Positions 1 through 64,000 of a stretch of DNA of 64,000 nucleotides are shown here, piece by piece (the first letter of the stretch is position 1; every line of letters starts with the position of its first letter). The notes beneath the pieces are model-generated. The model had not been told where the DNA came from. It did no database searches and worked only from the letters and a program-made list of their open reading frames with translations. The stretch comes from an uncultured Christensenella sp. Its GTDB lineage: Bacteria; Bacillota; Clostridia; Christensenellales; Borkfalkiaceae. The translations under genes were made by a program, and so were the position numbers. The DNA lies in contig CAJTJC010000007.1 in NCBI GenBank assembly GCA_910576655.1, forward strand, positions 17,363 through 81,362. The letters are read 5' to 3'.

Positions 1-780
1 GCCGTTTCTACGGTGCGGCTGCTGGGTAACGCCATGCCTGCAAACGCGCTCGCTTCGTTTACCGCTCTTTCCGCAGAGGACGAAGTCAAGTCGCAGGCGG
101 AAAAGTTCAACGAATACTTTACCGCGCTCGACAGCTTTCTCGGCGAAGACGTGGTTTCCACTTCCACTCAGAAAAATACGGATACCGCTTATCCCTTCGA
201 TATTAAAATGACCATTAACGGCAAAGACTTCGACGGCGATACCGTAACCTACACTATGTACTACACCGAAACTCTGTACAAGTCGGAAACAGACGAGGAC
301 GAGATTGAAAACGAATACCGGTTAGTAGGCGTTATGGTTATAGACGGTGCGAACTACGTTCTCGAAGGCGAACGCAGCGAGGAAAGCGAAAAGGACGAGA
401 CCGAAACCGAGCTGAAAATCCGCGCCTACGCCGACGTTAACGACAGGTCCTCTTTCGTCGAAATGGAGCAGGAATATTCCGAGGAAGAGGGCGAAAGAGA
501 AACCGAATACGTTTACTCCGTCTACTCGGGCGGCAAGCTTATAGAGCAGACCGCAGTCGAATTCGAAACCGAAACCAAGAACGGTAAAACGCAAACCGAG
601 TACGAGCTGGAATTCAGAAAGGGCAACTCTAAGGGCAAATACAGCGTAAGCCGCGACGGCGCGGAAATTGCAGTAAAATATAAAATCGACGGCGAATCGG
701 GCAAATTCGTCATACGCGAAACGGACGGAAAAGAACGCTACGAATACGTTTTCTCCGACGGCACGAAATTGAAATTTTAA
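1..780 (+). CDS. hypothetical protein, C-terminal part (5' end lies upstream of the window)
   Basis: The frame is open from nt 1, with no stop before the GTG at 13. The product is very Glu/Thr-rich and has no motif I recognise. A hairpin terminator follows directly. Confidence 0.5.
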   Translation, partial: AVSTVRLLGNAMPANALASFTALSAEDEVKSQAEKFNEYFTALDSFLGEDVVSTSTQKNTDTAYPFDIKMTINGKDFDGDTVTYTMYYTETLYKSETDEDEIENEYRLVGVMVIDGANYVLEGERSEESEKDETETELKIRAYADVNDRSSFVEMEQEYSEEEGERETEYVYSVYSGGKLIEQTAVEFETETKNGKTQTEYELEFRKGNSKGKYSVSRDGAEIAVKYKIDGESGKFVIRETDGKERYEYVFSDGTKLKF

Positions 781-807
781 AAAGGAGGCTTAAAGCCTCC
801 TTTTTTA
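781..807. terminator. bidirectional rho-independent terminator between convergent genes
   Basis: Stem aggaggc / gcctcct (783-789 / 795-801) with loop ttaaa, an A-run on the left and a T-run on the right. The T-run overlaps the stop of the minus-strand gene at 805. Confidence 0.8.
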
Positions 808-2166
808 TATTTTGGAAAGTATGTGGCGCGCAACGTATACGCCGCTTGCCGAAGCGTGCGAAAGCGAGTGTGTTACGCCGCTTCCGTCGCCGATTATATA
901 CAGCCCCTTGTGCTTGGCTTCGAGGTTTTCGTCCGTTTCCACTTCCATATTGTAGAACTTGACCTCTACGCCGTACAGTAGAGTTTCGTCGTTTGCCGTG
1001 CCCTTTGCAACCTTATCGAGCGCGTAAATCATTTCGATTATGCCGTCGAGAATACGCTTGGGCAGAATAAGACTCAAATCGCCGGGGGTAGCTTTAAGCG
1101 TGGGAACGACTAAGTTTTCCTCTATCCTCTTCTGCGTGCTGCGCCTGCCGCGCACCATATCGCCGAACCTCTGCACTATTACGCCACCGCCCAGCATATT
1201 GGAAAGACGGGCGATACTCTCGCCGTAGCCGTTGCTGTCCTTGAACGGCTCGGAAAAGTGCTTTGAAACGAGCAGGGCAAAGTTGGTGTTGTTAGTTTTC
1301 TTTTTCTCGTCCTCGAAGCTATGCCCGTTGACGGTGATTATGCCGTTCGTGTTCTCGTTTACGACTATTCCGTGCGGGTTCATACAGAACGTACGCACCC
1401 TGTCCTCGTACTTTTCGGTTGTGTAAACGATTTTGCTTTCGTAAAGCTCGTCGGTGATATGCTCGAACACCTCCGCGTTCAGCTCTACGCGCACGCCTAT
1501 ATCCACGCGGTTGGAATGTGTGGTAATGTCAAGATTTTTACATACCTTTTCCATCCACTTGCTGCCGCTTCTGCCCGCGGAAACGATGCAGTATTTACAG
1601 GTGTAGCTCTTGTCCGCGACCACCTCGAAGCCGTCCGCGGTCTTTTTAACGTCGTTTACGTGAGTGTTGAAATAGAAATCTATTTTGTCCTTCAACTCGT
1701 CGTATATGTTCGACAGCACGGTATAATTTATGTCCGTACCCAAATGGCGCACCTTTGCGTTTAAAAGGTTTAGCTTGTTCTGCGTGCAAATCTTGTGGAA
1801 GTCAGAGCCCGCCGTGGAATACAGCTTAGTCTGCGCGCCGCCGTGCGCCGCATTGATTGCGTCTACGTATTCCATAAGCGCAAGCGCGTTCGCCTTGCCG
1901 ACGTGCTCGTACAGGCTGCCGCCGAAGTCGTTGGTTATGTTGTATTTGCCGTCCGAAAACGCGCCCGCGCCGCCGAAGCCGGACATTATCGAACACGTTT
2001 TGCAGCTTATACAGGAAGTTATTTTATCCCCGTCAATGGGGCATTTGCGTTTGGAAAGCTCGTTTCCCTCTTCGAAAACGGCAACTTTAAGCCCGCTTGC
2101 GCGCAGCTCGTATGCCGAAAAGATACCTCCGGGGCCCGCCCCTATAATTATAACGTCGTATTTCAT
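805..2166 (-). CDS. FAD-dependent dehydrogenase (uncharacterised NAD(FAD)-utilising family, COG2509-like)
   Basis: N-terminal dinucleotide-binding motif MKYDVIIIGAGPGGIFSAYEL and C-terminal GLYIIGDGSG motif. Length is 453 aa. Its start overlaps the stop of the upstream gene by 4 nt. Confidence 0.75.
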   Translation of the reverse strand: MKYDVIIIGAGPGGIFSAYELRASGLKVAVFEEGNELSKRKCPIDGDKITSCISCKTCSIMSGFGGAGAFSDGKYNITNDFGGSLYEHVGKANALALMEYVDAINAAHGGAQTKLYSTAGSDFHKICTQNKLNLLNAKVRHLGTDINYTVLSNIYDELKDKIDFYFNTHVNDVKKTADGFEVVADKSYTCKYCIVSAGRSGSKWMEKVCKNLDITTHSNRVDIGVRVELNAEVFEHITDELYESKIVYTTEKYEDRVRTFCMNPHGIVVNENTNGIITVNGHSFEDEKKKTNNTNFALLVSKHFSEPFKDSNGYGESIARLSNMLGGGVIVQRFGDMVRGRRSTQKRIEENLVVPTLKATPGDLSLILPKRILDGIIEMIYALDKVAKGTANDETLLYGVEVKFYNMEVETDENLEAKHKGLYIIGDGSGVTHSLSHASASGVYVARHILSKI

Positions 2167-3272
2167 TTATGATTGACCAATCCTACTATTTTTTCAATTA
2201 CCTCGTCCACGTCGTCGCCGACCACGACCTCGGTATCGCACACCTCGCTGTTACGGTACTCGAAGTCGAGCGACATAATGCGCCTCGTCTTGTCGTCGAG
2301 GTCTATATCCGTGCTTATAATGCTCTTTATCGCGTCGGCACGCTCTCTTTTCGTAAACACGAGCATAGCCCGCTCGCGGTATAAATTTTTAAGCGTGATT
2401 GCTCCGCAAATATCTATGGGAATGACGGCAACCCCGCCCCTTTCGACTATGGGCGAAATTTCCTTTTCCGAGGTACCGAAATGGTATCCGCTGTAAACGG
2501 TGGTTTCGATATAGCTACCCGCCTTCATCTCGCGTATGAACTGCGCCTCGGAAATAAAGCGGTAAGCGTCAGGCGCCTCGTCGCTTCGGCGCGGACGGGT
2601 GGTTGAAGTGAGCGGCTTTTCGAAGCCGTCAAGCGCGGTAAGCCCGTTTGCGATTTCCGTCTTTGACGAGCCCGACGGACCCACAAGGCAAAGCACGCCG
2701 CCGTTGCCGAGCTTGGGAAACTTGTCGTAAAAGGAATTTCTCACCATCTCGCAAAAGTGCATAAAGTCGTCATAGCCGTTTACCGAAAGCAGCCCCGAAA
2801 GCCCCGTATTCCACGGCTTGCGGAAAAGCACGGGATACGCCGCGCGCGAGCTTGAAATGTTGTGCGCGCCGTCGTCAAGCATAATATCAAGCGAAATTAT
2901 ATCCTTGCGCGTGCCCAAAATTATATTTTCATGCGGAATTTCGGGGAAATCTTTAATAAGTCTTTCTGCCCTCGCGCTCATACAGCACGCGGGTACGGCG
3001 GTAATGAAAAACACGTCCGCAATTTCCGAAAGCTTTCTCACGAACTCCTGCGCGCCCTCGGTTATGGGCTGCGTGCGCACGAATTCGGGGTCGGAATACA
3101 GAGCTATGCGTTCCTCTACGTGTCTGCCGCTCCCGCCCCAGTGCTTTATGTCCTCAACCTTTAAAGGCTCCTCGTCGGGGTGACGCTTGTTGATAATCGA
3201 TACTGCGTACGAATTACATTCGTAAAGCGTGTCGTCCACGTCCAGACCGACACGTATTCTGTATTTTTTCAT
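2163..3272 (-). CDS. fusion protein: NT5C-type HAD 5'(3')-deoxyribonucleotidase domain plus guanylate-kinase-like domain
   Basis: N-terminal half has the HAD motif I VGLDVDDTLYE and later DIMLDDG. C-terminal half has LVGPSGSSKT (P-loop-like), TTRPRRSDE...YRFI and YHFGTS, as in guanylate kinases. I moved the start to the ATG at 3272 (MKKYRIRV), which is preceded by GGAGAGG. The listed 3380 start would overlap the promoter region. Confidence 0.8.
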   Translation of the reverse strand: MKKYRIRVGLDVDDTLYECNSYAVSIINKRHPDEEPLKVEDIKHWGGSGRHVEERIALYSDPEFVRTQPITEGAQEFVRKLSEIADVFFITAVPACCMSARAERLIKDFPEIPHENIILGTRKDIISLDIMLDDGAHNISSSRAAYPVLFRKPWNTGLSGLLSVNGYDDFMHFCEMVRNSFYDKFPKLGNGGVLCLVGPSGSSKTEIANGLTALDGFEKPLTSTTRPRRSDEAPDAYRFISEAQFIREMKAGSYIETTVYSGYHFGTSEKEISPIVERGGVAVIPIDICGAITLKNLYRERAMLVFTKRERADAIKSIISTDIDLDDKTRRIMSLDFEYRNSEVCDTEVVVGDDVDEVIEKIVGLVNHK

Positions 3273-3290
3273 ATATTTACCTCTCCGTAC

Positions 3291-3319
3291 ATTATAATGT
3301 AAAAGCCGCCAAAAGTCAA
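3291..3319 (-). promoter_or_regulatory. sigma-70/SigA-type promoter for the nucleotidase-GK / FAD-dehydrogenase operon
   Basis: Read on the minus strand: TTGACT (3319-3314), 17 nt spacer, TATAAT (3296-3291), about 20 nt before the ATG at 3272. Confidence 0.75.
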
Positions 3320-3335
3320 GCCCCAAATTCGGCAG

Positions 3336-3364
3336 TTGACAAATGCGTTTCCTTATGATATACT
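3336..3364 (+). promoter_or_regulatory. sigma-70/SigA-type promoter for the DHH-DHH-surE operon
   Basis: TTGACA (3336-3341), 17 nt spacer, TGaTATACT extended -10 (3356-3364). The AAGGAG RBS and the ATG at 3395 follow. Confidence 0.75.
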
Positions 3365-3394
3365 GTTTTGTTAATTGCAATAAGGAGTAAAAAG

Positions 3395-4333
3395 ATGTTT
3401 AAAGAAGCTTTAAAATTAATTAAAAAATACGATACGATAATAATTCACCGTCATAAATATCCCGACGGTGACGCGCTGGGCAGTCAAATGGGACTTGCCG
3501 CGCTTTTAAAGGACAATTTCAAAAATAAGCGCGTTTTCGTAGTCGGCGACGAAGCGCTACGCCTGCCTTTTATGCTCGGCAAAATAGACGAAATCCCCGA
3601 CGAATACTATAAGGACGCGCTTGCTATTATTCTCGACTGCGGCTCTGCGCGGCTTATCAGCGACGACAGATACAAGCTTGCCGCAAAGACGCTGCGCATA
3701 GACCACCACGTTTACTGCGAAAAGATTGCCGACCTTGATATAGTGGACAGCACCTACGAAAGCGCGTGCGGCATGGTTGCAATGCTTGCAAAGGAATGTA
3801 AATGGAAGCTTTCGCCCGTATCGGCAACGGCGCTGTACACAGGTATGGTGACCGACAGCGGCAGGTTCGTGTTCGACTCTACCTCGGCGCGCACGTTCGA
3901 GCTGGCGGCTTTCCTTATGTCGCAGCCCATCGATTTGAATACGCTGCATTATAACCTGTATTCCGAGGACTTCGACGATATTATTAAAAAAGCCGACAAT
4001 ATGCACAAAATAAAGTTTACGCAAAACAACGTCGCCTATATATACACCTCGCGCGCGGATTTACCGGCCGACGCGGACGCCGCTCCCGTCGTTTCGACGG
4101 GGCTGGTAGGACTTATGCGCGACATTAAGGGCGTGCATATCTGGGTAAACTTTACCGAAAGCGACGACGGCGTGCACGTCGAGCTGCGCTCTAACCGCTA
4201 CAATATCAACCCGATTGCCGTCAAGTACGGCGGCGGCGGACATAAAAAGGCAAGCGGCTGCACCGTTCCCGACAAGGCTACCGCAATGGCGCTTTTAGAC
4301 GATTTGAACGCGCTTGCCGATACGGAGGCTTAA
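3395..4333 (+). CDS. DHH/DHHA1 phosphoesterase, NrnA-like (oligoribonuclease / pAp phosphatase family), copy 1
   Basis: Motifs HRHKYPDGDALGS, ILDCG, IDHH and the C-terminal GGGHKKASG. The start was moved to the ATG at 3395, behind AAGGAG. Confidence 0.85.
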   Translation: MFKEALKLIKKYDTIIIHRHKYPDGDALGSQMGLAALLKDNFKNKRVFVVGDEALRLPFMLGKIDEIPDEYYKDALAIILDCGSARLISDDRYKLAAKTLRIDHHVYCEKIADLDIVDSTYESACGMVAMLAKECKWKLSPVSATALYTGMVTDSGRFVFDSTSARTFELAAFLMSQPIDLNTLHYNLYSEDFDDIIKKADNMHKIKFTQNNVAYIYTSRADLPADADAAPVVSTGLVGLMRDIKGVHIWVNFTESDDGVHVELRSNRYNINPIAVKYGGGGHKKASGCTVPDKATAMALLDDLNALADTEA

Positions 4334-5311
4334 ATGAACGAGAGCATTAAAAACGAAATTCTGAGCAAAATAGAAAGCTATAAAAAGATTATAGTGTCCC
4401 GCCACGTTCGTCCCGACGGGGACGCAATTGGCTCGACTAAGGGGCTTGTAAAGCTGCTGCGCGACACCTATTCCGACAAGAGCATTTACCTCGTCAACGA
4501 GGACTATTCGGACTACCTCGCTTTTCTCGGCGGCGAGGACGCTGCGCCCGAGGACTGCTCGGACGCGCTTCAAATCGTGCTTGACACTGGCACCGAGGAC
4601 CGCATTTCGAACAGCCGTTTCCGCGAGGCGAAAGAAATTATAAAAATCGACCACCACATCGACGACAAGCCCTACGGCGATATAAGCTGGGTTGAGGACT
4701 TCCGCTCGTCCGCGTGCGAAATGGTTGCTGATTTTTACGTAACCCATAAGGATAAGCTTAAAATGACGCCCGAGGCGGCGACGTATATCTACCTCGGAAT
4801 GGTGACCGACAGCGGCAGGTTCCGCTACGAGGGCGTAACGGGCGAAACTATGCGGCTTGCGGGCGCGCTGCTTGACTGCGGCGTGGACGCGCAAAAGCTG
4901 TTTGCCAACCTTTACGTTGACGAGTTCGAAACCCTGAAACTCAAATCTTACGTCTACGACCATATTAAAATTACGCCCAACGGCGTCGCCTACGTCTATA
5001 TGGACGATGCGGTGCAAAAGAAGTTTAACCTAACGCAGGAAGCGGCAAGCGACGTCGTCGGAGAGCTGAGCGCGATACGCGGCAGCCTCATTTGGCTTGC
5101 GTTTATAGATAATAAGGCGAAAAATCATATACGCGTCAGGCTGCGCTCGCGCTTCCTCGGCGTTAAGGACCTTGCGAACAACTACCACGGCGGCGGACAC
5201 AATATGGCTGCGGGCGCGACGGTTTATTCAAAAGAAGAAATGCAAAAGCTTATCGACGACGCAGATAAACTGCTCGGCGAATACAAGAAAACGCACGGAG
5301 GTTGGCTATGA
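4334..5311 (+). CDS. DHH/DHHA1 phosphoesterase, NrnA-like, copy 2 (tandem paralog)
   Basis: Motifs SRHVRPDGDAIGS, VLDTG, IDHH and GGGHNMAAG. Its ATG directly abuts the stop of copy 1 (TAAATG). Confidence 0.85.
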   Translation: MNESIKNEILSKIESYKKIIVSRHVRPDGDAIGSTKGLVKLLRDTYSDKSIYLVNEDYSDYLAFLGGEDAAPEDCSDALQIVLDTGTEDRISNSRFREAKEIIKIDHHIDDKPYGDISWVEDFRSSACEMVADFYVTHKDKLKMTPEAATYIYLGMVTDSGRFRYEGVTGETMRLAGALLDCGVDAQKLFANLYVDEFETLKLKSYVYDHIKITPNGVAYVYMDDAVQKKFNLTQEAASDVVGELSAIRGSLIWLAFIDNKAKNHIRVRLRSRFLGVKDLANNYHGGGHNMAAGATVYSKEEMQKLIDDADKLLGEYKKTHGGWL

Positions 5312-6033
5312 AAATTTTACTTGTAAACGACGACGGCATAAACGCCGAGGGATTGCGCCATCTGGTTAACTGGGCAAAAACCAAAGGCGAGGTTTGCGTG
5401 TTTGCGCCCAAAGTTCAGCAGAGCGGAAAAAGCCACTCGATTGAAATTCACGACGCTTACGAGGTGAAAAAGGTCGACCTTTTCGACGGCGTAGAGGCTT
5501 ACAGCGTTGATTCCACCCCCGCCGACTGCGTGCGTATTGCCGTACTCGGCTTTAAAAAGAAATTTGACCTTGTAATTTCGGGTGTTAACTGCGGGCATAA
5601 CCTCGGCGGCGACGTAGAGTACTCCGGCACCGTCGGCGCCTGCTTCGAGGCGGCGAAAACGGGCGTTAAAGCGCTTGCTTTTTCAGCGATATACACCTCG
5701 TTTGACAATGCCGTTAAAAACTTCGACAAGGTGTTCGACTGCATTTACGCGAATAAAATGTTTGACCACGCCGATATACTTAACGTCAATTTCCCCGAAA
5801 ACGGCGACGAAATATTAATTACGAAAACCGGCCCCGCAATTTATACAGACAACTTCGAGTTTCTTGACGACGGCAGAGTGAAACCCTGCCTAGTGTGTCT
5901 GTACGACAACACAACAGACACCGAAATAGACACCGACGCAACGATGACGGGGCACATAACCATAACCCCCCTTTCCTGCAATTTAACCGACGCCGACGCT
6001 TACGCGGCTATTAAAAAAAGCTTTAAAAAATAA
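5308..6033 (+). CDS. surE: 5'/3'-nucleotidase SurE
   Basis: N-terminus MKILLVNDDGINAEGL and the SGVNCGHNLG motif are typical of SurE. GGAGG lies 6 nt upstream of the ATG at 5308. The gene overlaps the upstream gene by 4 nt. Confidence 0.9.
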   Translation: MKILLVNDDGINAEGLRHLVNWAKTKGEVCVFAPKVQQSGKSHSIEIHDAYEVKKVDLFDGVEAYSVDSTPADCVRIAVLGFKKKFDLVISGVNCGHNLGGDVEYSGTVGACFEAAKTGVKALAFSAIYTSFDNAVKNFDKVFDCIYANKMFDHADILNVNFPENGDEILITKTGPAIYTDNFEFLDDGRVKPCLVCLYDNTTDTEIDTDATMTGHITITPLSCNLTDADAYAAIKKSFKK

Positions 6034-6044
6034 CCGACAACAAA

Positions 6045-6077
6045 AAACAGCCTTCCCTTTCGGGAAGGTTGTTTTTA
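6045..6077. terminator. bidirectional rho-independent terminator between convergent operons
   Basis: Core stem ccttccc / gggaagg (6051-6057 / 6062-6068) with loop tttc, extendable outward, between an A-run and a T-run. Confidence 0.8.
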
Positions 6078-6084
6078 TTATAAT

Positions 6085-7629
6085 TTAATTAGCAGGATTT
6101 ACGTCTATTGACATAAGTCTAATCTGATTAATAGATGCAACGAACTCTATTGATGTTACAGCCGTAGCAAATTCAACAATTACGTCGTTGCCAGAAACAG
6201 TAACTGTAGCGCCGCTGATATTTGCAGCCTTAATAGCTTCTTCAAGATTTTTGGGATAATCGTTTTTAGCCTCTGTGCCGAACGCTTCAGCGCTATGGAA
6301 AACAATTTTTGTTATTCCTGCAAATTCAACCTTTATGGAAGAATTTTTATAGCAACGAACGGGGTCAGTATATTGCGTATTTACATTACTTGTACTACTA
6401 CCTTTCGAGTTCGTAAACGTAACTCCGTTATCTACCCAAACCTGCTCCTCTGTCGTAGCTACGGTACGCTTTGAGGTATCATTAAATGCAAGTGACCCGC
6501 TTGCACCAGGAACCACTGTAGCAGCGGCCTTAATTGTGATGGTTACGTCCTTGGTCGAGGTTGCCGAGCCGCAGGTTGCTGTAACGGTAACGACAACGGT
6601 TTTATCCTCGGTGGGAAGAGCCGCAACGTTCACTTTATCATCTGCAACCGTAGCTGCATCGCCCGATTTAAGAGCCCAAGCAAAAGTAACTGCTTCTTCG
6701 TCTGATAAGGGAAGAGCGGTTTCACCAACTCTGTTAATAGTCATATTCGCATTAACAGCTTCGAGTGCATCGGCTATCTTCTGGTCATCGGTTCTCTTAT
6801 CTTCAGCTTTTTCCAAAGCGTGACACTGAATACCCGTGCTGCCCTTATAGGTAACCTCAGGCTGAGGGTCGCCGGTTGCGCCTGCCTTAAGGTAATTCAT
6901 AAGGAAACCGCTTACGGTGATAAGGTCGCCTTTGCCTAAATCGCTATAGCTTTTAAGAATTTCGCCGTAATTGATACTGAGTATCATTATTGCGTCTTCG
7001 CTGTTCTTGTCTTTATCTTCAGCGTAGGTGTCCGCAATATAAACAAATCCTACTCTGGTGCCGCTATCTCTACCGCAGTCAACAACGTATCCCTTTACGT
7101 ATACAAGGGGAATTTCGTCGGTCTCTGCATACTTCTCGGCAATTTCCAACTTAGAAGCAAGCTCTTTCGCGTAAGAAGCCGAGTACGGGTCTTCAAGAGT
7201 GCCTTGGCTTTCTTTGCTTTTTGCGGTTACGGCTCTTTCATATTCGGCAGTGGCAGTTTCTTTGCCGACCGTAACGGAAGCTTTAAGCTTATATTCTATA
7301 GCCGTTTCTGCTTTCGTAACGCTTACAGTGTACTCTTTTTTGTCGTTCATTTCTGCGCTTACCTTAACGTAATCGTTGAGGTTATTGAAAGTAGCAGAGC
7401 TTACAGACCAATTTACGTTATACAGCTCGCCGTCAACTTTCGTCTGACCCAAAACGGTGTAATCGTTATCAATGGTCTTTTTGCCTTCGTACAACGAATT
7501 GATAGAGGCTATTGCCTTTTTTGCCACCTCCGCATCATTGCTTTCGCTTTCGCCGCCACAAGCAGCAAGCGAGCCTGCGCAGGTTACGCCCATTGTTAAT
7601 ACAAGAGCAGCACTGAGTAATTTTTTCAT
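6085..7629 (-). CDS. surface lipoprotein with OB-fold-like module, function unknown (candidate nucleic-acid-binding protein)
   Basis: Signal peptide plus lipobox LAAC-GG. A central segment (VYVKGYVVD...VGFVYIAD...GDLITVSGFL) resembles the OB-fold segments of the neighbouring thermonuclease. AAGGAGAA RBS. It is the last gene before the terminator. Confidence 0.6.
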   Translation of the reverse strand: MKKLLSAALVLTMGVTCAGSLAACGGESESNDAEVAKKAIASINSLYEGKKTIDNDYTVLGQTKVDGELYNVNWSVSSATFNNLNDYVKVSAEMNDKKEYTVSVTKAETAIEYKLKASVTVGKETATAEYERAVTAKSKESQGTLEDPYSASYAKELASKLEIAEKYAETDEIPLVYVKGYVVDCGRDSGTRVGFVYIADTYAEDKDKNSEDAIMILSINYGEILKSYSDLGKGDLITVSGFLMNYLKAGATGDPQPEVTYKGSTGIQCHALEKAEDKRTDDQKIADALEAVNANMTINRVGETALPLSDEEAVTFAWALKSGDAATVADDKVNVAALPTEDKTVVVTVTATCGSATSTKDVTITIKAAATVVPGASGSLAFNDTSKRTVATTEEQVWVDNGVTFTNSKGSSTSNVNTQYTDPVRCYKNSSIKVEFAGITKIVFHSAEAFGTEAKNDYPKNLEEAIKAANISGATVTVSGNDVIVEFATAVTSIEFVASINQIRLMSIDVNPAN

Positions 7630-7673
7630 TTGGTTCTCCTTATAAAAAATTTTTTAAACTGAATTAATTTTAT

Positions 7674-9035
7674 TTACGCTACTACCGTTATATAATCGGC
7701 ACGGTAACATTTAACCTGATATTCGCCGTTGAACTTTTCAATAAGCCCCTTGACGGTTATAGTTTTATTCAGGTATCTGTCTGCGGTAACAAGCTGACCG
7801 TTTTCGTCTTTAAGAACTTCGGTGCGAACCGTTATAGTCGTTCCGTCGGCAGCTTTACAAGTTATCGACATTGCGCCGTCACTCTGCCCGCCGTTGCTGG
7901 TAGTATAAATTTTAGTAACCGTCATGTTCGAAAGGGTTACGGTAGTACTCATTATAGCTTCACCGTAATTGATATTGACGGTTTCTTCCTCTTCGCCTTC
8001 TTCAAATCTGACGGCAAGTTTACCCGAAACGATATCCTTTGCGTCGGTTTCAACGAACGCCGCACTCTTATCCGTACTTATTACGTTCGAGTTCAAAGGG
8101 TCGTTAGGGTCGAATCCGTTGTAAGATACGCCTGAAATCTGGTAGGTTCCTTGGAATTCGGAAACGGTTCCGACTACGCTTACTTCGTTTCCTACAGTCA
8201 ATACCTCGAGTATTTTACCGCTTGTAAAGCCGTAATAAACCGCAAAGCCGAAATATACGCCCGTATCGGGGTCAAATTCCTCGATATAAACCGAGTTGCT
8301 GAATTCGGTAGTAACCACACCGGTAACCTTAACCTTCTTATTAGCGTAATCGGTCACGTGGCAGCGAAGCTCTTTCAGCGTTACCGGAATTGCCGTGCCG
8401 TAAAAGAAATCGGGGTCGTCCTCGTCAGAGAACACGAACAACTTCTTTGCTTTAGCCTGCGAAAGGGCGTTGCTGGCAATGGTGCCGTAGCGGTTACCCG
8501 CAGTGTTCGAACCTATTGCAAGACCTTCCTGCAAAATTTCCACGTTCAAATTTCTGTAATCGGTTGCGCCTGCGGGCTTATACCAAACCCAAAGCATATA
8601 CCTTTCACCTGTAGAGTCCACGTTCCAGCTACCGTCGTCCGATTCTACGATAATAGATTGGGCTGTTGCAAGCTTATTGTGAGTAAAGTCCGAAGCTTTT
8701 TTGCCCCACGGCTCGATTTTCCCGGTAGATTCGGGCGTATTTATAGCAAGGTATCTTGCTTTGATATATCCCTGCGTCTTTTCGAAATCAGACGGGTCGT
8801 AGCCGGTAATCGTTGAACTTTTAGGGTCGAAGTGCGTCGTGTCGCCGTCGATATAAAGGCGGACGTCCACTTCCTGCTTTTTGGTTTCACTCGTTAAATC
8901 AAGCTTAAGCTCGCTTACATAGTCGACGAATTCCGGCTCTTTAGACTCAGGGTCTTCACATGCTGCACAAAAAACGGGTATCGCTATCAGCGCAGCGCTG
9001 AGCGCCGAAATAAATATTTTAAAGCCTTTTCTCAT
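7674..9035 (-). CDS. secreted/lipoprotein thermonuclease (staphylococcal nuclease family) with C-terminal OB-fold domains
   Basis: SNase motifs YIDGDTTHF, ARYLAINTPES, WGKKASDFT, GERYMLWVWY and NVEILQEGLA. These are followed by two OB-like segments (VKVTGVVTTEF...VSVVGTVSEFQGTYQI and ITVKGLIEKFNGEYQV). There is an N-terminal signal peptide with Cys residues. Confidence 0.85.
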   Translation of the reverse strand: MRKGFKIFISALSAALIAIPVFCAACEDPESKEPEFVDYVSELKLDLTSETKKQEVDVRLYIDGDTTHFDPKSSTITGYDPSDFEKTQGYIKARYLAINTPESTGKIEPWGKKASDFTHNKLATAQSIIVESDDGSWNVDSTGERYMLWVWYKPAGATDYRNLNVEILQEGLAIGSNTAGNRYGTIASNALSQAKAKKLFVFSDEDDPDFFYGTAIPVTLKELRCHVTDYANKKVKVTGVVTTEFSNSVYIEEFDPDTGVYFGFAVYYGFTSGKILEVLTVGNEVSVVGTVSEFQGTYQISGVSYNGFDPNDPLNSNVISTDKSAAFVETDAKDIVSGKLAVRFEEGEEEETVNINYGEAIMSTTVTLSNMTVTKIYTTSNGGQSDGAMSITCKAADGTTITVRTEVLKDENGQLVTADRYLNKTITVKGLIEKFNGEYQVKCYRADYITVVA

Positions 9036-9038
9036 AAT

Positions 9039-10451
9039 TTAACCTGCAAAATATTCACATTCCTCGATAGCAGCTTTGAAGGTTTCGTTCAAATCTTTGC
9101 CTACGAATACCGCCTGCATCAAAGCGCCGACTTCGTCACGCGCCTTTGAAGAACCTACGAATGCGGGTGAAGTATAATACGCAGCTTCCTGCTCCATGCA
9201 TACCTTAGCCGCAAGATAAGTTACGTTTCCGAAACCGTTAGCTTCCGCCAGATATTTCTTATAAATTTCGTTTTCCAGTACCGTAGTTACTACGGGAACG
9301 TAACCGGACGCATCCGAGAACTGTGCCTGGAAATCGACGTTCGTAGTAAGATATTTGACAAGCAGCCAGCTTGCAAGTACTTCCTGCGGGTTGTTCTTTT
9401 TGAAAATACAAACCGAAGGGCCCTGCGAAATTACCTTGGGTTTAGCGGGGTTGACCTGAGGAATGGACGTGATACCTATTTCGAAAGGATATTCACCGTC
9501 AACTCTGTCGGGAGACTGGTTCTTTGCACCCGCGGACGAGCCTATGCTCATATAGCTTGCCTGTACCTTGAACAGGTTGGAGGTATATTTGTTGTCGTTA
9601 AGGCCCTGAGTGGTGAAATAGCCTTTATCATACCAACCCTTAAACCTCTGAACGAATTCGCGGTTTTCTTCGTTATCGAAAAGATATTTGTTACCCGTCG
9701 CCGAGGTATAGGGCGAACCGAGCTGTTCACACATCGTAATAAACCAGTTTGCTTCCGAGTCGTAGCCGAGAGGCGTTGACTGAGGCGCAATCTCTTTAAT
9801 CTTTTTGCAGGTTTCCTCCATTTCATCCCACGTCGTGGGCACTTTCAAATTGTTAGTCTCAAAGAAGGTCTTATTGTAATACAAAACCTCGGTTGATTTG
9901 GAGAAAGGCATAGTGTACATAGTGCTACCGTCGCCGAATTTGAAGCCTTCGTCATAGTAACCCTTGATAAATGCGTTCGTCTCCTCCTCGGTCAAGCAAA
10001 GCGATTCGGTAGTTCCATCCTTGCGGGTTACTTTCATATCGTTGTACCCGCTGTCCTTAAGGAAATCGTTGAGGGGCTGAACCGCACCCGACTGATTGAA
10101 AAGCGCAACGTGGTCAGGATAGCAATAAGCAAGGTTAGGCTCGTCACCGGAAATAATTTCTTTCGTTATCTGGTCGCGCACGTCGTCGTAACCGCCGATA
10201 GCCTCTTCCTTTACGGTTATATTGGGATAAACTTCCTTAAATTTGTCCAAATGTCTTTGGAGGATAGGTCTGTTATTCTGACCCATAGTGTGGTAAAACG
10301 TAATAGTCACCGGAGTTTCGGTATCGAAACCGCCGTCAGGCATTACGAATTCCGCTTTCTTAGGGCCGCATCCCGTTGAGAACGCTAAGCCCGCCGTCAC
10401 CGTGCAAGCCATAATGCTTGCCATAATAACTGCGCCAAATTTTTTCTTCAT
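9039..10451 (-). CDS. ABC transporter substrate-binding lipoprotein, family 1 (CUT1 / sugar-type)
   Basis: Lipobox FSTGC. Size is about 470 aa and the composition is that of MalE/UgpB-type binding proteins. It sits directly downstream of two MalF/MalG-type permeases. Confidence 0.8.
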   Translation of the reverse strand: MKKKFGAVIMASIMACTVTAGLAFSTGCGPKKAEFVMPDGGFDTETPVTITFYHTMGQNNRPILQRHLDKFKEVYPNITVKEEAIGGYDDVRDQITKEIISGDEPNLAYCYPDHVALFNQSGAVQPLNDFLKDSGYNDMKVTRKDGTTESLCLTEEETNAFIKGYYDEGFKFGDGSTMYTMPFSKSTEVLYYNKTFFETNNLKVPTTWDEMEETCKKIKEIAPQSTPLGYDSEANWFITMCEQLGSPYTSATGNKYLFDNEENREFVQRFKGWYDKGYFTTQGLNDNKYTSNLFKVQASYMSIGSSAGAKNQSPDRVDGEYPFEIGITSIPQVNPAKPKVISQGPSVCIFKKNNPQEVLASWLLVKYLTTNVDFQAQFSDASGYVPVVTTVLENEIYKKYLAEANGFGNVTYLAAKVCMEQEAAYYTSPAFVGSSKARDEVGALMQAVFVGKDLNETFKAAIEECEYFAG

Positions 10452-10495
10452 TCTGCTTCTCCTTATAATTTATAGTTTATATAAACTTTTAATTT

Positions 10496-11473
10496 TTAAC
10501 CTTTGATACCGCTTCTCGATACGCCTTTCATAATGTACTTACGGAAGAATATGAATACGAGTAAAAGCGGAATCGTTACAAGTACTACCGCTGCCATCTG
10601 CGCGGGATAGTTTATCGCCCCTTCGACTCCCTCTAAGCCCTCGACAGGCCAACTCGCTTGTCGTAGTCCGAGAGTAATCAGCTTATGCGCCGCATCGTTG
10701 GCGACAAGGCGAGGCCAAACGTACGAGTTCCACGCTCCCATCATTTTTAGAATGGTTATCGATATAAGCGTGGGCGCCGCAAGCGGGACCATTACTTTCC
10801 AAAGATACTTTAAATCGCTCGTTCCATCCACCTTCGCTGCAAGATAAAGCTCGTTCGGTATCTGCATAAAGTTCTGCCGCAGCAGATAAATGTAGAATAT
10901 ACTGACGAGGAAGGGTACGATTAGAACGGTGAAAGTATTTTTCCAGCCGAAATTCGATACGGTTACGAAGTTGGTAATCGTGAACAGCTCGCCGGGAATC
11001 ATCATCGTAGCCATCATTGCTGCAAACAGCGCGTTTTTGCCCTTAAATTCAAGGCGGGCAAACGCGTACGCCGAAAGCACGGTAACTACCAATGAAAGTA
11101 TCGTAGAAACTATACCTACAATGCAAGTATTTAAAAACAGTCTACCGAGATTAAGCTCGCCCGTAAACGCCGTTGCATAGTTCGACCACTCAAATTGTCT
11201 GGGCCACAGCGTGGGCACCGTTTCACTGTATTCTGCATAGGTTTTCAGCGAGGAAATAAGCATCCAATAGAAAGGAAACAGTACTGCCAACGCCATTATG
11301 CCGAGGAACAGATACAAACCCGTCTGAACTGCAATTTTCATTGCAATCTGTTTTTTTGAAACGGCGTTCATATCCTTCTTTTTCATTACGTAGGATTCAG
11401 CGGATTTTACCGCTTCGGTTGCAGGTTGTTCGGGGGTAACTTTTTCGTCAATATCGTTAATATTATCCGTCAT
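10496..11473 (-). CDS. ABC transporter permease (MalG-like, CUT1)
   Basis: Six predicted hydrophobic helices. It has the EAA-loop region AAKVDGTSDLKYLWKVMVPLAAP and an AGGTGA RBS. Confidence 0.9.
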   Translation of the reverse strand: MTDNINDIDEKVTPEQPATEAVKSAESYVMKKKDMNAVSKKQIAMKIAVQTGLYLFLGIMALAVLFPFYWMLISSLKTYAEYSETVPTLWPRQFEWSNYATAFTGELNLGRLFLNTCIVGIVSTILSLVVTVLSAYAFARLEFKGKNALFAAMMATMMIPGELFTITNFVTVSNFGWKNTFTVLIVPFLVSIFYIYLLRQNFMQIPNELYLAAKVDGTSDLKYLWKVMVPLAAPTLISITILKMMGAWNSYVWPRLVANDAAHKLITLGLRQASWPVEGLEGVEGAINYPAQMAAVVLVTIPLLLVFIFFRKYIMKGVSRSGIKG

Positions 11474-11483
11474 AAATCACCTC

Positions 11484-12416
11484 TTAATAATGTACCTTTT
11501 TCTTACTTACGTACATATTTACCATCGTTACGGCAAATATGATTGCAAAAAGAATTAACGCAGCCGCGCTTGCACGCCCCTGATTGTTATCCAAGCTTTG
11601 ATAGATATAACCGACCATAGTATTCAATACGTTTTTAGAACCTATGGGTCCCATATTTTCGCCGAATATACCGACAATACTCGTATATTCCTTGAAACCG
11701 CCTATGAAGCTTGTAATTACTACGTAAGCTATCATCGGTGAAAGAAGGGGTACGGTTATACGCCAGAAAGTACGGATACGCGAGGTACCGTCAACTTTCG
11801 CAGCTTCGTAATACTGTTTGTTTACGCTTTGAAGTCCACCCAAAAGCACGAGAATTTTAAAAGGCAACGCATTCCAAACGATGTAAATAATCAGCACTGC
11901 CATATTCGCCGCTTTGGACGAGTTGGGGTTAACCCAGTTTATCCTCGTACCGCCGAACGCCTCGATAATGGTGTTTATAATACCTATCGAGCCCTCCTGT
12001 CCCGCATAGCCCTTGACCATACTGAACATAGCCATGAAAACCATACCGATTGCAATCGAGTTGGTAACGTATGGAAGGAAGAAAATAGTCTGCATGGTTC
12101 TTCTGATAAACTTTATCGAGTTGAGCGCAACAGCTATAATCAGCGCAAGCATCGTGGAAATGGGCACCGTTACCAGACAGAGAATCATCGTATTGCCGAG
12201 GCAGTTAACAAAGCCGCGGTATTTTGTTACGTTTACAAAGTTGTCGAAACCAAATTCGAATTTCTGACCGCCGATTAAACCAAGCTCGTTATAGTCTTTC
12301 AGAAAAGCCATTCTGAGCGTGTTGATTATTGGCCACACCGTAAATATCGCAAGAATAATCAATGCGGGCAAAAGATACAGCCAGGCTTTCCACTGGTTCT
12401 TCTTTTTACTATCCAT
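11484..12416 (-). CDS. ABC transporter permease (MalF-like, CUT1)
   Basis: EAA loop EAAKVDGTSRIRTFWRITVPLLSP and multiple hydrophobic helices. Confidence 0.9.
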   Translation of the reverse strand: MDSKKKNQWKAWLYLLPALIILAIFTVWPIINTLRMAFLKDYNELGLIGGQKFEFGFDNFVNVTKYRGFVNCLGNTMILCLVTVPISTMLALIIAVALNSIKFIRRTMQTIFFLPYVTNSIAIGMVFMAMFSMVKGYAGQEGSIGIINTIIEAFGGTRINWVNPNSSKAANMAVLIIYIVWNALPFKILVLLGGLQSVNKQYYEAAKVDGTSRIRTFWRITVPLLSPMIAYVVITSFIGGFKEYTSIVGIFGENMGPIGSKNVLNTMVGYIYQSLDNNQGRASAAALILFAIIFAVTMVNMYVSKKKVHY

Positions 12417-12421
12417 AACGA

Positions 12422-14155
12422 TTAACCCTCGCTATCGTTTTTCGTCGCTGTCGACGATTTTTTAGTCGCAGGCTTCTTTGCCGTTGCGGGTTTAGCCGCA
12501 GTTGATTTCGTTGCAGAAGCCTTTGCCGTTGCGGGTTTAGCCGCGGTCGTCTTCGTTGCGGACGTCTTTGCCGTTGCGGGTTTAGCCGCGGTCGTCTTCG
12601 TTGCGGACGTCTTTGTCGTTGCGGGTTTAGCCGCGGTCGTCTTCGTTGCGGACGTCTTTGTCGTTGCAGGCTTTTTAACGGGAGCTTCCTTTACTTCTTC
12701 GGCAACCGCTTCAACCTTTTCTTCGGCAACGGGCTCCGCCTTAATCTCCTCGACCTTTACCTCTTCGGTCACCGCCTCTTCTGCGATAGGCGCGGCAATT
12801 TCCGCAGGGGCTTCGACGGGCACGACGGGTTCTTGCAGAACCTCTGCGGACTCCGATTTCGGCTCTTCCTTCTTTTTGGAGAACAGACTCTTGACAGAGC
12901 TGACGCCCTTGGCAAACAGACTCTGCTTTATTACGGGCGCAGTCTTTTCCTTCAATTTGTCATCCGCTTCGCGGGGCAAAGGACCGTCGTGTGCAACGAA
13001 AACGTGACCTTCTGCCGCCATTTCGGCAACCATTGCCTCGTGTGCGGCAAGCTGCTCACCGAAGTAAACGCGCTCTTCCGATTCTTTATTGAAAATGAAT
13101 ACTTTATGTTGTTTTAAATTGAATTTTACTTCCGTGCCTGCAATATTGCCCATTTCGTCTGCGGAAATTATCGAACGGACTACGGGATTTAAAGAGCATT
13201 CGCTTGTAGAAACCACGGACACGTCTCTGCCCATCACGTCCACGCCCGAAACCGAGCAAGTCAGCTTGCCCTTTTTATCGAGAATAAATCCTTCGGGACG
13301 GACACCGACGTAAACTTCCTGATTTTCTACCCCCTTAACGTCCAGAACCTGCTCGTTTCCGATATAGAGCTTGCCGCCTTCGATTTTTCCGGAGAAGACG
13401 TTGATAGGGGGCGCGCCGAGGAATTTTGCGACGAACAAATTTGCAGGGTCGTCGTAAACCCACTGGGGCTTACCCGTCTGCATTACTACGCCCAGTTTCA
13501 TAACGACTATGTAATCGGAAATAGACATTGCCTCTTCCTGGTCGTGCGTTACGAATATAGTCGTAATTTTCGTGCTTCTCTGAATTCTTCTTATTTCTTC
13601 GCGGGTCTGCAATCTTAATCTTGCGTCAAGATTAGAAAGAGGCTCGTCAAGAAGAAGGACGCGCGGCATTTTTACAAGTGCGCGAGCGATTGCGACGCGC
13701 TGCTGTTGTCCGCCCGAAAGCTCGGACGGTTTACGGTTCATATACTCGTCAATCTGAACAAGTTTAGCAACCTCGGTGGCACGTGTCAGCATCTCCTCCT
13801 TTGAGAGCCTGTTTTCACCTTTTAAATTTTGTAAAGGGAATAAAATATTCTGTTGAACCGTCATGTGCGGATAGAGCGCATAGTTCTGGAAAACCAGACC
13901 TATACCCCTGTTTTCAGGTGAAAGCTTGGTTACTTCGTCTTCGCCGAAGAAAATTTTACCGCTCGTCGGCGCCTGCAAACCGCTTATCATATAAAGCGTG
14001 GTACTTTTTCCGCAGCCCGACGGACCTAAAAGACCGATAAGCTTGCCGTCGGGGATTTCAAGATTAAAATCGTTTACGGCGATAACTTCGGCATTTTTAT
14101 CCTTCTTGTTACGGCTTGGAAAGATTTTTGTAAGGTTTTGTAATACAACTTTCAT
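12422..14155 (-). CDS. ABC transporter ATP-binding protein (MalK/MsmX-like) with a roughly 200 aa low-complexity C-terminal tail
   Basis: Walker A GPSGCGKST, signature LSGGQQQR, Walker B LLLDEP and a MalK-type regulatory domain to about aa 375. After that come an acidic Pro/Glu/Val/Ala-rich stretch and KPAT(T/A)KTSATKTTAA repeats. Confidence 0.9.
   Translation of the reverse strand: MKVVLQNLTKIFPSRNKKDKNAEVIAVNDFNLEIPDGKLIGLLGPSGCGKSTTLYMISGLQAPTSGKIFFGEDEVTKLSPENRGIGLVFQNYALYPHMTVQQNILFPLQNLKGENRLSKEEMLTRATEVAKLVQIDEYMNRKPSELSGGQQQRVAIARALVKMPRVLLLDEPLSNLDARLRLQTREEIRRIQRSTKITTIFVTHDQEEAMSISDYIVVMKLGVVMQTGKPQWVYDDPANLFVAKFLGAPPINVFSGKIEGGKLYIGNEQVLDVKGVENQEVYVGVRPEGFILDKKGKLTCSVSGVDVMGRDVSVVSTSECSLNPVVRSIISADEMGNIAGTEVKFNLKQHKVFIFNKESEERVYFGEQLAAHEAMVAEMAAEGHVFVAHDGPLPREADDKLKEKTAPVIKQSLFAKGVSSVKSLFSKKKEEPKSESAEVLQEPVVPVEAPAEIAAPIAEEAVTEEVKVEEIKAEPVAEEKVEAVAEEVKEAPVKKPATTKTSATKTTAAKPATTKTSATKTTAAKPATAKTSATKTTAAKPATAKASATKSTAAKPATAKKPATKKSSTATKNDSEG
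12481..12672 (-). repeat. in-frame 45 bp tandem repeat (4 full copies plus partial copies) inside the ATPase tail
   Basis: Copies lie at 12481-12525, 12526-12570, 12571-12615 and 12616-12660. Copies 2 and 3 are identical and copy 4 differs by 1 nt. Each copy encodes a 15 aa KPATxKTSATKTTAA unit. Confidence 0.95.
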
Positions 14156-14185
14156 ACTTTTTCCTATTCTTGTTTATTTTTATTT

Positions 14186-15040
14186 TTATTGATTTTTTGA
14201 ATTTTCTACGGTCTGCTTATGCTGAAGCGTCTTTCTTTCAAGCATTTCTTCTTCGGACTGAAAAATCATTTGCAGCTTCATATCAACTGCCACCGTATAC
14301 GCGATTATATCGTGAATAGGCGTTTTATTTTTCGTAACGAAAAATAAAACCGTATTCATAATTAATATCGCCGCAAGCAAGACTAACGCCAGTATACCGA
14401 GCCCCCCGAATATGAACAGGAATACAAGCAGTACGGGGAACATGGTTTCAATTGCGAATTTACCTAGAAAAGCTCTTGCAAACAGAGACAAAGTAGATAT
14501 TTTAACGCAGTCGGCACGAACTATACATATTCCGAATACTTTTTTGCCCACCGTCTGTCCGTTTTTTAAAAACAACGGCACTACAAATTCAAGTATGGCG
14601 TATGCAAGGAAAATCCCGAGAGAAACCATCATAAACAGTAAGCTGTAAACGTACTTGTACTGCGCGTTGACCTTTTCCACGGGCGTAAGCGATTTGAACT
14701 TAGCGTATGCCGCCGCAGTTTCGGGGTGTTCGCCGTTCGAAGCGTCAAGCTTTTCCATCACCGCCCCGAGCGACGATTCTATGCCGTCTTTTTTAATGAC
14801 GTACCCGTCCTCTTTTTCTTCGTAAGTAAAGCCGTAATAATCAGCAACGCCGCCGACGTACTCTTTTCGGAAATCTTCCCATTCCTCAAAGTATTGACCC
14901 GATAATTTTTCTTCGTGACTGTAATTGCATATAAGCGAAATAATGAACATAAACCCGGTAGTTAAAACTGCAAGAAGAATAACGTCGAGCAGAAGGGCTG
15001 AAGCCCTTTTAACTATACCGATTTTCCTTAGTTCAAACAT
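14186..15040 (-). CDS. RDD-family integral membrane protein
   Basis: N-terminus KRASALLLDVILLAV and the later NGQTVGKKVFGICIV are characteristic of RDD domains, and there are several TM helices. The start was moved to the ATG at 15040 (GGAGTGA RBS), because the listed ATG at 15097 lies inside the predicted -10 box. Confidence 0.7.
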   Translation of the reverse strand: MFELRKIGIVKRASALLLDVILLAVLTTGFMFIISLICNYSHEEKLSGQYFEEWEDFRKEYVGGVADYYGFTYEEKEDGYVIKKDGIESSLGAVMEKLDASNGEHPETAAAYAKFKSLTPVEKVNAQYKYVYSLLFMMVSLGIFLAYAILEFVVPLFLKNGQTVGKKVFGICIVRADCVKISTLSLFARAFLGKFAIETMFPVLLVFLFIFGGLGILALVLLAAILIMNTVLFFVTKNKTPIHDIIAYTVAVDMKLQMIFQSEEEMLERKTLQHKQTVENSKNQ

Positions 15041-15095
15041 CCGTTTCACTCCCGCTGGCAAGCGAAAATGAAACACTTCGCCAAACCATAACACC

Positions 15096-15124
15096 ATTAT
15101 AACTTATTTAAATTAATAAATCAA
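15096..15124 (-). promoter_or_regulatory. internal sigma-70/SigA-type promoter ahead of the RDD/ABC/nuclease genes
   Basis: Read on the minus strand: TTGATT (15124-15119), 17 nt spacer, TATAAT (15101-15096). Confidence 0.65.
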
Positions 15125-15169
15125 TGGGTTTATCAAAAATTTATTGTGAAATTAGCACAAGTTTTTCAC

Positions 15170-15766
15170 TTAAATATCAAAAACGTACTTAATCTCAACC
15201 GAATTGCCGCTTTCCGACTTGTAAGTTATTTCAATCTCGTAAAAAACTTCAAGGAACGTAGCGAATACCTGCGCGCCCGTGCCCGAAGTCTGAACGCCCA
15301 AAAATCCGCTCAAGTCATTGACCGAAGCAGTGAAAGATATGCCGGTCATTTCGACGTTATCAAAATAGTCCTGCTTGAAATTTATTCCGCTCTCGGTTAA
15401 ATTTTCGGGAATTTCAACCCTGTCACCAGAAATATAAGTTACCTTACCGTCTGTAACAGACGCCTTGCCTATAAGCTTTGTCTTTATTGCATTTCCGTCA
15501 GGTGTGACGAAAATTTGTGTAAACCTTTCAACCGAATAATCAATATTTGCTCCGTTTGCCGTATATTCGATTTCGTATACGCTTTCAAGGAAAGTATCTC
15601 CGTCATAATTATCTATAACCGCAATCTTAAGCGACGAATAGCCGGCTTCAAGCATTTCATTCAGCTCGTCATACTGATTAGTCGTTGCACTGTCGCACGA
15701 CTGACAGCCGCCGAGAAATGCAGCTGCGGCGCATACGGCAGATATTATTAAAATAGATTTTTTCAT
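15170..15766 (-). CDS. small lipoprotein, function unknown
   Basis: Signal peptide with lipobox FLGGC. No recognisable motif. It is tightly packed, 5 nt after the upstream stop. Confidence 0.6.
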   Translation of the reverse strand: MKKSILIISAVCAAAAFLGGCQSCDSATTNQYDELNEMLEAGYSSLKIAVIDNYDGDTFLESVYEIEYTANGANIDYSVERFTQIFVTPDGNAIKTKLIGKASVTDGKVTYISGDRVEIPENLTESGINFKQDYFDNVEMTGISFTASVNDLSGFLGVQTSGTGAQVFATFLEVFYEIEITYKSESGNSVEIKYVFDI

Positions 15767-15771
15767 TTAAG

Positions 15772-17937
15772 TCACCTCCCCGAGCCACCTTTTAATAAAC
15801 TGCCCGAACCGCCGAGCGCTATTTCGTCCGAATTTTCGGAAGAAGAGTTATACGAATTAATAAGCTCGTTATAGCTTGCTATTGCAGAATTCAGCGCCTC
15901 GAAGCTTGTTGCCACCGCAGCTTTTTCGGCAGCAGTCAACTTGTTATATAAACCGATGGCCTTATTTATAGCCGTAAACCTTACTTCAAGCGAACCGCTT
16001 GAAGGTATTGCCGTAACTGCGTTCTCAAATGCCTTTACGTTTGAGTCGTCGGGTTTGACAACCTCTTTTGTAATCGTAACCGTCGCCGTTGCCGTTATCG
16101 ACGGATTGCTCTTACTCGTTACCGTTATAGTCGCCGTACCCTCTTTAACCGCGATAACCGTGCCGTTAGCAGAAACAGTTGCGACGGACGTATCGGACGA
16201 CGTCCAGTTTACAGCAAACTCGGCATTAATTGGACTGGGTGTTACGGTGAGTAAACGCGTTCCGCCCACCTTTATCGAAAGAGAAGCGGGGTTTATGGTT
16301 ATGGACTCGAGCTCTGCGGGAGGCACGGGCGTATCGTCGCCCGCCTCGTATTCCACTTCTATACTGTCGAGATAAGCAGTATAAGTCGTGCCTTCGGCAA
16401 ACTCGTATGTTAAAGCAAAATAAGTATCGCTTCCTGTAAGCGTCCAGCTTACACCTGCGTCAGTTACCGACTTCGTGCCGTTATCGTTACCTGTTGCAGG
16501 CTTGCCTGCAACCTCGCCGTACGGCGAGTCCGAAGTCAAAAGCTTCCAATCACTGGCAAACTTTCCCGAAACCGTCTTTACGGTTACCTTCCTTATGGGT
16601 TGTGGCGTAGCCGAAGTGCTTGCAACGTAATAACTGGATTTTTTAGGACTAAACTGCATACCGGTAGGCTGATAATTATCATTGCCGCCGAAAATATATG
16701 CCGTACCGTTTATTCCGCCGGCAGACCACGATTTGAAACCGTATTCATGCGTCAGTGTAAAGCTGTCAAGATTTATTGTCGCTTTATTAACATTGGATTT
16801 CGTTACGGTGACCTGCGCCGACGCCCATATCGAAGAGTCGGTCTTGCTGGTAGCTATAATAGTTGCCGTACCCGCACTAATTGCCGTGACGTCGCCGTTT
16901 GACGATACGGTTGCAACCGCAGGGTTAGACGTCGTCCAGTTAACGGAAGCCTTTGCATTGCTCGGGTTGGGTTTAACCGTAAGCTTTTCGGTCTGTCCCG
17001 CGCTGAGATTTAACGACGTTTTATCGAGAGTTATGCTTTCAAGCTCTACGTCGGGGTTAACGGGCGGGTTGGGGTCTACGGAGCCGTCGCCCCAGATTGC
17101 GTCCGCATAGCTTGAATTGTCTATAAACGGATTTCTGTTGCCCTGTATTTTGTAGACCTCTTCGTTTCTCACTCTTTCGATTTCGTCAACGGGGTCGAGA
17201 TTGTTCCACTCTAAAAGCAACTTTTTAGCAGCATCCTCGCTGCTTGCGGTGATAATCTGCGTAAATTTAAGTTGCCCGAAAAAGCCAGAGCCACCGCTGC
17301 CGTTGGTAGTACCGCCAACGTAGCTATATGAATTGTAGTGAGTATATACGTACATTACGATACGCGCGACGTCGCCCTTGGCGTTATCCAAAGGCTCGAA
17401 CGTGTTGCTGTTAGAATGTCCGCCGAGGACGTTGCTCACACTCGTATATTCCTCTTTTCCGCCTGAGCCGACTTCGCCGTATTTCTTGCTTGAGCGGTGA
17501 TTGTTTAAATCTTTTTCCGCAGGACGGATATGGTGAAGGTCGCTGCCGCCGCCACTCGTCTCCCACAAGCCGCCGGAAAGACTTTTCGCCCATACGTGCT
17601 CTCTGTTCCAGCCGCCGGAAACGTCCCACTTTGAATTTGAAATATCTATATGCGTATAGAATTCCATTACCGTATTGCTGCCGCTGCCGGGGTCGGTAGT
17701 CTTGCCGTACGTCTTGCAGTCCGCGTAAGACGTATATTTCGTACGCGAATCGGTAATCAGGTCGTGCAGCTGACCCAAAAGCTGGGTTCCGCCCTGTGCC
17801 GTTACGGACGCGTAATAGTCCGTGGCGGCGTCTGCGACGACGCTCTGCGTCGGCGAAACGCCGACTGCTGCCGTTATGCCGAGACACATTGCAATGGCAA
17901 GACAAAACGACGTGACCTTGCTAAAAACTTTTTTCAT
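15772..17937 (-). CDS. secreted endonuclease I family nuclease with two Big_2 Ig-like domains and extra C-terminal domains
   Basis: Signal peptide ending VVADA. Endonuclease I-type motifs WNREHVWAKS, DLHHIRPAEKDLNNHRS, GDVARIVMYVY and GNRNPFID. Two Big_2-like segments are present (VNWTTSNPAVATVSSNGDVTAISAGTATIIATS and VNWTSSDTSVATVSANGTVIAVKEGTATITVTS). Confidence 0.8.
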   Translation of the reverse strand: MKKVFSKVTSFCLAIAMCLGITAAVGVSPTQSVVADAATDYYASVTAQGGTQLLGQLHDLITDSRTKYTSYADCKTYGKTTDPGSGSNTVMEFYTHIDISNSKWDVSGGWNREHVWAKSLSGGLWETSGGGSDLHHIRPAEKDLNNHRSSKKYGEVGSGGKEEYTSVSNVLGGHSNSNTFEPLDNAKGDVARIVMYVYTHYNSYSYVGGTTNGSGGSGFFGQLKFTQIITASSEDAAKKLLLEWNNLDPVDEIERVRNEEVYKIQGNRNPFIDNSSYADAIWGDGSVDPNPPVNPDVELESITLDKTSLNLSAGQTEKLTVKPNPSNAKASVNWTTSNPAVATVSSNGDVTAISAGTATIIATSKTDSSIWASAQVTVTKSNVNKATINLDSFTLTHEYGFKSWSAGGINGTAYIFGGNDNYQPTGMQFSPKKSSYYVASTSATPQPIRKVTVKTVSGKFASDWKLLTSDSPYGEVAGKPATGNDNGTKSVTDAGVSWTLTGSDTYFALTYEFAEGTTYTAYLDSIEVEYEAGDDTPVPPAELESITINPASLSIKVGGTRLLTVTPSPINAEFAVNWTSSDTSVATVSANGTVIAVKEGTATITVTSKSNPSITATATVTITKEVVKPDDSNVKAFENAVTAIPSSGSLEVRFTAINKAIGLYNKLTAAEKAAVATSFEALNSAIASYNELINSYNSSSENSDEIALGGSGSLLKGGSGR

Positions 17938-17951
17938 TCCACTTCCTCCCT

Positions 17952-18563
17952 TTATGAAAGCTTATGATTTATACATCCGATTATTACGTCCAGCGCGACG
18001 GCGTTATGCCCGCCCTCGGGGACGATTATGTCCGCACGGCGTTTGTACGGTTCTACAAACTGCTCGTGCATGGGTTTTACCGTCGACTGATACTGATTGA
18101 CGACCGAGTCGAGACTTCTGCCCCTCTCGTTGACGTCCCTCATTATACGGCGCAGGATACGAACGTCCGCGTCCGTGTCGACGTAAATTTTTATATCGAA
18201 AAGGTTACAAAGCTTTGCGTTTTCAAACAACAGTATTCCCTCTACTATAATTATACGGTTGCTTTCGACGCGGGTTGTTTCTTCCTTTCGTAAATGATTT
18301 CTGTAATCGTACTGCGGCACCTCTACCGCGTTTCCCTTTTTAAGCTCTTTAATGTGCCTGATAAACAGGTCGGTTTCAAAGGCGTCGGGGTGGTCGTAGT
18401 TGCACTTCGCCCTTTCCTCGAACGGTATCGACGCGTCGCTTTTATAGTAGCTGTCCATGCCGAGCAGGGTCGAGCAGGAAGCGAATTCGTCGTAAATTTT
18501 TTCGGCAAGCGTCGTTTTACCGCTACCCGTTCCGCCGCAAATGCCTATAACCACTCTGTTCAT
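17952..18563 (-). CDS. udk: uridine kinase
   Basis: P-loop [13 protein letters not shown], plus [13 protein letters not shown] and IIIVEGIL, typical of Udk. Confidence 0.9.
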
Positions 18564-19144
18564 TACGAACGCTCCTTCGCCAGCCGTTCAAGCCAGCACT
18601 TCCTGCACATCGCCACGTAGCGGTCGTTTCCGCCTATACAGACCTGCGACCCCTCGGTAACCACTCTGCCGCGTCCGTCCAGCCGCGCGTTGACGGTAGC
18701 CTTAGCGCCGCAGGTGCAGACCGACTTTATTTCGGTTATAGACTGAGCTATTTCGAAAAGCCGCTTACTGCCGGGGAAAAGATGTGTGGTAAAATCGGTA
18801 CTAAGCCCGAAGCAAAGCACGGGAACGTCCTTCTTTATCACTATATCGGCAAGTTGGTCCACCTGCTCGGGGGTGAGAAACTGGCACTCGTCCACGATTA
18901 TCACGTTACAGTCGGGAAACTCGTTAACGTACTTGTCGTAGACGTTTTCGCTCTCTTTTACGGTCACCGCCTCGTTTTGCAGACCTATGCGCGATTTTAC
19001 TGTATCCGCGCCGTCGCGGTCGTCGATTGCGGGCTTCAAGAGCAGCACCTTCATATTGCGCTCTTCGTAATTGAATTTGGTTATCAGCGCCTGCGCCGTT
19101 TTCGAGCAGCCCATTGCCCCGAACTTGAAGTATAACTTTGCCAT
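18563..19144 (-). CDS. tdk: thymidine kinase
   Basis: GAMGCSKT P-loop, [10 protein letters not shown], and the C-terminal Cys cluster CTCGAKA...CRKCW typical of type II thymidine kinases. Confidence 0.9.
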
Positions 19145-19181
19145 ATAACCCTTTAACCTACGTATATTAATTTTCGTCTGT

Positions 19182-20483
19182 TTACTCGACTATGCAGTAA
19201 ACGAGAGGCTCTTCGGCGGGTTTGTCTTTGCAGACCTCTGTTGCGGAAAGCAAAATTTCTTCCGCCCTTGCGAACGATTGCTTATTGCACGAGTACAGCG
19301 TTGCTATTTCCTCGCCCGCCTTTACGAAGTCGCCCGTCTTGCGCTTCAAAATAATGCCGGCGCTGTAATCTATTTCGTCCTCTACGGTGTTGCGGCCCGC
19401 GCCGAGCGCGAGCGAAGCAAGCCCGTACGCCTCGGTATCGACCGCGCCGATATATCCGTCCCTGACGCTTTTGACCGCATGCGAATATTTTGCCTTTGCG
19501 AAAGTTGCGGGGTTTTCGATAAGCTTTTTATTGCCGCCCTGCGCCCCTACCGTTTCGATAAGCTTTTTAAGCGCGCTGCCGTCGGCGATAGCCTTTTCCG
19601 CCATTGCCCTGCACTCTTCCGCGCTGCCCTTACCCGCAAGCGAAAGCATATACGCCGCAAGCGTCAGGCACACCTCGGTAAAGTCCGCGGGTCCCTTGCC
19701 TTGCAAGGTTTCAACCGCCTCGATAACTTCCAGCGAGTTGCCTATCGCGCGACCGAGCGGTCTGTCCATATTCGTTATAAGCGCGACCATTTTCTTGCCT
19801 GCGCTCTTGCCTATGTCGACCATTAATTTGGCAAGCGCCTTGCTGTCCTCTACCGTCTTCATAAACGAGCCGCTGCCCGTCTTTACGTCCAAAACGATGC
19901 AGTCGTCGTCCGCGGCAAGCTTTTTGCCCATTATGCTTGCGGCGATAAGAGGCATACTGTCTACCGTTGCCGTAACGTCGCGCAGAGCGTAAAGCTTTTT
20001 ATCTGCAGGAGCGAACTGCCGCGACTGCCCGACGATTGCAAAGCCTATGTCGTTGACCTGCTTCATAAAATCGGCGTCTGACAGAGTAGTCTGAAAGCCA
20101 TCGATAGCTTCGAGCTTGTCGATGGTTCCGCCCGTGTGCCCCAAGCCCCTGCCGCTCATTTTGGCGACCTTTACGCCGAGCGAGGCGACTATGGGCGCGA
20201 CTACGAGGCTGGTCTTATCCCCGACGCCGCCCGTCGAATGTTTGTCTACGCGTATTCCGTTGATTTCCGAAAAGTCGAGCCTGTCGCCCGAATCGCGGAC
20301 GGCAAAGGTCAAATCGCAGGTTTCCCTGCTCGTCATTCCCTTGAAATAAATCGCCATGCAAAGCGCGGAAATCTGATAGTCGGGAATAGAGCCGTCCGTA
20401 ACCCCCTTTACGAAATAGTTGATTTCTTCGGTGGACAGCTCGCCTCCGTCGCGTTTCTTTTTGATAACGTCGTACATTCTCAT
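19182..20483 (-). CDS. pdp: pyrimidine-nucleoside phosphorylase
   Basis: MRMYDVIKKKRDGGELS, DKHSTGGVGDK and SGRGLGHTGGTIDKLE are typical. The start was moved to the ATG at 20483, which removes the overlap with the upstream gene. Confidence 0.9.
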   Translation of the reverse strand: MRMYDVIKKKRDGGELSTEEINYFVKGVTDGSIPDYQISALCMAIYFKGMTSRETCDLTFAVRDSGDRLDFSEINGIRVDKHSTGGVGDKTSLVVAPIVASLGVKVAKMSGRGLGHTGGTIDKLEAIDGFQTTLSDADFMKQVNDIGFAIVGQSRQFAPADKKLYALRDVTATVDSMPLIAASIMGKKLAADDDCIVLDVKTGSGSFMKTVEDSKALAKLMVDIGKSAGKKMVALITNMDRPLGRAIGNSLEVIEAVETLQGKGPADFTEVCLTLAAYMLSLAGKGSAEECRAMAEKAIADGSALKKLIETVGAQGGNKKLIENPATFAKAKYSHAVKSVRDGYIGAVDTEAYGLASLALGAGRNTVEDEIDYSAGIILKRKTGDFVKAGEEIATLYSCNKQSFARAEEILLSATEVCKDKPAEEPLVYCIVE

Positions 20484-20502
20484 ATTTAATATTCCCCTTT
20501 TT

Positions 20503-21996
20503 TTAATGTTTCCAGCCGCCGCCGGCAACGAAGTCCGCAAGCAAATCCCTCGCGTACTTTTCGCCGCCCAGCCGCGCGACCTCGGTTATACGGTTGTATC
20601 TGTACGTGGACGAATAGCTGTCCACGATAATGTAATAATAGCTATCGTCCGAAATTTCGGACGCCTTTAACGCAGTAAAGCAATAATAGTTGTCCGCGCC
20701 CGACAAAAACCGCGACTTTAAGTCCGAGCCCTTGATTTTGCCGAGAACGATATCGTTATCGAACGGCAGAACGGAGAACAGCTGCGCGTAGGTAACGCTG
20801 CCCGCTTCTATTCTGTAAGGGCTGCGCAGCTTCAAATACCCGCCGCCGAGCGCGATTTTATATTCGCCGCCCCACTGTTTTACGCCCGTTTCGTAATAAA
20901 GTTTTGCAAGCAATGTGCAAACCTCTGTCGAATTGCGTCGCGCGGAGTTGGTCCCGAGCACGGTCGTGTAAGGATTGTCGGTCGGAAAATATTTATCGAA
21001 CAGCTCGCCCACTACGGGGTCGCTTGCGCCGCTCGCGTAAACGCTGCTGCTTATAAGCCTTGGCTTAACGGTGAATTCCCTCGTCGCCCTGTTCAGCGAA
21101 ACCTCGGCAGAGCTTACGAAGCTGTTTTCGCCGCCGCCCTGCAAATGGTAAACGCCGTGTTCGTCCTTTAAAATATAGCGCTGGTGAGTGTGTCCCTCGA
21201 AAACCAAATCGACGTAGCCGTCGGACAGCGAAACGTCGTAATAGCTTGAAATTTCGCGCGAGGAAACCTCGTTAACGCTCGAAGCGGAAAAGCTTTCGCC
21301 GTATCCGTCGTGAATGGAATATACTATAAATTCGCAGCCTTCCGCCCTCAGCTTTTTCGACTCCGCCTTGACAAGCGAGGTCAGCGCGCCGCCCGTCGCA
21401 AATTGCAGTCCTGCGGTGAAATCGCCCGAAATCGAGCCGAGGCAGTCGCCTATCGCGCCGATTATACCGATTTTTACACCGCCCCTTTCCACTACGGTGG
21501 AAGCGCGGCAGTAATCCGCGGGCTTGCCGTTTTGGGTTACGTTGATTGCGAGGAACGGAAATTCCGCCAGCTCGCTGTTGGGCTTTAACACCTGCGAGCC
21601 CCAGTCGTACTCGTGATTGCCGAGCGTCATCGCCGCAAAGTCGAGCTCGTTCATCCATTCGGTGAGAAGCCGCCCCTTGTTGGTGGAGGATTCCACGGTG
21701 CCCTGCCAGGTATCGCCCGAAGAGAGCAAAATTTCTTCGCGGGCGGGGTCGGCGTACAGCGCCTTCATATAGGCGGTAAATTCGTCCAAACCGGGCTGAA
21801 CGTCGGTGTCGATATACTTGCCGTGCAGGTCGTTTATCGCATAAAAAGACAGTTCTACCGTCATCCTTTCGCCGCAGCCGTCGCAAAGCCCGTTGCCGTC
21901 GGCGTCCGCGTGTTTATGTACTTCCGCTCCGCAGCCCGCCGCACATAGCGCAACCGCCGCGGCACAGACCGTCGAAAGCCTTAAAAGCTTACCCAT
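20503..21996 (-). CDS. lipoprotein metallophosphatase / 5'-nucleotidase family (UshA/CpdB-like)
   Basis: Lipobox CAAGC. Calcineurin-type motifs NDLHG, SGDTWQG, LGNHEYDWG and EGHTH, with a nucleotidase-like C-terminal half. Confidence 0.8.
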   Translation of the reverse strand: MGKLLRLSTVCAAAVALCAAGCGAEVHKHADADGNGLCDGCGERMTVELSFYAINDLHGKYIDTDVQPGLDEFTAYMKALYADPAREEILLSSGDTWQGTVESSTNKGRLLTEWMNELDFAAMTLGNHEYDWGSQVLKPNSELAEFPFLAINVTQNGKPADYCRASTVVERGGVKIGIIGAIGDCLGSISGDFTAGLQFATGGALTSLVKAESKKLRAEGCEFIVYSIHDGYGESFSASSVNEVSSREISSYYDVSLSDGYVDLVFEGHTHQRYILKDEHGVYHLQGGGENSFVSSAEVSLNRATREFTVKPRLISSSVYASGASDPVVGELFDKYFPTDNPYTTVLGTNSARRNSTEVCTLLAKLYYETGVKQWGGEYKIALGGGYLKLRSPYRIEAGSVTYAQLFSVLPFDNDIVLGKIKGSDLKSRFLSGADNYYCFTALKASEISDDSYYYIIVDSYSSTYRYNRITEVARLGGEKYARDLLADFVAGGGWKH

Positions 21997-21999
21997 ATG

Positions 22000-22404
22000 T
22001 TATAAATCTTTATCAGTAAACGCGAAAGGCAACAGCTTATCGAGCGTGTACTCTTTAATAGAGTTTTCGTTGCCGAGGATAATTCTGAAATCTTTTCCGC
22101 AGAACTCGGCTATTACCTGCCTGCAAACGCCGCAGGGCGCGCAGAAGTCAGCCGTTTCGCCCTCTCTGCCGCCGATAATGGCAATCGCCTCGAATTCGCG
22201 CTCGCCCTCGGAAACGGCTTTAAAAATCGCGGTGCGCTCGGCACAGTTACCGGGCGTGAACGCCGCATTTTCTATATTGCAGCCGGTGTAAATCTTTCCA
22301 CTTTTGGTAAGCAGAGCCGCGCCCACGCAATAATGCGAGTACGGCGTATAGGCCGTTTGGCGCGCTTTCTGAGCCGCAGTCATCAATGCTTTGTTGTCAA
22401 TCAT
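22000..22404 (-). CDS. cdd: cytidine deaminase
   Basis: Zinc motifs CAERTAI and PCGVCRQV. Length is 134 aa. Confidence 0.9.
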   Translation of the reverse strand: MIDNKALMTAAQKARQTAYTPYSHYCVGAALLTKSGKIYTGCNIENAAFTPGNCAERTAIFKAVSEGEREFEAIAIIGGREGETADFCAPCGVCRQVIAEFCGKDFRIILGNENSIKEYTLDKLLPFAFTDKDL

Positions 22405-23564
22405 TTTTTAACCTCTCCTAAAAAGCTTTCGCCGCGCGTGTCTTCCTTGCCGACACCGAAGTAATCCAATACCGTCGCGCTTATATCGGCAAAGCTCGAA
22501 CGCGTGCCGAGGTTTACTCCGCTCTTTATCGAATTGCCGTATATCAGCATGGGCGTGTACTCGCGCGAATGGTCGGTGGACGGCGTTGCGGGGTCGCAAC
22601 CGTGGTCCGCCGTGATAAGAAGAACGTCGTCCTCTTTCATATCCTTTATAAACGAAATCAAAAACCCGTCGAACTCGGTCGCAGCCGCGGCGTAGCCCGC
22701 CACGTCGTTTCTATGACCGTATTTCATATCGAAATCGACGAGATTGACAAAACACAGACCCGAGAAATCTCTTCCCTGCATCTTTTTGGTCACCTCCATA
22801 CCGTGAGTATTCGAGGTGGTGCGGTTGCTTTCGGAAACTCCGCTGCCCGCAAATATATCGTAAATTTTTCCGACTGAAATCGTTTCGTAGCCCGCGCGCT
22901 GCAAGACGTTAAGCATGGTGTCCGCAGGCGGCAGAAGCGAAAAGTCGTGTCTGTTCGAAGTGCGCGAATAAGGATATTCGCCGTTGAAGGGACGCGCGAT
23001 AACTCTGCCTACGCCGTGCTTGCCGACGAGCATTTCGCGCGCGATTTCGCAATATTTATAAAGCTGCTCCACGGGGACGACGTCCTCGTGCGCGGCAATC
23101 TGGAAAACGCTGTCCGCCGAGGTGTAGACGATAAGCGCGCCCGTTTCCACGTGCTCGCGCCCGTAGTCCTTTATTACCTCGGTACCAGAATAGGGCTTGT
23201 TGCAGATAACCTTTCTGCCCGTCTTGCTTTCGAATTGCTTTATAACGTCCTCGGGAAATCCGTCGGGATAGGTCGGCAGTGGCTCGGGCGAAATTATACC
23301 CGCAATTTCCCAGTGACCGATAGTCGTATCCTTGCCCATAGACCGCTCGCTCATTTTCGCATAGCTTGCAGCGGGCGCGCTTACGCCGCCGCCGACGCCG
23401 TCTATGTTGAAAAGTCCCATTCTTTCAAGCTCGGGACATTTAAAGTTGGGGTGGTTTCTTATCGCTCCCAGTGTGTTGCTGCCCTCGTCGTGCCAGAGGT
23501 GCGCGTCGGGAAGCTCGCCTATGCCGAAGCTGTCAAGTACAATAAGGAAAAATCTTTTAGCCAT
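22401..23564 (-). CDS. deoB: phosphopentomutase
   Basis: [22 protein letters not shown]-terminus, NLVDFDMKYGHRND and TADHGCDP. The start was moved to the ATG at 23564, which overlaps the deoD stop (TAATG). Confidence 0.9.
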   Translation of the reverse strand: MAKRFFLIVLDSFGIGELPDAHLWHDEGSNTLGAIRNHPNFKCPELERMGLFNIDGVGGGVSAPAASYAKMSERSMGKDTTIGHWEIAGIISPEPLPTYPDGFPEDVIKQFESKTGRKVICNKPYSGTEVIKDYGREHVETGALIVYTSADSVFQIAAHEDVVPVEQLYKYCEIAREMLVGKHGVGRVIARPFNGEYPYSRTSNRHDFSLLPPADTMLNVLQRAGYETISVGKIYDIFAGSGVSESNRTTSNTHGMEVTKKMQGRDFSGLCFVNLVDFDMKYGHRNDVAGYAAAATEFDGFLISFIKDMKEDDVLLITADHGCDPATPSTDHSREYTPMLIYGNSIKSGVNLGTRSSFADISATVLDYFGVGKEDTRGESFLGEVKK

Positions 23565-24292
23565 TACGCAAGCTCCAAAGCAATTTTCATCATCGCGGTG
23601 AACGAGTTCTGCCTTTCCTCTGCGGTGGTATTCTCTTCGGGGTGAAGGAAGCTGTCGCTTACGGTGCAGATGCAAAGCGCCTTTTTACCTGCGCGTGCTG
23701 CGTTGCAGTAAAGCGCGGCGCTTTCCATTTCAACGCCGAGCACGCCCATTTTGGCCCACTGCATACCGCTGTTCGCGTCGTCGTAGAACATATCAGACGA
23801 GAATATGTTGCCGACCTTGTAGTTGACGCCCGCCTGCTCGCAGAGCTCGGCAGCCCTTCTTATAAGCGAAAAATCCGCAATAGGGCAGAACGTGCCGGGC
23901 AGGTTGTACTGCATTGCGTAGTTGCCGTTGGTGCAAGCGCCCTGCGCTATTATAATGTCGCGGACGTGCAAATCTTTGTCGAACGAGCCGCAGCTGCCTA
24001 TGCGGATAATGCTTTTTACGCCGTAGAAATTATACAGCTCGTACGAGTAAATGCCGATAGACGGCTGACCCATACCCGAAGCCATAACCGAAACGCGCTT
24101 GCCCTTGTAGTAGCCCGTATATCCGTTTACGCCGCGCACGTTGTTGACGAGGACGGCGTTCTCCAAAAAGTTATCTGCAATGAATTTCGCCCTCAAAGGG
24201 TCGCCGGGCATCAGCACGGTTTCGGCGAAATCGCCGTAGTTCGCCGTAATGTGCGGCGTAGGTACGTTGGGGTGCTTTACGTCTTTACTCAT
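23564..24292 (-). CDS. deoD: purine nucleoside phosphorylase, DeoD type
   Basis: [28 protein letters not shown] and [12 protein letters not shown] closely follow the E. coli DeoD pattern. Confidence 0.9.
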
Positions 24293-24948
24293 ATTAAATT
24301 TTCCTCCTTAGCCAGTTTAATAATTCGAGATGTGCCCAATCTGTCCGCGCCGAGAGAAACGAAGTCTTCGGCGTCCTGCAACGAGGAAATTCCGCCCGCC
24401 GCCTTTATTTTTACGCCCTCGCCGACGTGCTTTGCGAAAATTTCAACGTCCTCGCGCGTGGCTCCCGCAGTCGAGAAGCCCGTCGAGGTTTTGATATAGT
24501 CCGCTTTTGCCGCGGTGACTATTTCGCACATCTTTATTTTCTCTTCCTCGGTAAGAAGGCAGGTTTCGATTATTACCTTTAAAATTTTGTCGCTGCATAC
24601 GGACTTGATTGCCGTAATTTCGTCCTGAATTTTATCGTAAAACTTTGCCTTTAAATCGCCGATATTTATGACCATATCGATTTCGTCCGCGCCGTTTTTA
24701 ACCGCGTCGTAGGTTTCGAAAACCTTTACGTCCTTGGTGTTGTAGCCGTTCGGAAAGCCGATAACCGTGCAAATTGCAATTCTGCCGTTTGCATACTTTT
24801 TCGCTTCCGCAACGAAATACGGCGGAATACACACCGACGCGCAGGCATACTTTATGCCGTCGTCGATAAGCTGCTTTATGTCCGCCCACGTTGCCGTCAC
24901 CGAAAGGTTGGTATGGTCGCACTTGCCTAAAATGTCTTTAATGTCCAT
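24289..24948 (-). CDS. deoC: deoxyribose-phosphate aldolase
   Basis: [19 protein letters not shown] (Schiff-base Lys region) and KAAGGI. Length is 219 aa. It is the first gene behind a consensus promoter. Confidence 0.9.
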
Positions 24949-24981
24949 TTTTTACCCCTTGATAATTTTAAATACTAATAT

Positions 24982-25010
24982 ATTATAGAGCATATTTCCG
25001 CTATTGTCAA
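24982..25010 (-). promoter_or_regulatory. sigma-70/SigA-type consensus promoter of the deo / nuclease operon
   Basis: Read on the minus strand: TTGACA (25010-25005), 17 nt spacer, TATAAT (24987-24982), about 30 nt upstream of the deoC ATG. Confidence 0.8.
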
Positions 25011-25026
25011 TGCCTAATTTAAAAAT

Positions 25027-25058
25027 TAAAAGAGACGGCAAAACGCCGCCTCTTTTAT
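25027..25058 (-). terminator. rho-independent terminator ending the 32 kb lipoprotein/Opp operon
   Basis: Minus strand reads agaggcggcg-tttt-gccgtctct (one bulge) followed by a T-rich run. It lies 19 nt after the stop of the 2059 aa gene. Confidence 0.75.
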
Positions 25059-25076
25059 ATTGTCCGAGTATTATTT

Positions 25077-28000
25077 TTAAAGTGAAAACCCATCGCAGGT
25101 AGCAGAGAAATCGTTGGTAATATACGCGTTATTGACGTATGTACCGCCTGTACGGGTCAACTTATTGCCCGATACCGTCATAATAACGGTTTGACCTACG
25201 CCGCTGCCTATTGCCTTGGTTAAAGTCATAGTAAGCTCGTTACCTTTTAACTCTCCGATAAATTCAAACGCGCCGTAATAGCCGCAATCGATTTTACCTA
25301 CGATAGTCGCCTCGTCGTTAAACGTTATAGTACAGTTGTTAGAATCGCCAAAACTGTCCTTATAAGTACCGTTAAACGTAAGCCCCGCAAAAGCAGACTT
25401 GCCGAGGAACTGCTTGTTTTCAACGTCGATAACGTACTTGGTTACCGCTTCGCCGTCGTATACGGATATACTCGTGCCGCTGACGACGTAAGTTTTGGTA
25501 GTGCCGACAACTCCGCCGAGACCGTCAAGCGTTATCGTGCCGCCTTCGGGAAGCGTATATTCGCCCGCATATCCGTCCTGAACGTAAGCAAAGCTTCCGT
25601 TTTCTTTATCGACGGTTATAACGTGCATACGGTTGTTGTGTGTAAATACCAGCTTGCCGTCCGAAATAACGTAACTGTCGGGAGTAGACGCGCCTACCGT
25701 TAGCGTACCGCCGCCGTCTACCACAATAGTCGTCCCTTCAAAAGTATAGGTGCCCTGATACCCGTCAAGCTCTACTACGTTTCCGTCCTTCAATACGGCT
25801 ATAACCGAGCCGTCCGAAGCGCTGACGATATGGTTAGTATTATGACATTTATCGGCAGTCTGACTACCCCAGCTTACGCCGGTATAGATTTTGTTGTCAT
25901 ATCCGAAGACGTTAACGTCCGGTTTCGATGCGTCGACAAATTTGACCGTTGCCCAGAACGTATAAGGATTTGTCTTTAAACCCGAGTAAACGACTTCTTT
26001 TACAAGTTCGGGATTAAACAGCAAATACGTATCGTTGCCTACGGAAGTCGCATTGCTGCCATACGCGTACCAGATAACTCCTACGGACTTATCGACATAA
26101 GCATACTTACCTACGTTTATCGCCCCCGAAGTCTTGCTGATGTCCGCATCCGACAGCGTACCCTTGGTTGAGCTATAGGCATATTCGCCCGCCACGCCCA
26201 TCGTAAACGTTGTTGATTGACTTGCAATTATTTTGGTACCGTTTTCACCCGCGCGGTAAAGATTCCAGCCCTTGTACGTTCCTGCCATTGCAGCAGGCGT
26301 TACCCACTTGGCGTAAACGTCGAGCGTAACGCCGGAAATTACGGTATCGCCCGTAACCTCTGCGCCCCAGTCGCCGTCGGCGCCGTCCTTAGTGAACCAG
26401 CCCGCAAACGCCATTCCGTCGTTTTCGTAGTCGATTTCAGGCAAATTATCCGCTCCGATTGCGTCGTTCACGAAGCCGCCGCGGTACACCGTATCGGTAT
26501 GTCCTGCCGCGTTAACGTGGAACGTAACTTCCGCTTGCGCGTCCCACTTGGCGTAAAGCGTTGCGTTTTCACCCGTAACGTACGTATCGGCAGCCTTCGA
26601 CTTATATTCCGCATCGGTATACCAGCCACGGAATACGAAACCTTCCGCCGTCGGGTTCTTTGCCGTCAAATCCTGAGCAAAGAATTTATTTATCGTTATC
26701 GTTTCGTTTGCGCCGTTACCGTTCATTTCAAACGTAACGGTTACAGAAGGTTGTTCGATAACGGTTGAGCCGTCGGCGCCGATTACGTATAGCGCGGAAG
26801 CTTTATAGCAGTCCTTAGCGTCAATATCGTTGCCGCCTGTTGCCGCGTCCTTAAAGGATACGCCGAAGTACACCTCGCCGTCCGCAATATAAATTCTGTA
26901 AGTAGTATCGGCGTCGAACGCATACTCTATTACCCTGTTCTTACCGCCGTTCCAGTAAGACGAAGAAATCTTATCGTAAATGCTACCCGTTTCTTTATTG
27001 TTAAGCAGCCAGACTTCAGAAATTTTCGTACTTACGCCTGATGACGCAGCCATAACTATCAGTCCGGTTTCGGGGTCGATTGCCGCATTATAAACGGAAT
27101 TGCCTACTTTAACAGTAAGCTTTGTAGTTGAATTTTCGACGTAAGCAATTTCAACCGCGCCGCTAAACGGATAGGCCGTTGCCTCCGCGTTACCGTAAGG
27201 GTCAACCGAAATCGCGTTGGAGCTTCTGTCGTCTTTACCGCTAACGCCGGAGACATCTTTTCCGTAAATTCTTATAGGCGCGTAGATATCGTTAAACAGA
27301 GGCGCAGCCGTCCACTTTGCGTAAACCGTAAGATTTTCCGTCACCGTGCTGCCGCTAACCCATTCATCGCCCCAGTCGCCGTCAGCGCTGCCGTCTTTTA
27401 AGAACCAGCCGACGAACGCGTGCTTATTATACACGGGCACGTCTATAACTGCGCTGTCTCCGACCGAGTAACGTATAGTTTCGTCCTGCGTTTCGCCGTC
27501 GTTGAATACAAGCGTCAGCGAAGCGGGATTAGAATACTTTGCGTAAATAGTCGCGTTTTCCGTGAGAATAAAAGTATCTTCTATTTTTTCGGTACATTCC
27601 GCGTCCTTAAAGTAGCCGTTGAACACAAACTCCGTATTGAACGACGCGCCGTCCGGCAACGAGGCAAAATTGTTGATATTGATATTTACGTTAAACGCCG
27701 CAATCTCGTCCGGAAGAGTCGTGCCTGCGGGCGCAACGGCGGTTACAGTTACCGTTGCCTCGGGCTTAACCGCCGTGTAGGCTTTCTCTGACAGCGTTAC
27801 GTCCCAGTATTCCCTATTGACACCTTCGGAAACTACAAACAAACCGAGACTACCGCCGTTAGTAACGTAAGTACCGGATTTTTCGCCCCAGATAAAGCTG
27901 CCCGTTCCGTCAAGCGAGATATCGCCGTCCGTACCGATATATGTACCGAAATATTCGTCAAGCGACTTAACATTGTTGTCGGCATTGAAACTGTCGCCCT

Positions 28001-31000
28001 TACTTGCAACCGCAAGAATGATAGTGTCATTCTTGTTATCGCGGATTACCACCGTTTTGGCGGTTTTCATCGTTTTAGCGGTAAGGACGTTACCAAAGCT
28101 GTCAGTTACCGTAATATCGGCGTAAATCTTATTACCGTAGAAAAGTACGGTATCCGTTCCGACTTTGTTTTCAACGTCAACGATACGAACGTCGTAGCCT
28201 TTATTCTGTGTAAGTCCAAGCGTTGCCGTAGGCTGTTTGGAGCTGAACACGTCCATATCCGGGTCGATAGGATTGCTGCATTTGCTCTCGTTATCACCCG
28301 TAACAAGTATACCCGAAAGCATATCGTAAACGAAATAGCGCGTCGTATTGCCTATTTTAACCGTCATAAGCTGCGTCGCTTCGTCATACGATAAAACCTC
28401 GCCGGTAAATTTACCGGAAATTTTTCCGTCGACGGTTATTTTAATGGTTTTGCCACCCGAGCAGTTGTCTTTATTGTAAGTATTTGCGCCGCTGTACGAA
28501 CCCACGTACGCAGGTACCGCAACCCATTTTGCAATAATAGTCGCACCGCTGTCTCCCGCGCCGACGGTCGCCCCCTCTTCAACGGCAATATCGCCGTCGT
28601 CCGTTACGATATACCAGCCGTCGAAATAAGTATTCGTCGACGCGTCGATATCGTACTTTTTATAGAGGGTAAGATACTCGCTTATTACGTCGCCTTCGCC
28701 AAGGTAAAGCGTGTTTTTGGTTTCGTCGGACTGGTCATCCGCAAGTAAGCCTTCAAGCTTGATTACTACCTTTTCCGCCCACCTTGCGTAAAGAGTAACG
28801 TCCGATTCGGGAATAAACGCTCCGTCGATAAGCTCGACTTCTATCGTGCAAGCCGCATCGAGATACCAGCCCTTGAACGTCATTGTCTGGTGCGTCATTG
28901 CACTTTCGGGCGGCAACTGGATGGGTACGAATTTGCTTTGGCCTTCAAGCGTTACGTTCTGGGTCTGATTATCGGGGAAATATCCGTTGAAATCAAGAGT
29001 GAGCGTCACCTTGGGCGCTGTCTGCGTGCAGGTACCGCCCTCCGCAGACATACCCACGCCCGAAAGCGTAAATTCGTAATAGACGGAATTCTGGGTTAAC
29101 TTGTCGGTAATTATAACGCCGACGACGTTGTCAGAAATGATTTTATATTCTCCGTCTTCGCTGTCAACCGCTATGTAGCCGCCGCCCTGTATCAGGACGG
29201 TTTTGCCGTCGGGAAGTTTATAGTAGCCTTCAAGCCCGTCGGACACGCCCCATTTTTCGGTGGTTACGTTCATTGCGTAGCCCTTTATGATTTCGTCGCC
29301 CGCGACTATGAAAGTCGTGCAACTGTCCGAAGCTTCCGTGAAGCACTCCGCCGCGGTGATTTCGGTTTTTTCAAGCGTTATGAATTTTACGCCGAAAAGC
29401 ACGCCGTCGCCGTCAACGAACATATTCAAAGGCGTGGTGTCCCGAGTATAGGAAATAACGAAATCGCCGTCACAGGTCGCAGCCTCGAATGCAGACTTAC
29501 CGACGACAGCTTCCGAAGGAACGGCAATATTCACTTCCGTCCAGCCGTTTGCCTGTATTACGAGCACGCCTGTATCCTTGTCTACGTAAGCATAGTACTC
29601 TATGCCCGTTTCCTCGTATTCGTCCGCAGCGCGCAAAGCGTAGTTCTCCGCTTCGCCCCAGTCGGTGTCGCCGCCGCTGCTGCCGGTTTTGTAGCCGTAC
29701 TGAGTAATTTTAACAAGTCCGGTTTCGGGATTGACGTATTCGAATACGAACTTGCCGCGGAACGGATAGCCCGTGCCGTAACCGATACCGTCGTCGCCTA
29801 CCTGTAAAAACGCTGTGTTCCACGTATCGGCCAGATTGATTTTTCCGTCGCTTAACCTAACGTTGACGGAAGAATAAGTTTTATTATCGTAAGGTGTGGA
29901 CAGTTTGGGGGAAGTGATTACCGTTACGCTGCCGTAAACTGCGTTGGTATAAGTTATACTGCCTGCGTGATTGTAGTCGGCCTTGACCTCTTCGCCCTTC
30001 GTCCAGAAAGAAGCGTCCGACAACGCGGGAAGCGCAAACTTCTCGGTTGCAGAGGCATCCTCGGAACAGCCGTTTTCCGTACAGACGCGCACCGCTTCGC
30101 CCGTTGCGGACGAGGTGGGCTCTTTCGTAATCGTCCAGCCGCCGAACGTATGCGCAATTTTAGGAATCGCAACTTCGGTTACGGCTACGTCGTAAGTTCT
30201 GTTAATGTAATCCGCAACGCCGTCGGTGAGGTGCGTGGGACGGGTTTTTACGTTCTCCGTCCAGAAAGACTTATCCGAAAGCGCGGGTACGGTTTCGTAC
30301 ACGGTAAAGTTTTCGGAATGCGCGCTCGTATCCGTACAGGTGCGCTGTATTCTGCCGCCGTTTTCGATAGTGGGTCTTTCGCCCTCTACGAACGTCCACG
30401 CGCCGAAATTGTGCGCATCAGCGTTAGCGGGAAGCGTAACGGTCACATTGCCGTACTCCGACGTATAAACCTGTTTGCCCGCCGTCGTATGCGTGGGGGG
30501 AACGTATTCGCCCTTATTTTCGGTCCATACCGTCGTATCGCTTAGCGCGGGAATTTCTATCTCATCCTCGTGCTTATCGTTATCCGTGCAGACGCGCTTT
30601 GCCTTTCCGCCCTCGGTTAAAGTGGGGATTTCGGTAATCGTCCAGCTGCCGTACGTATGCGCATCGCTGTCCGCAGGAAGCGTTAAAGTTACCTTACCGT
30701 ATACCGACGTAAAAACTTTTTTACCGTCGGTAGTATGCGTAGGCGCAACCGCCTCATCCGTCTTTTCCGTCCATACCGACGCGTCCGACAGCGCGGGAAC
30801 CGTAGCGGTTTCCTTGTATGCGTCGGTTGCCGAGCAGGTGCGCTCCGCTTTGCCCGTTTCGGTCATGGTGGGCTGCTTCGTAATCGTCCAGCCGCCGAAC
30901 GAGTGGTCGTCGGTCTTGGGTACGGTTATCGTAACGGTGCCGAATTCCGAGCTGAACGTCCTGCTGCCCTCGGTCGTGTGCGTGGGCGCGGTGTAATCCG

Positions 31001-31256
31001 CAGTGCGCTCCGTCCATACCGCGGTATCGGTAAGCGCGGGCAGCGGGTAAGTTTCCTTGCCGCCGTCGTTATCGGAGCAGTAGCGCTCCGCCGTTCCGCC
31101 GCTTTCAAGCGTGGGATTGTTTACGATAGTCCACGAGCCGTAGCTATGCTCGTGACCGTCGTCGTCACCGCACGCGGCAAACGCCGCGCCGCCCGCGCCG
31201 ATTGTCATAACCGACAGGACCGCCAACGCCGCTTTCGTAATATTGCGTTTTTTCAT
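25077..31256 (-). CDS. giant surface lipoprotein (2059 aa) with N-terminal repeat array, Listeria-Bacteroides (Flg_new) repeats and unassigned modules
   Basis: Lipobox FAAC-GDD. Five repeats of about 82 aa occupy aa 37-452. Six Flg_new-type units end in Y-A-[KR]-[WY], encoded at 28779-28799, 28524-28541, 27534-27551, 27312-27332, 26544-26564 and 26304-26324. AAGGAGT RBS. Confidence 0.85.
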   Translation of the reverse strand: MKKRNITKAALAVLSVMTIGAGGAAFAACGDDDGHEHSYGSWTIVNNPTLESGGTAERYCSDNDGGKETYPLPALTDTAVWTERTADYTAPTHTTEGSRTFSSEFGTVTITVPKTDDHSFGGWTITKQPTMTETGKAERTCSATDAYKETATVPALSDASVWTEKTDEAVAPTHTTDGKKVFTSVYGKVTLTLPADSDAHTYGSWTITEIPTLTEGGKAKRVCTDNDKHEDEIEIPALSDTTVWTENKGEYVPPTHTTAGKQVYTSEYGNVTVTLPANADAHNFGAWTFVEGERPTIENGGRIQRTCTDTSAHSENFTVYETVPALSDKSFWTENVKTRPTHLTDGVADYINRTYDVAVTEVAIPKIAHTFGGWTITKEPTSSATGEAVRVCTENGCSEDASATEKFALPALSDASFWTKGEEVKADYNHAGSITYTNAVYGSVTVITSPKLSTPYDNKTYSSVNVRLSDGKINLADTWNTAFLQVGDDGIGYGTGYPFRGKFVFEYVNPETGLVKITQYGYKTGSSGGDTDWGEAENYALRAADEYEETGIEYYAYVDKDTGVLVIQANGWTEVNIAVPSEAVVGKSAFEAATCDGDFVISYTRDTTPLNMFVDGDGVLFGVKFITLEKTEITAAECFTEASDSCTTFIVAGDEIIKGYAMNVTTEKWGVSDGLEGYYKLPDGKTVLIQGGGYIAVDSEDGEYKIISDNVVGVIITDKLTQNSVYYEFTLSGVGMSAEGGTCTQTAPKVTLTLDFNGYFPDNQTQNVTLEGQSKFVPIQLPPESAMTHQTMTFKGWYLDAACTIEVELIDGAFIPESDVTLYARWAEKVVIKLEGLLADDQSDETKNTLYLGEGDVISEYLTLYKKYDIDASTNTYFDGWYIVTDDGDIAVEEGATVGAGDSGATIIAKWVAVPAYVGSYSGANTYNKDNCSGGKTIKITVDGKISGKFTGEVLSYDEATQLMTVKIGNTTRYFVYDMLSGILVTGDNESKCSNPIDPDMDVFSSKQPTATLGLTQNKGYDVRIVDVENKVGTDTVLFYGNKIYADITVTDSFGNVLTAKTMKTAKTVVIRDNKNDTIILAVASKGDSFNADNNVKSLDEYFGTYIGTDGDISLDGTGSFIWGEKSGTYVTNGGSLGLFVVSEGVNREYWDVTLSEKAYTAVKPEATVTVTAVAPAGTTLPDEIAAFNVNININNFASLPDGASFNTEFVFNGYFKDAECTEKIEDTFILTENATIYAKYSNPASLTLVFNDGETQDETIRYSVGDSAVIDVPVYNKHAFVGWFLKDGSADGDWGDEWVSGSTVTENLTVYAKWTAAPLFNDIYAPIRIYGKDVSGVSGKDDRSSNAISVDPYGNAEATAYPFSGAVEIAYVENSTTKLTVKVGNSVYNAAIDPETGLIVMAASSGVSTKISEVWLLNNKETGSIYDKISSSYWNGGKNRVIEYAFDADTTYRIYIADGEVYFGVSFKDAATGGNDIDAKDCYKASALYVIGADGSTVIEQPSVTVTFEMNGNGANETITINKFFAQDLTAKNPTAEGFVFRGWYTDAEYKSKAADTYVTGENATLYAKWDAQAEVTFHVNAAGHTDTVYRGGFVNDAIGADNLPEIDYENDGMAFAGWFTKDGADGDWGAEVTGDTVISGVTLDVYAKWVTPAAMAGTYKGWNLYRAGENGTKIIASQSTTFTMGVAGEYAYSSTKGTLSDADISKTSGAINVGKYAYVDKSVGVIWYAYGSNATSVGNDTYLLFNPELVKEVVYSGLKTNPYTFWATVKFVDASKPDVNVFGYDNKIYTGVSWGSQTADKCHNTNHIVSASDGSVIAVLKDGNVVELDGYQGTYTFEGTTIVVDGGGTLTVGASTPDSYVISDGKLVFTHNNRMHVITVDKENGSFAYVQDGYAGEYTLPEGGTITLDGLGGVVGTTKTYVVSGTSISVYDGEAVTKYVIDVENKQFLGKSAFAGLTFNGTYKDSFGDSNNCTITFNDEATIVGKIDCGYYGAFEFIGELKGNELTMTLTKAIGSGVGQTVIMTVSGNKLTRTGGTYVNNAYITNDFSATCDGFSL
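29901..31148 (-). repeat. five tandem coding repeats of about 82 aa (unassigned domain)
   Basis: Each unit starts H-[ST]-[YF]-G-x-W-T and contains one Cys (R-x-C), P-A-L-[ST]-D and P-T-H-[TL]-T. Units span aa 37-117, 118-199, 200-281, 282-368 and 369-452. By eye the DNA copies are only about two-thirds identical. Confidence 0.85.
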
Positions 31257-31275
31257 AATTTTACTCCTTTTAAAT

Positions 31276-34200
31276 TCAAACGCGCGTAAATTCGGTACCG
31301 ACCTTGAAGTAGCCTGCCGACGACGAGCTTACGTCTGTTGATGAACACTTGATAGCGTTCAGTCCCACCGCGTCGTTAAAGGTAAATACGAACTTGATTC
31401 CCTTTACCGTAACGGTTATTTTGTTACCTGTAACCGTAAAAGTGCCTTCCTCCCCGTCGCCGGTTACAAACAAGGGGTTGTATTTATCCATACCGTCCAC
31501 GCTGAAATCGTCGGAAACGGACTTTACCGTCACTTTTCCGCCCGTCTTAAACTCGAAAACGGTCGTCACGCTGTAAGATTGTTCTGCAAATTCCGGAAGA
31601 ACGGAATAGTCTGCGGAAAAAGATTTGCCTTCTAACAGCGTTTCATCTATTTTTATATTGCTGAGAGTATACGTTTTCTGTGCGGTACTGATTTTATAAA
31701 CCTTGACAACGTCGGTAAACACCACCGTTACGCTGCTGCCGTAAACTACGTAATCGCCCGTCTTTGCCCCGACGGTTGCTTTTCCAAAACCGTCGAGAAC
31801 CAAATCGAATTCGAGACTGCACGTATACGTTCCTCTGAACGCGTCCGACCGAACGAGTTTGCCCATCTCGGAGATATTACCCCATTCGATAATTTTGACA
31901 AACCATTCGCTGCTGCCGTCGGTAAATTTCAGAAGCGCGCCGAGAGTATCGAAGTTGCCTTCAACGGTAACTATTTTTCCGAGTGCGGAATACGCGTCGG
32001 ATAGGAACCATACGCTTCTGCCGCCCGCGGTTACCGAGCGGATAAAGATATCCGAACTCGCCGCCGTCTTTACGGTGCCCGTAGTAAGACAGTCGGTGAA
32101 CATAAGCGCGCCGCGCGCAGTCACCCTGATAATTCCGTCCTCTATAAGCTCGCCCGTAATTGTAATTGCGCCCTTCTCGCACTGCGCCGTAGCAGTGAAC
32201 GAGGTTGCGCCCAGCCTTGCGCTGCCGCTGAAGCTTATTCCGCCGAATACGCCGGAAATTCTGCCGAATTCGTCTACGTTCAGCGTCGCTCCGCTGACCG
32301 CGCTCTGGGAATATCTGCCGAGCAGCCTGTTGCCGGTGTATAAGCTGTCAAGCACCTGCACCGCGTAGTACGAGGACTTTACGCTGCCGTTAACGGGGAT
32401 ATTGATAATTAATTGATAGAAGCCCGCTTTGCCGAAGCTTACGCGCGATACGTCTACGTATTTGGTCTTGGTTCCCGCGATTACGCCCTTCATCTGCTCG
32501 ACGGAAAGCGCGCCGTCCTTGGTGACGATTGAAATACCGTCGAACAGCTCTTTATCGCCGACGCCCTTGCCGAGCACGAGGTTGCCCACCGTGACGATTG
32601 CGCCGTCGTAAATTTGAGCGCTGACGAACTGCTTTCCGACCAAATCTATACCCGTAATTTCGCGTACGGTAAGCACGTTTTTATAATCCGAGAAAAGGAA
32701 TTTAGCCGTCGTGCCGTATGAGAAATCGGGCGCGGGGTTGAGATAGGTAATTTCGACATTCGCGCCGTTGCGCTTGTACGAAAACGCCGTGGTCAGATAC
32801 CTGCTTGAAGTATCGAAGTTGACTTCGCCCGTGCCGAAGCCGTCGAAGAAGAAGCAAACCGTGCCGAACTCGTACCTGCCGAACAAATCGTCGGGCGCGT
32901 CAAGCGTGAAGGTTTTGGTTGCCTTATCCAGTCGGAACCTGTAAGAATAGGGAACGCTCATATCGTAGACGAGCCAGGTGTTGTCGTCGTAGGCGGGTCC
33001 GCCGTTTTTAATGGGAACCTGTTCGTTGGGCGTAAGGTCAAACACCTTTTTGTTGTCGACCGTAAGCGAAATCCTGTCGTTCGCGGCAACGGCGAATATC
33101 GCCGAATTGCCGTCTACGGTGCCCCTGAAAGCCATTCCCGCATATTCCGAAACGGCTGCGGTATTTTTGTTAATCATAGCCTTCGAGCCGCTCGTCATCG
33201 TAAAGCCGTACGTCTCGCCGCCGAAGCCGACCGAGGAAACGAAGCCCTCTTTATTTTCGAAGTCGGGCGCAAAGCGGGCAAAGCCGAACACCTCGTCCCC
33301 GTAATAGACGTTGGAAGCCAGCTTGGAAATAAACGTAGTTTTCATTCCGTACCAGCTTTCCGTGCCGTCGGCTGCTTTAAGCTTGAAGAAGTCAAGCGTG
33401 TAAGAGCCTGCTCCGACGACGGTATTGCCAAGCGAGTTGGTCTGCAACACGTTGCAGCCCGTCGTGCTCGAATTGACCTCGATACTGCCCTCTACCGTCC
33501 ACTTATCGCTATGGAAATAGACTAACGGTCTGCGGCGGTCGGTGTACGACATATGCAGCGAATTGTCGGGGTCGAGAGTTATAATTCCGTCGTCGTAACG
33601 GAAAATGTAGTCGTTTGTATACAGCTTTACGCTGAAAGTTCTGTCGTCGATAATAGAGACGATTTCCATTCTGTCGGAGCCGACGAACATTTCGCCGTCG
33701 GTATCGATAGTCAGGTTTTTAAGCGTTGCCGCGTAGGTCGAGGAATACGTCGGGTCGACCGCATACTGGTCCCATTCGTAATCGCCGTCGTCTTCCTCTT
33801 CCTCGTATGGCTCTATTTCGCTGAGCAGAGTTTTATAAGTGCCCGCCATAGCCGCGTCCAGCACTACCGCCTTGGACTGAGCCGTTACGCCCTTGTACGT
33901 CGCGGTAACGAAGTACACGCCCGCGTTAAACAGGTCAATCTTGCCGCTTACCATATCGTCGGTAACCGTCACGCTTTCGCCGTTTTCCTCTATCGTGAAC
34001 AGCTCGCGCGCGTAAACGGTCGTGCCGCTGAAAATTACGCGCTCTCTGCCCGTAACGGTCACGCCGTTATCTACACGCAGTGCGTACGCCACCCTTACGG
34101 GGTCGGCGTCGGGTCCGAAAACGTAAACGTCGATTTCGACGGTCTGCTCCGCAACCGAAGTAAAATCTACGGGCGGGGAAACTATCTGCGCATAGCAGGC

Positions 34201-35664
34201 GGTTATGTCCAATTTGTCCTTGTCGTCAATAAGCTTGCGCCTTATGCCGTCTATCGTTACGCTCAAATTGTCGTACACGTTATACTTTACCGTACCGGCG
34301 GGGAGCAACAAATTCTGTTGCAGCACGTTTAAGGTGTATTCAACTTTTTTGTCAACCACCTCGTAGGTGATTTCCTTTTCGAAATAGTCGAAGTTGACGC
34401 CGCTCAGCCCGAGGGGCTTAGTATTGTAGGGTACCTTGATTTTGACGGTAAACTCGCCCTCTTTGCTAAAATCCACACCGCTTAAATCGAAGTACGAGCG
34501 CGGTAAATCGGTAAACCTTATGCCGTTTATTATTACGGTGAAATCCGCGCCGAAATCGTAGCTTTCCGCGTCGGTGCCGACCTCTGCGATAACGGTATCG
34601 GAGGTCGCGTAGCCGATAATAACGCCCAGCTTAATGGTGACGGTAGCAACCGCCGTTCTTCCGCCGTAGTTAAGGGTGATTGCGTTGTCGCCCTCTTTGG
34701 AATAGTCGACCGTACCCGTTACCATATCGTCGGTGACCTCGATAACGCGGTTACCGTCCTTTACGGTGAAAAGCGTTTTCAAATCGATATTCTCGCCGTT
34801 GGGATAAGTAACGATATTGTTTGCCGTAATGCTGATTTGCGTCTGCCCGACGACCTTTATTTCCGCGGTCGAGGTAGCGCCGATGCCGTTCTTCTCGAAC
34901 GCAATCGTTACGGGATAGGTCTGCCCCTCCTCGGGCGCGTCGAGCGCCGAAGCATCGATATAGCTTAAAAGCACCCTCTCCGCCTCTCCGCCGACGTAAA
35001 TCGAGAAAAGCGTAGTATAGTCGAAATCGCGCAGCTCGTCTGCGGTAAGCTCCAAAACGCCGTAGGAATTTATTATTTCTATCGCGTTGGCGTCCACGAC
35101 AGTAACCTCCACGGTTTCGGAAACGCTGAAAAAAGTCACCGTGTAGGTATAGCTGCCCGCCTCCGCCGCCACGTTGCTTGTCACCATTTTATCGGTGACG
35201 GCAGTCCGCTTTCCGTCCACGGTCAGTGTGAACAGGCTTTTAAAGTCGTACGAGTCGACCTCGGTCGATTTTATTTTTACGGAATTTTTGGAAACGGTCA
35301 AGGTACATTCGGAAGCGATAACCTTTACCGTTATGCTTGCCGACTTCCCCTTGTAATTACATACTGCGACGTATTCGCCCGCCCTTGCCTCGACAGCCGA
35401 AGCGTCAATATAGTCGCTCGACGGTACGGAAGCGTTGTTGTCGCTTATGCGGAAATATCTTGCGAAGTTGAAACCCTCAACCTCGTAATCCTTTATGCTT
35501 ACCGATTCCTGCGTTACCGCCACGCTTATAAAGTCCGAAGGCGGATTAACGATAGGCGGTTTGTCGTCGTCAGGAGGCACGGTTTCGTCGCAGGCGGAAC
35601 AGCCCGCAAAGTTTGCCGCCGTAGCCAGCGCAATGAGCGCGGCTGCAATTTTGAATTTTTTCAT
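31276..35664 (-). CDS. giant surface lipoprotein (1462 aa) with seven Ig-like repeats and an unassigned C-terminal half
   Basis: Lipobox FAGC-SAC. Aa 46-602 form roughly 70-95 aa repeats with the recurring pattern D-x-x-x-L-F-T...V-T-D-D-M-V-x-G...G-x-Y-x-V-T. The rest has no motif I can name. Confidence 0.85.
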   Translation of the reverse strand: MKKFKIAAALIALATAANFAGCSACDETVPPDDDKPPIVNPPSDFISVAVTQESVSIKDYEVEGFNFARYFRISDNNASVPSSDYIDASAVEARAGEYVAVCNYKGKSASITVKVIASECTLTVSKNSVKIKSTEVDSYDFKSLFTLTVDGKRTAVTDKMVTSNVAAEAGSYTYTVTFFSVSETVEVTVVDANAIEIINSYGVLELTADELRDFDYTTLFSIYVGGEAERVLLSYIDASALDAPEEGQTYPVTIAFEKNGIGATSTAEIKVVGQTQISITANNIVTYPNGENIDLKTLFTVKDGNRVIEVTDDMVTGTVDYSKEGDNAITLNYGGRTAVATVTIKLGVIIGYATSDTVIAEVGTDAESYDFGADFTVIINGIRFTDLPRSYFDLSGVDFSKEGEFTVKIKVPYNTKPLGLSGVNFDYFEKEITYEVVDKKVEYTLNVLQQNLLLPAGTVKYNVYDNLSVTIDGIRRKLIDDKDKLDITACYAQIVSPPVDFTSVAEQTVEIDVYVFGPDADPVRVAYALRVDNGVTVTGRERVIFSGTTVYARELFTIEENGESVTVTDDMVSGKIDLFNAGVYFVTATYKGVTAQSKAVVLDAAMAGTYKTLLSEIEPYEEEEDDGDYEWDQYAVDPTYSSTYAATLKNLTIDTDGEMFVGSDRMEIVSIIDDRTFSVKLYTNDYIFRYDDGIITLDPDNSLHMSYTDRRRPLVYFHSDKWTVEGSIEVNSSTTGCNVLQTNSLGNTVVGAGSYTLDFFKLKAADGTESWYGMKTTFISKLASNVYYGDEVFGFARFAPDFENKEGFVSSVGFGGETYGFTMTSGSKAMINKNTAAVSEYAGMAFRGTVDGNSAIFAVAANDRISLTVDNKKVFDLTPNEQVPIKNGGPAYDDNTWLVYDMSVPYSYRFRLDKATKTFTLDAPDDLFGRYEFGTVCFFFDGFGTGEVNFDTSSRYLTTAFSYKRNGANVEITYLNPAPDFSYGTTAKFLFSDYKNVLTVREITGIDLVGKQFVSAQIYDGAIVTVGNLVLGKGVGDKELFDGISIVTKDGALSVEQMKGVIAGTKTKYVDVSRVSFGKAGFYQLIINIPVNGSVKSSYYAVQVLDSLYTGNRLLGRYSQSAVSGATLNVDEFGRISGVFGGISFSGSARLGATSFTATAQCEKGAITITGELIEDGIIRVTARGALMFTDCLTTGTVKTAASSDIFIRSVTAGGRSVWFLSDAYSALGKIVTVEGNFDTLGALLKFTDGSSEWFVKIIEWGNISEMGKLVRSDAFRGTYTCSLEFDLVLDGFGKATVGAKTGDYVVYGSSVTVVFTDVVKVYKISTAQKTYTLSNIKIDETLLEGKSFSADYSVLPEFAEQSYSVTTVFEFKTGGKVTVKSVSDDFSVDGMDKYNPLFVTGDGEEGTFTVTGNKITVTVKGIKFVFTFNDAVGLNAIKCSSTDVSSSSAGYFKVGTEFTRV
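33859..35529 (-). repeat. array of seven Ig-like (Big_3-like) coding repeats
   Basis: Read directly from the translated protein. Example units end ...GEYVAVCNYKGKSASITVKV, ...GSYTYTVTFFSVSETVEVTV, ...GDNAITLNYGGRTAVATVTI and ...GVYFVTATYKGVTAQSKAVV. Confidence 0.7.
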
Positions 35665-35689
35665 AATAAGCTCCTCCGAGCTTTTTCCC

Positions 35690-35710
35690 CTCCGCCGCGG
35701 CGCGGCGGAG
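35690..35710 (-). other. GC-only perfect inverted repeat in the intergenic gap upstream of the 1462 aa gene
   Basis: ctccgccgcg g cgcggcggag. No U-run follows on the coding (minus) strand. The GGAGGAG RBS of the next gene lies just downstream. Confidence 0.6.
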
Positions 35711-35728
35711 AGTTAAAAACGGTTTTCT

Positions 35729-38119
35729 TCAGCCCGTGACGTTTTCGCTGTTAAGCGTCCACAAGCCTACGGGAAGAATGTCTACAAAGAAGAACCTTGT
35801 ACGGTTGTTGTGAACTTTTATCATTATTTTACCTTTACCGTTTTCGCTGATATACGTCGTATATCTGTCGCCCCAGTAGGTTTCTCCGGTGTTGGTAGCG
35901 GAAATAGCGTAGCCGTCCTTCGCAAGCTCTTCGGTGAGCTTTGCAATGCACGCATCGTGCTGAGCGGTCGTTATCTTGCCGTTTTCGTCGCTCTCTTCGA
36001 TTGACAGGTTGAAGGAAACGTAGTCGAAATATTTAATTCCGCCGCCGGTCGCGGTGTTGTCCTCTTCGTCCCACTCGAAGAACAGGTCAGTCATGGAATC
36101 GCCGAACGCCTTAAAGAACGCCGTGGGCGAGGGCAGAGTGTTCGCCTTGTCGCCGTAGATGTTGTTCAGCAGGGTGCCGCCGTCAATTTCTACGGGTATG
36201 CTATTCGTGGTGTGCGTAGGATAGTAGTATCTTACGTTGAACTGACTCCAGTTTTCGCGGAGCACGCGCGCCTCGTATCCCTCGAACGTGTCCTCGGGAA
36301 GTACGGTGGTGCCGATTTTGGAATACGTGGTTTTGATAACGCCCGTATAGGTGCCCAAAGTTATGTCGTAGGGGAATTCGGTGGAAACCACTTCGCCCGT
36401 TTCAAGCACGCTTATTTTGAACGTACCGTAGGTAGAGCCCTTTGCGCTCTTTGCCCAGGTATGCGCCGAAACCTGCATAGCAAGGTCTCTGGTTATAGCG
36501 GGCTCGCGCAGGGTGAAGTTGTATACGCCTATCCATTCGCCGCCTATCTGCACGTCGGACATTCCGGCGTACTGGAAGATATTTGCCGAGAAGTCGAATT
36601 TGGGCATATTGTCGAAGACGTTGCCCTCGAACTGCTGCTTGCCCTGCAATGCGCCGAGGTCGTTGCTGTATTCGAAGAAGTCGTATTTGTCTGCGGACAG
36701 CTGCTTATAGCCGCTGTAATTCGTCCAGTAAAGGTTGTCGTCCATACCCGAGGTATACTTGCCGGTACGCGCAAGCAGGATAGCGTCCTGCGTTACCTGA
36801 CCGACGAGACCGACGGTACCCGTAGAAGACGTCGAATTGGAAGCCGAGGTTCTGCTCTTTTTAAGCGAATAATCGGCGTATTCCCCTTCGTCTATAGGGG
36901 GAGCGGAAACGGTCGTTTCTACTGCGCGGAAGGTGTAGTTGGTTGCGTCGCCCATTTTTTCGAGCGCCCTTTCGAGGTATTCCGCATTTCTCGGCGCCTC
37001 GTAAGGGGTCGGCGTGGGAACCTCGGTTGCGCCTACGCCAGTAAAGTCGGCGGTAAGCGTGGTATAGGACATTGCCGTCGCGTCCTTCGACGTGCCCTCT
37101 TCCGACGCGCCGTAATAGGTTACCGTCGTGGAAGCTATCATTTGGGTGATTTTGCCGTCCGCAACCTTAAGTCCTATCGTTTCCAGCGTATCCTGACCCT
37201 CGAGCATGGGAGTAAGCGAAACGGAAAGATAAGCCCTGAGATAGAGGTCGTCCTCGGACGAGTTGTCGAACTTGTAGAGGTAAACCTCGTTTTCGGCGTC
37301 GTACTCCCACTGGTTTACTATATCCGTGCCGAGCTGCGCAAGGTGATTCCAGAGGTGCTGGTTTTCCCATACCGACGCAACGCTGTTGTAGTCGGTTACG
37401 GCCTTCTGCGCGACCTCGTTGTCCTTGTTTATGTAAACCTGGTCGAATGTGTGCTCGTCGGAGTTCGCAATAACGTTCTCCGAGCGGCGGTAGTTGTTTA
37501 TATCCTTATCGGTGGCGCCTTTGGCGTTCCATTCGCCGTACCAGGCGCCGTCCGCCATCTTTACCGTGAAGTCGTACGTCTTGGTTACGTCGTTGTTGTC
37601 GTTGTTGAAGTCGTCGTAAATATCCGAAACCTCGCCGCTGACGGTAATTTGCGGGTTACCGAGCGCGGTGAACATTTCCGTCTTTAACTCGCCGACCTGT
37701 CCTTCGACAATCTGCGCCTTAATCGTAATGGTAACCGAGTCCTTTTTAAGCGAGGTCACGTTCGAGGTTGCGGTCAGCTTTACCACCTTGTCGACCGAAG
37801 TGGTTACTCCGTTTTTAAGCGAAAGCACGCCGTCCTTGAACTCCACCAAAGACGCGCCGTTGCCCTCAACCGACCAGGTGACGGACTTATCCTCAAGCCC
37901 GTCTACGGCGACGGAGGCCGTAACCGTTTCGTTGGTGCCGCAGTGGATTTCCGTTTTGTCAACGGTAATTTTGACCGTTACGTCTTCGAGAACGATAGGG
38001 GGCTTTTCCTCTCCGTTATCCTCGCTGCCGCCGCAGCCGACGAACGCGAAAGTCGAAAAGCTCATTGCAGCGCCTATCGTCAAGGATGCCGCTGTTTTAG
38101 CCAAATTCTTGATTTTCAT
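35729..38119 (-). CDS. surface lipoprotein (796 aa) with N-terminal Big_2-like domain, remainder unassigned
   Basis: Lipobox FVGC-GGS. The Big_2-like segment is VTASVAVDGLEDKSVTWSVEGNGASLVEFKDGVLSL...KLTATS. AAGGAGA RBS. Confidence 0.8.
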   Translation of the reverse strand: MKIKNLAKTAASLTIGAAMSFSTFAFVGCGGSEDNGEEKPPIVLEDVTVKITVDKTEIHCGTNETVTASVAVDGLEDKSVTWSVEGNGASLVEFKDGVLSLKNGVTTSVDKVVKLTATSNVTSLKKDSVTITIKAQIVEGQVGELKTEMFTALGNPQITVSGEVSDIYDDFNNDNNDVTKTYDFTVKMADGAWYGEWNAKGATDKDINNYRRSENVIANSDEHTFDQVYINKDNEVAQKAVTDYNSVASVWENQHLWNHLAQLGTDIVNQWEYDAENEVYLYKFDNSSEDDLYLRAYLSVSLTPMLEGQDTLETIGLKVADGKITQMIASTTVTYYGASEEGTSKDATAMSYTTLTADFTGVGATEVPTPTPYEAPRNAEYLERALEKMGDATNYTFRAVETTVSAPPIDEGEYADYSLKKSRTSASNSTSSTGTVGLVGQVTQDAILLARTGKYTSGMDDNLYWTNYSGYKQLSADKYDFFEYSNDLGALQGKQQFEGNVFDNMPKFDFSANIFQYAGMSDVQIGGEWIGVYNFTLREPAITRDLAMQVSAHTWAKSAKGSTYGTFKISVLETGEVVSTEFPYDITLGTYTGVIKTTYSKIGTTVLPEDTFEGYEARVLRENWSQFNVRYYYPTHTTNSIPVEIDGGTLLNNIYGDKANTLPSPTAFFKAFGDSMTDLFFEWDEEDNTATGGGIKYFDYVSFNLSIEESDENGKITTAQHDACIAKLTEELAKDGYAISATNTGETYWGDRYTTYISENGKGKIMIKVHNNRTRFFFVDILPVGLWTLNSENVTG

Positions 38120-38140
38120 AATTTCAATCTCCTTAAATTT

Positions 38141-40483
38141 TTAAACTGTCTTCCAGACGTAAATCCAGAAATCCAGAGAGCTGTCGTAGGGCATTGCCGA
38201 AACGTCTCCCTTTACGTATTCGCCGTAGGCGTTCTTTACAAATCCGTTTTCTACGAGGAATTCCTGCGCCGATTTAATCGAGCTGTTGATGGTTCTGTCC
38301 GCGTCGAGCGCAACGTCGTAGTAAAGCACGACCGTTTCGACGCTGTAACTTATTCCGCCCGGTTGGCGGTAGGTTGCAAGTCCGAACCCGTAGGTGTCGC
38401 CGAGAAGGTCGCCGAAGAAGGGCAAATCGTTTACCTTTTCCGCCGAGCCGAACATACCGATAAAGAATTCGAGCGCGTTAACTTCGCCGCTGTCGCCGCC
38501 GTCGGTCTCGTCGATTACGGTCAGGTCAGCCCAGCTTGCGGGCGGGACTCTGGGAACGTAGCCGTCGAACGATTTGAACGAGTCGGGCATCGAAGCCGAA
38601 TTAAAGTCCGAATAGTAAATTCTCACTTCGCCGTACATATCGCCGAGGAAGTAGAAGAAACCCGCTTCGAGAATTTTTCCGTCCCGCACCACGACGTAAG
38701 GCGTGTAGTCCGCAAGCATTTCGTAACGCATTGCAAACAGTCCGTACAGCGGCGCGTCGTTTCCTACGCCGTAATAGAGAGTGCTTGCCACCGTGCACAT
38801 GGTTTCGTCAACGTAGTAAATCGTGGCGTCCTTTCCGTCGACCGTAGCCGCCTGGAAGGAGGTGAATATTTCCGAAGCAAACGCAAACGAAGCCTTTGCT
38901 TTATCCATATCGCCCTTGAACGCGCGCGCCGCCTCGTATACGCCCTTGTCGGCGTTGTAGTTGTAGCTGTTGTAGGTGTTTGCGTCCAGCTTATGATAGC
39001 CGTACTGCGCGTTGGGGCGCGCCACCGCTATCTGATTTCCGCCCGAGGAAATTATATCGTACGGCTCGAAATAATAATCGCCGTCGATTACCGTTTCCAC
39101 GTAGCCGCCTATCGTATAGCCCGAAGCCATGTGCGACGACATTCTGAAATCGAGCGTGTAATTTTCAAGGCTGCGCATATTTTCAATCGCCTCGTCAAGC
39201 GCGTCGTGGTCGATAAAGCCGCCGTCCGTCGTCTTGGGGTTGTGCTCGAACTTGGTTATCAGGGGAACCTCTACGTTGTCCGCGCCGCAGTTGATATAGC
39301 TGTAAAGCCGCTGAATTGCTTTGTAGCCGGGAACCACAGAGAAGCTGGGCTTGCTTTCCGCGAATATGCCGAGAAGCTCGCCCCCCTCTATAATAAGACC
39401 CAGGCTGCTCGCCTCGAATTCGTAGGGATTTGCGGAGGCAACCATTTTCTGCGCGAGCGTCGCGTCATTACCCTTGTAGTAGTAACGCCAGTCGTCCTCG
39501 TCGAATTCGAAGTCGTCCGCCGTAACCTTTGCAAAGTTGTTGTACAGCCCCGAGTCGAGCCAGCTTACGGGCTTGCCCGCGTCGTCGGTCATGGGGAAGT
39601 ACTGTTCGTCGTTCATAAGGCTGAGCGCGACCTGCTGGGCGACGCCGCCTTCGTTTTTATAGTGAATGTCGGCAACGTAGTTGGTCGAATTGTCGACGTA
39701 ACGCGCGTGCCATCTGTCGCCGTTCATCTGGGTGGAAATGCCCGAAACCTGAACGGTTTCCACGTATTTGTCGAAAAGCTCGAAGGTGCGCAGCTCTATG
39801 TCCATATAGCCCTCGAAGCCGATATAGTTATCGCTGACCGAAGAAAGCATTTCGTCGGTGAGCACGGGCTGGCACGCAACGCAGATTATTATTTCCGCGT
39901 ACTTCTCGTCGTTGTCGGTGCTGGTAGCCCTGACCGTAACGTCGCGGTCCTCGGTAACCGTCTTTGCGGTAAACTTACCGTCGCCGTCTATCGAGCCGTA
40001 TTCGCCGCCCTCGGTAACCGACCAGACTACGTTTGAATTAGTGCGGCCATCGGGGAACTTAACCGTTGCCGTAAACTTAGTGCTTTTGCCGCTGCCGACA
40101 AGCTGATTACCCTTTATCGAAACGGTAATTCCTTCGAGGTCGGGGTCTACGGGCGGCGGGGGCGTCCCCTTGCCCGTAAAGGTCTGCACCTCGCTGGGCG
40201 CCGAGGACTTATAGCCGCTTGCCGACGCTATGACCGAATAAGTGAAATCGTTTACCACCGAGCCGACGGTGTAGCTGGTGCCGTCGCATCTGTAATTGTA
40301 ACCGTTGAGCACCACTACGTAATATTCGGCGTTTTCAACCGCGTCCCAGGTAATTTCGCCGTCGTCGCTGACGGTGACGTTCTGCGGCGTCGCAAGCTGA
40401 GGCTTTTCCTCGCCGCAGCCCGCGAACGTCATTGCAAGCACGACTATCACGAGGGCGCAAATAAATTTTTTAAATATCTTCAT
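38141..40483 (-). CDS. surface lipoprotein (780 aa) with Fn3-like and Big_2-like domains, remainder unassigned; probable paralog of the 796 aa protein
   Basis: Lipobox FAGC-GEE. Fn3-like PQNVTVSDDGEITWDAVENAEYYVV. Big_2-like FTATVKFPDGRTNSNVVWSVTEGGEYGSIDGDGKFTA. Shared downstream motifs include LDEAIENMRSLENYT, against LERALEKMGDATNYT in the neighbour. Confidence 0.8.
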   Translation of the reverse strand: MKIFKKFICALVIVVLAMTFAGCGEEKPQLATPQNVTVSDDGEITWDAVENAEYYVVVLNGYNYRCDGTSYTVGSVVNDFTYSVIASASGYKSSAPSEVQTFTGKGTPPPPVDPDLEGITVSIKGNQLVGSGKSTKFTATVKFPDGRTNSNVVWSVTEGGEYGSIDGDGKFTAKTVTEDRDVTVRATSTDNDEKYAEIIICVACQPVLTDEMLSSVSDNYIGFEGYMDIELRTFELFDKYVETVQVSGISTQMNGDRWHARYVDNSTNYVADIHYKNEGGVAQQVALSLMNDEQYFPMTDDAGKPVSWLDSGLYNNFAKVTADDFEFDEDDWRYYYKGNDATLAQKMVASANPYEFEASSLGLIIEGGELLGIFAESKPSFSVVPGYKAIQRLYSYINCGADNVEVPLITKFEHNPKTTDGGFIDHDALDEAIENMRSLENYTLDFRMSSHMASGYTIGGYVETVIDGDYYFEPYDIISSGGNQIAVARPNAQYGYHKLDANTYNSYNYNADKGVYEAARAFKGDMDKAKASFAFASEIFTSFQAATVDGKDATIYYVDETMCTVASTLYYGVGNDAPLYGLFAMRYEMLADYTPYVVVRDGKILEAGFFYFLGDMYGEVRIYYSDFNSASMPDSFKSFDGYVPRVPPASWADLTVIDETDGGDSGEVNALEFFIGMFGSAEKVNDLPFFGDLLGDTYGFGLATYRQPGGISYSVETVVLYYDVALDADRTINSSIKSAQEFLVENGFVKNAYGEYVKGDVSAMPYDSSLDFWIYVWKTV

Positions 40484-40493
40484 TTTATCTCCT

Positions 40494-41045
40494 TCAATAT
40501 CCGTACGTTACCGTAACGCTTACCGTGCGCGACGACGAATTTACGTACGAATATTCCGCTTTGGTCATGTTTCCGTTTTCGAACCCGACGCTGAGCGTCA
40601 TATCCGACGACGCGGAAACCTGCCGCGAAAGCGCTTCGGTTATTTTGTCCTTGGGCACGGTGCAGCTAAGCGCGCCGTCCGCTATTTCGTATGAAGCGGT
40701 AAGTCCGCCCGAAAGCTTTAAGCCGACTATCGTTTTGCCCGTCACGTTTTCAACCGAAACCGTAGTCGAGGTCGTCACCGTTTCGAAGTTTTCCGAAAGC
40801 ACCGTTTTACTGTCCGATACCGACGCCGTGCGCGTCGCCACGTCTACCTCGATACGGCGTTCAAGCGTGTAGACCGTAACGCCTCCGTCGGTTAAAGTGA
40901 CCTGCGCGACAACGGTAGTCGCCCTGTCCGCAGAGGAAACCATTTTATCGAGGTATTCCGAAACCTCGTCTCCGCACGCGGATAAGCCGAATGCCGCCGC
41001 GCCGAGGGCGCAAAGCGAAATCGCCGCTAATTTTTTAAATTTCAT
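40494..41045 (-). CDS. small lipoprotein (183 aa), function unknown
   Basis: Lipobox LSAC-GDE. Ser/Thr/Val-rich and beta-type in composition. AGGAGGG RBS. Confidence 0.7.
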   Translation of the reverse strand: MKFKKLAAISLCALGAAAFGLSACGDEVSEYLDKMVSSADRATTVVAQVTLTDGGVTVYTLERRIEVDVATRTASVSDSKTVLSENFETVTTSTTVSVENVTGKTIVGLKLSGGLTASYEIADGALSCTVPKDKITEALSRQVSASSDMTLSVGFENGNMTKAEYSYVNSSSRTVSVTVTYGY

Positions 41046-41059
41046 AAGATACGCCCTCC

Positions 41060-44000
41060 TTACAGTCCCATGCGCTTTTTAAGCGCGTACGCCGCCGCAG
41101 CCACTGCCGATACGGTGGCGACGGCCGCAGCTCCGAACGCAAACGCCGTAAACGCCGCGTTGGCCGCCTCGTCGCCCTCCGCCTCCGTCTTAGCGCAGTA
41201 TTCGTTATACTGCTCGACGATAGATTCGAAGTTTTTGTATTCCTGAGTTTCGCGCATGAGTATGCGCTCTTCCACCGTCAGCGCGTTTATTTCGCCGTTG
41301 ATTTCCTTCAAAAGCTCTATTTGCGTAACGTCAAACTTATCCGAAAGAGTGGCAAGCTTTGCAAGCAGGTTTTTGAAATCTCTGCCTGCGGTAGCCACCT
41401 GCAATTCGGTAAGCGCGTTCTTCGCGTCCCTTACCGCCTTGATAAGCGCGTCGGCGTCCGCCTGCGAATAGCCGTAATCGGTCAGGCTCTGCGTCATGGA
41501 GTTGAGCGCCGTAACCGCGTTGTTTATCAGCCTTTCGTCCGAGAGCGTCACCTTGCCGAGCGCGGCGACTTTATCCGCGTACTGCAGGAACGACACGGTT
41601 GCGTCGTCCATTGCCACGTAATCCGTTCTGCCGGCATCCTCGGCCTTGCCGAAGCAAGCCTCGTACACCGCGCCGCCGTAGCCGTAAGCGCCGTTGGCGG
41701 GTAAGGTCATTTTGACGGGCTTGAACGAGCCTGCAAGTCCCTTAAAGGTGAAGTAGTAAAGCTCTAATCCGAACAGTCCGAACTGGTTGTGCAGCAAATC
41801 GTAGCCGGGTGCGTCCTCGGCAAGCTTTGCTTCGGGGAAGTAGTCCTTCTCGCTATCTGCCTTGATAGGATAATACTGCGTTTCGAGTACGGGAGCCGAC
41901 GAGGAATTGAACACCACCTCGGCAAGCTTGGAATAGCCGTTGAATGCGTAGTTACCTATCGCCCTGAGAGAATCGGGAAGTATTATTTTGGTTATATACG
42001 GGTTTCTGTTGCCTGCGTAAATATCTACGCGCGCAACCCCTTCGGGAACGGTGAGCGTCGAAGCGTACAGCCCGCCGGGGACCGCCTTCAATTCCGCCTT
42101 GCCCGAGGGCATATTGACGTAAAGCACGCCGCCGTTTAAGAAAGCGTAATCATTTATTTTGCCGTCGGTTTTTTTGTCCTCGCCGAACGAGAATATCGCA
42201 AGCCGCGAGCAGCCGAGGAACGCCATAGGTCCGACGTATTCGATTGCGCTACCGAAATTGAAGTCGGTAAGGTACGCGTTTTTGTAGAACGCCGCCTGAC
42301 CTATTCTTTTAAGGTTGGGCGCGGTCAGCGACGCTACCATCGTTTTGCTGAACGCGTTGTCGCCTATTTCCGTAAGCGCGTTTGCGGTTATTTTGCCCGA
42401 AAGCATGGTGTTGGAGAACGCGCCCGCGCCAAGCTTTTCAGCCGAGGATAAATCAGCGGTGCCGAAATACGTCGCGCCGTAGAACGCGTTGTCGCCGATA
42501 AGCTTTACCGCGCCGAGATTTATAGAAGTAAGGTTTTCGCAGCCTCTGAACGCGTAGGTGCCGATTTCGACGACCGTTGCGGGAAGCTTGACGGTTTGAA
42601 GATTTACGCAAAGCGCAAAGGTGAAGCCGTCAATCTTCGTAACCGTTGCGGGCAGAGTTATTTCGGAAAGTCCCGCGTTGCCCATGAACGCGCCCATTCC
42701 TATCTCTTCCACGGAATCGAGCGCAATTTTGCTGAACGTAGGCGCGCTGCCCTTTTCGGACTGACGCGCAAACGCGCCTTCGCCTATCGTCCTGACGCTC
42801 ATTGCGTTTACCACGCTTGCAAGCGCGGAGCAGTCCGCGAACGCGTACGGGTCGACCTCGGTAACGCCGTCTAAATTGACGCTGCGAAGCGATGTGCAGC
42901 CGAAGAAGGTCTCCGATTCGATTACCCCGTCGGTCTTACTCGCATCTATTTCTTCGAGCGACGTATCGTTTGCGAAGCACGCCGTACCGAAATGAACGCC
43001 GCCGCCCGCAGGCATATTTACCGTAGTAAGCATCTTGCAGTTCTGGAACGCGCCCATTCCGAAAACGGAATTTTCGCCGAGCGTCAGGCTGACGATTTGC
43101 GACTGGAAGAACGCTCCCTCGCCGTAAACCGCTCCCTCGCCGAGCACGACGGTTTTAAGCCCCGTGTTCGCAAACGCGTAGTTGCCCACGCTTGCGAATT
43201 TGTCGAGGTTGACAACCTCGGTAAGCTCCGTACAGGCGTTGAAGGCTCTTTCGCCGATATACGCCTTTTTCGTTACCTCGGCAAACGCCACTCTTTGAAG
43301 CGCGCCGCACTGGTTGAATGCGAAATCGCCTATCGCTATATCGGCATTTTCGAACGTGACCGAGCCGATTATGCAGCCCGCGAACGCGCCCGAAGCTATT
43401 TCTTCGTAGCCTGCGCCGATAACGAGGTCGCCGAAGTCCTTGCCCTGAGCCGCGAGTATTATGCTTTTGCCGTCCTTGGATATAAGCAGCGAGCCGCCGT
43501 CTACCGCGTAGTTGGCGTTGTCCGCGCCGACGGTGAAATTAGTCAGCTGCGTTTCGCCGAACGCCGAAGCGCCTATCGAAGCGAGCACGGTGTTGCTTTG
43601 CAGCGCGAGCGTCGTCAGCGGCGAGCTTACGAACGCGTATTCGCCTATCGCAACCTCGCAGTCGGGAAGCGTAAACTGCTTGATTCCCGTTGCGTAGAAC
43701 GCCTGCGAGCCTATTTTCTGCAACCCGCCGCCGAAACGCACCGTTTCGAGCAGAGGCGATTCGCAGAACGCGCCCGTGTCTATCGAAATGAGGCTGTTGT
43801 GCAGCGTCACTCTTTTAAGCTTAGAGCTGCGCGCAAACGCGTACGCAGGTATACTTATTTTTTCGTAAACGTCTATTTCTTCAACCGCGGTGTTTACGAA
43901 CATTTCGCGGCAGAGCTTGGTGTTTTCGTTGAGAATTATGGTAGCAAGCGCAAGACAGTCTTTAAACGTCCTGCCGACCTTGCTGCCGCTTTTCAGCGTT

Positions 44001-47000
44001 TCTTCGGCTGCGTTTCTGAGGTGCGAGAGGTCTACCGCGGTCAGCGTTTCGCAGCCCTCGAAGCCGCTTGCGCCAATCGAGTAGCATTTACTCAGGTCGG
44101 CCTCTTTCAGCGATTTGCAGCCCTGGAACGCGTGCGCGCCGATAACCTCTACGTTGCCGAGATTTATATCGGTGAGCTTTTCGTCCTTATAGAACGCGTA
44201 CTCGCGTACGAACTTAACCGACGAGGGAAGCTGTACAGACCTCAGTCCCGAGCAGTTGTAGAACGCGTATTTCTGCACGTCCTCCACTCCTGCGGGAATG
44301 ATTACGCTGGTAACAGAGGTGTTCATCGAAGGAATTTTATTCGAGTCGAAATCGTCGTCCTCGAGCTCTACCGTCCTGTCGGTATCGTAAAGACAGAACG
44401 CGTACGAGCCTATGTACAAAATGCCCTCGTCGTCGGGAATGACGACCTCGCCGCCCAGTCCCTTATACGCAATAAGCGTTCTGTTTTCTATTACGAATTC
44501 GCTTTTTACGACTATTCTTATTCTCGCCTTTATGTTAGAGCCCTTTACGTTCAGCGTTACCTGAGCCGTGCCCTCTCTCAGCGCGGTCACGGTGCCGTCC
44601 TGCTCGACCTTTACGACCTTGTCGTTCGAAGTCGTGTACTCGAACTCGCGGCTGTCCTCTACGTACCAGGGCTTTACCGCATAGCTGAGCTTTATCTTTT
44701 CGCCGGGGTAGAAGCTGACGGTTCCGTCTTTCAGCGCGGAAACGTAAACCCTGTCGCCCGTGTCCTGTATTTCGCTGGTCTGAGCCGCGCGCGAATACGC
44801 GAACAGCGTATCAAAGTAAATGAAGTCTACGCTTTCAAGCTCGGCGTCGGCGGCGTCCCTTGCCGCATTGCGCCGCGCTGCGCGGGGCTTTACGTTTAAG
44901 GTGACGGTCGCCTGCTTGCCGTCCATTTTTTCGGTGACTGTTATCTGGGTCTTGCCCTCTTTGAGGCAGACTGCCTCGCCGTTTTTGAATTGCTTCGTCT
45001 TGGGGTCGGCTTTTACTACCGAGGTATTGTAAGCCGTCCATTCGAGGTGTTTGAGATAGTCCTTGTCGCTGTCGAGCGTTGCGTCGGTCGAATAGAGGTA
45101 TTCCGTCAAATCGACCACGTCGCCTACGTAGGCGTTGATTACGCTGAGCGGTCTGCCGCTCTCTTTACCGTTCGAGGTAAAGCGGAAGTCGCCGCGCGTG
45201 CCGGGAAGCTGACAGAGATATATGTTGGAATTGAGCGCGTAGTCGTCGATTGAGAACGCAAGCGCGCTGCCTATTAACGCGTCGGAATATATCGCGTCGA
45301 GATATTCGGTTACCTCGAAGCGCACTTTGTTGTCCGCGCCCCTCTCGCTGTATACGGGAATGGGGTTGTCGGTCAAAAGTGCGTAGCTCGAACTCGAGGT
45401 GAACGCAACGGGGCTTATCGACTGCACGTACTGGTTATCGTAAATGGTCAGCGTTACGTAGAACCTGTCTTTTTTGAGGGTCTTGTCGTAAACCTTTTCG
45501 TACGTGGCTTCCTTGATAATGGGCGCCTCGTTGTCGCAGTAGAAGTCGAACGAGAACGAGTTGCGCACGTTTGTTGAAAGTCCGCCGTCCGTACCGTAAT
45601 CGAGCTTGCCCTGCATTTTGAACTCGTACTGTCTGTTGTTTACCAGCCCCAACTTCAACGTGCTTATTTTAAGGTAGTCCGCGTAAGGCATAGGCGAGCC
45701 GCCGAGCGAATGAGCCTTATTCGCGTTGTAGTCGGTATGCGAATAGACGACCTCGCCCGAAACCTTGTCTACTATAGTGAAGTTCATTTCCTTGGCGCTT
45801 CGCAGCAGTCCCGCGTAGACCGAAGAAATTCCGTCTATCGTGCCGAGTATATCCGATACGGCGATATGGTCCTCGGTGGCGGGTATCGCATCGTAGGTCA
45901 TCGTGTCTATATCGTACAGATAAGTTCCGAGGGGTATTATATAATTATAGAAATACGAGCCGTACGGCGTGGTTGCGAAGTAGTCCGCCTTTAATTTGTC
46001 CTCTTCGTCTATACTGCCGTCGTGAGCCTGCGATTCCACCTCGTAATAGGTCTTGTCGAACATGGGCGCTTCCGTCCAGTCGCCGAAGAACGCGAGATAG
46101 GGCGCGTTGAGGCTGATTTCCGTTCCCTCGTCCTTTGCCGTAAGCCTTACGAATCCTTCTACGTACATTCCGTAGGGGAACGACGAGGTGATATATTTTT
46201 TGTCCTCGCCGGACATTTTGTAAACTATTTTAAGCTTTGCCGTTTCGCCGCCCTGCAAAGTCAGGGTCGTGCCCGAAAGCGTTGCGCCGCCCGAAATAAG
46301 GCTGACCGAGGTTTCGCCCCCGAGCATATAGGCCTTTTCCGCAACGTGGTTTTTGTCCGAGGTGGAAACGCTTTCGGTCATAGCGTCCAGCCCGACCTCG
46401 TAGCTGAGCGTGTCGCCGCTGAGATTTTTAACGCCGAATTCAAGCGTGTAAACGCCCTTCTTCTCGGCGTCGTCGCCAAGCTCGAACTTGGGTCTGTCCT
46501 GACCGTCGACGGTGATAATCGCCTTGGTGTTGACCGCGTTGTACAGGCTTGCAAGTCCCGCGCCCTGTTTTCTGGGCGAATAGGGGTTGCCCTCCTCGTT
46601 CTTGATTATCGTCGCGCTTGACATCAGAAGCTGATTGCAGAGCCGCGAATATTCCACTGCCGACAAATCGGGGTAGGTATCCTTTAAGTACTGTCTGATA
46701 AGCACTACTATTCCGCAGAGGTTGGGCGATGCCATCGAGGTACCAGAAAGCTCGTCGTAGCCGCCTCCGGGAACGGCAGATTTAATGCTGCCGCCGTGCG
46801 CGGTAATTTCGGGCTTTATGCCGAGCGACGGGGTCGGACCCCAGCTTGAAAAGTCGCTCATAAACGGTCCCGCTTCCTGCTCTAAGCCGATTTGCAGAGT
46901 ACCCTTCGCCTTTTCGGCAAGCCTGACGCCGTCGTCCTTGGATATGGAAATCGTCGGGATATGGTCGCTCTTGCCCATAGACATAAGAATTTCGCCGTCT

Positions 47001-62132: not shown

Positions 62133-63260
62133 ATGAAAAAAATTATAAAAATTACGGCAATAACTCTTGCCTCGGTTATCGGACTTGCGATACTTACCGT
62201 AGTCGGCTACGTTATCTACGTTGCGGCTCAGTATTACAGAATAGACGACGGCGTGAAGCTTAGCGTGGACGGAAGCGCAAGCGGCGCGGTAAGCGTCGGC
62301 GGCGAATACACCGTTATGACCTATAACTTAGGCTTCGGCGCGTACTCCCCCGAATATTCCTTCTTTATGGATACGGGCGTAATGAACGACGGCACCGCCG
62401 TCGCGGGCAAATACGCCAAGGGAATGAGCGAGTCCGACGTGCGCAAAAACGTGGACGGTCAGACCGCGCTTGCCGCCGCAAGCGGGTGCGACTTCTATTT
62501 CTTTCAGGAGGTCGACGAAAAGGCGGACAGAAGCTACGGCGTAAATATGAAGGACGCCATGCGCAGCGCGCTGCCCCTCTTATCGACGACGTACGCGAAA
62601 AATTTTCACACCGCAAACCTGTTCTACCCCTTTTCCGACCCGATAGGAAAATCCGAAAGCGGGATACTCACCGCGTCGCGTTTCAAAATAGATAGCTCGG
62701 TGCGCCGCGCGTTCCCGATAACGACCGCTTTCCCCGACAAGTTTTTCGACCTTGACCGTTGCTTTTCGGTAAACTACGTTCCCGTAGAGGGCGGCCGCTA
62801 CCTTACGCTTATAAATTTGCACATGTCGGCTTATGACGAGGGCGGCAAAATCAGGGCGAAGCAGCTGGAAATGCTTAACACCGTGCTGTCGCTCGAATAC
62901 ACCAAAGGCAACTACGTCGTCGCGGGCGGCGACTTCAACCACTGCCTTATAGCGGACAACTTTGCCTCCGACGAGGAAGCGTTAAGCTATTTCCCGAGCG
63001 GGCAAAAGGTTCCCGACTGGGTGAAAAATTCCATACTGCACGAAAACGAAATAGCCGCGGGGTTCAAGATAGCCGCGCCCAAGAACGCGGCAACCTGCCG
63101 CGGAGCGGATATCCCCTACGAAAAGGGAGTCAATTACAGCACCGTAATAGACGGCTTCCTCTATTCGGACAACGTGGAAATAGTTTCCGAGACCGTAGTC
63201 GACACCGAATACGCGTACAGCGACCACAACCCCGTAAAAATCACGTTCAGGCTCAAATAA
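62133..63260 (+). CDS. membrane-anchored endonuclease/exonuclease/phosphatase (EEP) family protein
   Basis: N-terminal TM anchor ITAITLASVIGLAILTVVGYVIYV. EEP motifs VMTYNLGFG, YFFQEVD, LINLHMSAY, AGGDFNH and SDHNPV. Confidence 0.8.
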   Translation: MKKIIKITAITLASVIGLAILTVVGYVIYVAAQYYRIDDGVKLSVDGSASGAVSVGGEYTVMTYNLGFGAYSPEYSFFMDTGVMNDGTAVAGKYAKGMSESDVRKNVDGQTALAAASGCDFYFFQEVDEKADRSYGVNMKDAMRSALPLLSTTYAKNFHTANLFYPFSDPIGKSESGILTASRFKIDSSVRRAFPITTAFPDKFFDLDRCFSVNYVPVEGGRYLTLINLHMSAYDEGGKIRAKQLEMLNTVLSLEYTKGNYVVAGGDFNHCLIADNFASDEEALSYFPSGQKVPDWVKNSILHENEIAAGFKIAAPKNAATCRGADIPYEKGVNYSTVIDGFLYSDNVEIVSETVVDTEYAYSDHNPVKITFRLK

Positions 63261-63262
63261 AA

Positions 63263-63290
63263 AAAGGCGTTCTTTTGAACGCCTTTTTTA
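63263..63290. terminator. bidirectional rho-independent terminator between convergent genes
   Basis: aggcgttc-tttt-gaacgcct (63265-63284), with an A-run upstream and a T-run downstream. Confidence 0.8.
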
Positions 63291-64000
63291 TTATCTGTTT
63301 TTCAGAACCTTTTCGAAATACACGCCGTAGAAGTGTTCCCCGTCCGTCGCCTTAATGCTGTCGCGCACGAACTGCGCCGCGGCGTTGCAGCTGTCCTCGG
63401 GCGAAGCCCCGCCGAGGTAGCTTGCCGTAAACACCGACGCGAATATATCGCCCGTGCCGTGCTTTTTGACGGGCAAAAGCTCGTGCCGAAGCATTTTGCC
63501 GTTCACGTACTCGCCTATCGCCCCGCCGTACTCCGCGCCAGTTATAATCACCTTGCCGTCGGTAAGCGCGCTCAGCTTTTCCGCAAGCCCGCGTACGAAT
63601 TCCTCGCCGTAGTCGGCAACGTAATCGGTACCCGTTAAAAAGCACGCCTCCGTCACGTTGGGCAGAATTATATCCGCGCGCCTTATAAGCTTGCGCATGG
63701 CGGCAACGTAGTTGATATCGAAGCCCGTGTACAGCTTGCCGTTATCGGCGAAAACGGGGTCGATAATTATCGGCGCGCCCGCCTCCGAAAACTCGTCGAA
63801 GCAGCGCTCAGCAACGTCCATAAGCTCCGCCTTGCCGAGATAGCCGAGCAAAAACGCGTCGAACTTAACGCCGTTGTTTTTCCAGTTTTCGAAGATAGCG
63901 GGAATTTCGGGCGTAAGGTCGAGATAGCTCCACCCCTTGAACATCGTATGGTTAGACAGCACGGCGGTGGGCAGTACGCACGTTTCCACGCCGTACGCCG
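63291..64000 (-). CDS. pyridoxal/pyridoxine/pyridoxamine kinase family protein (ribokinase-like), N-terminus outside the window
   Basis: PTAVLSNHT, FDAFLLGYLG, IIDPVFADNGKLY and the GTGDIFASVF anion-hole motif. The frame stays open to the window edge. Confidence 0.75.
   Translation of the reverse strand, partial: AYGVETCVLPTAVLSNHTMFKGWSYLDLTPEIPAIFENWKNNGVKFDAFLLGYLGKAELMDVAERCFDEFSEAGAPIIIDPVFADNGKLYTGFDINYVAAMRKLIRRADIILPNVTEACFLTGTDYVADYGEEFVRGLAEKLSALTDGKVIITGAEYGGAIGEYVNGKMLRHELLPVKKHGTGDIFASVFTASYLGGASPEDSCNAAAQFVRDSIKATDGEHFYGVYFEKVLKNR

Follow-up and report, generated by a model that had tools for sequence, protein, structure and literature searches.

A known kind of nucleic-acid scavenging locus joined to deo genes in gut Clostridia, with possible import of phosphodiester fragments

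Described DNA-degradation loci and layout of the locus

Multipartite 'DNA-degradation loci' of Izemoplasmatales combine nucleases, phosphohydrolases and an ABC importer; the analogy with polysaccharide-utilisation loci has already been drawn for them, and the homologous Izemoplasma importer was read as 'probable nucleoside or nucleobase transporters' (Wasmund et al. 2021, PMC8289736). Reports of SNase-ABC operons in Mycoplasma go back to 2007-2013, and in M. agalactiae the SNase is co-transcribed with ABC genes (PMC3585158). Loci of this type in Xianfuyuplasma and Hujiaoplasma were induced on DNA/RNA, with growth on DNA (PMC8397711, PMC10470597).

Here, we analyzed a stretch of 64,000 nucleotides from an uncultured Christensenella sp. 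(hereafter referred to as the window), in which gene calling revealed a minus-strand row of 17 tightly packed genes (positions 6085-24948, ~19 kb). The initial annotation had counted 19 genes, but its own list also holds 17, and no extra ORF that we sought in the gaps of this interval fits; its gene content, strand and coordinates were otherwise reproduced from the sequence. After three start codons were corrected (deoB to ATG 23564, with relatives' DeoB aligning from residue 38; pdp to ATG 20483; RDD to ATG 15040), all junctions were overlaps or gaps of ≤44 nt except for 129 nt before the RDD gene, which bears out the close packing claimed earlier (overlaps or gaps <45 nt at most junctions). 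The locus is made up of two modules. Module A (6085-15040) comprises an RDD protein, a CUT1/Ugp-like ABC importer with its binding lipoprotein, an SNase lipoprotein and an OB-fold lipoprotein, while module B (15170-24948) comprises deoC-deoD-deoB-cdd-nucleotidase-pdp-tdk-udk-endonuclease I. Module A corresponds to the Mycoplasma SNase-ABC operons and the Izemoplasmatales loci. The locus had been presented as not a described system, a view that no longer holds, as the kind is already published and the core is homologous to Acholeplasma versions. The locus is thus a "DNA-eating" one of a familiar sort that has here been fused to the deo genes, and short nucleotide fragments instead of nucleosides may be the cargo of its importer.

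Both promoters and the terminator reported earlier were found, and both promoters are conserved in position. The main promoter on the minus strand (TTGACA-17-TATAAT, 24982-25010, 62 nt upstream of the deoC ATG) is of a perfect sigma-70 type and the sole 12/12 match in the region; it is preceded by the upstream gene's terminator (25027-25057), and TTGACT-17-TATAAT lies at the same distance before deoC in 4/4 relatives' loci. An internal minus-strand promoter (TTGATT-17-TATAAT, 15096-15124) lies 84 nt upstream of the RDD ATG, with TTGnTT-17/18-TATAAT found 74-83 nt upstream of RDD in seven of nine relatives' loci. Modules A and B may be transcribed and regulated separately. The row ends at a bidirectional intrinsic terminator (6043-6076, 15-bp stem, T-runs on both strands) common to it and the convergent surE operon. 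As stated in the initial annotation, no regulator gene was found near the locus, and an Rfam search revealed no riboswitch either.

Salvage enzymes and exported proteins

All enzyme assignments of the initial annotation were confirmed by NCBIfam/Pfam profile matches, and deoC, deoD, deoB, cdd, pdp, tdk and udk score over curated NCBIfam cut-offs. Module B starts with deoxyribose-phosphate aldolase (deoC, 219 aa, 24289-24948; TIGR00126 230 bits, cut-off 117; Pfam DeoC), purine nucleoside phosphorylase (deoD, 242 aa, 23564-24292; TIGR00107 294 bits, cut-off 232) and phosphopentomutase (deoB, 387 aa, 22401-23564; NF003766 501 bits, cut-off 256), whose ATG shares 1 nt with the deoD stop. These are followed by cytidine deaminase (cdd, 134 aa, 22000-22404; NF004064 153 bits, cut-off 74) and, after the nucleotidase gene, by pyrimidine-nucleoside phosphorylase (pdp, 433 aa, 19182-20483; NF004747 577.5 bits, cut-off 559), thymidine kinase (tdk, 193 aa, 18563-19144; NF003300 237.5 bits, cut-off 195) and uridine kinase (udk, 203 aa, 17952-18563; NF004018 291 bits, cut-off 180). 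Among the compared relatives, tdk occurs only in L006 and L007, and the window alone among the compared loci carries udk at this position.

For the remaining genes, Pfam matches comprised Endonuclease_1 with Big_2, Metallophos/5_nucleotid_C, RDD, ABC_tran, two BPD_transp_1, SBP_bac_1/8 and SNase. Lipoboxes were detected in the nucleotidase, the 198-aa protein, the binding protein, the SNase and the 514-aa protein. The nucleotidase (497 aa, 20503-21996; Pfam Metallophos and 5_nucleotid_C) belongs to the UshA/CpdB metallophosphoesterase family and carries the lipobox AAGC and the motifs DLHG, GD, GNHE and GHTH; its best NCBIfam matches are 2',3'-cyclic phosphodiesterase/3'-/5'-nucleotidase and UshA, both far under cut-off. 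The lipoprotein 5'-nucleotidase of the initial annotation thus stands as to lipoprotein and family, while the enzyme may act on 5' or 3' phosphates. With a surface nucleotidase in the operon and nucleoside kinases and phosphorylases in the cytoplasm, nucleoside import fits equally well.

Endonuclease I (EndA/Vvn family, 721 aa, 15772-17937) combines its nuclease domain (PF04231, E = 8.7e-33) with Big_2 Ig-like domains (E = 6.5e-30); its EH and DLHxxxPAxxxxNxxRS motifs can be aligned with those of Vvn, and its signal peptide lacks a good lipobox. The adjacent 198-aa lipoprotein (15170-15766, lipobox LGGC) matched no family in the profile databases and is variable, occurring only in the window and L006 among the compared loci. 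In module A, the thermonuclease-fold SNase lipoprotein (453 aa, 7674-9035; PF00565 35.9 bits, cut-off 21) has a beta-rich C-terminal half, and D63/D65, R94, T100, E102 and R145 are invariant in 10 orthologues including A. palmae. The last product of the row, a 514-aa lipoprotein (6085-7629; AF2 pLDDT 85), contains four domains, namely a beta domain, an OB fold (~175-270), an aBig_2 Ig-like domain (302-368; aBig_2 in 26/30 family members) and a C-terminal beta-sandwich, with no catalytic domain found among them. The OB-fold call is supported indirectly, by hhalign (99.2%, E = 2.5e-19) to a segment of the homologue P0143 that is PF01336 in Pfam, and the protein is presumed to bind nucleic acid at the surface. 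The catalytic motifs of the exported enzymes are intact in their sequences, and the earlier view of a coherent locus for extracellular nucleic-acid scavenging and catabolism is supported.

The importer and its partners across the terminator

The RDD-family polytopic membrane protein (284 aa, 14186-15040; PF06271, E = 3.9e-11) is 62-69% identical across the close clade. Its gene lies upstream of the ATPase gene in 44/45 metagenome loci and is a constant partner of the importer in Clostridia. The UgpC/MalK-like ABC ATPase (12422-14155; PF00005; UgpC-type NF008653, E = 4e-102) carries a C-terminal extension of ~215 aa ending in basic KPATxKTSATKTTAA repeats (a 45-nt tandem repeat). The two CUT1-type permeases (10496-12416; PF00528), of 310 aa (11484-12416) and 325 aa (10496-11473), share 42-50% identity with the permeases of the Acholeplasma loci.

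The substrate-binding lipoprotein of the CUT1 family (470 aa, 9039-10451; PF13416/PF01547) is labelled a sugar or G3P binder by NCBIfam and JGI annotation, and is placed in the phosphodiester-binding branch of this family. By profile, its nearest solved relative is the T. thermophilus dinucleotide (UpG)-binding protein (E = 8e-22; next family, 3e-16), which was crystallised with endogenous uridylyl-3'-5'-guanosine (PDB entries), at an identity of only ~20%. The same protein is nearest by fold (E = 1e-24, TM 0.82), followed by UgpB, and the Mtb UgpB is a nearly equal structural match (2e-23 vs 1e-24). Pocket mapping placed the eight T. thermophilus residues mutated in PDB entries (Y56, F79, N81, S127, Y224, T240, Y246 and Q274) at Y88, Y111, D113, S186, Y289, S305, N311 and Q343 of the window protein, respectively. 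Of these eight window residues, seven are each found in 19-24 of 24 diverse subfamily members; at position 311 the window has Asn where the consensus is Tyr (20/24). Some of these conserved residues belong to a phosphate-binding Tyr/Ser set common to all Ugp-like proteins (PMC12718374), which points to a phosphodiester ligand generally and not to a dinucleotide specifically. In Pfam/NCBIfam profile comparisons, the protein does not fall among the nucleoside-binding proteins of Bmp/PnrA type. These matches speak against a dedicated importer of nucleoside type as proposed in the initial annotation, and since the importer is of the Ugp-like CUT1 kind and a dinucleotide is the ligand of its closest solved relative, the proposed sequence of dephosphorylation followed by import as nucleosides becomes doubtful.

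The "self-contained" borders drawn earlier also proved too narrow, as conserved partners lie at 2163-6033. These are two tandem NrnA-like DHH/DHHA1 phosphoesterases (321 and 325 aa, plus strand, 3368-5311; NF053633, E = 1.7e-75 and 7.4e-71, both below cut-off, with DHH and GGGH motifs), the cytoplasmic 5'/3'-nucleotidase gene surE (243 aa, plus strand, 5302-6033; TIGR00087 171 bits, cut-off 135), a conserved convergent neighbour in relatives, and an NT5C (5'-deoxynucleotidase) fused to a guanylate-kinase-like domain (405 aa, minus strand, 2163-3380; PF06941 and PF00625). No signal peptide was found in the NrnA-like pair, placing it in the cytoplasm. The substrates of NrnA and SurE, short oligonucleotides and 3'-phosphorylated nucleotides, are the products of SNase; NrnA also has housekeeping roles. 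The pair adjoins the importer in the same order in A. laidlawii, A. palmae and L098, lies beside it in 21/80 metagenome loci, and occurs within ≤10 kb of it in only 8/20 full-length wider relatives. L003, L012, L013 and several metagenome loci also have the NT5C-kinase fusion beside the two DHH genes.

Conservation, proposed route and alternatives

We further compared gene order with related genomes, as the initial annotation had suggested; the source species itself matches MAG GCA_949841615.1. The whole order is kept in nine closest-relative loci, including seven GTDB species representatives (labelled 'uncultured Christensenella sp.' or 'Clostridia bacterium'), whereas the deo/salvage set is joined to the nuclease/transporter set in none of the 33 wider relatives whose upstream sequence is long enough. 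The junction is confined to a narrow clade of gut Clostridia MAGs, so the proposed coupling into one unit is clade-specific, and the halves differ in GC3, which steps from ~0.5 to ~0.65 at the endonuclease I/udk boundary. Module A is an old, widespread cassette of thousands of gut Clostridia, Acholeplasmatales and other Mollicutes. In the four loci compared (A. laidlawii, A. palmae and two other Acholeplasma-like loci), the order is ATPase-permease-permease-binding protein-aBig_2/OB/LTD protein-(LTD+SNase), with an orthologous DHH1-DHH2 pair after the cassette in three of the four (absent in L097). In contrast to the window, these loci carry neither an RDD gene, which we looked for, nor a nucleotidase.

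A two-module scavenging locus with import of phosphodiester fragments is the best explanation and, as a whole, moderately probable. On this account, the OB-fold lipoprotein would hold DNA/RNA at the cell surface, released endonuclease I and tethered SNase would cut the polymer to mono-, di- and short oligonucleotides, and the lipoprotein nucleotidase would trim terminal phosphates. The importer would carry fragments with phosphodiester bonds into the cell, for which dinucleoside phosphates or very short oligonucleotides are the likeliest candidates, and the two NrnA-type DHH enzymes with SurE/NT5C would convert these to nucleosides in the cytoplasm. Nucleosides would then be phosphorolysed (DeoD, Pdp), deaminated (Cdd) or re-phosphorylated (Tdk, Udk), and DeoB and DeoC would pass the pentose into glycolysis, giving the locus a putative nutritional use. 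Import of such fragments is somewhat favoured over that of free nucleosides because the NrnA pair and SurE accompany the importer, the pair as far as Acholeplasma, and because a dinucleotide is bound by the closest solved homologue of its binding protein.

Alternatively, degradation to nucleosides might be completed outside the cell, with the ABC system as a dedicated nucleoside importer and NrnA/SurE as housekeeping neighbours, a reading that we hold as possible but rather unlikely. Nucleosides are the substrates of all cytoplasmic enzymes of module B, and Wasmund et al. inferred such uptake for the Izemoplasma importer (PMC8289736); however, the nucleoside ABC importers that have been characterised rely on binding proteins of Bmp/PnrA type (e.g., Mycoplasma P48), while the CUT1 protein here groups with dinucleotide- and glycerophosphodiester-binding proteins. 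The lipoprotein nucleotidase in the same operon also favours this alternative, but it is missing from the wider cassette (0/33) and from the Acholeplasma loci, where the NrnA pair recurs with the importer in conserved order over phylum-level distance.

It is improbable that the nucleases are mainly non-nutritional, serving to remodel biofilm eDNA, evade host DNA traps or clear competing DNA, with an unrelated ABC cargo (sugar or glycerophosphodiester) and an incidental deo adjacency. The clade-specific deo linkage and the sugar or G3P labels of the binding protein would agree with this, as would the study of Mycoplasma homologues as virulence or NET-degrading factors; yet catabolic or transport genes lie behind the same promoters as the nuclease genes, the SNase gene directly follows the binding-protein gene in 67/68 metagenome loci and is kept with it in Acholeplasma too, and homologous loci are DNA/RNA-induced in organisms that grow on DNA (PMC8397711, PMC10470597). 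The GC3 step could hint at two unrelated operons joined in a metagenome bin, but such an artefact is highly improbable: the pdp/tdk-endonuclease I-RDD junction recurs in MAGs and metagenome contigs that were assembled independently and come from different hosts, and an independent contig, 100% identical, spans the other end.

Gene content and borders of the proposed nucleic-acid utilisation locus

The row of minus-strand genes at 6085-24948 contains 17 consecutive ORFs with no room for another, rather than the 19 genes counted in the initial annotation, whose own gene list also came to 17. The assignments in that list were all upheld by Pfam and NCBIfam: deoC, deoD, deoB, cdd, pdp, tdk and udk each scored above the NCBI curated cut-off (NCBIfam), and the other ten genes encode a UshA/CpdB-family metallophosphoesterase, an Endonuclease_1 protein with Big_2 (endonuclease I, EndoI), a 198-aa protein without a family, an RDD protein, a UgpC/MalK-like ATPase, two BPD_transp_1 permeases, an SBP_bac_1/8 binding protein, an SNase-domain protein and a 514-aa protein without a direct family match. 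After revision of three start codons (deoB, ATG 23564; pdp, ATG 20483; RDD, ATG 15040), the genes are joined by overlaps or gaps of at most 44 nt, as had been described, with 1-4 nt overlaps at the deo-gene junctions and a single exception, 129 nt before the RDD gene. This gap divides the row into module B (15170-24948), which runs from deoC to the gene for the 198-aa protein, and module A (6085-15040), which comprises the RDD gene, the importer and the SNase and 514-aa proteins.

The regulatory signals read from the sequence were also confirmed. A TTGACA-17-TATAAT promoter (12/12 match) lies at 25010-24982, right after the terminator of the upstream gene, a second promoter (10/12) at 15124-15096 within the 129-nt gap, and a bidirectional terminator with a 15-bp stem at 6043-6076. 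As noted earlier, no regulator gene, of the DeoR/CytR type or any other, is present in or beside the locus. Moreover, no riboswitch, leader or other Rfam family was detected at gathering scores across the whole window or in E-value mode across the locus. The sole Rfam match, to the Brucella sRNA BSnc120 at 6010-6091 (+) (26.5 bits, gathering score 114, E = 0.025), sits on the bidirectional terminator hairpin and was taken as chance. Lipoboxes were found in the nucleotidase, the 198-aa protein, the binding protein, the SNase and the 514-aa protein, and a signal peptide in endonuclease I; the co-oriented genes for the binding protein and the SNase, both with a lipobox, are separated by only 3 nt. 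The 198-aa lipoprotein (15170-15766, -), encoded between endonuclease I and the internal promoter, has no detectable family and was seen only in the window and in the related locus L006 (37% identity).

The locus had been described as self-contained, but these borders are too narrow, as surE, an NrnA-like pair and an NT5C fusion outside them are conserved partners. The surE gene (5302-6033, +; above the cut-off) converges on the shared terminator. It is preceded by a tandem pair of NrnA-like DHH/DHHA1 genes (3368-5311, +; NrnA model E = 1e-71 to 1e-75, below the cut-off), whose products have intact DHH and GGGH motifs and no signal peptides. Beyond this pair lies a gene for a 405-aa NT5C-guanylate-kinase-like fusion (2163-3380, -), which several relatives keep beside the DHH pair. 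Among the close relatives, wherever the contig extends far enough, the whole block is found with the locus. The 2163-3380 protein joins a dephosphorylating NT5C-type 5'(3')-deoxyribonucleotidase domain with a kinase-like domain in one polypeptide.

Conservation of the importer cassette and relation to described systems

We compared the locus with its close relatives, which are gut MAGs from mouse, rabbit and other hosts labelled 'uncultured Christensenella sp.', 'Clostridia bacterium' or 'Clostridiales bacterium'. In this clade, nine distinct loci (seven of them GTDB species representatives) share the order deoC-deoD-deoB-cdd-nucleotidase-pdp-(tdk)-(udk)-EndoI-(198-aa)-RDD-ATPase-permease-permease-binding protein-SNase-OB/Ig protein wherever their contigs reach, with tdk, udk and the 198-aa gene as the variable members. 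Identities were 57-69% for the binding protein and 62-69% for RDD, and a contig of MAG GCA_949841615.1 was 100% identical across the SNase-to-NT5C end. Both promoters recur, as TTGACT-17-TATAAT 58-68 nt before deoC in 4/4 loci and as TTGnTT-17/18-TATAAT 74-83 nt before RDD in seven of nine. Misassembly was rejected, given that independent contigs carry the same arrangement. A genome scan anchored on RDD, which used narrow peptide patterns, found only 7 loci.

Outside this clade a smaller unit was observed. A metagenome scan anchored on the binding protein recovered 80 loci at 54-60% identity, mostly from gut samples. The SNase gene lies directly 3' of the binding-protein gene in 67 of the 68 loci with enough sequence, and RDD lies upstream of the ATPase in 44/45. 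Among 33 loci with 4 kb or more upstream of RDD, none had genes of the deo, pdp, cdd, kinase, EndoI or nucleotidase type there, an absence judged from pdp, EndoI and the nucleotidase, which are within reach of the 10-kb flanks, as these stop short of deoB/deoC. A DHH pair was located at most 10 kb away in 8/20 full-length loci (21/80 overall), in several orientations, and a 'Ruminococcaceae' MAG carries RDD-ABC-binding protein-SNase with a convergent surE-DHH-DHH set and without the deo block. The GC3 values change along the row, from 0.41-0.54 between the 514-aa lipoprotein and EndoI (6085-17937) to 0.60-0.71 for udk-deoC (17952-24948) and the flanks, a step that fits two modules differing in history or in expression. 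Together, the synteny counts, the 'Ruminococcaceae' MAG and the GC3 step indicate that module A, with its own predicted promoter, is the conserved unit, and that it is fused to module B only in one narrow clade. The synteny of nuclease/transporter genes with deo genes, to which the initial annotation had tied its reading, is thus kept inside the clade and lost outside it. RDD is a near-invariant first gene of the importer cassette in Clostridia and is absent from the Acholeplasma versions; we know of no established function for the RDD family, and this constant partnership offers a lead.

Deeper relatives were found in the Acholeplasmatales. A full HMMER search over 1.84 billion cluster representatives returned 417 clusters at E <= 1e-30, in which members at 35-45% identity carry Bacilli or 'Phytoplasma' MAG labels. 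With one of these members as seed, a further search reached the cultured Acholeplasmatales A. laidlawii, Alteracholeplasma palmae, Haploplasma axanthum and A. hippikon. The loci of A. laidlawii and A. palmae and two further loci have the order ATPase-permease-permease-binding protein-large aBig_2/OB/lamin-tail protein-(lamin-tail + SNase), followed by DHH-DHH in three of the four (those of A. laidlawii and A. palmae and the Acholeplasma-like L098); in A. palmae the genes beyond the DHH pair include dnaX, ybaB and recR. By tblastn, these loci match the window at 42-50% identity in the permeases, 53-63% in the ATPase and 31-35% in the binding protein (E 1e-69 to 1e-76). Their DHH genes are in the same order, the first matching the window's first and the second its second (36-41%).

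The initial annotation regarded the locus as an undescribed system. Its overall functional reading was largely right, and the finding is real and coherent, but the concept has been published. Wasmund et al. (2021, PMC8289736) described 'DNA-degradation loci' of Ca. Izemoplasmatales, explicitly likened them to polysaccharide utilisation loci and stated that such multipartite organisation was not described in other microorganisms. In Xianfuyuplasma, locus genes are induced on DNA and DNA stimulates growth (Zheng et al. 2021, PMC8397711), and the 'nucleic acid-degradation locus' of Hujiaoplasma, with an extracellular ribonuclease, NrnA, a nucleoid-associated protein, RecR and ABC transporters, is induced up to 27-fold by DNA or RNA (Zheng et al. 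2023, PMC10470597). Mycoplasma SNase lipoproteins co-transcribed with binding-lipoprotein and ABC genes are likewise well documented, and have been proposed to supply nucleic-acid precursors to the importer. The Acholeplasma-type loci have the anatomy of these published nucleic-acid-degradation loci, and, judged by comparison with the Acholeplasma-type loci, module A is a homologue of the published ones. In our literature searches we met no account of the clostridial, deo-fused form.

The likeness to the loci of Izemoplasmatales and other wall-less Bacilli, for which A. laidlawii, A. palmae and two metagenomic Acholeplasma-like loci served as proxies for Izemoplasma MAGs, extends to exported nucleases, to an ABC importer, to NrnA/DHH-type 3'-5' nucleases or phosphohydrolases and, in part, to a large surface protein that would bind nucleic acid. 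As in the DNA-degradation loci, exported nucleases and ABC importer are co-located, since endonuclease I and the SNase, both with export signals, lie in the importer's gene row. With the Acholeplasma-type loci it shares the binding-protein subfamily, the gene order, both permeases, the ATPase, the aBig_2/OB surface proteins and the SNase, although the 514-aa lipoprotein combines OB and aBig_2 without LTD, whereas its Acholeplasma counterparts have aBig_2, OB and LTD. Unlike the DNA-degradation loci, moreover, the 64-kb window lacks a Pst phosphate transporter, its host belongs to a walled gut lineage of Clostridia, an RDD membrane protein is added, and the cassette follows, fused to it, a full deoC-deoD-deoB-cdd-pdp-tdk-udk set together with endonuclease I and a lipoprotein nucleotidase, all behind a single strong promoter. 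What is new here is the walled gut Clostridia host, the RDD partner and a full deo/salvage operon, with a consensus promoter, fused to the cassette.

In the Mycoplasma operons (mhp379, MAG_5040 with P80, MPN133 and MHO_0730), a lipoprotein SNase also adjoins a binding lipoprotein, an ATPase and two permeases. However, the SNase lies upstream of the transporter genes there, unlike in the window, and these systems supply essential precursors and have no catabolic deo genes attached. The one sign of homology to the Mycoplasma proteins (mhp379/MAG_5040, P80/P68) was a weak, sub-threshold match to the NCBIfam P68 lipoprotein (E = 2e-4, 19.8 bits against a cut-off of 200). As in E. coli deoCABD and B. 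subtilis dra-nupC-pdp, the window operon has its deo genes (deoC, deoB, deoD) with pdp and cdd in one cluster with translational coupling, but it lacks a DeoR/CytR regulator gene and a NupC- or Bmp-type nucleoside transporter, and has exported nucleases and a nucleotidase embedded in it. The likeness to Bacteroidota polysaccharide utilisation loci, in surface binding, surface depolymerisation, oligomer import and cytoplasmic finishing, is one of analogy only, as SusC/SusD are absent and the architecture is the lipoprotein/ABC type of a single-membrane, Gram-positive cell.

Exported enzymes and the substrate of the importer

The exported enzymes retain their catalytic motifs. The SNase residues that we equate with D19/D21, R35, T41, E43 and R87 of staphylococcal nuclease are invariant in ten aligned orthologues, including that of Alteracholeplasma palmae, and endonuclease I keeps EH and DLHxxxPAxxxxNxxRS motifs that align to Vvn. 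The C-terminal half of the SNase possibly consists of OB folds, a call held at this level because hhalign gave only 70% and Pfam E = 0.016. In the nucleotidase, the metallophosphoesterase motifs DLHG, GD, GNHE and GHxH are kept. It had been named a lipoprotein 5'-nucleotidase, and a UshA/CpdB-type nucleotidase with a lipobox it is; its best NCBIfam neighbours, the multifunctional 2',3'-cyclic phosphodiesterase/3'-/5'-nucleotidase and UshA, are both far below cut-off and do not fix a 5' or 3' preference.

The 514-aa lipoprotein may capture nucleic acid at the cell surface. Its AlphaFold model, built with 30 homologues, is a chain of beta-rich domains (pLDDT 85); aBig_2 occurs in 26/30 family members and the PF01336 OB-fold nucleic-acid-binding domain in 6/30. 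Its profile (residues 165-280) aligned over about 175-270 to the PF01336 segment of its homologue P0143 (hhalign 99.2%, E = 2.5e-19), and this transitive homology backs the earlier label of OB-fold lipoprotein. No catalytic domain was found in the protein. The excised OB-like segment had no Pfam match, phmmer against PDB gave none for the protein, and whole-chain Foldseek returned only generic Ig/cadherin bead-strings (TM < 0.25).

We further focused on what the importer carries. It is of the CUT1 class, with a PF13416/PF01547 binding protein, PF00528 permeases and a UgpC/MalK-like ATPase; the combination of a Bmp-family (PF02608) binding protein with CUT2-type permeases (RnsBACD/NupABC type) was not found in the window importer. 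The Mycoplasma nucleoside-binding lipoprotein P48, which we take to be of Bmp/PnrA type (its paper says only nucleoside-binding ABC component), was rejected as a relative, being of a different family from the CUT1 binding protein. The closest solved relative by family profile was the T. thermophilus protein of PDB 7C0F-7C1B (E = 8e-22; next family, 3e-16; E. coli UgpB, 5e-16), and the same protein came first by fold with a pLDDT-90 model (E = 1e-24, TM 0.82; Mtb UgpB next, 2e-23), at only ~20% identity to the window protein. The titles of these entries describe a 'dinucleotide-binding protein of ABC transporter endogenously bound to uridylyl-3'-5'-phospho-guanosine' (Chandravanshi et al. 2021, FEBS J, cited in PMC12718374). 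The PDB entries include mutants of Y56, F79, N81, S127, Y224, T240, Y246 and Q274, residues that the mutant names in the titles suggest to be ligand contacts. Their window counterparts in the HMMER alignment are Y88, Y111, D113, S186, Y289, S305, N311 and Q343, of which four are identical, three conservative and one different (Asn for Thermus Tyr246). The subfamily consensus has five identical and three conservative, its columns Y, Y, D, S, Y, S, Y and Q being held by 19-24 of 24 sequences in an alignment of Clostridia and Acholeplasmatales. Part of the eight-residue set belongs to a phosphate-binding Tyr/Ser group common to Ugp-like proteins (PMC12718374).

The initial annotation had assumed a dedicated nucleoside importer. 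An importer for nucleic-acid products is likely, but the imported substrate was probably misjudged, as the system is CUT1 and resembles a dinucleotide binder rather than the Bmp/PnrA type. On balance, we lean towards import of dinucleoside phosphates or very short oligonucleotides, which would be finished inside the cell. SNase yields 3'-phosphorylated mono- and dinucleotides, and it is these products, together with the pocket residues and the ancient association with a pair of cytoplasmic NrnA paralogues (joined in Clostridia by the 5'/3'-nucleotidase SurE), that favour this reading. Limit-products of the nucleases would then be imported intact and completed in the cytoplasm, much as peptides are via Opp and oligosaccharides via CUT1 systems. 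The less probable yet serious alternative is that digestion is completed outside the cell and nucleosides are imported; the surface nucleotidase in the locus and the module B enzymes, which act on nucleosides, speak for it. To our knowledge, no importer for dinucleoside phosphates or short oligonucleotides has been functionally demonstrated, and for the Thermus dinucleotide-binding system we know of neither a demonstration of transport nor a nuclease context. Published readings of homologous loci assume nucleosides, nucleobases or 'nucleotides', with nucleosides or nucleobases the probable substrates for Wasmund et al. (PMC8289736), and our literature search found no papers on oligonucleotide uptake with NrnA and ABC transporters.

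Extending oligonucleotide import to the whole family, we tentatively propose, with the balance of belief slightly against so broad a claim, that RDD, the Ugp-like importer, its binding lipoprotein, a tethered SNase, an OB lipoprotein and a dedicated NrnA pair could together be a system, widespread in Firmicutes and Mollicutes, that takes up dinucleoside phosphates or short oligonucleotides. The main value of the locus lies in this testable prediction of an oligonucleotide-type ABC importer common to gut Firmicutes and Mollicutes; NpN or short oligonucleotides would be ligands of the binding lipoprotein, and their use would depend on the paired NrnA enzymes. If true, it would add a new substrate class for ABC importers and change models of extracellular nucleic-acid turnover; if false, the locus would be a tidy but unsurprising example of a class already described. 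DNA and RNA from the diet, the host and microbes form an abundant and little-studied nutrient pool in the gut, and an uncultured Clostridia lineage here appears to have every step between polymer and glycolytic intermediate packed behind two conserved promoters. One homologous cassette, with hundreds of protein clusters, would connect the literatures on virulence nucleases of mycoplasmas, on the 'DNA-degradation loci' of marine Izemoplasma and on gut Clostridia.

The ATPase extension and neighbouring genes

The ABC ATPase carries a C-terminal extension of ~215 aa beyond its MalK-like regulatory domain (12422-13070, the 3' part of the gene), composed of a conserved 'GPLPREADD' segment, an amphipathic stretch, an acidic A/E/P/V linker and a basic tail of KPATxKTSATKTTAA repeats, which is weakly similar to histone-H1-like Hc2. 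At the DNA level, the tail is a 45-nt tandem repeat (12475-12667, 4.3 copies, 93% match). Among the loci compared, L001, L003 and L008 have the basic tail, and L006, L007 and L011 lack it; the Acholeplasma ATPases have instead an insertion of ~160 aa near residue 115. A tail that binds nucleic acid or membrane would be unusual on a cytoplasmic ABC ATPase.

Directly upstream of the locus, 25077-48601 (-) encodes a run of giant exported proteins, including a 2059-aa lipoprotein with Listeria-Bacteroides repeats, a 1462-aa Big_3 protein and a 2513-aa subtilase with PA, Big_2 and BspA-type LRR, along with 796-, 780- and 183-aa proteins without a Pfam match. These proteins are not kept beside the locus in relatives. 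Adjacent to this run, downstream of the subtilase, lies an Opp-type peptide ABC system (48833-56140, -) with two oligo_HPY ATPases, two permeases and an unusually long 928-aa SBP_bac_5 protein. The subtilase and the Opp set place an extracellular depolymerase next to an oligomer importer, in parallel to the nucleic-acid locus. At 57606-62060 (+), on the strand opposite the locus, an HMGL-like gene (citramalate/homocitrate/isopropylmalate-synthase type) is followed by aconitase-family and isocitrate/isopropylmalate dehydrogenase genes in an ordinary metabolic operon.

Follow-up and report, generated by a model that had tools for sequence, protein, structure and literature searches.

The locus analysed here raises the question of what a sugar-type ABC importer carries when its genes lie among those for nucleases and nucleoside catabolism. 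In the window, the whole 64,000-nucleotide stretch of DNA that was analysed from an uncultured Christensenella sp., positions 9039-14155 are filled by four closely packed minus-strand ORFs encoding an ATPase, two permeases and a binding lipoprotein:

12422..14155, minus strand: ABC ATPase, UgpC/MalK-like, 577 aa (ABC_tran, E 2e-36)
11484..12416, minus strand: permease, UgpA/MalF-like, 310 aa (BPD_transp_1, E 4e-20)
10496..11473, minus strand: permease, UgpE/MalG-like, 325 aa (BPD_transp_1, E 2e-17)
9039..10451, minus strand: family-1 substrate-binding lipoprotein, 470 aa (SBP_bac_8, E 3e-36; SBP_bac_1, E 5e-25)

The original prediction of a CUT1-type rather than a BmpA/CUT2 importer was confirmed by the family-1 binding protein, the two MalF/G-type permeases and the UgpC/MalK-like ATPase, and the order of the four ORFs, ATPase first and binding protein last, was as claimed. 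The predicted architecture is that of a genuine CUT1 (sugar-type) ABC system. UgpC was the top NCBIfam model for the ATPase (342 bits; cutoff 432), while OB_MalK and CysA_C matches fell under cutoff; the protein is extended at its C-terminus by about 200 aa, the last part of which is a Lys/Ala/Thr-rich repeat, and its gene contains tandem 45-bp repeats (12475-12667). The 310-aa permease matched the UgpA model under cutoff (E 6e-24) and has the EAA motif YYEAAKVDG as read from the sequence; the 325-aa permease likewise matched UgpE under cutoff (E 5e-30) and has the motif LAAKVDG. Cargo specificity is set by the 470-aa binding lipoprotein, whose Cys28 is invariant across the family. Among the scanned window ORFs (all but 62097-63260 and 63291-63989) we found no Bmp-type binding protein, sugar kinase or glycosidase, and the predicted lack of the latter two genes nearby stood.

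The conserved module around the importer

The importer genes belong to a conserved module consisting of an RDD membrane protein, the ATPase, two permeases, the binding protein, a staphylococcal-type nuclease (SNase) lipoprotein and an Ig-like lipoprotein. The remaining elements in the window are:

15096..15124, minus strand: promoter-like site TTGATT-17-TATAAT, 10/12 consensus matches (consensus match only)
14186..15040, minus strand: RDD-family membrane protein, first gene of the module (Pfam RDD, E 4e-11)
7674..9035, minus strand: SNase-domain surface lipoprotein (SNase, E 1e-8)
6085..7629, minus strand: beta-sandwich (Ig-like) lipoprotein, last gene of the module (AF2 pLDDT 86)
6043..6076, both strands: bidirectional terminator-like hairpin with stems of 15 pairs (plus strand) and 7 pairs (minus strand)

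The ORF-finder call for the RDD gene reaches 15097; its start was placed at the ATG at 15040 because homologues begin at MFELRK. The promoter-like site just upstream is a possible candidate for the module's own promoter, and the hairpin closes the run of minus-strand genes as well as the converging NrnA-NrnA-SurE genes of the plus strand. An RDD gene was found upstream of the ATPase in all 60 related loci whose upstream flank extends 5 kb or more, and in one to three copies per locus in distant 'Bacilli bacterium' MAGs.

Only 3 nt separate the binding-protein gene from the downstream SNase lipoprotein gene. Alignment with the S. aureus nuclease showed that R35, T41, E43 and R87 are kept and that the metal ligand D40 is Asn, while D21 was placed in a 'DGDT' motif by reading of the sequence and not by alignment. 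The C-terminal region of about 250 aa gave weak OB-fold hints, with tRNA_anti-codon matches below threshold. A lipoprotein follows the SNase gene in at least 64 loci; among 12 aligned relatives, aBig_2 was detected in 11 and a tRNA_anti-codon OB domain in 5, and Foldseek returned generic multi-Ig matches only.

In 80/80 related Clostridia loci and 6/6 of the 'Bacilli bacterium' MAG loci, the gene that directly follows that of the binding protein encodes the SNase. As far as the available flank shows, the order RDD-ATPase-permease-permease-SBP-SNase was likewise kept without exception in the 80 Clostridia loci and in all six Bacilli-MAG loci. Identities across the Clostridia loci were 55-68% for the binding protein and 39-62% for the SNase, and the counts over these 80 loci are not independent events because the genomes are related. 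Three Bacilli-MAG binding proteins (P0253, P0221 and P0324), looked up and also found by the window-query search, were 37-43% identical to that of the window, so that the SNase linkage persists to roughly this identity across two bacterial classes.

This linkage bears on the default role of CUT1 systems, which is sugar import. An ordinary importer of oligosaccharides or pentoses, for example of ribose- or deoxyribose-containing sugars, with a coincidental or regulatory nuclease linkage, would agree with the public record names of the relatives (just 'extracellular solute-binding protein' or 'multiple sugar transport system') and with the many sugar-binding proteins further down the fold match list of the binding protein. 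We consider it highly improbable, as the nuclease linkage is kept to such low identity in both classes and neither the scanned window ORFs nor the nameable widely shared neighbour clusters include a glycoside hydrolase, sugar kinase or isomerase.

Fold and pocket of the binding protein

The binding protein was modelled with AF2 (pLDDT 90.8), and in both sequence and fold searches its top PDB match was the T. thermophilus dinucleotide-binding protein of the 7C0F series (family profile, E 8e-23; Foldseek, E 4e-24, TM 0.80 on target), whose PDB titles read 'dinucleotide-binding protein of ABC transporter endogenously bound to uridylyl-3'-5'-phospho-guanosine'. For the pocket comparison, residues were taken from the 7C0x mutant titles and mapped onto the binding-protein family, where they fall on family-invariant positions. 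The window protein keeps seven of the eight mutagenised residues or has a conservative replacement there, and for most family members this is true of all eight: Y56, S127, Y224 and Q274 correspond to identical residues (Y88, S186, Y289 and Q343), F79, N81 and T240 are replaced by Y111, D113 and S305, and Y246, which is Tyr in most family members, is N311 in the window. E. coli UgpB deviates at positions N81, Y224, Y246 and Q274. In pairwise comparison the Thermus protein (25% identity, hhalign E 6e-19) appeared marginally closer overall than E. coli UgpB (21% identity, E 3e-17).

Import of sn-glycerol-3-phosphate or glycerophosphodiesters by a Ugp-type system, with nucleases that reflect general phosphate or phospholipid scavenging, must also be weighed. 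All four proteins had a Ugp model (UgpC, UgpA, UgpE or UgpB) at or near the top of their NCBIfam matches, the E. coli and M. tuberculosis UgpB proteins were strong fold matches, and UgpB Y42, S121, S247 and R374, a Tyr, Ser, Ser and Arg that we take to be G3P contacts, are all kept, with R374 aligned to R438 of the window protein and invariant in the family. The four scores nevertheless fell far under the equivalog cutoffs (44 bits against 411 for the binding protein), UgpB E66 is Pro in the window protein, and the UgpB pair W169/W172 is A/F in both the window family and the Thermus protein (A234/F237 in the window). Moreover, the gene that invariably accompanies the importer encodes a nuclease, and no glycerophosphodiesterase or glycerol-phosphate gene was found among the scanned window ORFs or the nameable widely shared neighbour clusters. 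We therefore regard glycerol-phosphate import as quite unlikely.

Nucleic-acid genes and the probable cargo

As predicted, the importer is set among nuclease and nucleoside catabolism genes, which in the window include:

2163..3380, minus strand: cytoplasmic fusion of an NT5C-type 5'(3')-deoxyribonucleotidase and a guanylate-kinase-like domain (NT5C, E 1e-15; Guanylate_kin, E 2e-16)
3368-4333, plus strand: NrnA-like DHH/DHHA1 protein 1 (Pfam; NrnA model)
4334-5311, plus strand: NrnA-like DHH/DHHA1 protein 2 (Pfam; NrnA model)
5302-6033, plus strand: 5'/3'-nucleotidase SurE (TIGR00087, 171 bits with a cutoff of 135)
15170-15766, minus strand: 198-aa lipoprotein
15772-17937, minus strand: secreted Endonuclease I with Big_2 domains (Endonuclease_1, E 9e-33; Big_2, E 7e-30)
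17952..24948, minus strand: udk, tdk, pdp, 5'-nucleotidase-like lipoprotein, cdd, deoB, deoD-type phosphorylase and deoC
20503-21996, minus strand: the 5'-nucleotidase-like lipoprotein of this run (Metallophos/5_nucleotid_C)
25010-24982: perfect -35/-10 promoter-like site upstream of the nucleoside gene run

The two tandem DHH proteins scored 254 and 239 bits with the NrnA model and did not reach its cutoff of 350. Neither they nor SurE have a signal peptide as judged from sequence, and cytoplasmic processing of imported fragments is proposed for the three genes (3368..6033). Both DHH genes were found within about 8 kb of the module in 36 of the 52 loci with enough flank, and SurE beside the module in 33 of the 52 loci with at least 8 kb; one Bacilli locus had DHH and an Inositol_P-family phosphatase instead. 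Endonuclease I and the 198-aa lipoprotein were linked to the module in 6 and 9 of 80 loci, all from the closest relatives. The nucleoside salvage and catabolism genes lie upstream and belong to one co-directional gene run with the module.

Free nucleosides were the leading option of the original prediction. Under this explanation the nucleases and the surface 5'-nucleotidase-like lipoprotein would degrade nucleic acids fully outside the cell, leaving nucleosides or deoxynucleosides for import. The extracellular lipoprotein shares its gene run with udk, tdk, pdp, deoD and cdd, which fits outside dephosphorylation followed by nucleoside import, and the scanned window ORFs include no transporter of the BmpA or NupC type. 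Against this, the 5'-nucleotidase-like gene is linked in only 9/80 loci, compared with 80/80 for SNase and about 70% for the NrnA-like pair, and cytoplasmic oligonucleotidases and nucleotidases beside the importer would have no obvious role if nucleosides alone entered. Phosphate esters (UpG, G3P, glycerophosphocholine) are the ligands in all of the nearest solved binding proteins, and the family-invariant Arg aligned with UgpB R374 points the same way. Nucleoside import is accordingly unlikely, albeit the strongest of the alternatives.

We judge it somewhat probable that the four genes form the transporting part of a conserved nucleic-acid scavenging apparatus at the cell surface, with small nucleotide or oligonucleotide fragments as the most likely cargo. 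Our interpretation leans towards phosphorylated nuclease products (nucleotides, dinucleotides and short oligonucleotides) over free nucleosides, because the cytoplasmic NrnA-like pair and SurE adjoin the module in about 70% of loci, because SNase is the partner gene, and because the pocket is similar to that of UgpB and to that of the dinucleotide-binding protein, with the Arg374 equivalent kept. The scavenging model builds directly on the gene content, conserved linkage and pocket similarity established here, from which we infer what is carried, which way the material flows and what the RDD protein and the Ig-like lipoprotein contribute.

SNase-type enzymes leave 3'-phosphates. The SNase lipoprotein would cut extracellular DNA and RNA to mono-, di- and short oligonucleotides, assisted in this genome by the secreted Endonuclease I, and the binding lipoprotein may capture phosphate-bearing fragments in its Thermus-like pocket, which keeps the Arg aligned with UgpB Arg374. 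Import would proceed via the two permeases and the UgpC-like ATPase, whereupon the two NrnA-like oligonucleotidases, SurE and the NT5C fusion would reduce the fragments to nucleosides, to be burnt by Pdp, DeoD, Cdd, DeoB and DeoC or alternatively salvaged by Tdk and Udk. Several observations count against this model, namely the marginal lead of the Thermus protein over E. coli UgpB, the lack of a nuclease, RDD or ATPase gene at the Thermus protein's own locus, the Asn at SNase metal ligand D40, the presence in the cluster of the extracellular 5'-nucleotidase-like lipoprotein together with udk and tdk, and the origin of the 80 Clostridia loci in related genomes.

Relation to known systems

The predicted tie to nucleic-acid breakdown was borne out by the SBP-SNase linkage in both classes, as was the CUT1 type, whereas the proposal of a 'new class' was not: a CUT1 binding protein holding a dinucleotide, the best match here, is already in the PDB (7C0F series), and the co-transcribed P80/P81/MslA-SNase-ABC operons of Mollicutes, whose ABC genes are CUT1-like, have been named putative nucleotide transporters, with a proposed role in importing nuclease-generated nucleic-acid precursors (PMC3585158, PMC4045577, PMC9740415). 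MslA binds both single- and double-stranded DNA (PMC3585158, PMC4045577), and mycoplasma SNase lipoproteins include mhp379, MAG_5040, MPN133 and MBOVPG45_0310. Shared with these operons is the combination of an SBP-like surface lipoprotein, an SNase lipoprotein, one ATPase and two 'oligosaccharide-type' permeases; the M. bovis operon likewise has deoC and pdp nearby and a long ATPase gene (2103 bp). The NCBIfam Mycoplasma P68-lipoprotein model matched binding proteins of the family (E 2e-4 in the window, 5e-13 in a Bacilli-MAG relative). Direct homology to P80/MslA is putative, as is the mycoplasma cargo. The mycoplasma order places lipoprotein and nuclease first, in contrast to RDD, ATPase, permeases, SBP and SNase here, and we found no description in the literature of RDD genes or the Ig-like lipoprotein in mycoplasma operons. 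Mycoplasmas are nucleotide auxotrophs, whereas the window host belongs to a lineage of gut Clostridia that live freely and have full nucleoside catabolism.

The Thermus dinucleotide-binding protein (Chandravanshi, Samanta and Kanaujia, FEBS J 2021, PMID 33599038) is encoded, as in the window, after permease genes, and its ligand is an endogenous molecule that co-purified. The window family has an insertion of about 40 residues relative to it (window residues ~130-175), and the two systems are not orthologous because the Thermus locus lacks an adjoining nuclease, RDD or dedicated ATPase gene. We know of no demonstrated transport by the Thermus protein. UgpBAEC of E. coli and M. tuberculosis shares the CUT1 architecture and binding-protein subgroup but retains the Trp169/Trp172 pair missing here; the window module has no UgpQ/GlpQ partner gene, its place being taken by the nuclease. 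NupNOPQ and RnsBACD (BmpA/CUT2) may overlap in role by feeding nucleoside salvage and catabolism, but are of unrelated families, as the window has no Bmp-type binding protein, CUT2 permeases or duplicated ATPase. The window module is a previously unreported, widespread member of a known, still putative kind.

The transport core and its surroundings

The four closely packed minus-strand ORFs that occupy window positions 9039-14155 encode a CUT1 (TC 3.A.1.1) ABC importer, which lies in one module with an RDD membrane protein gene and two further lipoprotein genes.

Module genes in window coordinates
14186-15040 (-): RDD membrane protein
12422-14155 (-): ATPase, 577 aa; ABC_tran E 2e-36; UgpC model over residues 17-363, 342 bits (cutoff 432)
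11484-12416 (-): permease 1, 310 aa; BPD_transp_1 E 4e-20; UgpA/MalF best full-length model; motif EAAKVDG
10496-11473 (-): permease 2, 325 aa; BPD_transp_1 E 2e-17; UgpE/MalG best full-length model; motif LAAKVDG
9039-10451 (-): binding lipoprotein (SBP), 470 aa; SBP_bac_8 E 3e-36 and SBP_bac_1 E 5e-25, both over Pfam cutoffs
7674-9035 (-): SNase-domain lipoprotein
6085-7629 (-): 514-aa Ig-like lipoprotein

Cys28 of the SBP is invariant across its family, and the C-terminal OB/regulatory domain of the ATPase was counted as present on OB_MalK and CysA_C matches that both fell below cutoff. None of the four core proteins gave a Bmp or CUT2 match of the kind that marks the NupNOPQ and RnsBACD transporters. 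With an SBP, two MalF/MalG-type permeases and a MalK/UgpC-type ATPase all in place, the assignment to CUT1 rather than to the BmpA/CUT2 type made in the original prediction holds.

The C-terminal third of the ATPase (12422-13060) is an extension of about 200 aa carrying a motif conserved among the nearest relatives (…AHE.M.A.M.AEGQ.Y.TH.GPLPREADD…), followed by a Lys/Ala/Thr-rich tail that is encoded by 4.3 copies of a 45-bp tandem repeat (12475-12667) and weakly matches the histone-H1-like HC2 model. The tails of relatives range from acidic to similarly basic and are very variable in length; the counterpart ATPase gene of M. bovis is likewise long (2103 bp).

The SNase lipoprotein gene begins 3 nt past the SBP gene and is followed by that of the 514-aa lipoprotein. 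Upstream of the core lie genes for the RDD protein, a 198-aa lipoprotein, a secreted Endonuclease I, udk, tdk and pdp, and further upstream in the same run those for a 5'-nucleotidase-like lipoprotein, cdd, deoB, a deoD-type phosphorylase and deoC. On the opposite strand, convergent with this run, are the genes for an NrnA-like DHH pair and SurE, with an NT5C-guanylate-kinase fusion beyond them. The location of SNase, Endonuclease I, pdp, cdd, deoB, the deoD-type gene and deoC agrees with the earlier description of the core as set among nuclease and nucleoside catabolism genes. No sugar enzyme was found among the scanned ORFs, comprising all in the window other than 62097-63260 and 63291-63989.

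A perfect -35/-10 promoter-like site precedes the start of the minus-strand run (24948-6085) and a bidirectional hairpin marks its end, while a second promoter-like site stands directly ahead of the RDD gene, whose start, judged by homologue comparison, is probably the ATG at 15040 rather than 15097. An Rfam scan of the whole window returned no riboswitch or other RNA regulator at gathering thresholds. A defence system or mobile element was considered and dropped, since every gene bears the signature of metabolism or transport and the synteny is that of a chromosome.

Elsewhere the window encodes TCA-type enzymes, giant surface proteins and a subtilase-LRR protein beside an Opp peptide importer. 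Directly upstream of the nucleoside cluster, at 25077-40483 (-), come four very large ORFs of 2059, 1462, 796 and 780 aa, which show Flg_new or Big_3 repeats only, or no domains, and are probably surface proteins. At 41060-56140 (-) a 2513-aa subtilase (PA, Big_2, BspA-type LRR) adjoins the Opp-type importer, which has a binding protein of unusual length (928 aa); hydrolase and importer together follow the same logic of surface hydrolase plus ABC importer, for protein. The ORF at 2163-3380 (-) is a fusion of NT5C-type 5'(3')-deoxyribonucleotidase and guanylate-kinase-like domains, an unusual union of nucleotidase and kinase folds. The 198-aa lipoprotein (15170-15766, -), between the Endonuclease I and RDD genes, has no family match, and its conservation is limited to the nearest relatives (9 of 80 loci).

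Conservation of the module in Clostridia and Bacilli

A scan of species-representative genomes recovered at least 555 stretches with a gene for a binding-protein relative. The top 80 of these (SBP identity 55-68%) all came from uncultured gut or rumen Clostridia (Oscillospiraceae, Faecousia, Acutalibacteraceae and similar), and linkage was scored by tblastn with the proteins of the window. The SNase lipoprotein directly followed the SBP in all 80 loci, although these counts are not independent because the genomes are related. The order RDD, ATPase, permease, permease, SBP, SNase was kept wherever the contig reached, with RDD ahead of the ATPase in 60/60 loci having at least 5 kb of upstream flank, and another lipoprotein came after the SNase in at least 64 loci. 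Among the 52 loci with enough flank, two NrnA-like genes lay within about 8 kb in 36 and SurE in 33. Linkage to tdk (15 of the 80 loci), pdp (10), the 5'-nucleotidase-like gene (9) and Endonuclease I (6) was limited to the nearest relatives.

Searching the whole library with the window SBP gave 417 clusters at 50% identity that match at E <= 1e-30. Six contexts from 'Bacilli bacterium' MAGs, picked via proteins related to one distant SBP representative, include the SBPs P0253, P0221 and P0324, which are 37-43% identical to that of the window and also appear in the search with the window SBP as query. All six have RDD (one to three copies), ATPase, two permeases, one or two SBPs, SNase and a large lipoprotein; two tandem SBPs are frequent, as is a second SNase with an LTD (lamin-tail) domain, and one locus also has DHH and Inositol_P-family phosphatase genes. 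The module stands directly after tuf in four of the six, and after fusA and rpsG where the flank reaches, a placement that suggests high constitutive expression in these reduced-genome Bacilli.

RDD genes of the module (one to three tandem copies in the Bacilli MAGs)
Window: 14186-15040
Bacilli MAG locus L085: 2226-4776
Bacilli MAG locus L086: 825-2924
Bacilli MAG locus L087: 2891-5135
Bacilli MAG locus L089: 4134-6497

Because the Clostridia and Bacilli contexts share RDD, ABC, SBP, SNase and lipoprotein, this set is the stable unit, of which the four core genes are the transport core; the RDD protein may be an uncharacterised accessory subunit of the transporter. The 514-aa lipoprotein gave no match in a PDB sequence search, and its AF2 model, although confident, drew only generic multi-Ig matches in Foldseek (TM about 0.15); Pfam recorded aBig_2 and weak OB-fold hints for its family and nothing else.

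In many cluster representatives the SBP domain sits C-terminally or internally in a far longer predicted protein (for example P0131, 1087 aa; P0136, 1307; P0148, 1318; P0155, 1535). Such proteins may be genuine fusions to permease or other genes of the module, or may come from read-through in gene calling.

Binding pocket and candidate cargo

The AF2 model of the binding protein, whose input homologues came from a protein search, is confident (pLDDT 90.8). Its top PDB match by sequence (phmmer E 9e-18; family profile E 8e-23) and by fold (Foldseek E 4e-24, TM 0.80 on the target, all of the top 25 matches) is the 7C0F series of T. thermophilus, titled 'dinucleotide-binding protein of ABC transporter endogenously bound to uridylyl-3'-5'-phospho-guanosine'. 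The glycerol-3-phosphate (G3P) binding proteins UgpB of M. tuberculosis and E. coli rank next, and in hhalign the lead of the Thermus protein (probability 99.1, E 6e-19, 25% identity) over E. coli UgpB (98.9, E 3e-17, 21%) is small. Residues probed in the Thermus protein were taken from the mutant names in 7C0x PDB titles and mapped via sequence alignments.

Residues aligned with the Thermus mutant positions (Thermus; window; E. coli UgpB)
Y56; Y88; Tyr
F79; Y111; Tyr
N81; D113; Val
S127; S186; Ser
Y224; Y289; gap or Glu (two alignments differ)
T240; S305; Ser
Y246; N311 (Tyr in most family members); Asn
Q274; Q343; Gly

By this alignment four of the eight positions are identical in the window SBP, three are conservative and one (N311) differs; apart from N311, the mapped residues do not vary across the Clostridia family alignment, and the Bacilli relatives retain them. 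UgpB W169 and W172, reportedly the key G3P contacts in the 4AQ4 work, correspond to A234 and F237 here and to the same Ala/Phe pair in the Thermus protein; the UgpB numbering was confirmed on the E. coli sequence. At the position of UgpB R374 (numbering verified), reported to be the phosphate ligand of UgpB, this family has an invariant Arg, R438. Given R438 and the match at the probed residues, the pocket looks like the phosphate-ester type of the UgpB/dinucleotide-binding subgroup; at the positions that tell the two apart it looks nearer to the dinucleotide binder than to UgpB. P0243, P0249 and P0232, representatives at 34-37% identity, are without most of the conserved pocket residues (Y88, Y111, Y289, Q343, R438), and the wider SBP family probably includes paralogues of other specificity.

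Import of G3P or a glycerophosphodiester would accord with the nearness of UgpB in these searches, but we regard it as very unlikely. The core proteins all miss the NCBIfam equivalog cutoffs (UgpB 44/411, UgpA 85/335, UgpE 105/297, UgpC 342/432 bits), the SBP is without the tryptophan pair of UgpB, and no UgpQ/GlpQ glycerophosphodiesterase occurs in the scanned window ORFs or among the nameable widely shared neighbour clusters, whereas the E. coli ugp locus does contain ugpQ. Sugar import, as the CUT1 class would suggest, can be given hardly any weight: for this cargo as for G3P, a partner enzyme was not seen among the scanned window ORFs and the nuclease partner is invariant.

SNase-type nucleases yield 3'-phosphomononucleotides and 3'-phospho-oligonucleotides. 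Alignment of the SNase domain with S. aureus nuclease showed R35, T41, E43 and R87 conserved and D40 replaced by Asn, while D21 seems to lie in a 'DGDT' motif that was read from the sequence rather than aligned; in the C-terminal half a search for an OB fold gave only sub-threshold tRNA_anti-codon matches (E 0.003-0.09). NrnA is an oligonucleotidase/pAp phosphatase and SurE a 5'/3'-nucleotidase; their counterparts here have no signal peptide, and they are what cells need to finish imported nucleotide or oligonucleotide fragments.

The main rival has nucleosides entering after full extracellular dephosphorylation by the 5'-nucleotidase-like lipoprotein. We consider it unlikely, since it leaves the adjacent cytoplasmic NrnA-like and SurE enzymes without an obvious role, and phosphorylated products are favoured as cargo for the same reason. 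The importer would then take up phosphorylated nuclease products, which would be trimmed in the cytoplasm to nucleosides and either catabolised (Pdp, DeoD, Cdd, DeoB, DeoC) or salvaged (Tdk, Udk). On balance we lean slightly towards this scheme, each step of which beyond gene linkage and pocket type we infer. The original prediction thus pointed in the right direction with a CUT1 importer dedicated to nucleic-acid scavenging, and its placing of nucleosides first is probably wrong.

A narrower proposal can be put forward only tentatively, namely a dedicated ABC importer of nuclease-made di- or oligonucleotides, possibly 3'-phosphorylated, with RDD as a previously unrecognised accessory subunit. 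If true, the module would be a 'nucleic-acid utilisation locus' that makes extracellular DNA and RNA a food source for reduced-genome Bacilli and for abundant gut Clostridia that are still uncultured. Confirmation of the cargo would define how many gut Firmicutes use extracellular DNA and RNA as food and would correct the 'sugar transporter' label on thousands of genes. The binding protein looks reasonable for expression given the high model confidence.

Comparison with the Thermus protein and the putative Mollicutes transporters

A nuclease context for the Thermus protein was looked for and rejected, its locus consisting of permease, permease and SBP with unrelated flanking genes. As it has no nuclease, RDD or ATPase gene, the likeness of the window SBP to the Thermus protein is one of pocket type and not of system.

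The nearest system-level precedent is the P80/MslA operons of Mollicutes. Co-transcription was reported in M. agalactiae for the genes of P80 (by modelling, a solute-binding protein of the sugar type), the SNase MAG_5040, one ATPase and a pair of permeases, and the operon was proposed to import nucleic-acid precursors (PMC3585158). M. bovis MBOVPG45_0307-0311 is described as a 'putative nucleotide transporter operon', with deoC and pdp at loci 0300-0301 (PMC4045577); the same paper, citing PMID 23798535, states that MslA of M. gallisepticum, a P81 homologue, binds ss and ds DNA. Reviews restate this model (PMC9740415, PMC12115388), and intact nucleotide uptake has been reported in mycoplasmas, including M. 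mycoides, since the 1980s with the gene never assigned (PMC6609329). The Mollicutes arrangement of an SNase lipoprotein beside a CUT1-like ABC transporter and SBP-like lipoprotein recurs here, with a gap of 3 nt between the SBP and SNase genes in the window, and the adjacency holds in 80/80 Clostridia and 6/6 Bacilli loci. The NCBIfam model of the Mycoplasma 'P68 family surface lipoprotein' (lipo_P68) matches the window SBP at E 2e-4 and a Bacilli-MAG relative in the same module at up to E 5e-13, both far under its 200-bit cutoff; this suggests that the SBP family is homologous to P68-family lipoproteins, which may be the same family as P80/MslA.

The transporter therefore belongs to an already known, putative kind, and the 'new class' of the original prediction does not stand, since these Mollicutes operons had already been proposed as putative nucleotide transporters. 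Our literature search found no account of the RDD/ABC/SBP/SNase module in gut Clostridia. This analysis adds that gut Clostridia and Bacilli MAGs widely share the conserved module, its RDD and Ig-like lipoprotein genes included, that NrnA-like and SurE genes are often linked to it, and that its pocket, as aligned, appears to have the same set of residues as the one dinucleotide-binding SBP with a solved structure. The nuclease-linked ABC operon of Mollicutes has been suspected for years as the nucleotide-uptake gene, and the same kind of module is now seen to be widespread and tightly conserved well outside that group; if the reading as a di-/oligonucleotide importer is true, the same family would also supply the never-assigned nucleotide-uptake gene of Mollicutes.

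Follow-up and report, generated by a model that had tools for sequence, protein, structure and literature searches.

A cell-envelope-type subtilase with a long LRR_5 array and a predicted C-terminal membrane anchor, encoded beside an oligopeptide importer in uncultured gut bacteria

Among surface subtilases, ScpA cuts C5a and SpyCEP cuts chemokines, and in ScpA, ScpB and SpyCEP the N-terminal pro-region is removed. The cell-envelope proteinase scheme of L. lactis PrtP comprises a pre-pro region, an S8 domain with PA, Fn-like A and B domains, a helical H domain, a W domain and an anchor, and PrtP hands peptides to Opp (PMC7783315). In the 64,000-nucleotide stretch of DNA that was analysed here, called the window throughout, the minus strand carries a real gene that starts with ATG (Table 1). 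Its product, 2513 residues followed by a stop, is a cell-envelope subtilase of the streptococcal/lactococcal type extended by a long LRR stalk and a membrane anchor. No description of an S8+LRR_5 envelope protease was found in the literature. Both Pfam accessions were encountered there together only for Tritrichomonas, as separate families.

The order of domains had been proposed in a first-pass annotation made from the sequence letters, and it proved correct when examined with Pfam, alignment and AlphaFold. The Asp221/His293/Ser622 triad, described there as intact, was re-inspected residue by residue, and no catalytic residue is missing: D221 lies in AILDSG, H293 in HGTHVAG and S622 in GTSMASP, N394 is the oxyanion Asn, and all four residues are invariant across a 70-sequence alignment. 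Thus, the domain has the triad order, the canonical motifs and the oxyanion Asn of subtilase family S8 (PF00082), and its Peptidase_S8 match (residues 212-682, 132.6 bits vs a cut-off of 21.8, E 2e-38) lies above the gathering threshold. The PA insert that had been noticed was also matched by Pfam, and this PA domain within S8 is followed by Fn3-like domains, the arrangement that characterizes cell-envelope proteinases; fn3_5 (713-836) is weak and below cut-off in the window protein and is recorded by Pfam for most homologs. The suggested resemblance to PrtP and ScpA agrees with the solved structures: the closest of these by sequence are C5a peptidases and SpyCEP (E 1e-66 to 1e-59, residues 189-876), and a Foldseek search with the model of residues 24-1200 returned 8bty, 7bj3 and 3eif (E about 1e-45, about 1050 aligned columns).

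Several narrower assignments were tried and rejected. NF040553 is the best NCBIfam match to the protease part (E 2e-76, residues 122-856), and the score is 257.8 bits vs a membership cut-off of 1400. The mycosin model (TIGR03921) gave 53.3 bits vs a cut-off of 278.75, and no ESX genes are present in the window. For a subtilase autotransporter (NalP/SphB1/EprS) the C-terminus is helical with no beta-barrel, and the EprS model NF051851 gave 27 bits vs 1700.

Table 1. Features of the protease gene and of the surrounding cluster in window coordinates
Feature	Positions	Strand	Remarks
Whole gene: S8 protease, LRR_5 array and TM anchor, 2513 aa	41060..48601	-	
Signal peptide, residues 1-21	48539..48601	-	lipobox F-T-A-C, Cys21
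Low-confidence tether, then short conserved helix, residues 22-72	48386..48538	-	pLDDT 29-51 (AlphaFold)
I9-like pro-domain, residues 73-175	48077..48385	-	DTYNRPQ motif at end; AlphaFold pLDDT 82-92
Disordered linker between pro-domain and catalytic domain, residues 176-200	48002..48076	-	AlphaFold pLDDT below 50
Subtilase catalytic domain, residues 201-700	46502..48001	-	
Codon of D221	47939-47941	-	catalytic
Codon of H293	47723-47725	-	catalytic
Codon of N394	47420-47422	-	catalytic
Codon of S622	46736-46738	-	catalytic
PA domain insert within S8, residues 484-561	46919..47152	-	Pfam E 2.3e-15
Fn3-like beta-sandwich domains, residues 701-1160	45122..46501	-	match ScpA/ScpB ectodomain after protease
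Two Big_2 Ig-like units, residues 1161-1375	44477..45121	-	Pfam
BspA-type LRR_5 repeats, about 32, residues 1385-2235	41897..44449	-	
LRR C-terminal cap and helical bundle, residues 2236-2452	41246..41896	-	AlphaFold
Single long helix into TM segment, then YALKKRMGL tail, residues 2453-2513	41063..41245	-	
TM segment, residues 2486-2504	41090-41146	-	
g390, 390-aa lipoprotein, first cluster gene	56107..57279	-	
Promoter-like site, strong, only upstream of g390	57313-57342	-	
Opp-type oligopeptide ABC importer block	48833..56140	-	
OppA-like lipoprotein, 928 aa	53354-56140	-	
OppB	52299-53348	-	
OppC	51125-52288	-	
OppD	49933-51114	-	
OppF	48833-50074	-	
s85, conserved, 85 aa, between oppF and protease	48616..48873	-	DDGxTxYxM motif, C-terminal TM
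Downstream lipoprotein gene block, five genes	25077..41045	-	
d183, lipoprotein gene downstream of protease	40494-41045	-	
d780, lipoprotein gene downstream of protease	38141-40483	-	
d796, lipoprotein gene downstream of protease	35729-38119	-	
d1462, lipoprotein gene downstream of protease	31276-35664	-	
d2059, lipoprotein gene downstream of protease	25077-31256	-	
Whole cluster, 13 genes, about 32 kb	25077-57279	-	

The N-terminus, MFKK-IVAVVMTAMMAVS-FTAC, consists of a basic n-region, a hydrophobic h-region and a lipobox with Cys. The earlier call of a lipoprotein signal is borne out by SFTAC with Cys21 and by a lipobox-like motif in 120 of the 120 homologs examined, the Cys column being at least 90% conserved in the 70-sequence alignment; Cys21 would be lipidated. 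Because almost every exported protein of the window carries a lipobox, including all seven in the neighbouring part of the cluster, this motif looks like the default export signal of the lineage and nothing special to the protease. In the tether and short helix that follow, Q, S, I, K and A positions are conserved in the same alignment. Of the I9-like propeptide that had been postulated, the predicted fold was recovered and the sequence match was not: AlphaFold builds a beta-alpha-beta-beta-alpha-beta unit (residues 76-173, pLDDT 82-92) N-terminal to the catalytic domain, whereas Pfam I9 (PF05922) scored 15.2 bits vs a cut-off of 21.2 (E 0.036) over the C-terminal half only, and the family profile of the pro-region matched the cucumisin propeptide 4yn3_B weakly (E 0.04). 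The DTYNRPQ motif that closes the pro-domain is conserved, and the linker behind it is a candidate autoprocessing region in which cleavage would take place. Taken together, the modelled I9-like fold, the disordered linker and the conserved DTYNRPQ favour removal of the propeptide, in which case the mature enzyme would be anchored by its C-terminus alone.

Both Big_2-like units of the first-pass annotation were recovered by Pfam, one at residues 1294-1354 in the scan of the full protein and the second when residues 1161-1380 were scanned alone (2 stretches, E 1e-13). The BspA-type LRR array was likewise found above threshold (LRR_5, PF13306, 403.8 bits vs 27.7, E 1e-122, 7 stretches); counting by hand gave about 32 units between about residues 1385 and 2235, roughly 850 aa where about 865 had been estimated. 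The remark that ranked the array among the longest of its kind does not hold, as P0264, a distant relative, contains twice the number of LRR_5 stretches (14 vs 7, 726 bits). In the close family the LRR region is of fixed length (799-868 aa across 41 homologs) and its conservation equals that of the other domains (50% identity). Such constancy of length would be expected of a structural stalk, or of an array with a conserved ligand, more than of a variable adhesin. By similarity, the LRR_5 part matches BspA-type surface proteins and TpLRR, plus part of the HupY/LrrG adhesin model.

Behind the repeats, AlphaFold (model pLDDT 90) predicts a helical bundle (pLDDT about 95) and one long helix joining the TM segment, the last 180 residues being helical with pLDDT about 95. 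This agrees with the helical region and the hydrophobic helix with a KKRMGL tail that had been read from the sequence. A Foldseek search gave no fold match for the bundle; only LRR_5 proteins were returned, matching the LRR part. By the threshold used, 115 of 120 homologs end in a TM helix, and one more is just under the threshold. Since it is absent in 4 of the 120, the C-terminal anchor is not obligatory, and in those homologs the lipid anchor or secretion must suffice. As had been stated, the protein is devoid of LPXTG: no such motif precedes the helix in the last 120 residues, no sortase-type motif is conserved among the 120 homologs, and the NCBIfam scan gave no match to other sorting-signal models in the protease. 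The exported ORFs of the window of at least 100 aa contain no LPXTG-type motif either. The single match to it in the window is in a cytosolic isocitrate dehydrogenase homolog. In place of the LPXTG or other wall-binding anchor of cell-envelope proteinases there is a TM helix with a basic tail. Both predicted anchors, which the first-pass annotation had put at the two ends, are conserved across the family, and with an N-terminal lipid and a C-terminal stop-transfer helix the zymogen is predicted to be held by the membrane at both ends.

Whether the S8+LRR_5 architecture occurs elsewhere had been raised as a question. At least 120 full-length homologs (52-76% identity, 2425-2571 aa) share a common Pfam architecture, 180 matching stretches were found in a collection with one genome per species, and the more distant relatives with S8 and LRR_5 form at least 150 clusters at 50% identity. 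No point was found to support the idea that the gene is a pseudogene or a chimera in which mis-assembly brought the S8 and LRR parts together. Against it stand the full-length homologs from many independent assemblies, the 180 matching stretches, a well-conserved junction region and the absence of a composition break. The fusion is kept in more than 100 independent assemblies, so the term chimera cannot be taken to mean an artefact; mis-assembly is effectively refuted, with a residual probability that is practically nil. The carriers are MAGs of gut origin; their hosts are human, mouse, goat, sheep, rabbit, deer, reindeer and probably chicken. Many of these genomes bear the label of an uncultured Christensenellales-like, Clostridia or Mollicutes/Bacilli lineage. 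The submitter labels are unreliable, some loci being labelled Bacteroides, Acidiphilium or Butyrivibrio, and when the S8 regions were clustered, the 'Clostridia' and 'Bacilli/Mollicutes' label groups did not separate. The GC content of the carrier lineages ranges from 28 to 59%.

The protease gene is part of an operon-like cluster in which the intergenic gaps are 10-64 nt or the genes overlap. No convincing minus-strand terminator was detected between opp and the protease. In 60 of the 62 informative loci, that is, those with enough upstream DNA, g390, oppABCDF and s85 lie directly upstream on the same strand; the other two, L024 and L076, are without the upstream Opp block, and L076 has Opp downstream. 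The genes for d780 and d796, both large uncharacterised lipoproteins, are found downstream of the protease in 62 of 66 loci, and a membrane-anchored small ORF of about 185 aa comes after it in 43 of 66. Pfam and NCBIfam recognised no family in g390, s85, d183, d780 and d796, and Big_3 and Flg_new repeats were their only matches in d1462 and d2059. A d780 ortholog profile (32 sequences) compared with PDB and Pfam gave an N-terminal Ig/Big_2 domain only. Among the 12 neighbouring cluster proteins no PrtM/PrsA-type maturase or PPIase was recognised. The CodY box is a regulator site of proteolytic systems in lactic acid bacteria; AATTTTCWGAAAATT has 4 matches at 3 mismatches in the window, none of them at the promoter, which is no excess over chance. 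An Rfam scan of the whole window found no riboswitch, T-box or other RNA.

Taking into account that the protease nearly always adjoins an oligopeptide importer, its most likely role is to feed the cell with peptides. We propose that the gene encodes a catalytically active proteinase of the cell envelope, exposed at the surface and built like ScpA and PrtP, and that it supplies oligopeptides to the co-encoded Opp importer; the rough probability of this explanation as a whole is 0.55. The protein would be exported with its lipoprotein signal, and the I9-like pro-domain would act as folding chaperone and inhibitor before being removed autocatalytically, after which the C-terminal helix alone would tie the mature enzyme to the membrane. 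The usual B, H and W domains and LPXTG are here exchanged for Big_2, about 32 LRR_5 units, a helical bundle and a C-terminal TM helix, and the LRR solenoid with the Ig/Fn3 domains may form a stalk that holds the catalytic head off the membrane, possibly binding substrate as well. Extracellular proteins would be cut to oligopeptides by the protease and imported by the Opp ABC transporter, a division of labour that would follow the PrtP-Opp logic of lactic acid bacteria. Both the coupling of the protease to Opp and its substrate range are what we infer. Weighed against the explanation were the lack of a recognised PrtM/PrsA-like maturase in the cluster, the I9 score below threshold by sequence, the Opp block not being upstream at L024 and L076, and the C-terminal TM absent in 4 of 120 homologs. 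Against it speak also the nearest solved relatives, ScpA and SpyCEP, which are narrow-specificity virulence proteases and no nutritional enzymes, and the BspA-type LRRs, which are usually discussed as adhesins.

A more far-reaching and doubtful extension is that the 13-gene cluster as a whole is a Gram-positive 'protein utilisation locus', with a logic like that of a polysaccharide utilisation locus. Here the lipoproteins g390, d780, d796, d1462 and d2059 would capture protein substrates, the protease would form an arch from the lipidated pro-domain to the C-terminal helix with inhibition lifted only once the fixed-length LRR solenoid engages substrate, and uptake of the products would fall to Opp, whose 928-aa binding protein is oversized. 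If this were true, genome-reduced gut Bacillota would acquire their nitrogen mainly through this cluster, and strong selection would have preserved it, or horizontal transfer would have carried it, through lineages whose GC content varies between 28 and 59%.

The five or six large lipoproteins conserved beside the protease could also be its substrates, in which case the tethered subtilase would be a surface sheddase or maturase that processes or releases d780, d796, d1462, d2059 and g390, with Opp a mere neighbour. The lipidated subtilases NalP and SphB1 do cleave other surface proteins (PMC9977779), and a regulator or an inhibitor may be encoded by the ORF of about 185 aa that lies behind the protease in 43 of 66 loci. 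However, we consider this role unlikely: it leaves both the near-universal linkage to Opp and the need for an 850-aa LRR stalk unexplained, no processing sites are known, and the neighbours have no recognisable pro-regions. Processing of another kind, in which exported pro-peptides are matured to signalling peptides and re-imported by Opp, would resemble the processing of Phr peptides by subtilisin-type proteases of Bacillus. The adjacency of protease and Opp would fit this, and nothing else does; a small secreted pro-peptide gene or a Rap/RNPP-type receptor was not seen in the cluster, and an anchored enzyme of 2513 aa, LRR stalk included, would be excessive for the task, which makes this possibility very remote.

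The first-pass annotation had suggested target capture coupled to cleavage, an idea that is possible but unsupported, and had overlooked the conserved Opp operon, the strongest functional clue. Its logic corresponds to an adhesin-protease directed against the host or a neighbour, in which the LRR part binds a specific ligand on a host or microbial surface and the S8 head cleaves a particular target, e.g. a factor of immunity or mucus, as ScpA does with C5a and SpyCEP with chemokines. Having ScpA/ScpB and SpyCEP as closest solved relatives argues for such a role, as does the likeness of LRR_5 to BspA-type surface proteins, TpLRR and part of the HupY/LrrG adhesin model, and 50% identity with fixed length in the LRR region is compatible with one conserved ligand. 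On the other hand, a host-specific target is unlikely because the family spans gut MAGs of the many host animals listed above, no ligand is known, and the Opp linkage is again unexplained; overall, an adhesin-protease appears improbable.

Many auxotrophies have been reported (PMC12306168, PMC13155120) for genome-reduced gut specialists with labels like those of the carriers, which are matched to them by submitter label only. If peptide supply to Opp is indeed the role of the protease, the 32-kb cluster of protease and oligopeptide importer would explain amino-acid acquisition in such organisms, and it points cultivation towards media with a supply of protein or peptides and offers metaproteomics a definite target. 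As judged from the sequences, the ScpA/PrtP scaffold can probably be anchored without sortase, it can be fused to a long LRR solenoid of fixed length, and a predicted lipidated pro-domain coexists with a C-terminal membrane anchor in a protein of Gram-positive type.

Over residues about 190-1160, sequence and fold agree in placing ScpA/ScpB/SpyCEP (3eif, 1xf1, 8bty, 7bj3, 5xya, 6vjb) first among the matches; the window protein shares with them S8 with inserted PA followed by Fn3-like domains. In contrast to it, those enzymes have an LPXTG/sortase wall anchor, a non-lipoprotein signal and no LRR array, and they are specific virulence proteases with no opp linkage. PrtP (lactocepin) is likewise a multi-domain subtilase of the cell surface: behind its pre-pro region come S8+PA and a stalk of Fn-like domains, with a helical H domain close to the anchor (PMC7783315). 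It differs in its B, W and LPXTG anchor domains and in needing the lipoprotein PrtM, whereas the window protein carries Big_2 units, the LRR_5 array, a bundle of helices and a TM helix, with no PrtM-like gene recognised and with opp genes within the same operon-like cluster. NF040553 represents the LPXTG-anchored serine peptidases SGO_0316/SGO_0317; the window protein is without LPXTG and its C-terminal 1650 residues are unrelated. The LRR_5 repeat type is shared with BspA-type proteins (4fs7, 4gt6, 4h09, TpLRR 6mlx; HupY/LrrG), which are stand-alone LRR proteins or adhesins without a protease domain. Mycosins are also subtilases tethered by a single C-terminal TM helix, but these type VII secretion subtilases are small and without PA, Fn3 and LRR. 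NalP (Neisseria) and SphB1 (Bordetella) are Gram-negative, have an outer-membrane beta-barrel as C-terminus and no PA, Fn3 or LRR; nevertheless, with S8, an N-terminal lipid anchor and a membrane-embedded C-terminal domain, they provide an earlier example of a subtilase fixed at each of its ends (PMC9977779).

The best-supported reading of the 2513-aa S8 protease-LRR protein is that it is a cell-envelope proteinase feeding the oligopeptide ABC importer (OppABCDF) encoded with it: peptides supplied by the protease would be imported by Opp. The genes preceding it on the same strand are, in order of transcription, g390 (a 390-aa lipoprotein), an OppA-like lipoprotein, OppB, OppC, OppD, OppF and s85, a conserved 85-aa membrane protein; it is followed on that strand by lipoproteins of 183, 780, 796, 1462 and 2059 aa. 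Within this cluster neighbouring genes either overlap or are separated by 10-64 nt. A strong promoter-like site was found solely upstream of g390, and no convincing minus-strand terminator was found between opp and the protease. Synteny was analyzed in 79 loci fetched from other species, 62 with enough upstream and 66 with enough downstream DNA. The g390-oppABCDF-s85 block was complete, in the same order and strand, in 60 of the 62, the 780- and 796-aa lipoproteins were present in 62 of the 66, and the 1462-aa lipoprotein in 61 of them; in one locus, L076, the Opp block lies downstream of the protease instead. The short gaps and overlaps, the single strong promoter-like site, the lack of a convincing terminator and the synteny are evidence that the cluster is a unit.

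Coordinates of the protease and its parts (residues) and of neighbouring features (window positions)
Feature	Position	Remarks
Protease ORF	41060..48601 (-)	ATG start, 2513 residues
Pro-region unit	residues 76-173	pLDDT 82-92, model 1
Peptidase_S8	residues 212-682	Pfam
PA domain	residues 484-561	Pfam; insert in Peptidase_S8
fn3_5	residues 713-836	Pfam; weak, below cut-off
Big_2	residues 1294-1354	Pfam, whole protein
Two Big_2 stretches	in residues 1161-1380	region scanned by itself
LRR_5		Pfam, E 1e-122
Repeat units	between ~1385 and ~2235	~32 units of 22-23 residues, hand count
Helical bundle	residues 2333-2450	model 2
Long helix	residues 2453-2510	model 2
Hydrophobic helix	residues 2486-2504	followed by YALKKRMGL
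s85	48616-48873 (-)	between oppF and protease
OppA-like lipoprotein	53354-56140 (-)	928 aa in listed ORF
Promoter-like site	57342-57313 (-)	upstream of g390
Small ORF after protease	40494-41045 (-)	window copy
780- and 796-aa lipoproteins	35729-40483 (-)	
Three divergent genes	57606-62060 (+)	
Shared intergenic region	57280-57605	very AT-rich
Antisense ORF	42992-44899 (+)	635 aa, in LRR-coding region

Several of the neighbours have features of their own. In s85, which tblastn detected in 68 of the 79 loci, a Lys-rich N-terminus and a C-terminal TM helix accompany a conserved DDG[HR]T[IV]Y[ND]M motif; searches of Pfam and NCBIfam gave no match. The OppA-like substrate-binding lipoprotein, conserved with the cluster, probably starts at the MNKKF methionine ~45 codons into the ORF; it is ~350 aa longer than usual OppA, and its SBP_bac_5 match is limited to residues 442-689. 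The 780- and 796-aa lipoproteins are distant paralogs (21% identity over ~680 aa) in which only an N-terminal Ig/Big_2 domain was recognised, the remaining conserved domain of ~580 aa having no match in Pfam, NCBIfam or PDB sequences. Right after the protease, 43 of the 66 loci have a membrane-anchored ORF of ~183-190 aa, often with a lipobox, and the remaining loci lack this ORF; it keeps its size and position but is very divergent in sequence, and it could encode an inhibitor or chaperone. Divergent from the cluster promoter are genes for a homocitrate/citramalate-synthase-like (HMGL-like) protein, an aconitase and an isocitrate/isopropylmalate dehydrogenase, and the shared intergenic region has promoter-like sites on both strands. 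The antisense ORF and several shorter ones within the protease gene are probably a by-product of repeat and codon composition; nothing points to their being genes.

The first-pass annotation had named an assembly chimera as a finding that would refute it. Such a chimera is contradicted by at least 120 full-length homologs (52-76% identical, 2425-2571 aa) from many independent contigs, found in a search of 5.8 billion proteins; S8, PA and LRR_5 occur in all of them and Big_2 in nearly all, and the sole source name shown was 'leucine-rich repeat protein [Clostridia bacterium]'. The architecture is common elsewhere: 180 stretches in a one-genome-per-species collection encode a relative, the closest in mouse-gut MAG L002 (98% identity) and another such MAG, L001 (69%), others in human, goat, sheep, rabbit, deer, reindeer and, probably, chicken gut MAGs. 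When residues 191-1160 were searched against representatives of 50%-identity clusters, the best 150 clusters were mostly proteins of 2250-3155 aa, with the match usually beginning near residue 190 of the target, and the shorter entries look like fragments. S8, PA and LRR_5 likewise occur together in four proteins from the most distant of those checked (36-41% identity). One of these four, P0264, has 14 LRR_5 stretches, so the array of the window is, contrary to what had been supposed, not exceptionally long. The GC content of the carrier loci ranges from 28% to 59%, yet over the S8 region all but the two closest relatives have 58-72% identity to the window. Loci with Clostridia or Christensenella labels are no closer than those labelled Mollicutes, Bacilli or Anaeroplasma, suggesting that submitter taxonomy is unreliable or that the cluster moved horizontally.

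The protein is both an S8 and an LRR_5 family member. Its catalytic residues had been correctly assigned: D221 (AILDSG), H293 (HGTHVAG) and S622 (GTSMASP) lie in canonical motifs and, with the oxyanion Asn N394, are invariant in a family alignment of 70 sequences. In the model of residues 24-1200 (model 1, pLDDT 70.6) a confident beta-alpha-beta-beta-alpha-beta unit is followed by a disordered linker and the catalytic domain. The predicted fold of this pro-region fits I9, the sequence matches being weak (Pfam I9 E 0.036, sub-threshold; family profile against the cucumisin propeptide chain 4yn3_B, E 0.04), and the conserved DTYNRPQ motif at its end is a possible autoprocessing or inhibitory segment. 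Foldseek aligned the model with ScpB and ScpA over ~1050 columns (E ~1e-45), which makes residues ~190-1160 the counterpart of the whole C5a-peptidase ectodomain. In model 2 (residues 2130-2513, pLDDT 90.2) the last LRRs and a cap are followed by a helical bundle, which matched no solved fold, and one long helix running straight into the TM segment; thus the LRR array would begin near the membrane, with the protease head at the far end. In 41 close homologs the LRR region has a fixed length of 799-868 aa and is ~50% identical, which fits a set geometry or a partner that is conserved better than a variable adhesin.

Both predicted anchors of the first-pass annotation recur in the family. The N-terminus, MFKKIVAVVMTAMMAVSFTAC, is a standard lipoprotein signal; all 120 homologs have a lipobox-like motif, and 115 of them a C-terminal TM helix, a fifth exception scoring just under threshold. 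The other four (P0079, P0084, P0095, P0092), three of which stop before the TM segment (...NKFNKGGK) and one of which has a long acidic tail, are natural variants, secreted or held by the N-terminal lipid only. As had been noted, no LPXTG-like motif precedes the C-terminal helix, and no sortase motif is conserved among the 120 homologs. A lipobox occurs in nearly every exported protein of the window, among them the seven neighbouring proteins of the cluster, so the signal looks like the default export route of the lineage and not an enzyme-specific device. Of the ~14 ORFs that carry an export signal at the N-terminus (window 6085-21996 and 25077-57279), ~13 have the lipobox Cys and only 15772-17937 resembles a signal-peptidase-I substrate; no ORF of the window, exported or not, has an LPXTG signal. 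With both predicted signals functional, the zymogen would necessarily be anchored at its two ends. The lipid would stay on the mature enzyme only if the propeptide is not cleaved off; I9-bearing subtilases, taken as a guide, make removal probable and retention rather unlikely.

Rival readings of the protease were weighed against its proposed role in feeding. A NalP/SphB1-like sheddase would act on the neighbouring lipoproteins (PMC9977779), an ScpA-like enzyme would be directed at the host, as the ectodomain fold might suggest, and a maturase would process signalling peptides. The supply of peptides to Opp remains the best-supported function, the importer genes being part of the same conserved unit.

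No description of an S8+LRR_5 envelope protease was found in a literature search; the family is uncharacterised and widespread, all its component parts being familiar. The near-universal 32-kb Opp-protease-lipoprotein cluster, across gut lineages of 28-59% GC, provides a concrete, testable lead on the feeding of these uncultured bacteria. The protein scores below the curated cut-offs of the NCBIfam SGO_0316 and mycosin models. Its S8+PA+Fn3 core is that of a cell-envelope proteinase, but the LPXTG of that group is absent. In lactic acid bacteria PrtP feeds Opp, and its helical H domain lies directly before the anchor (PMC7783315). Whereas PrtP has a B/H/W/LPXTG module, the protease of the window has a Big_2, LRR, helical-bundle and TM module in its place.
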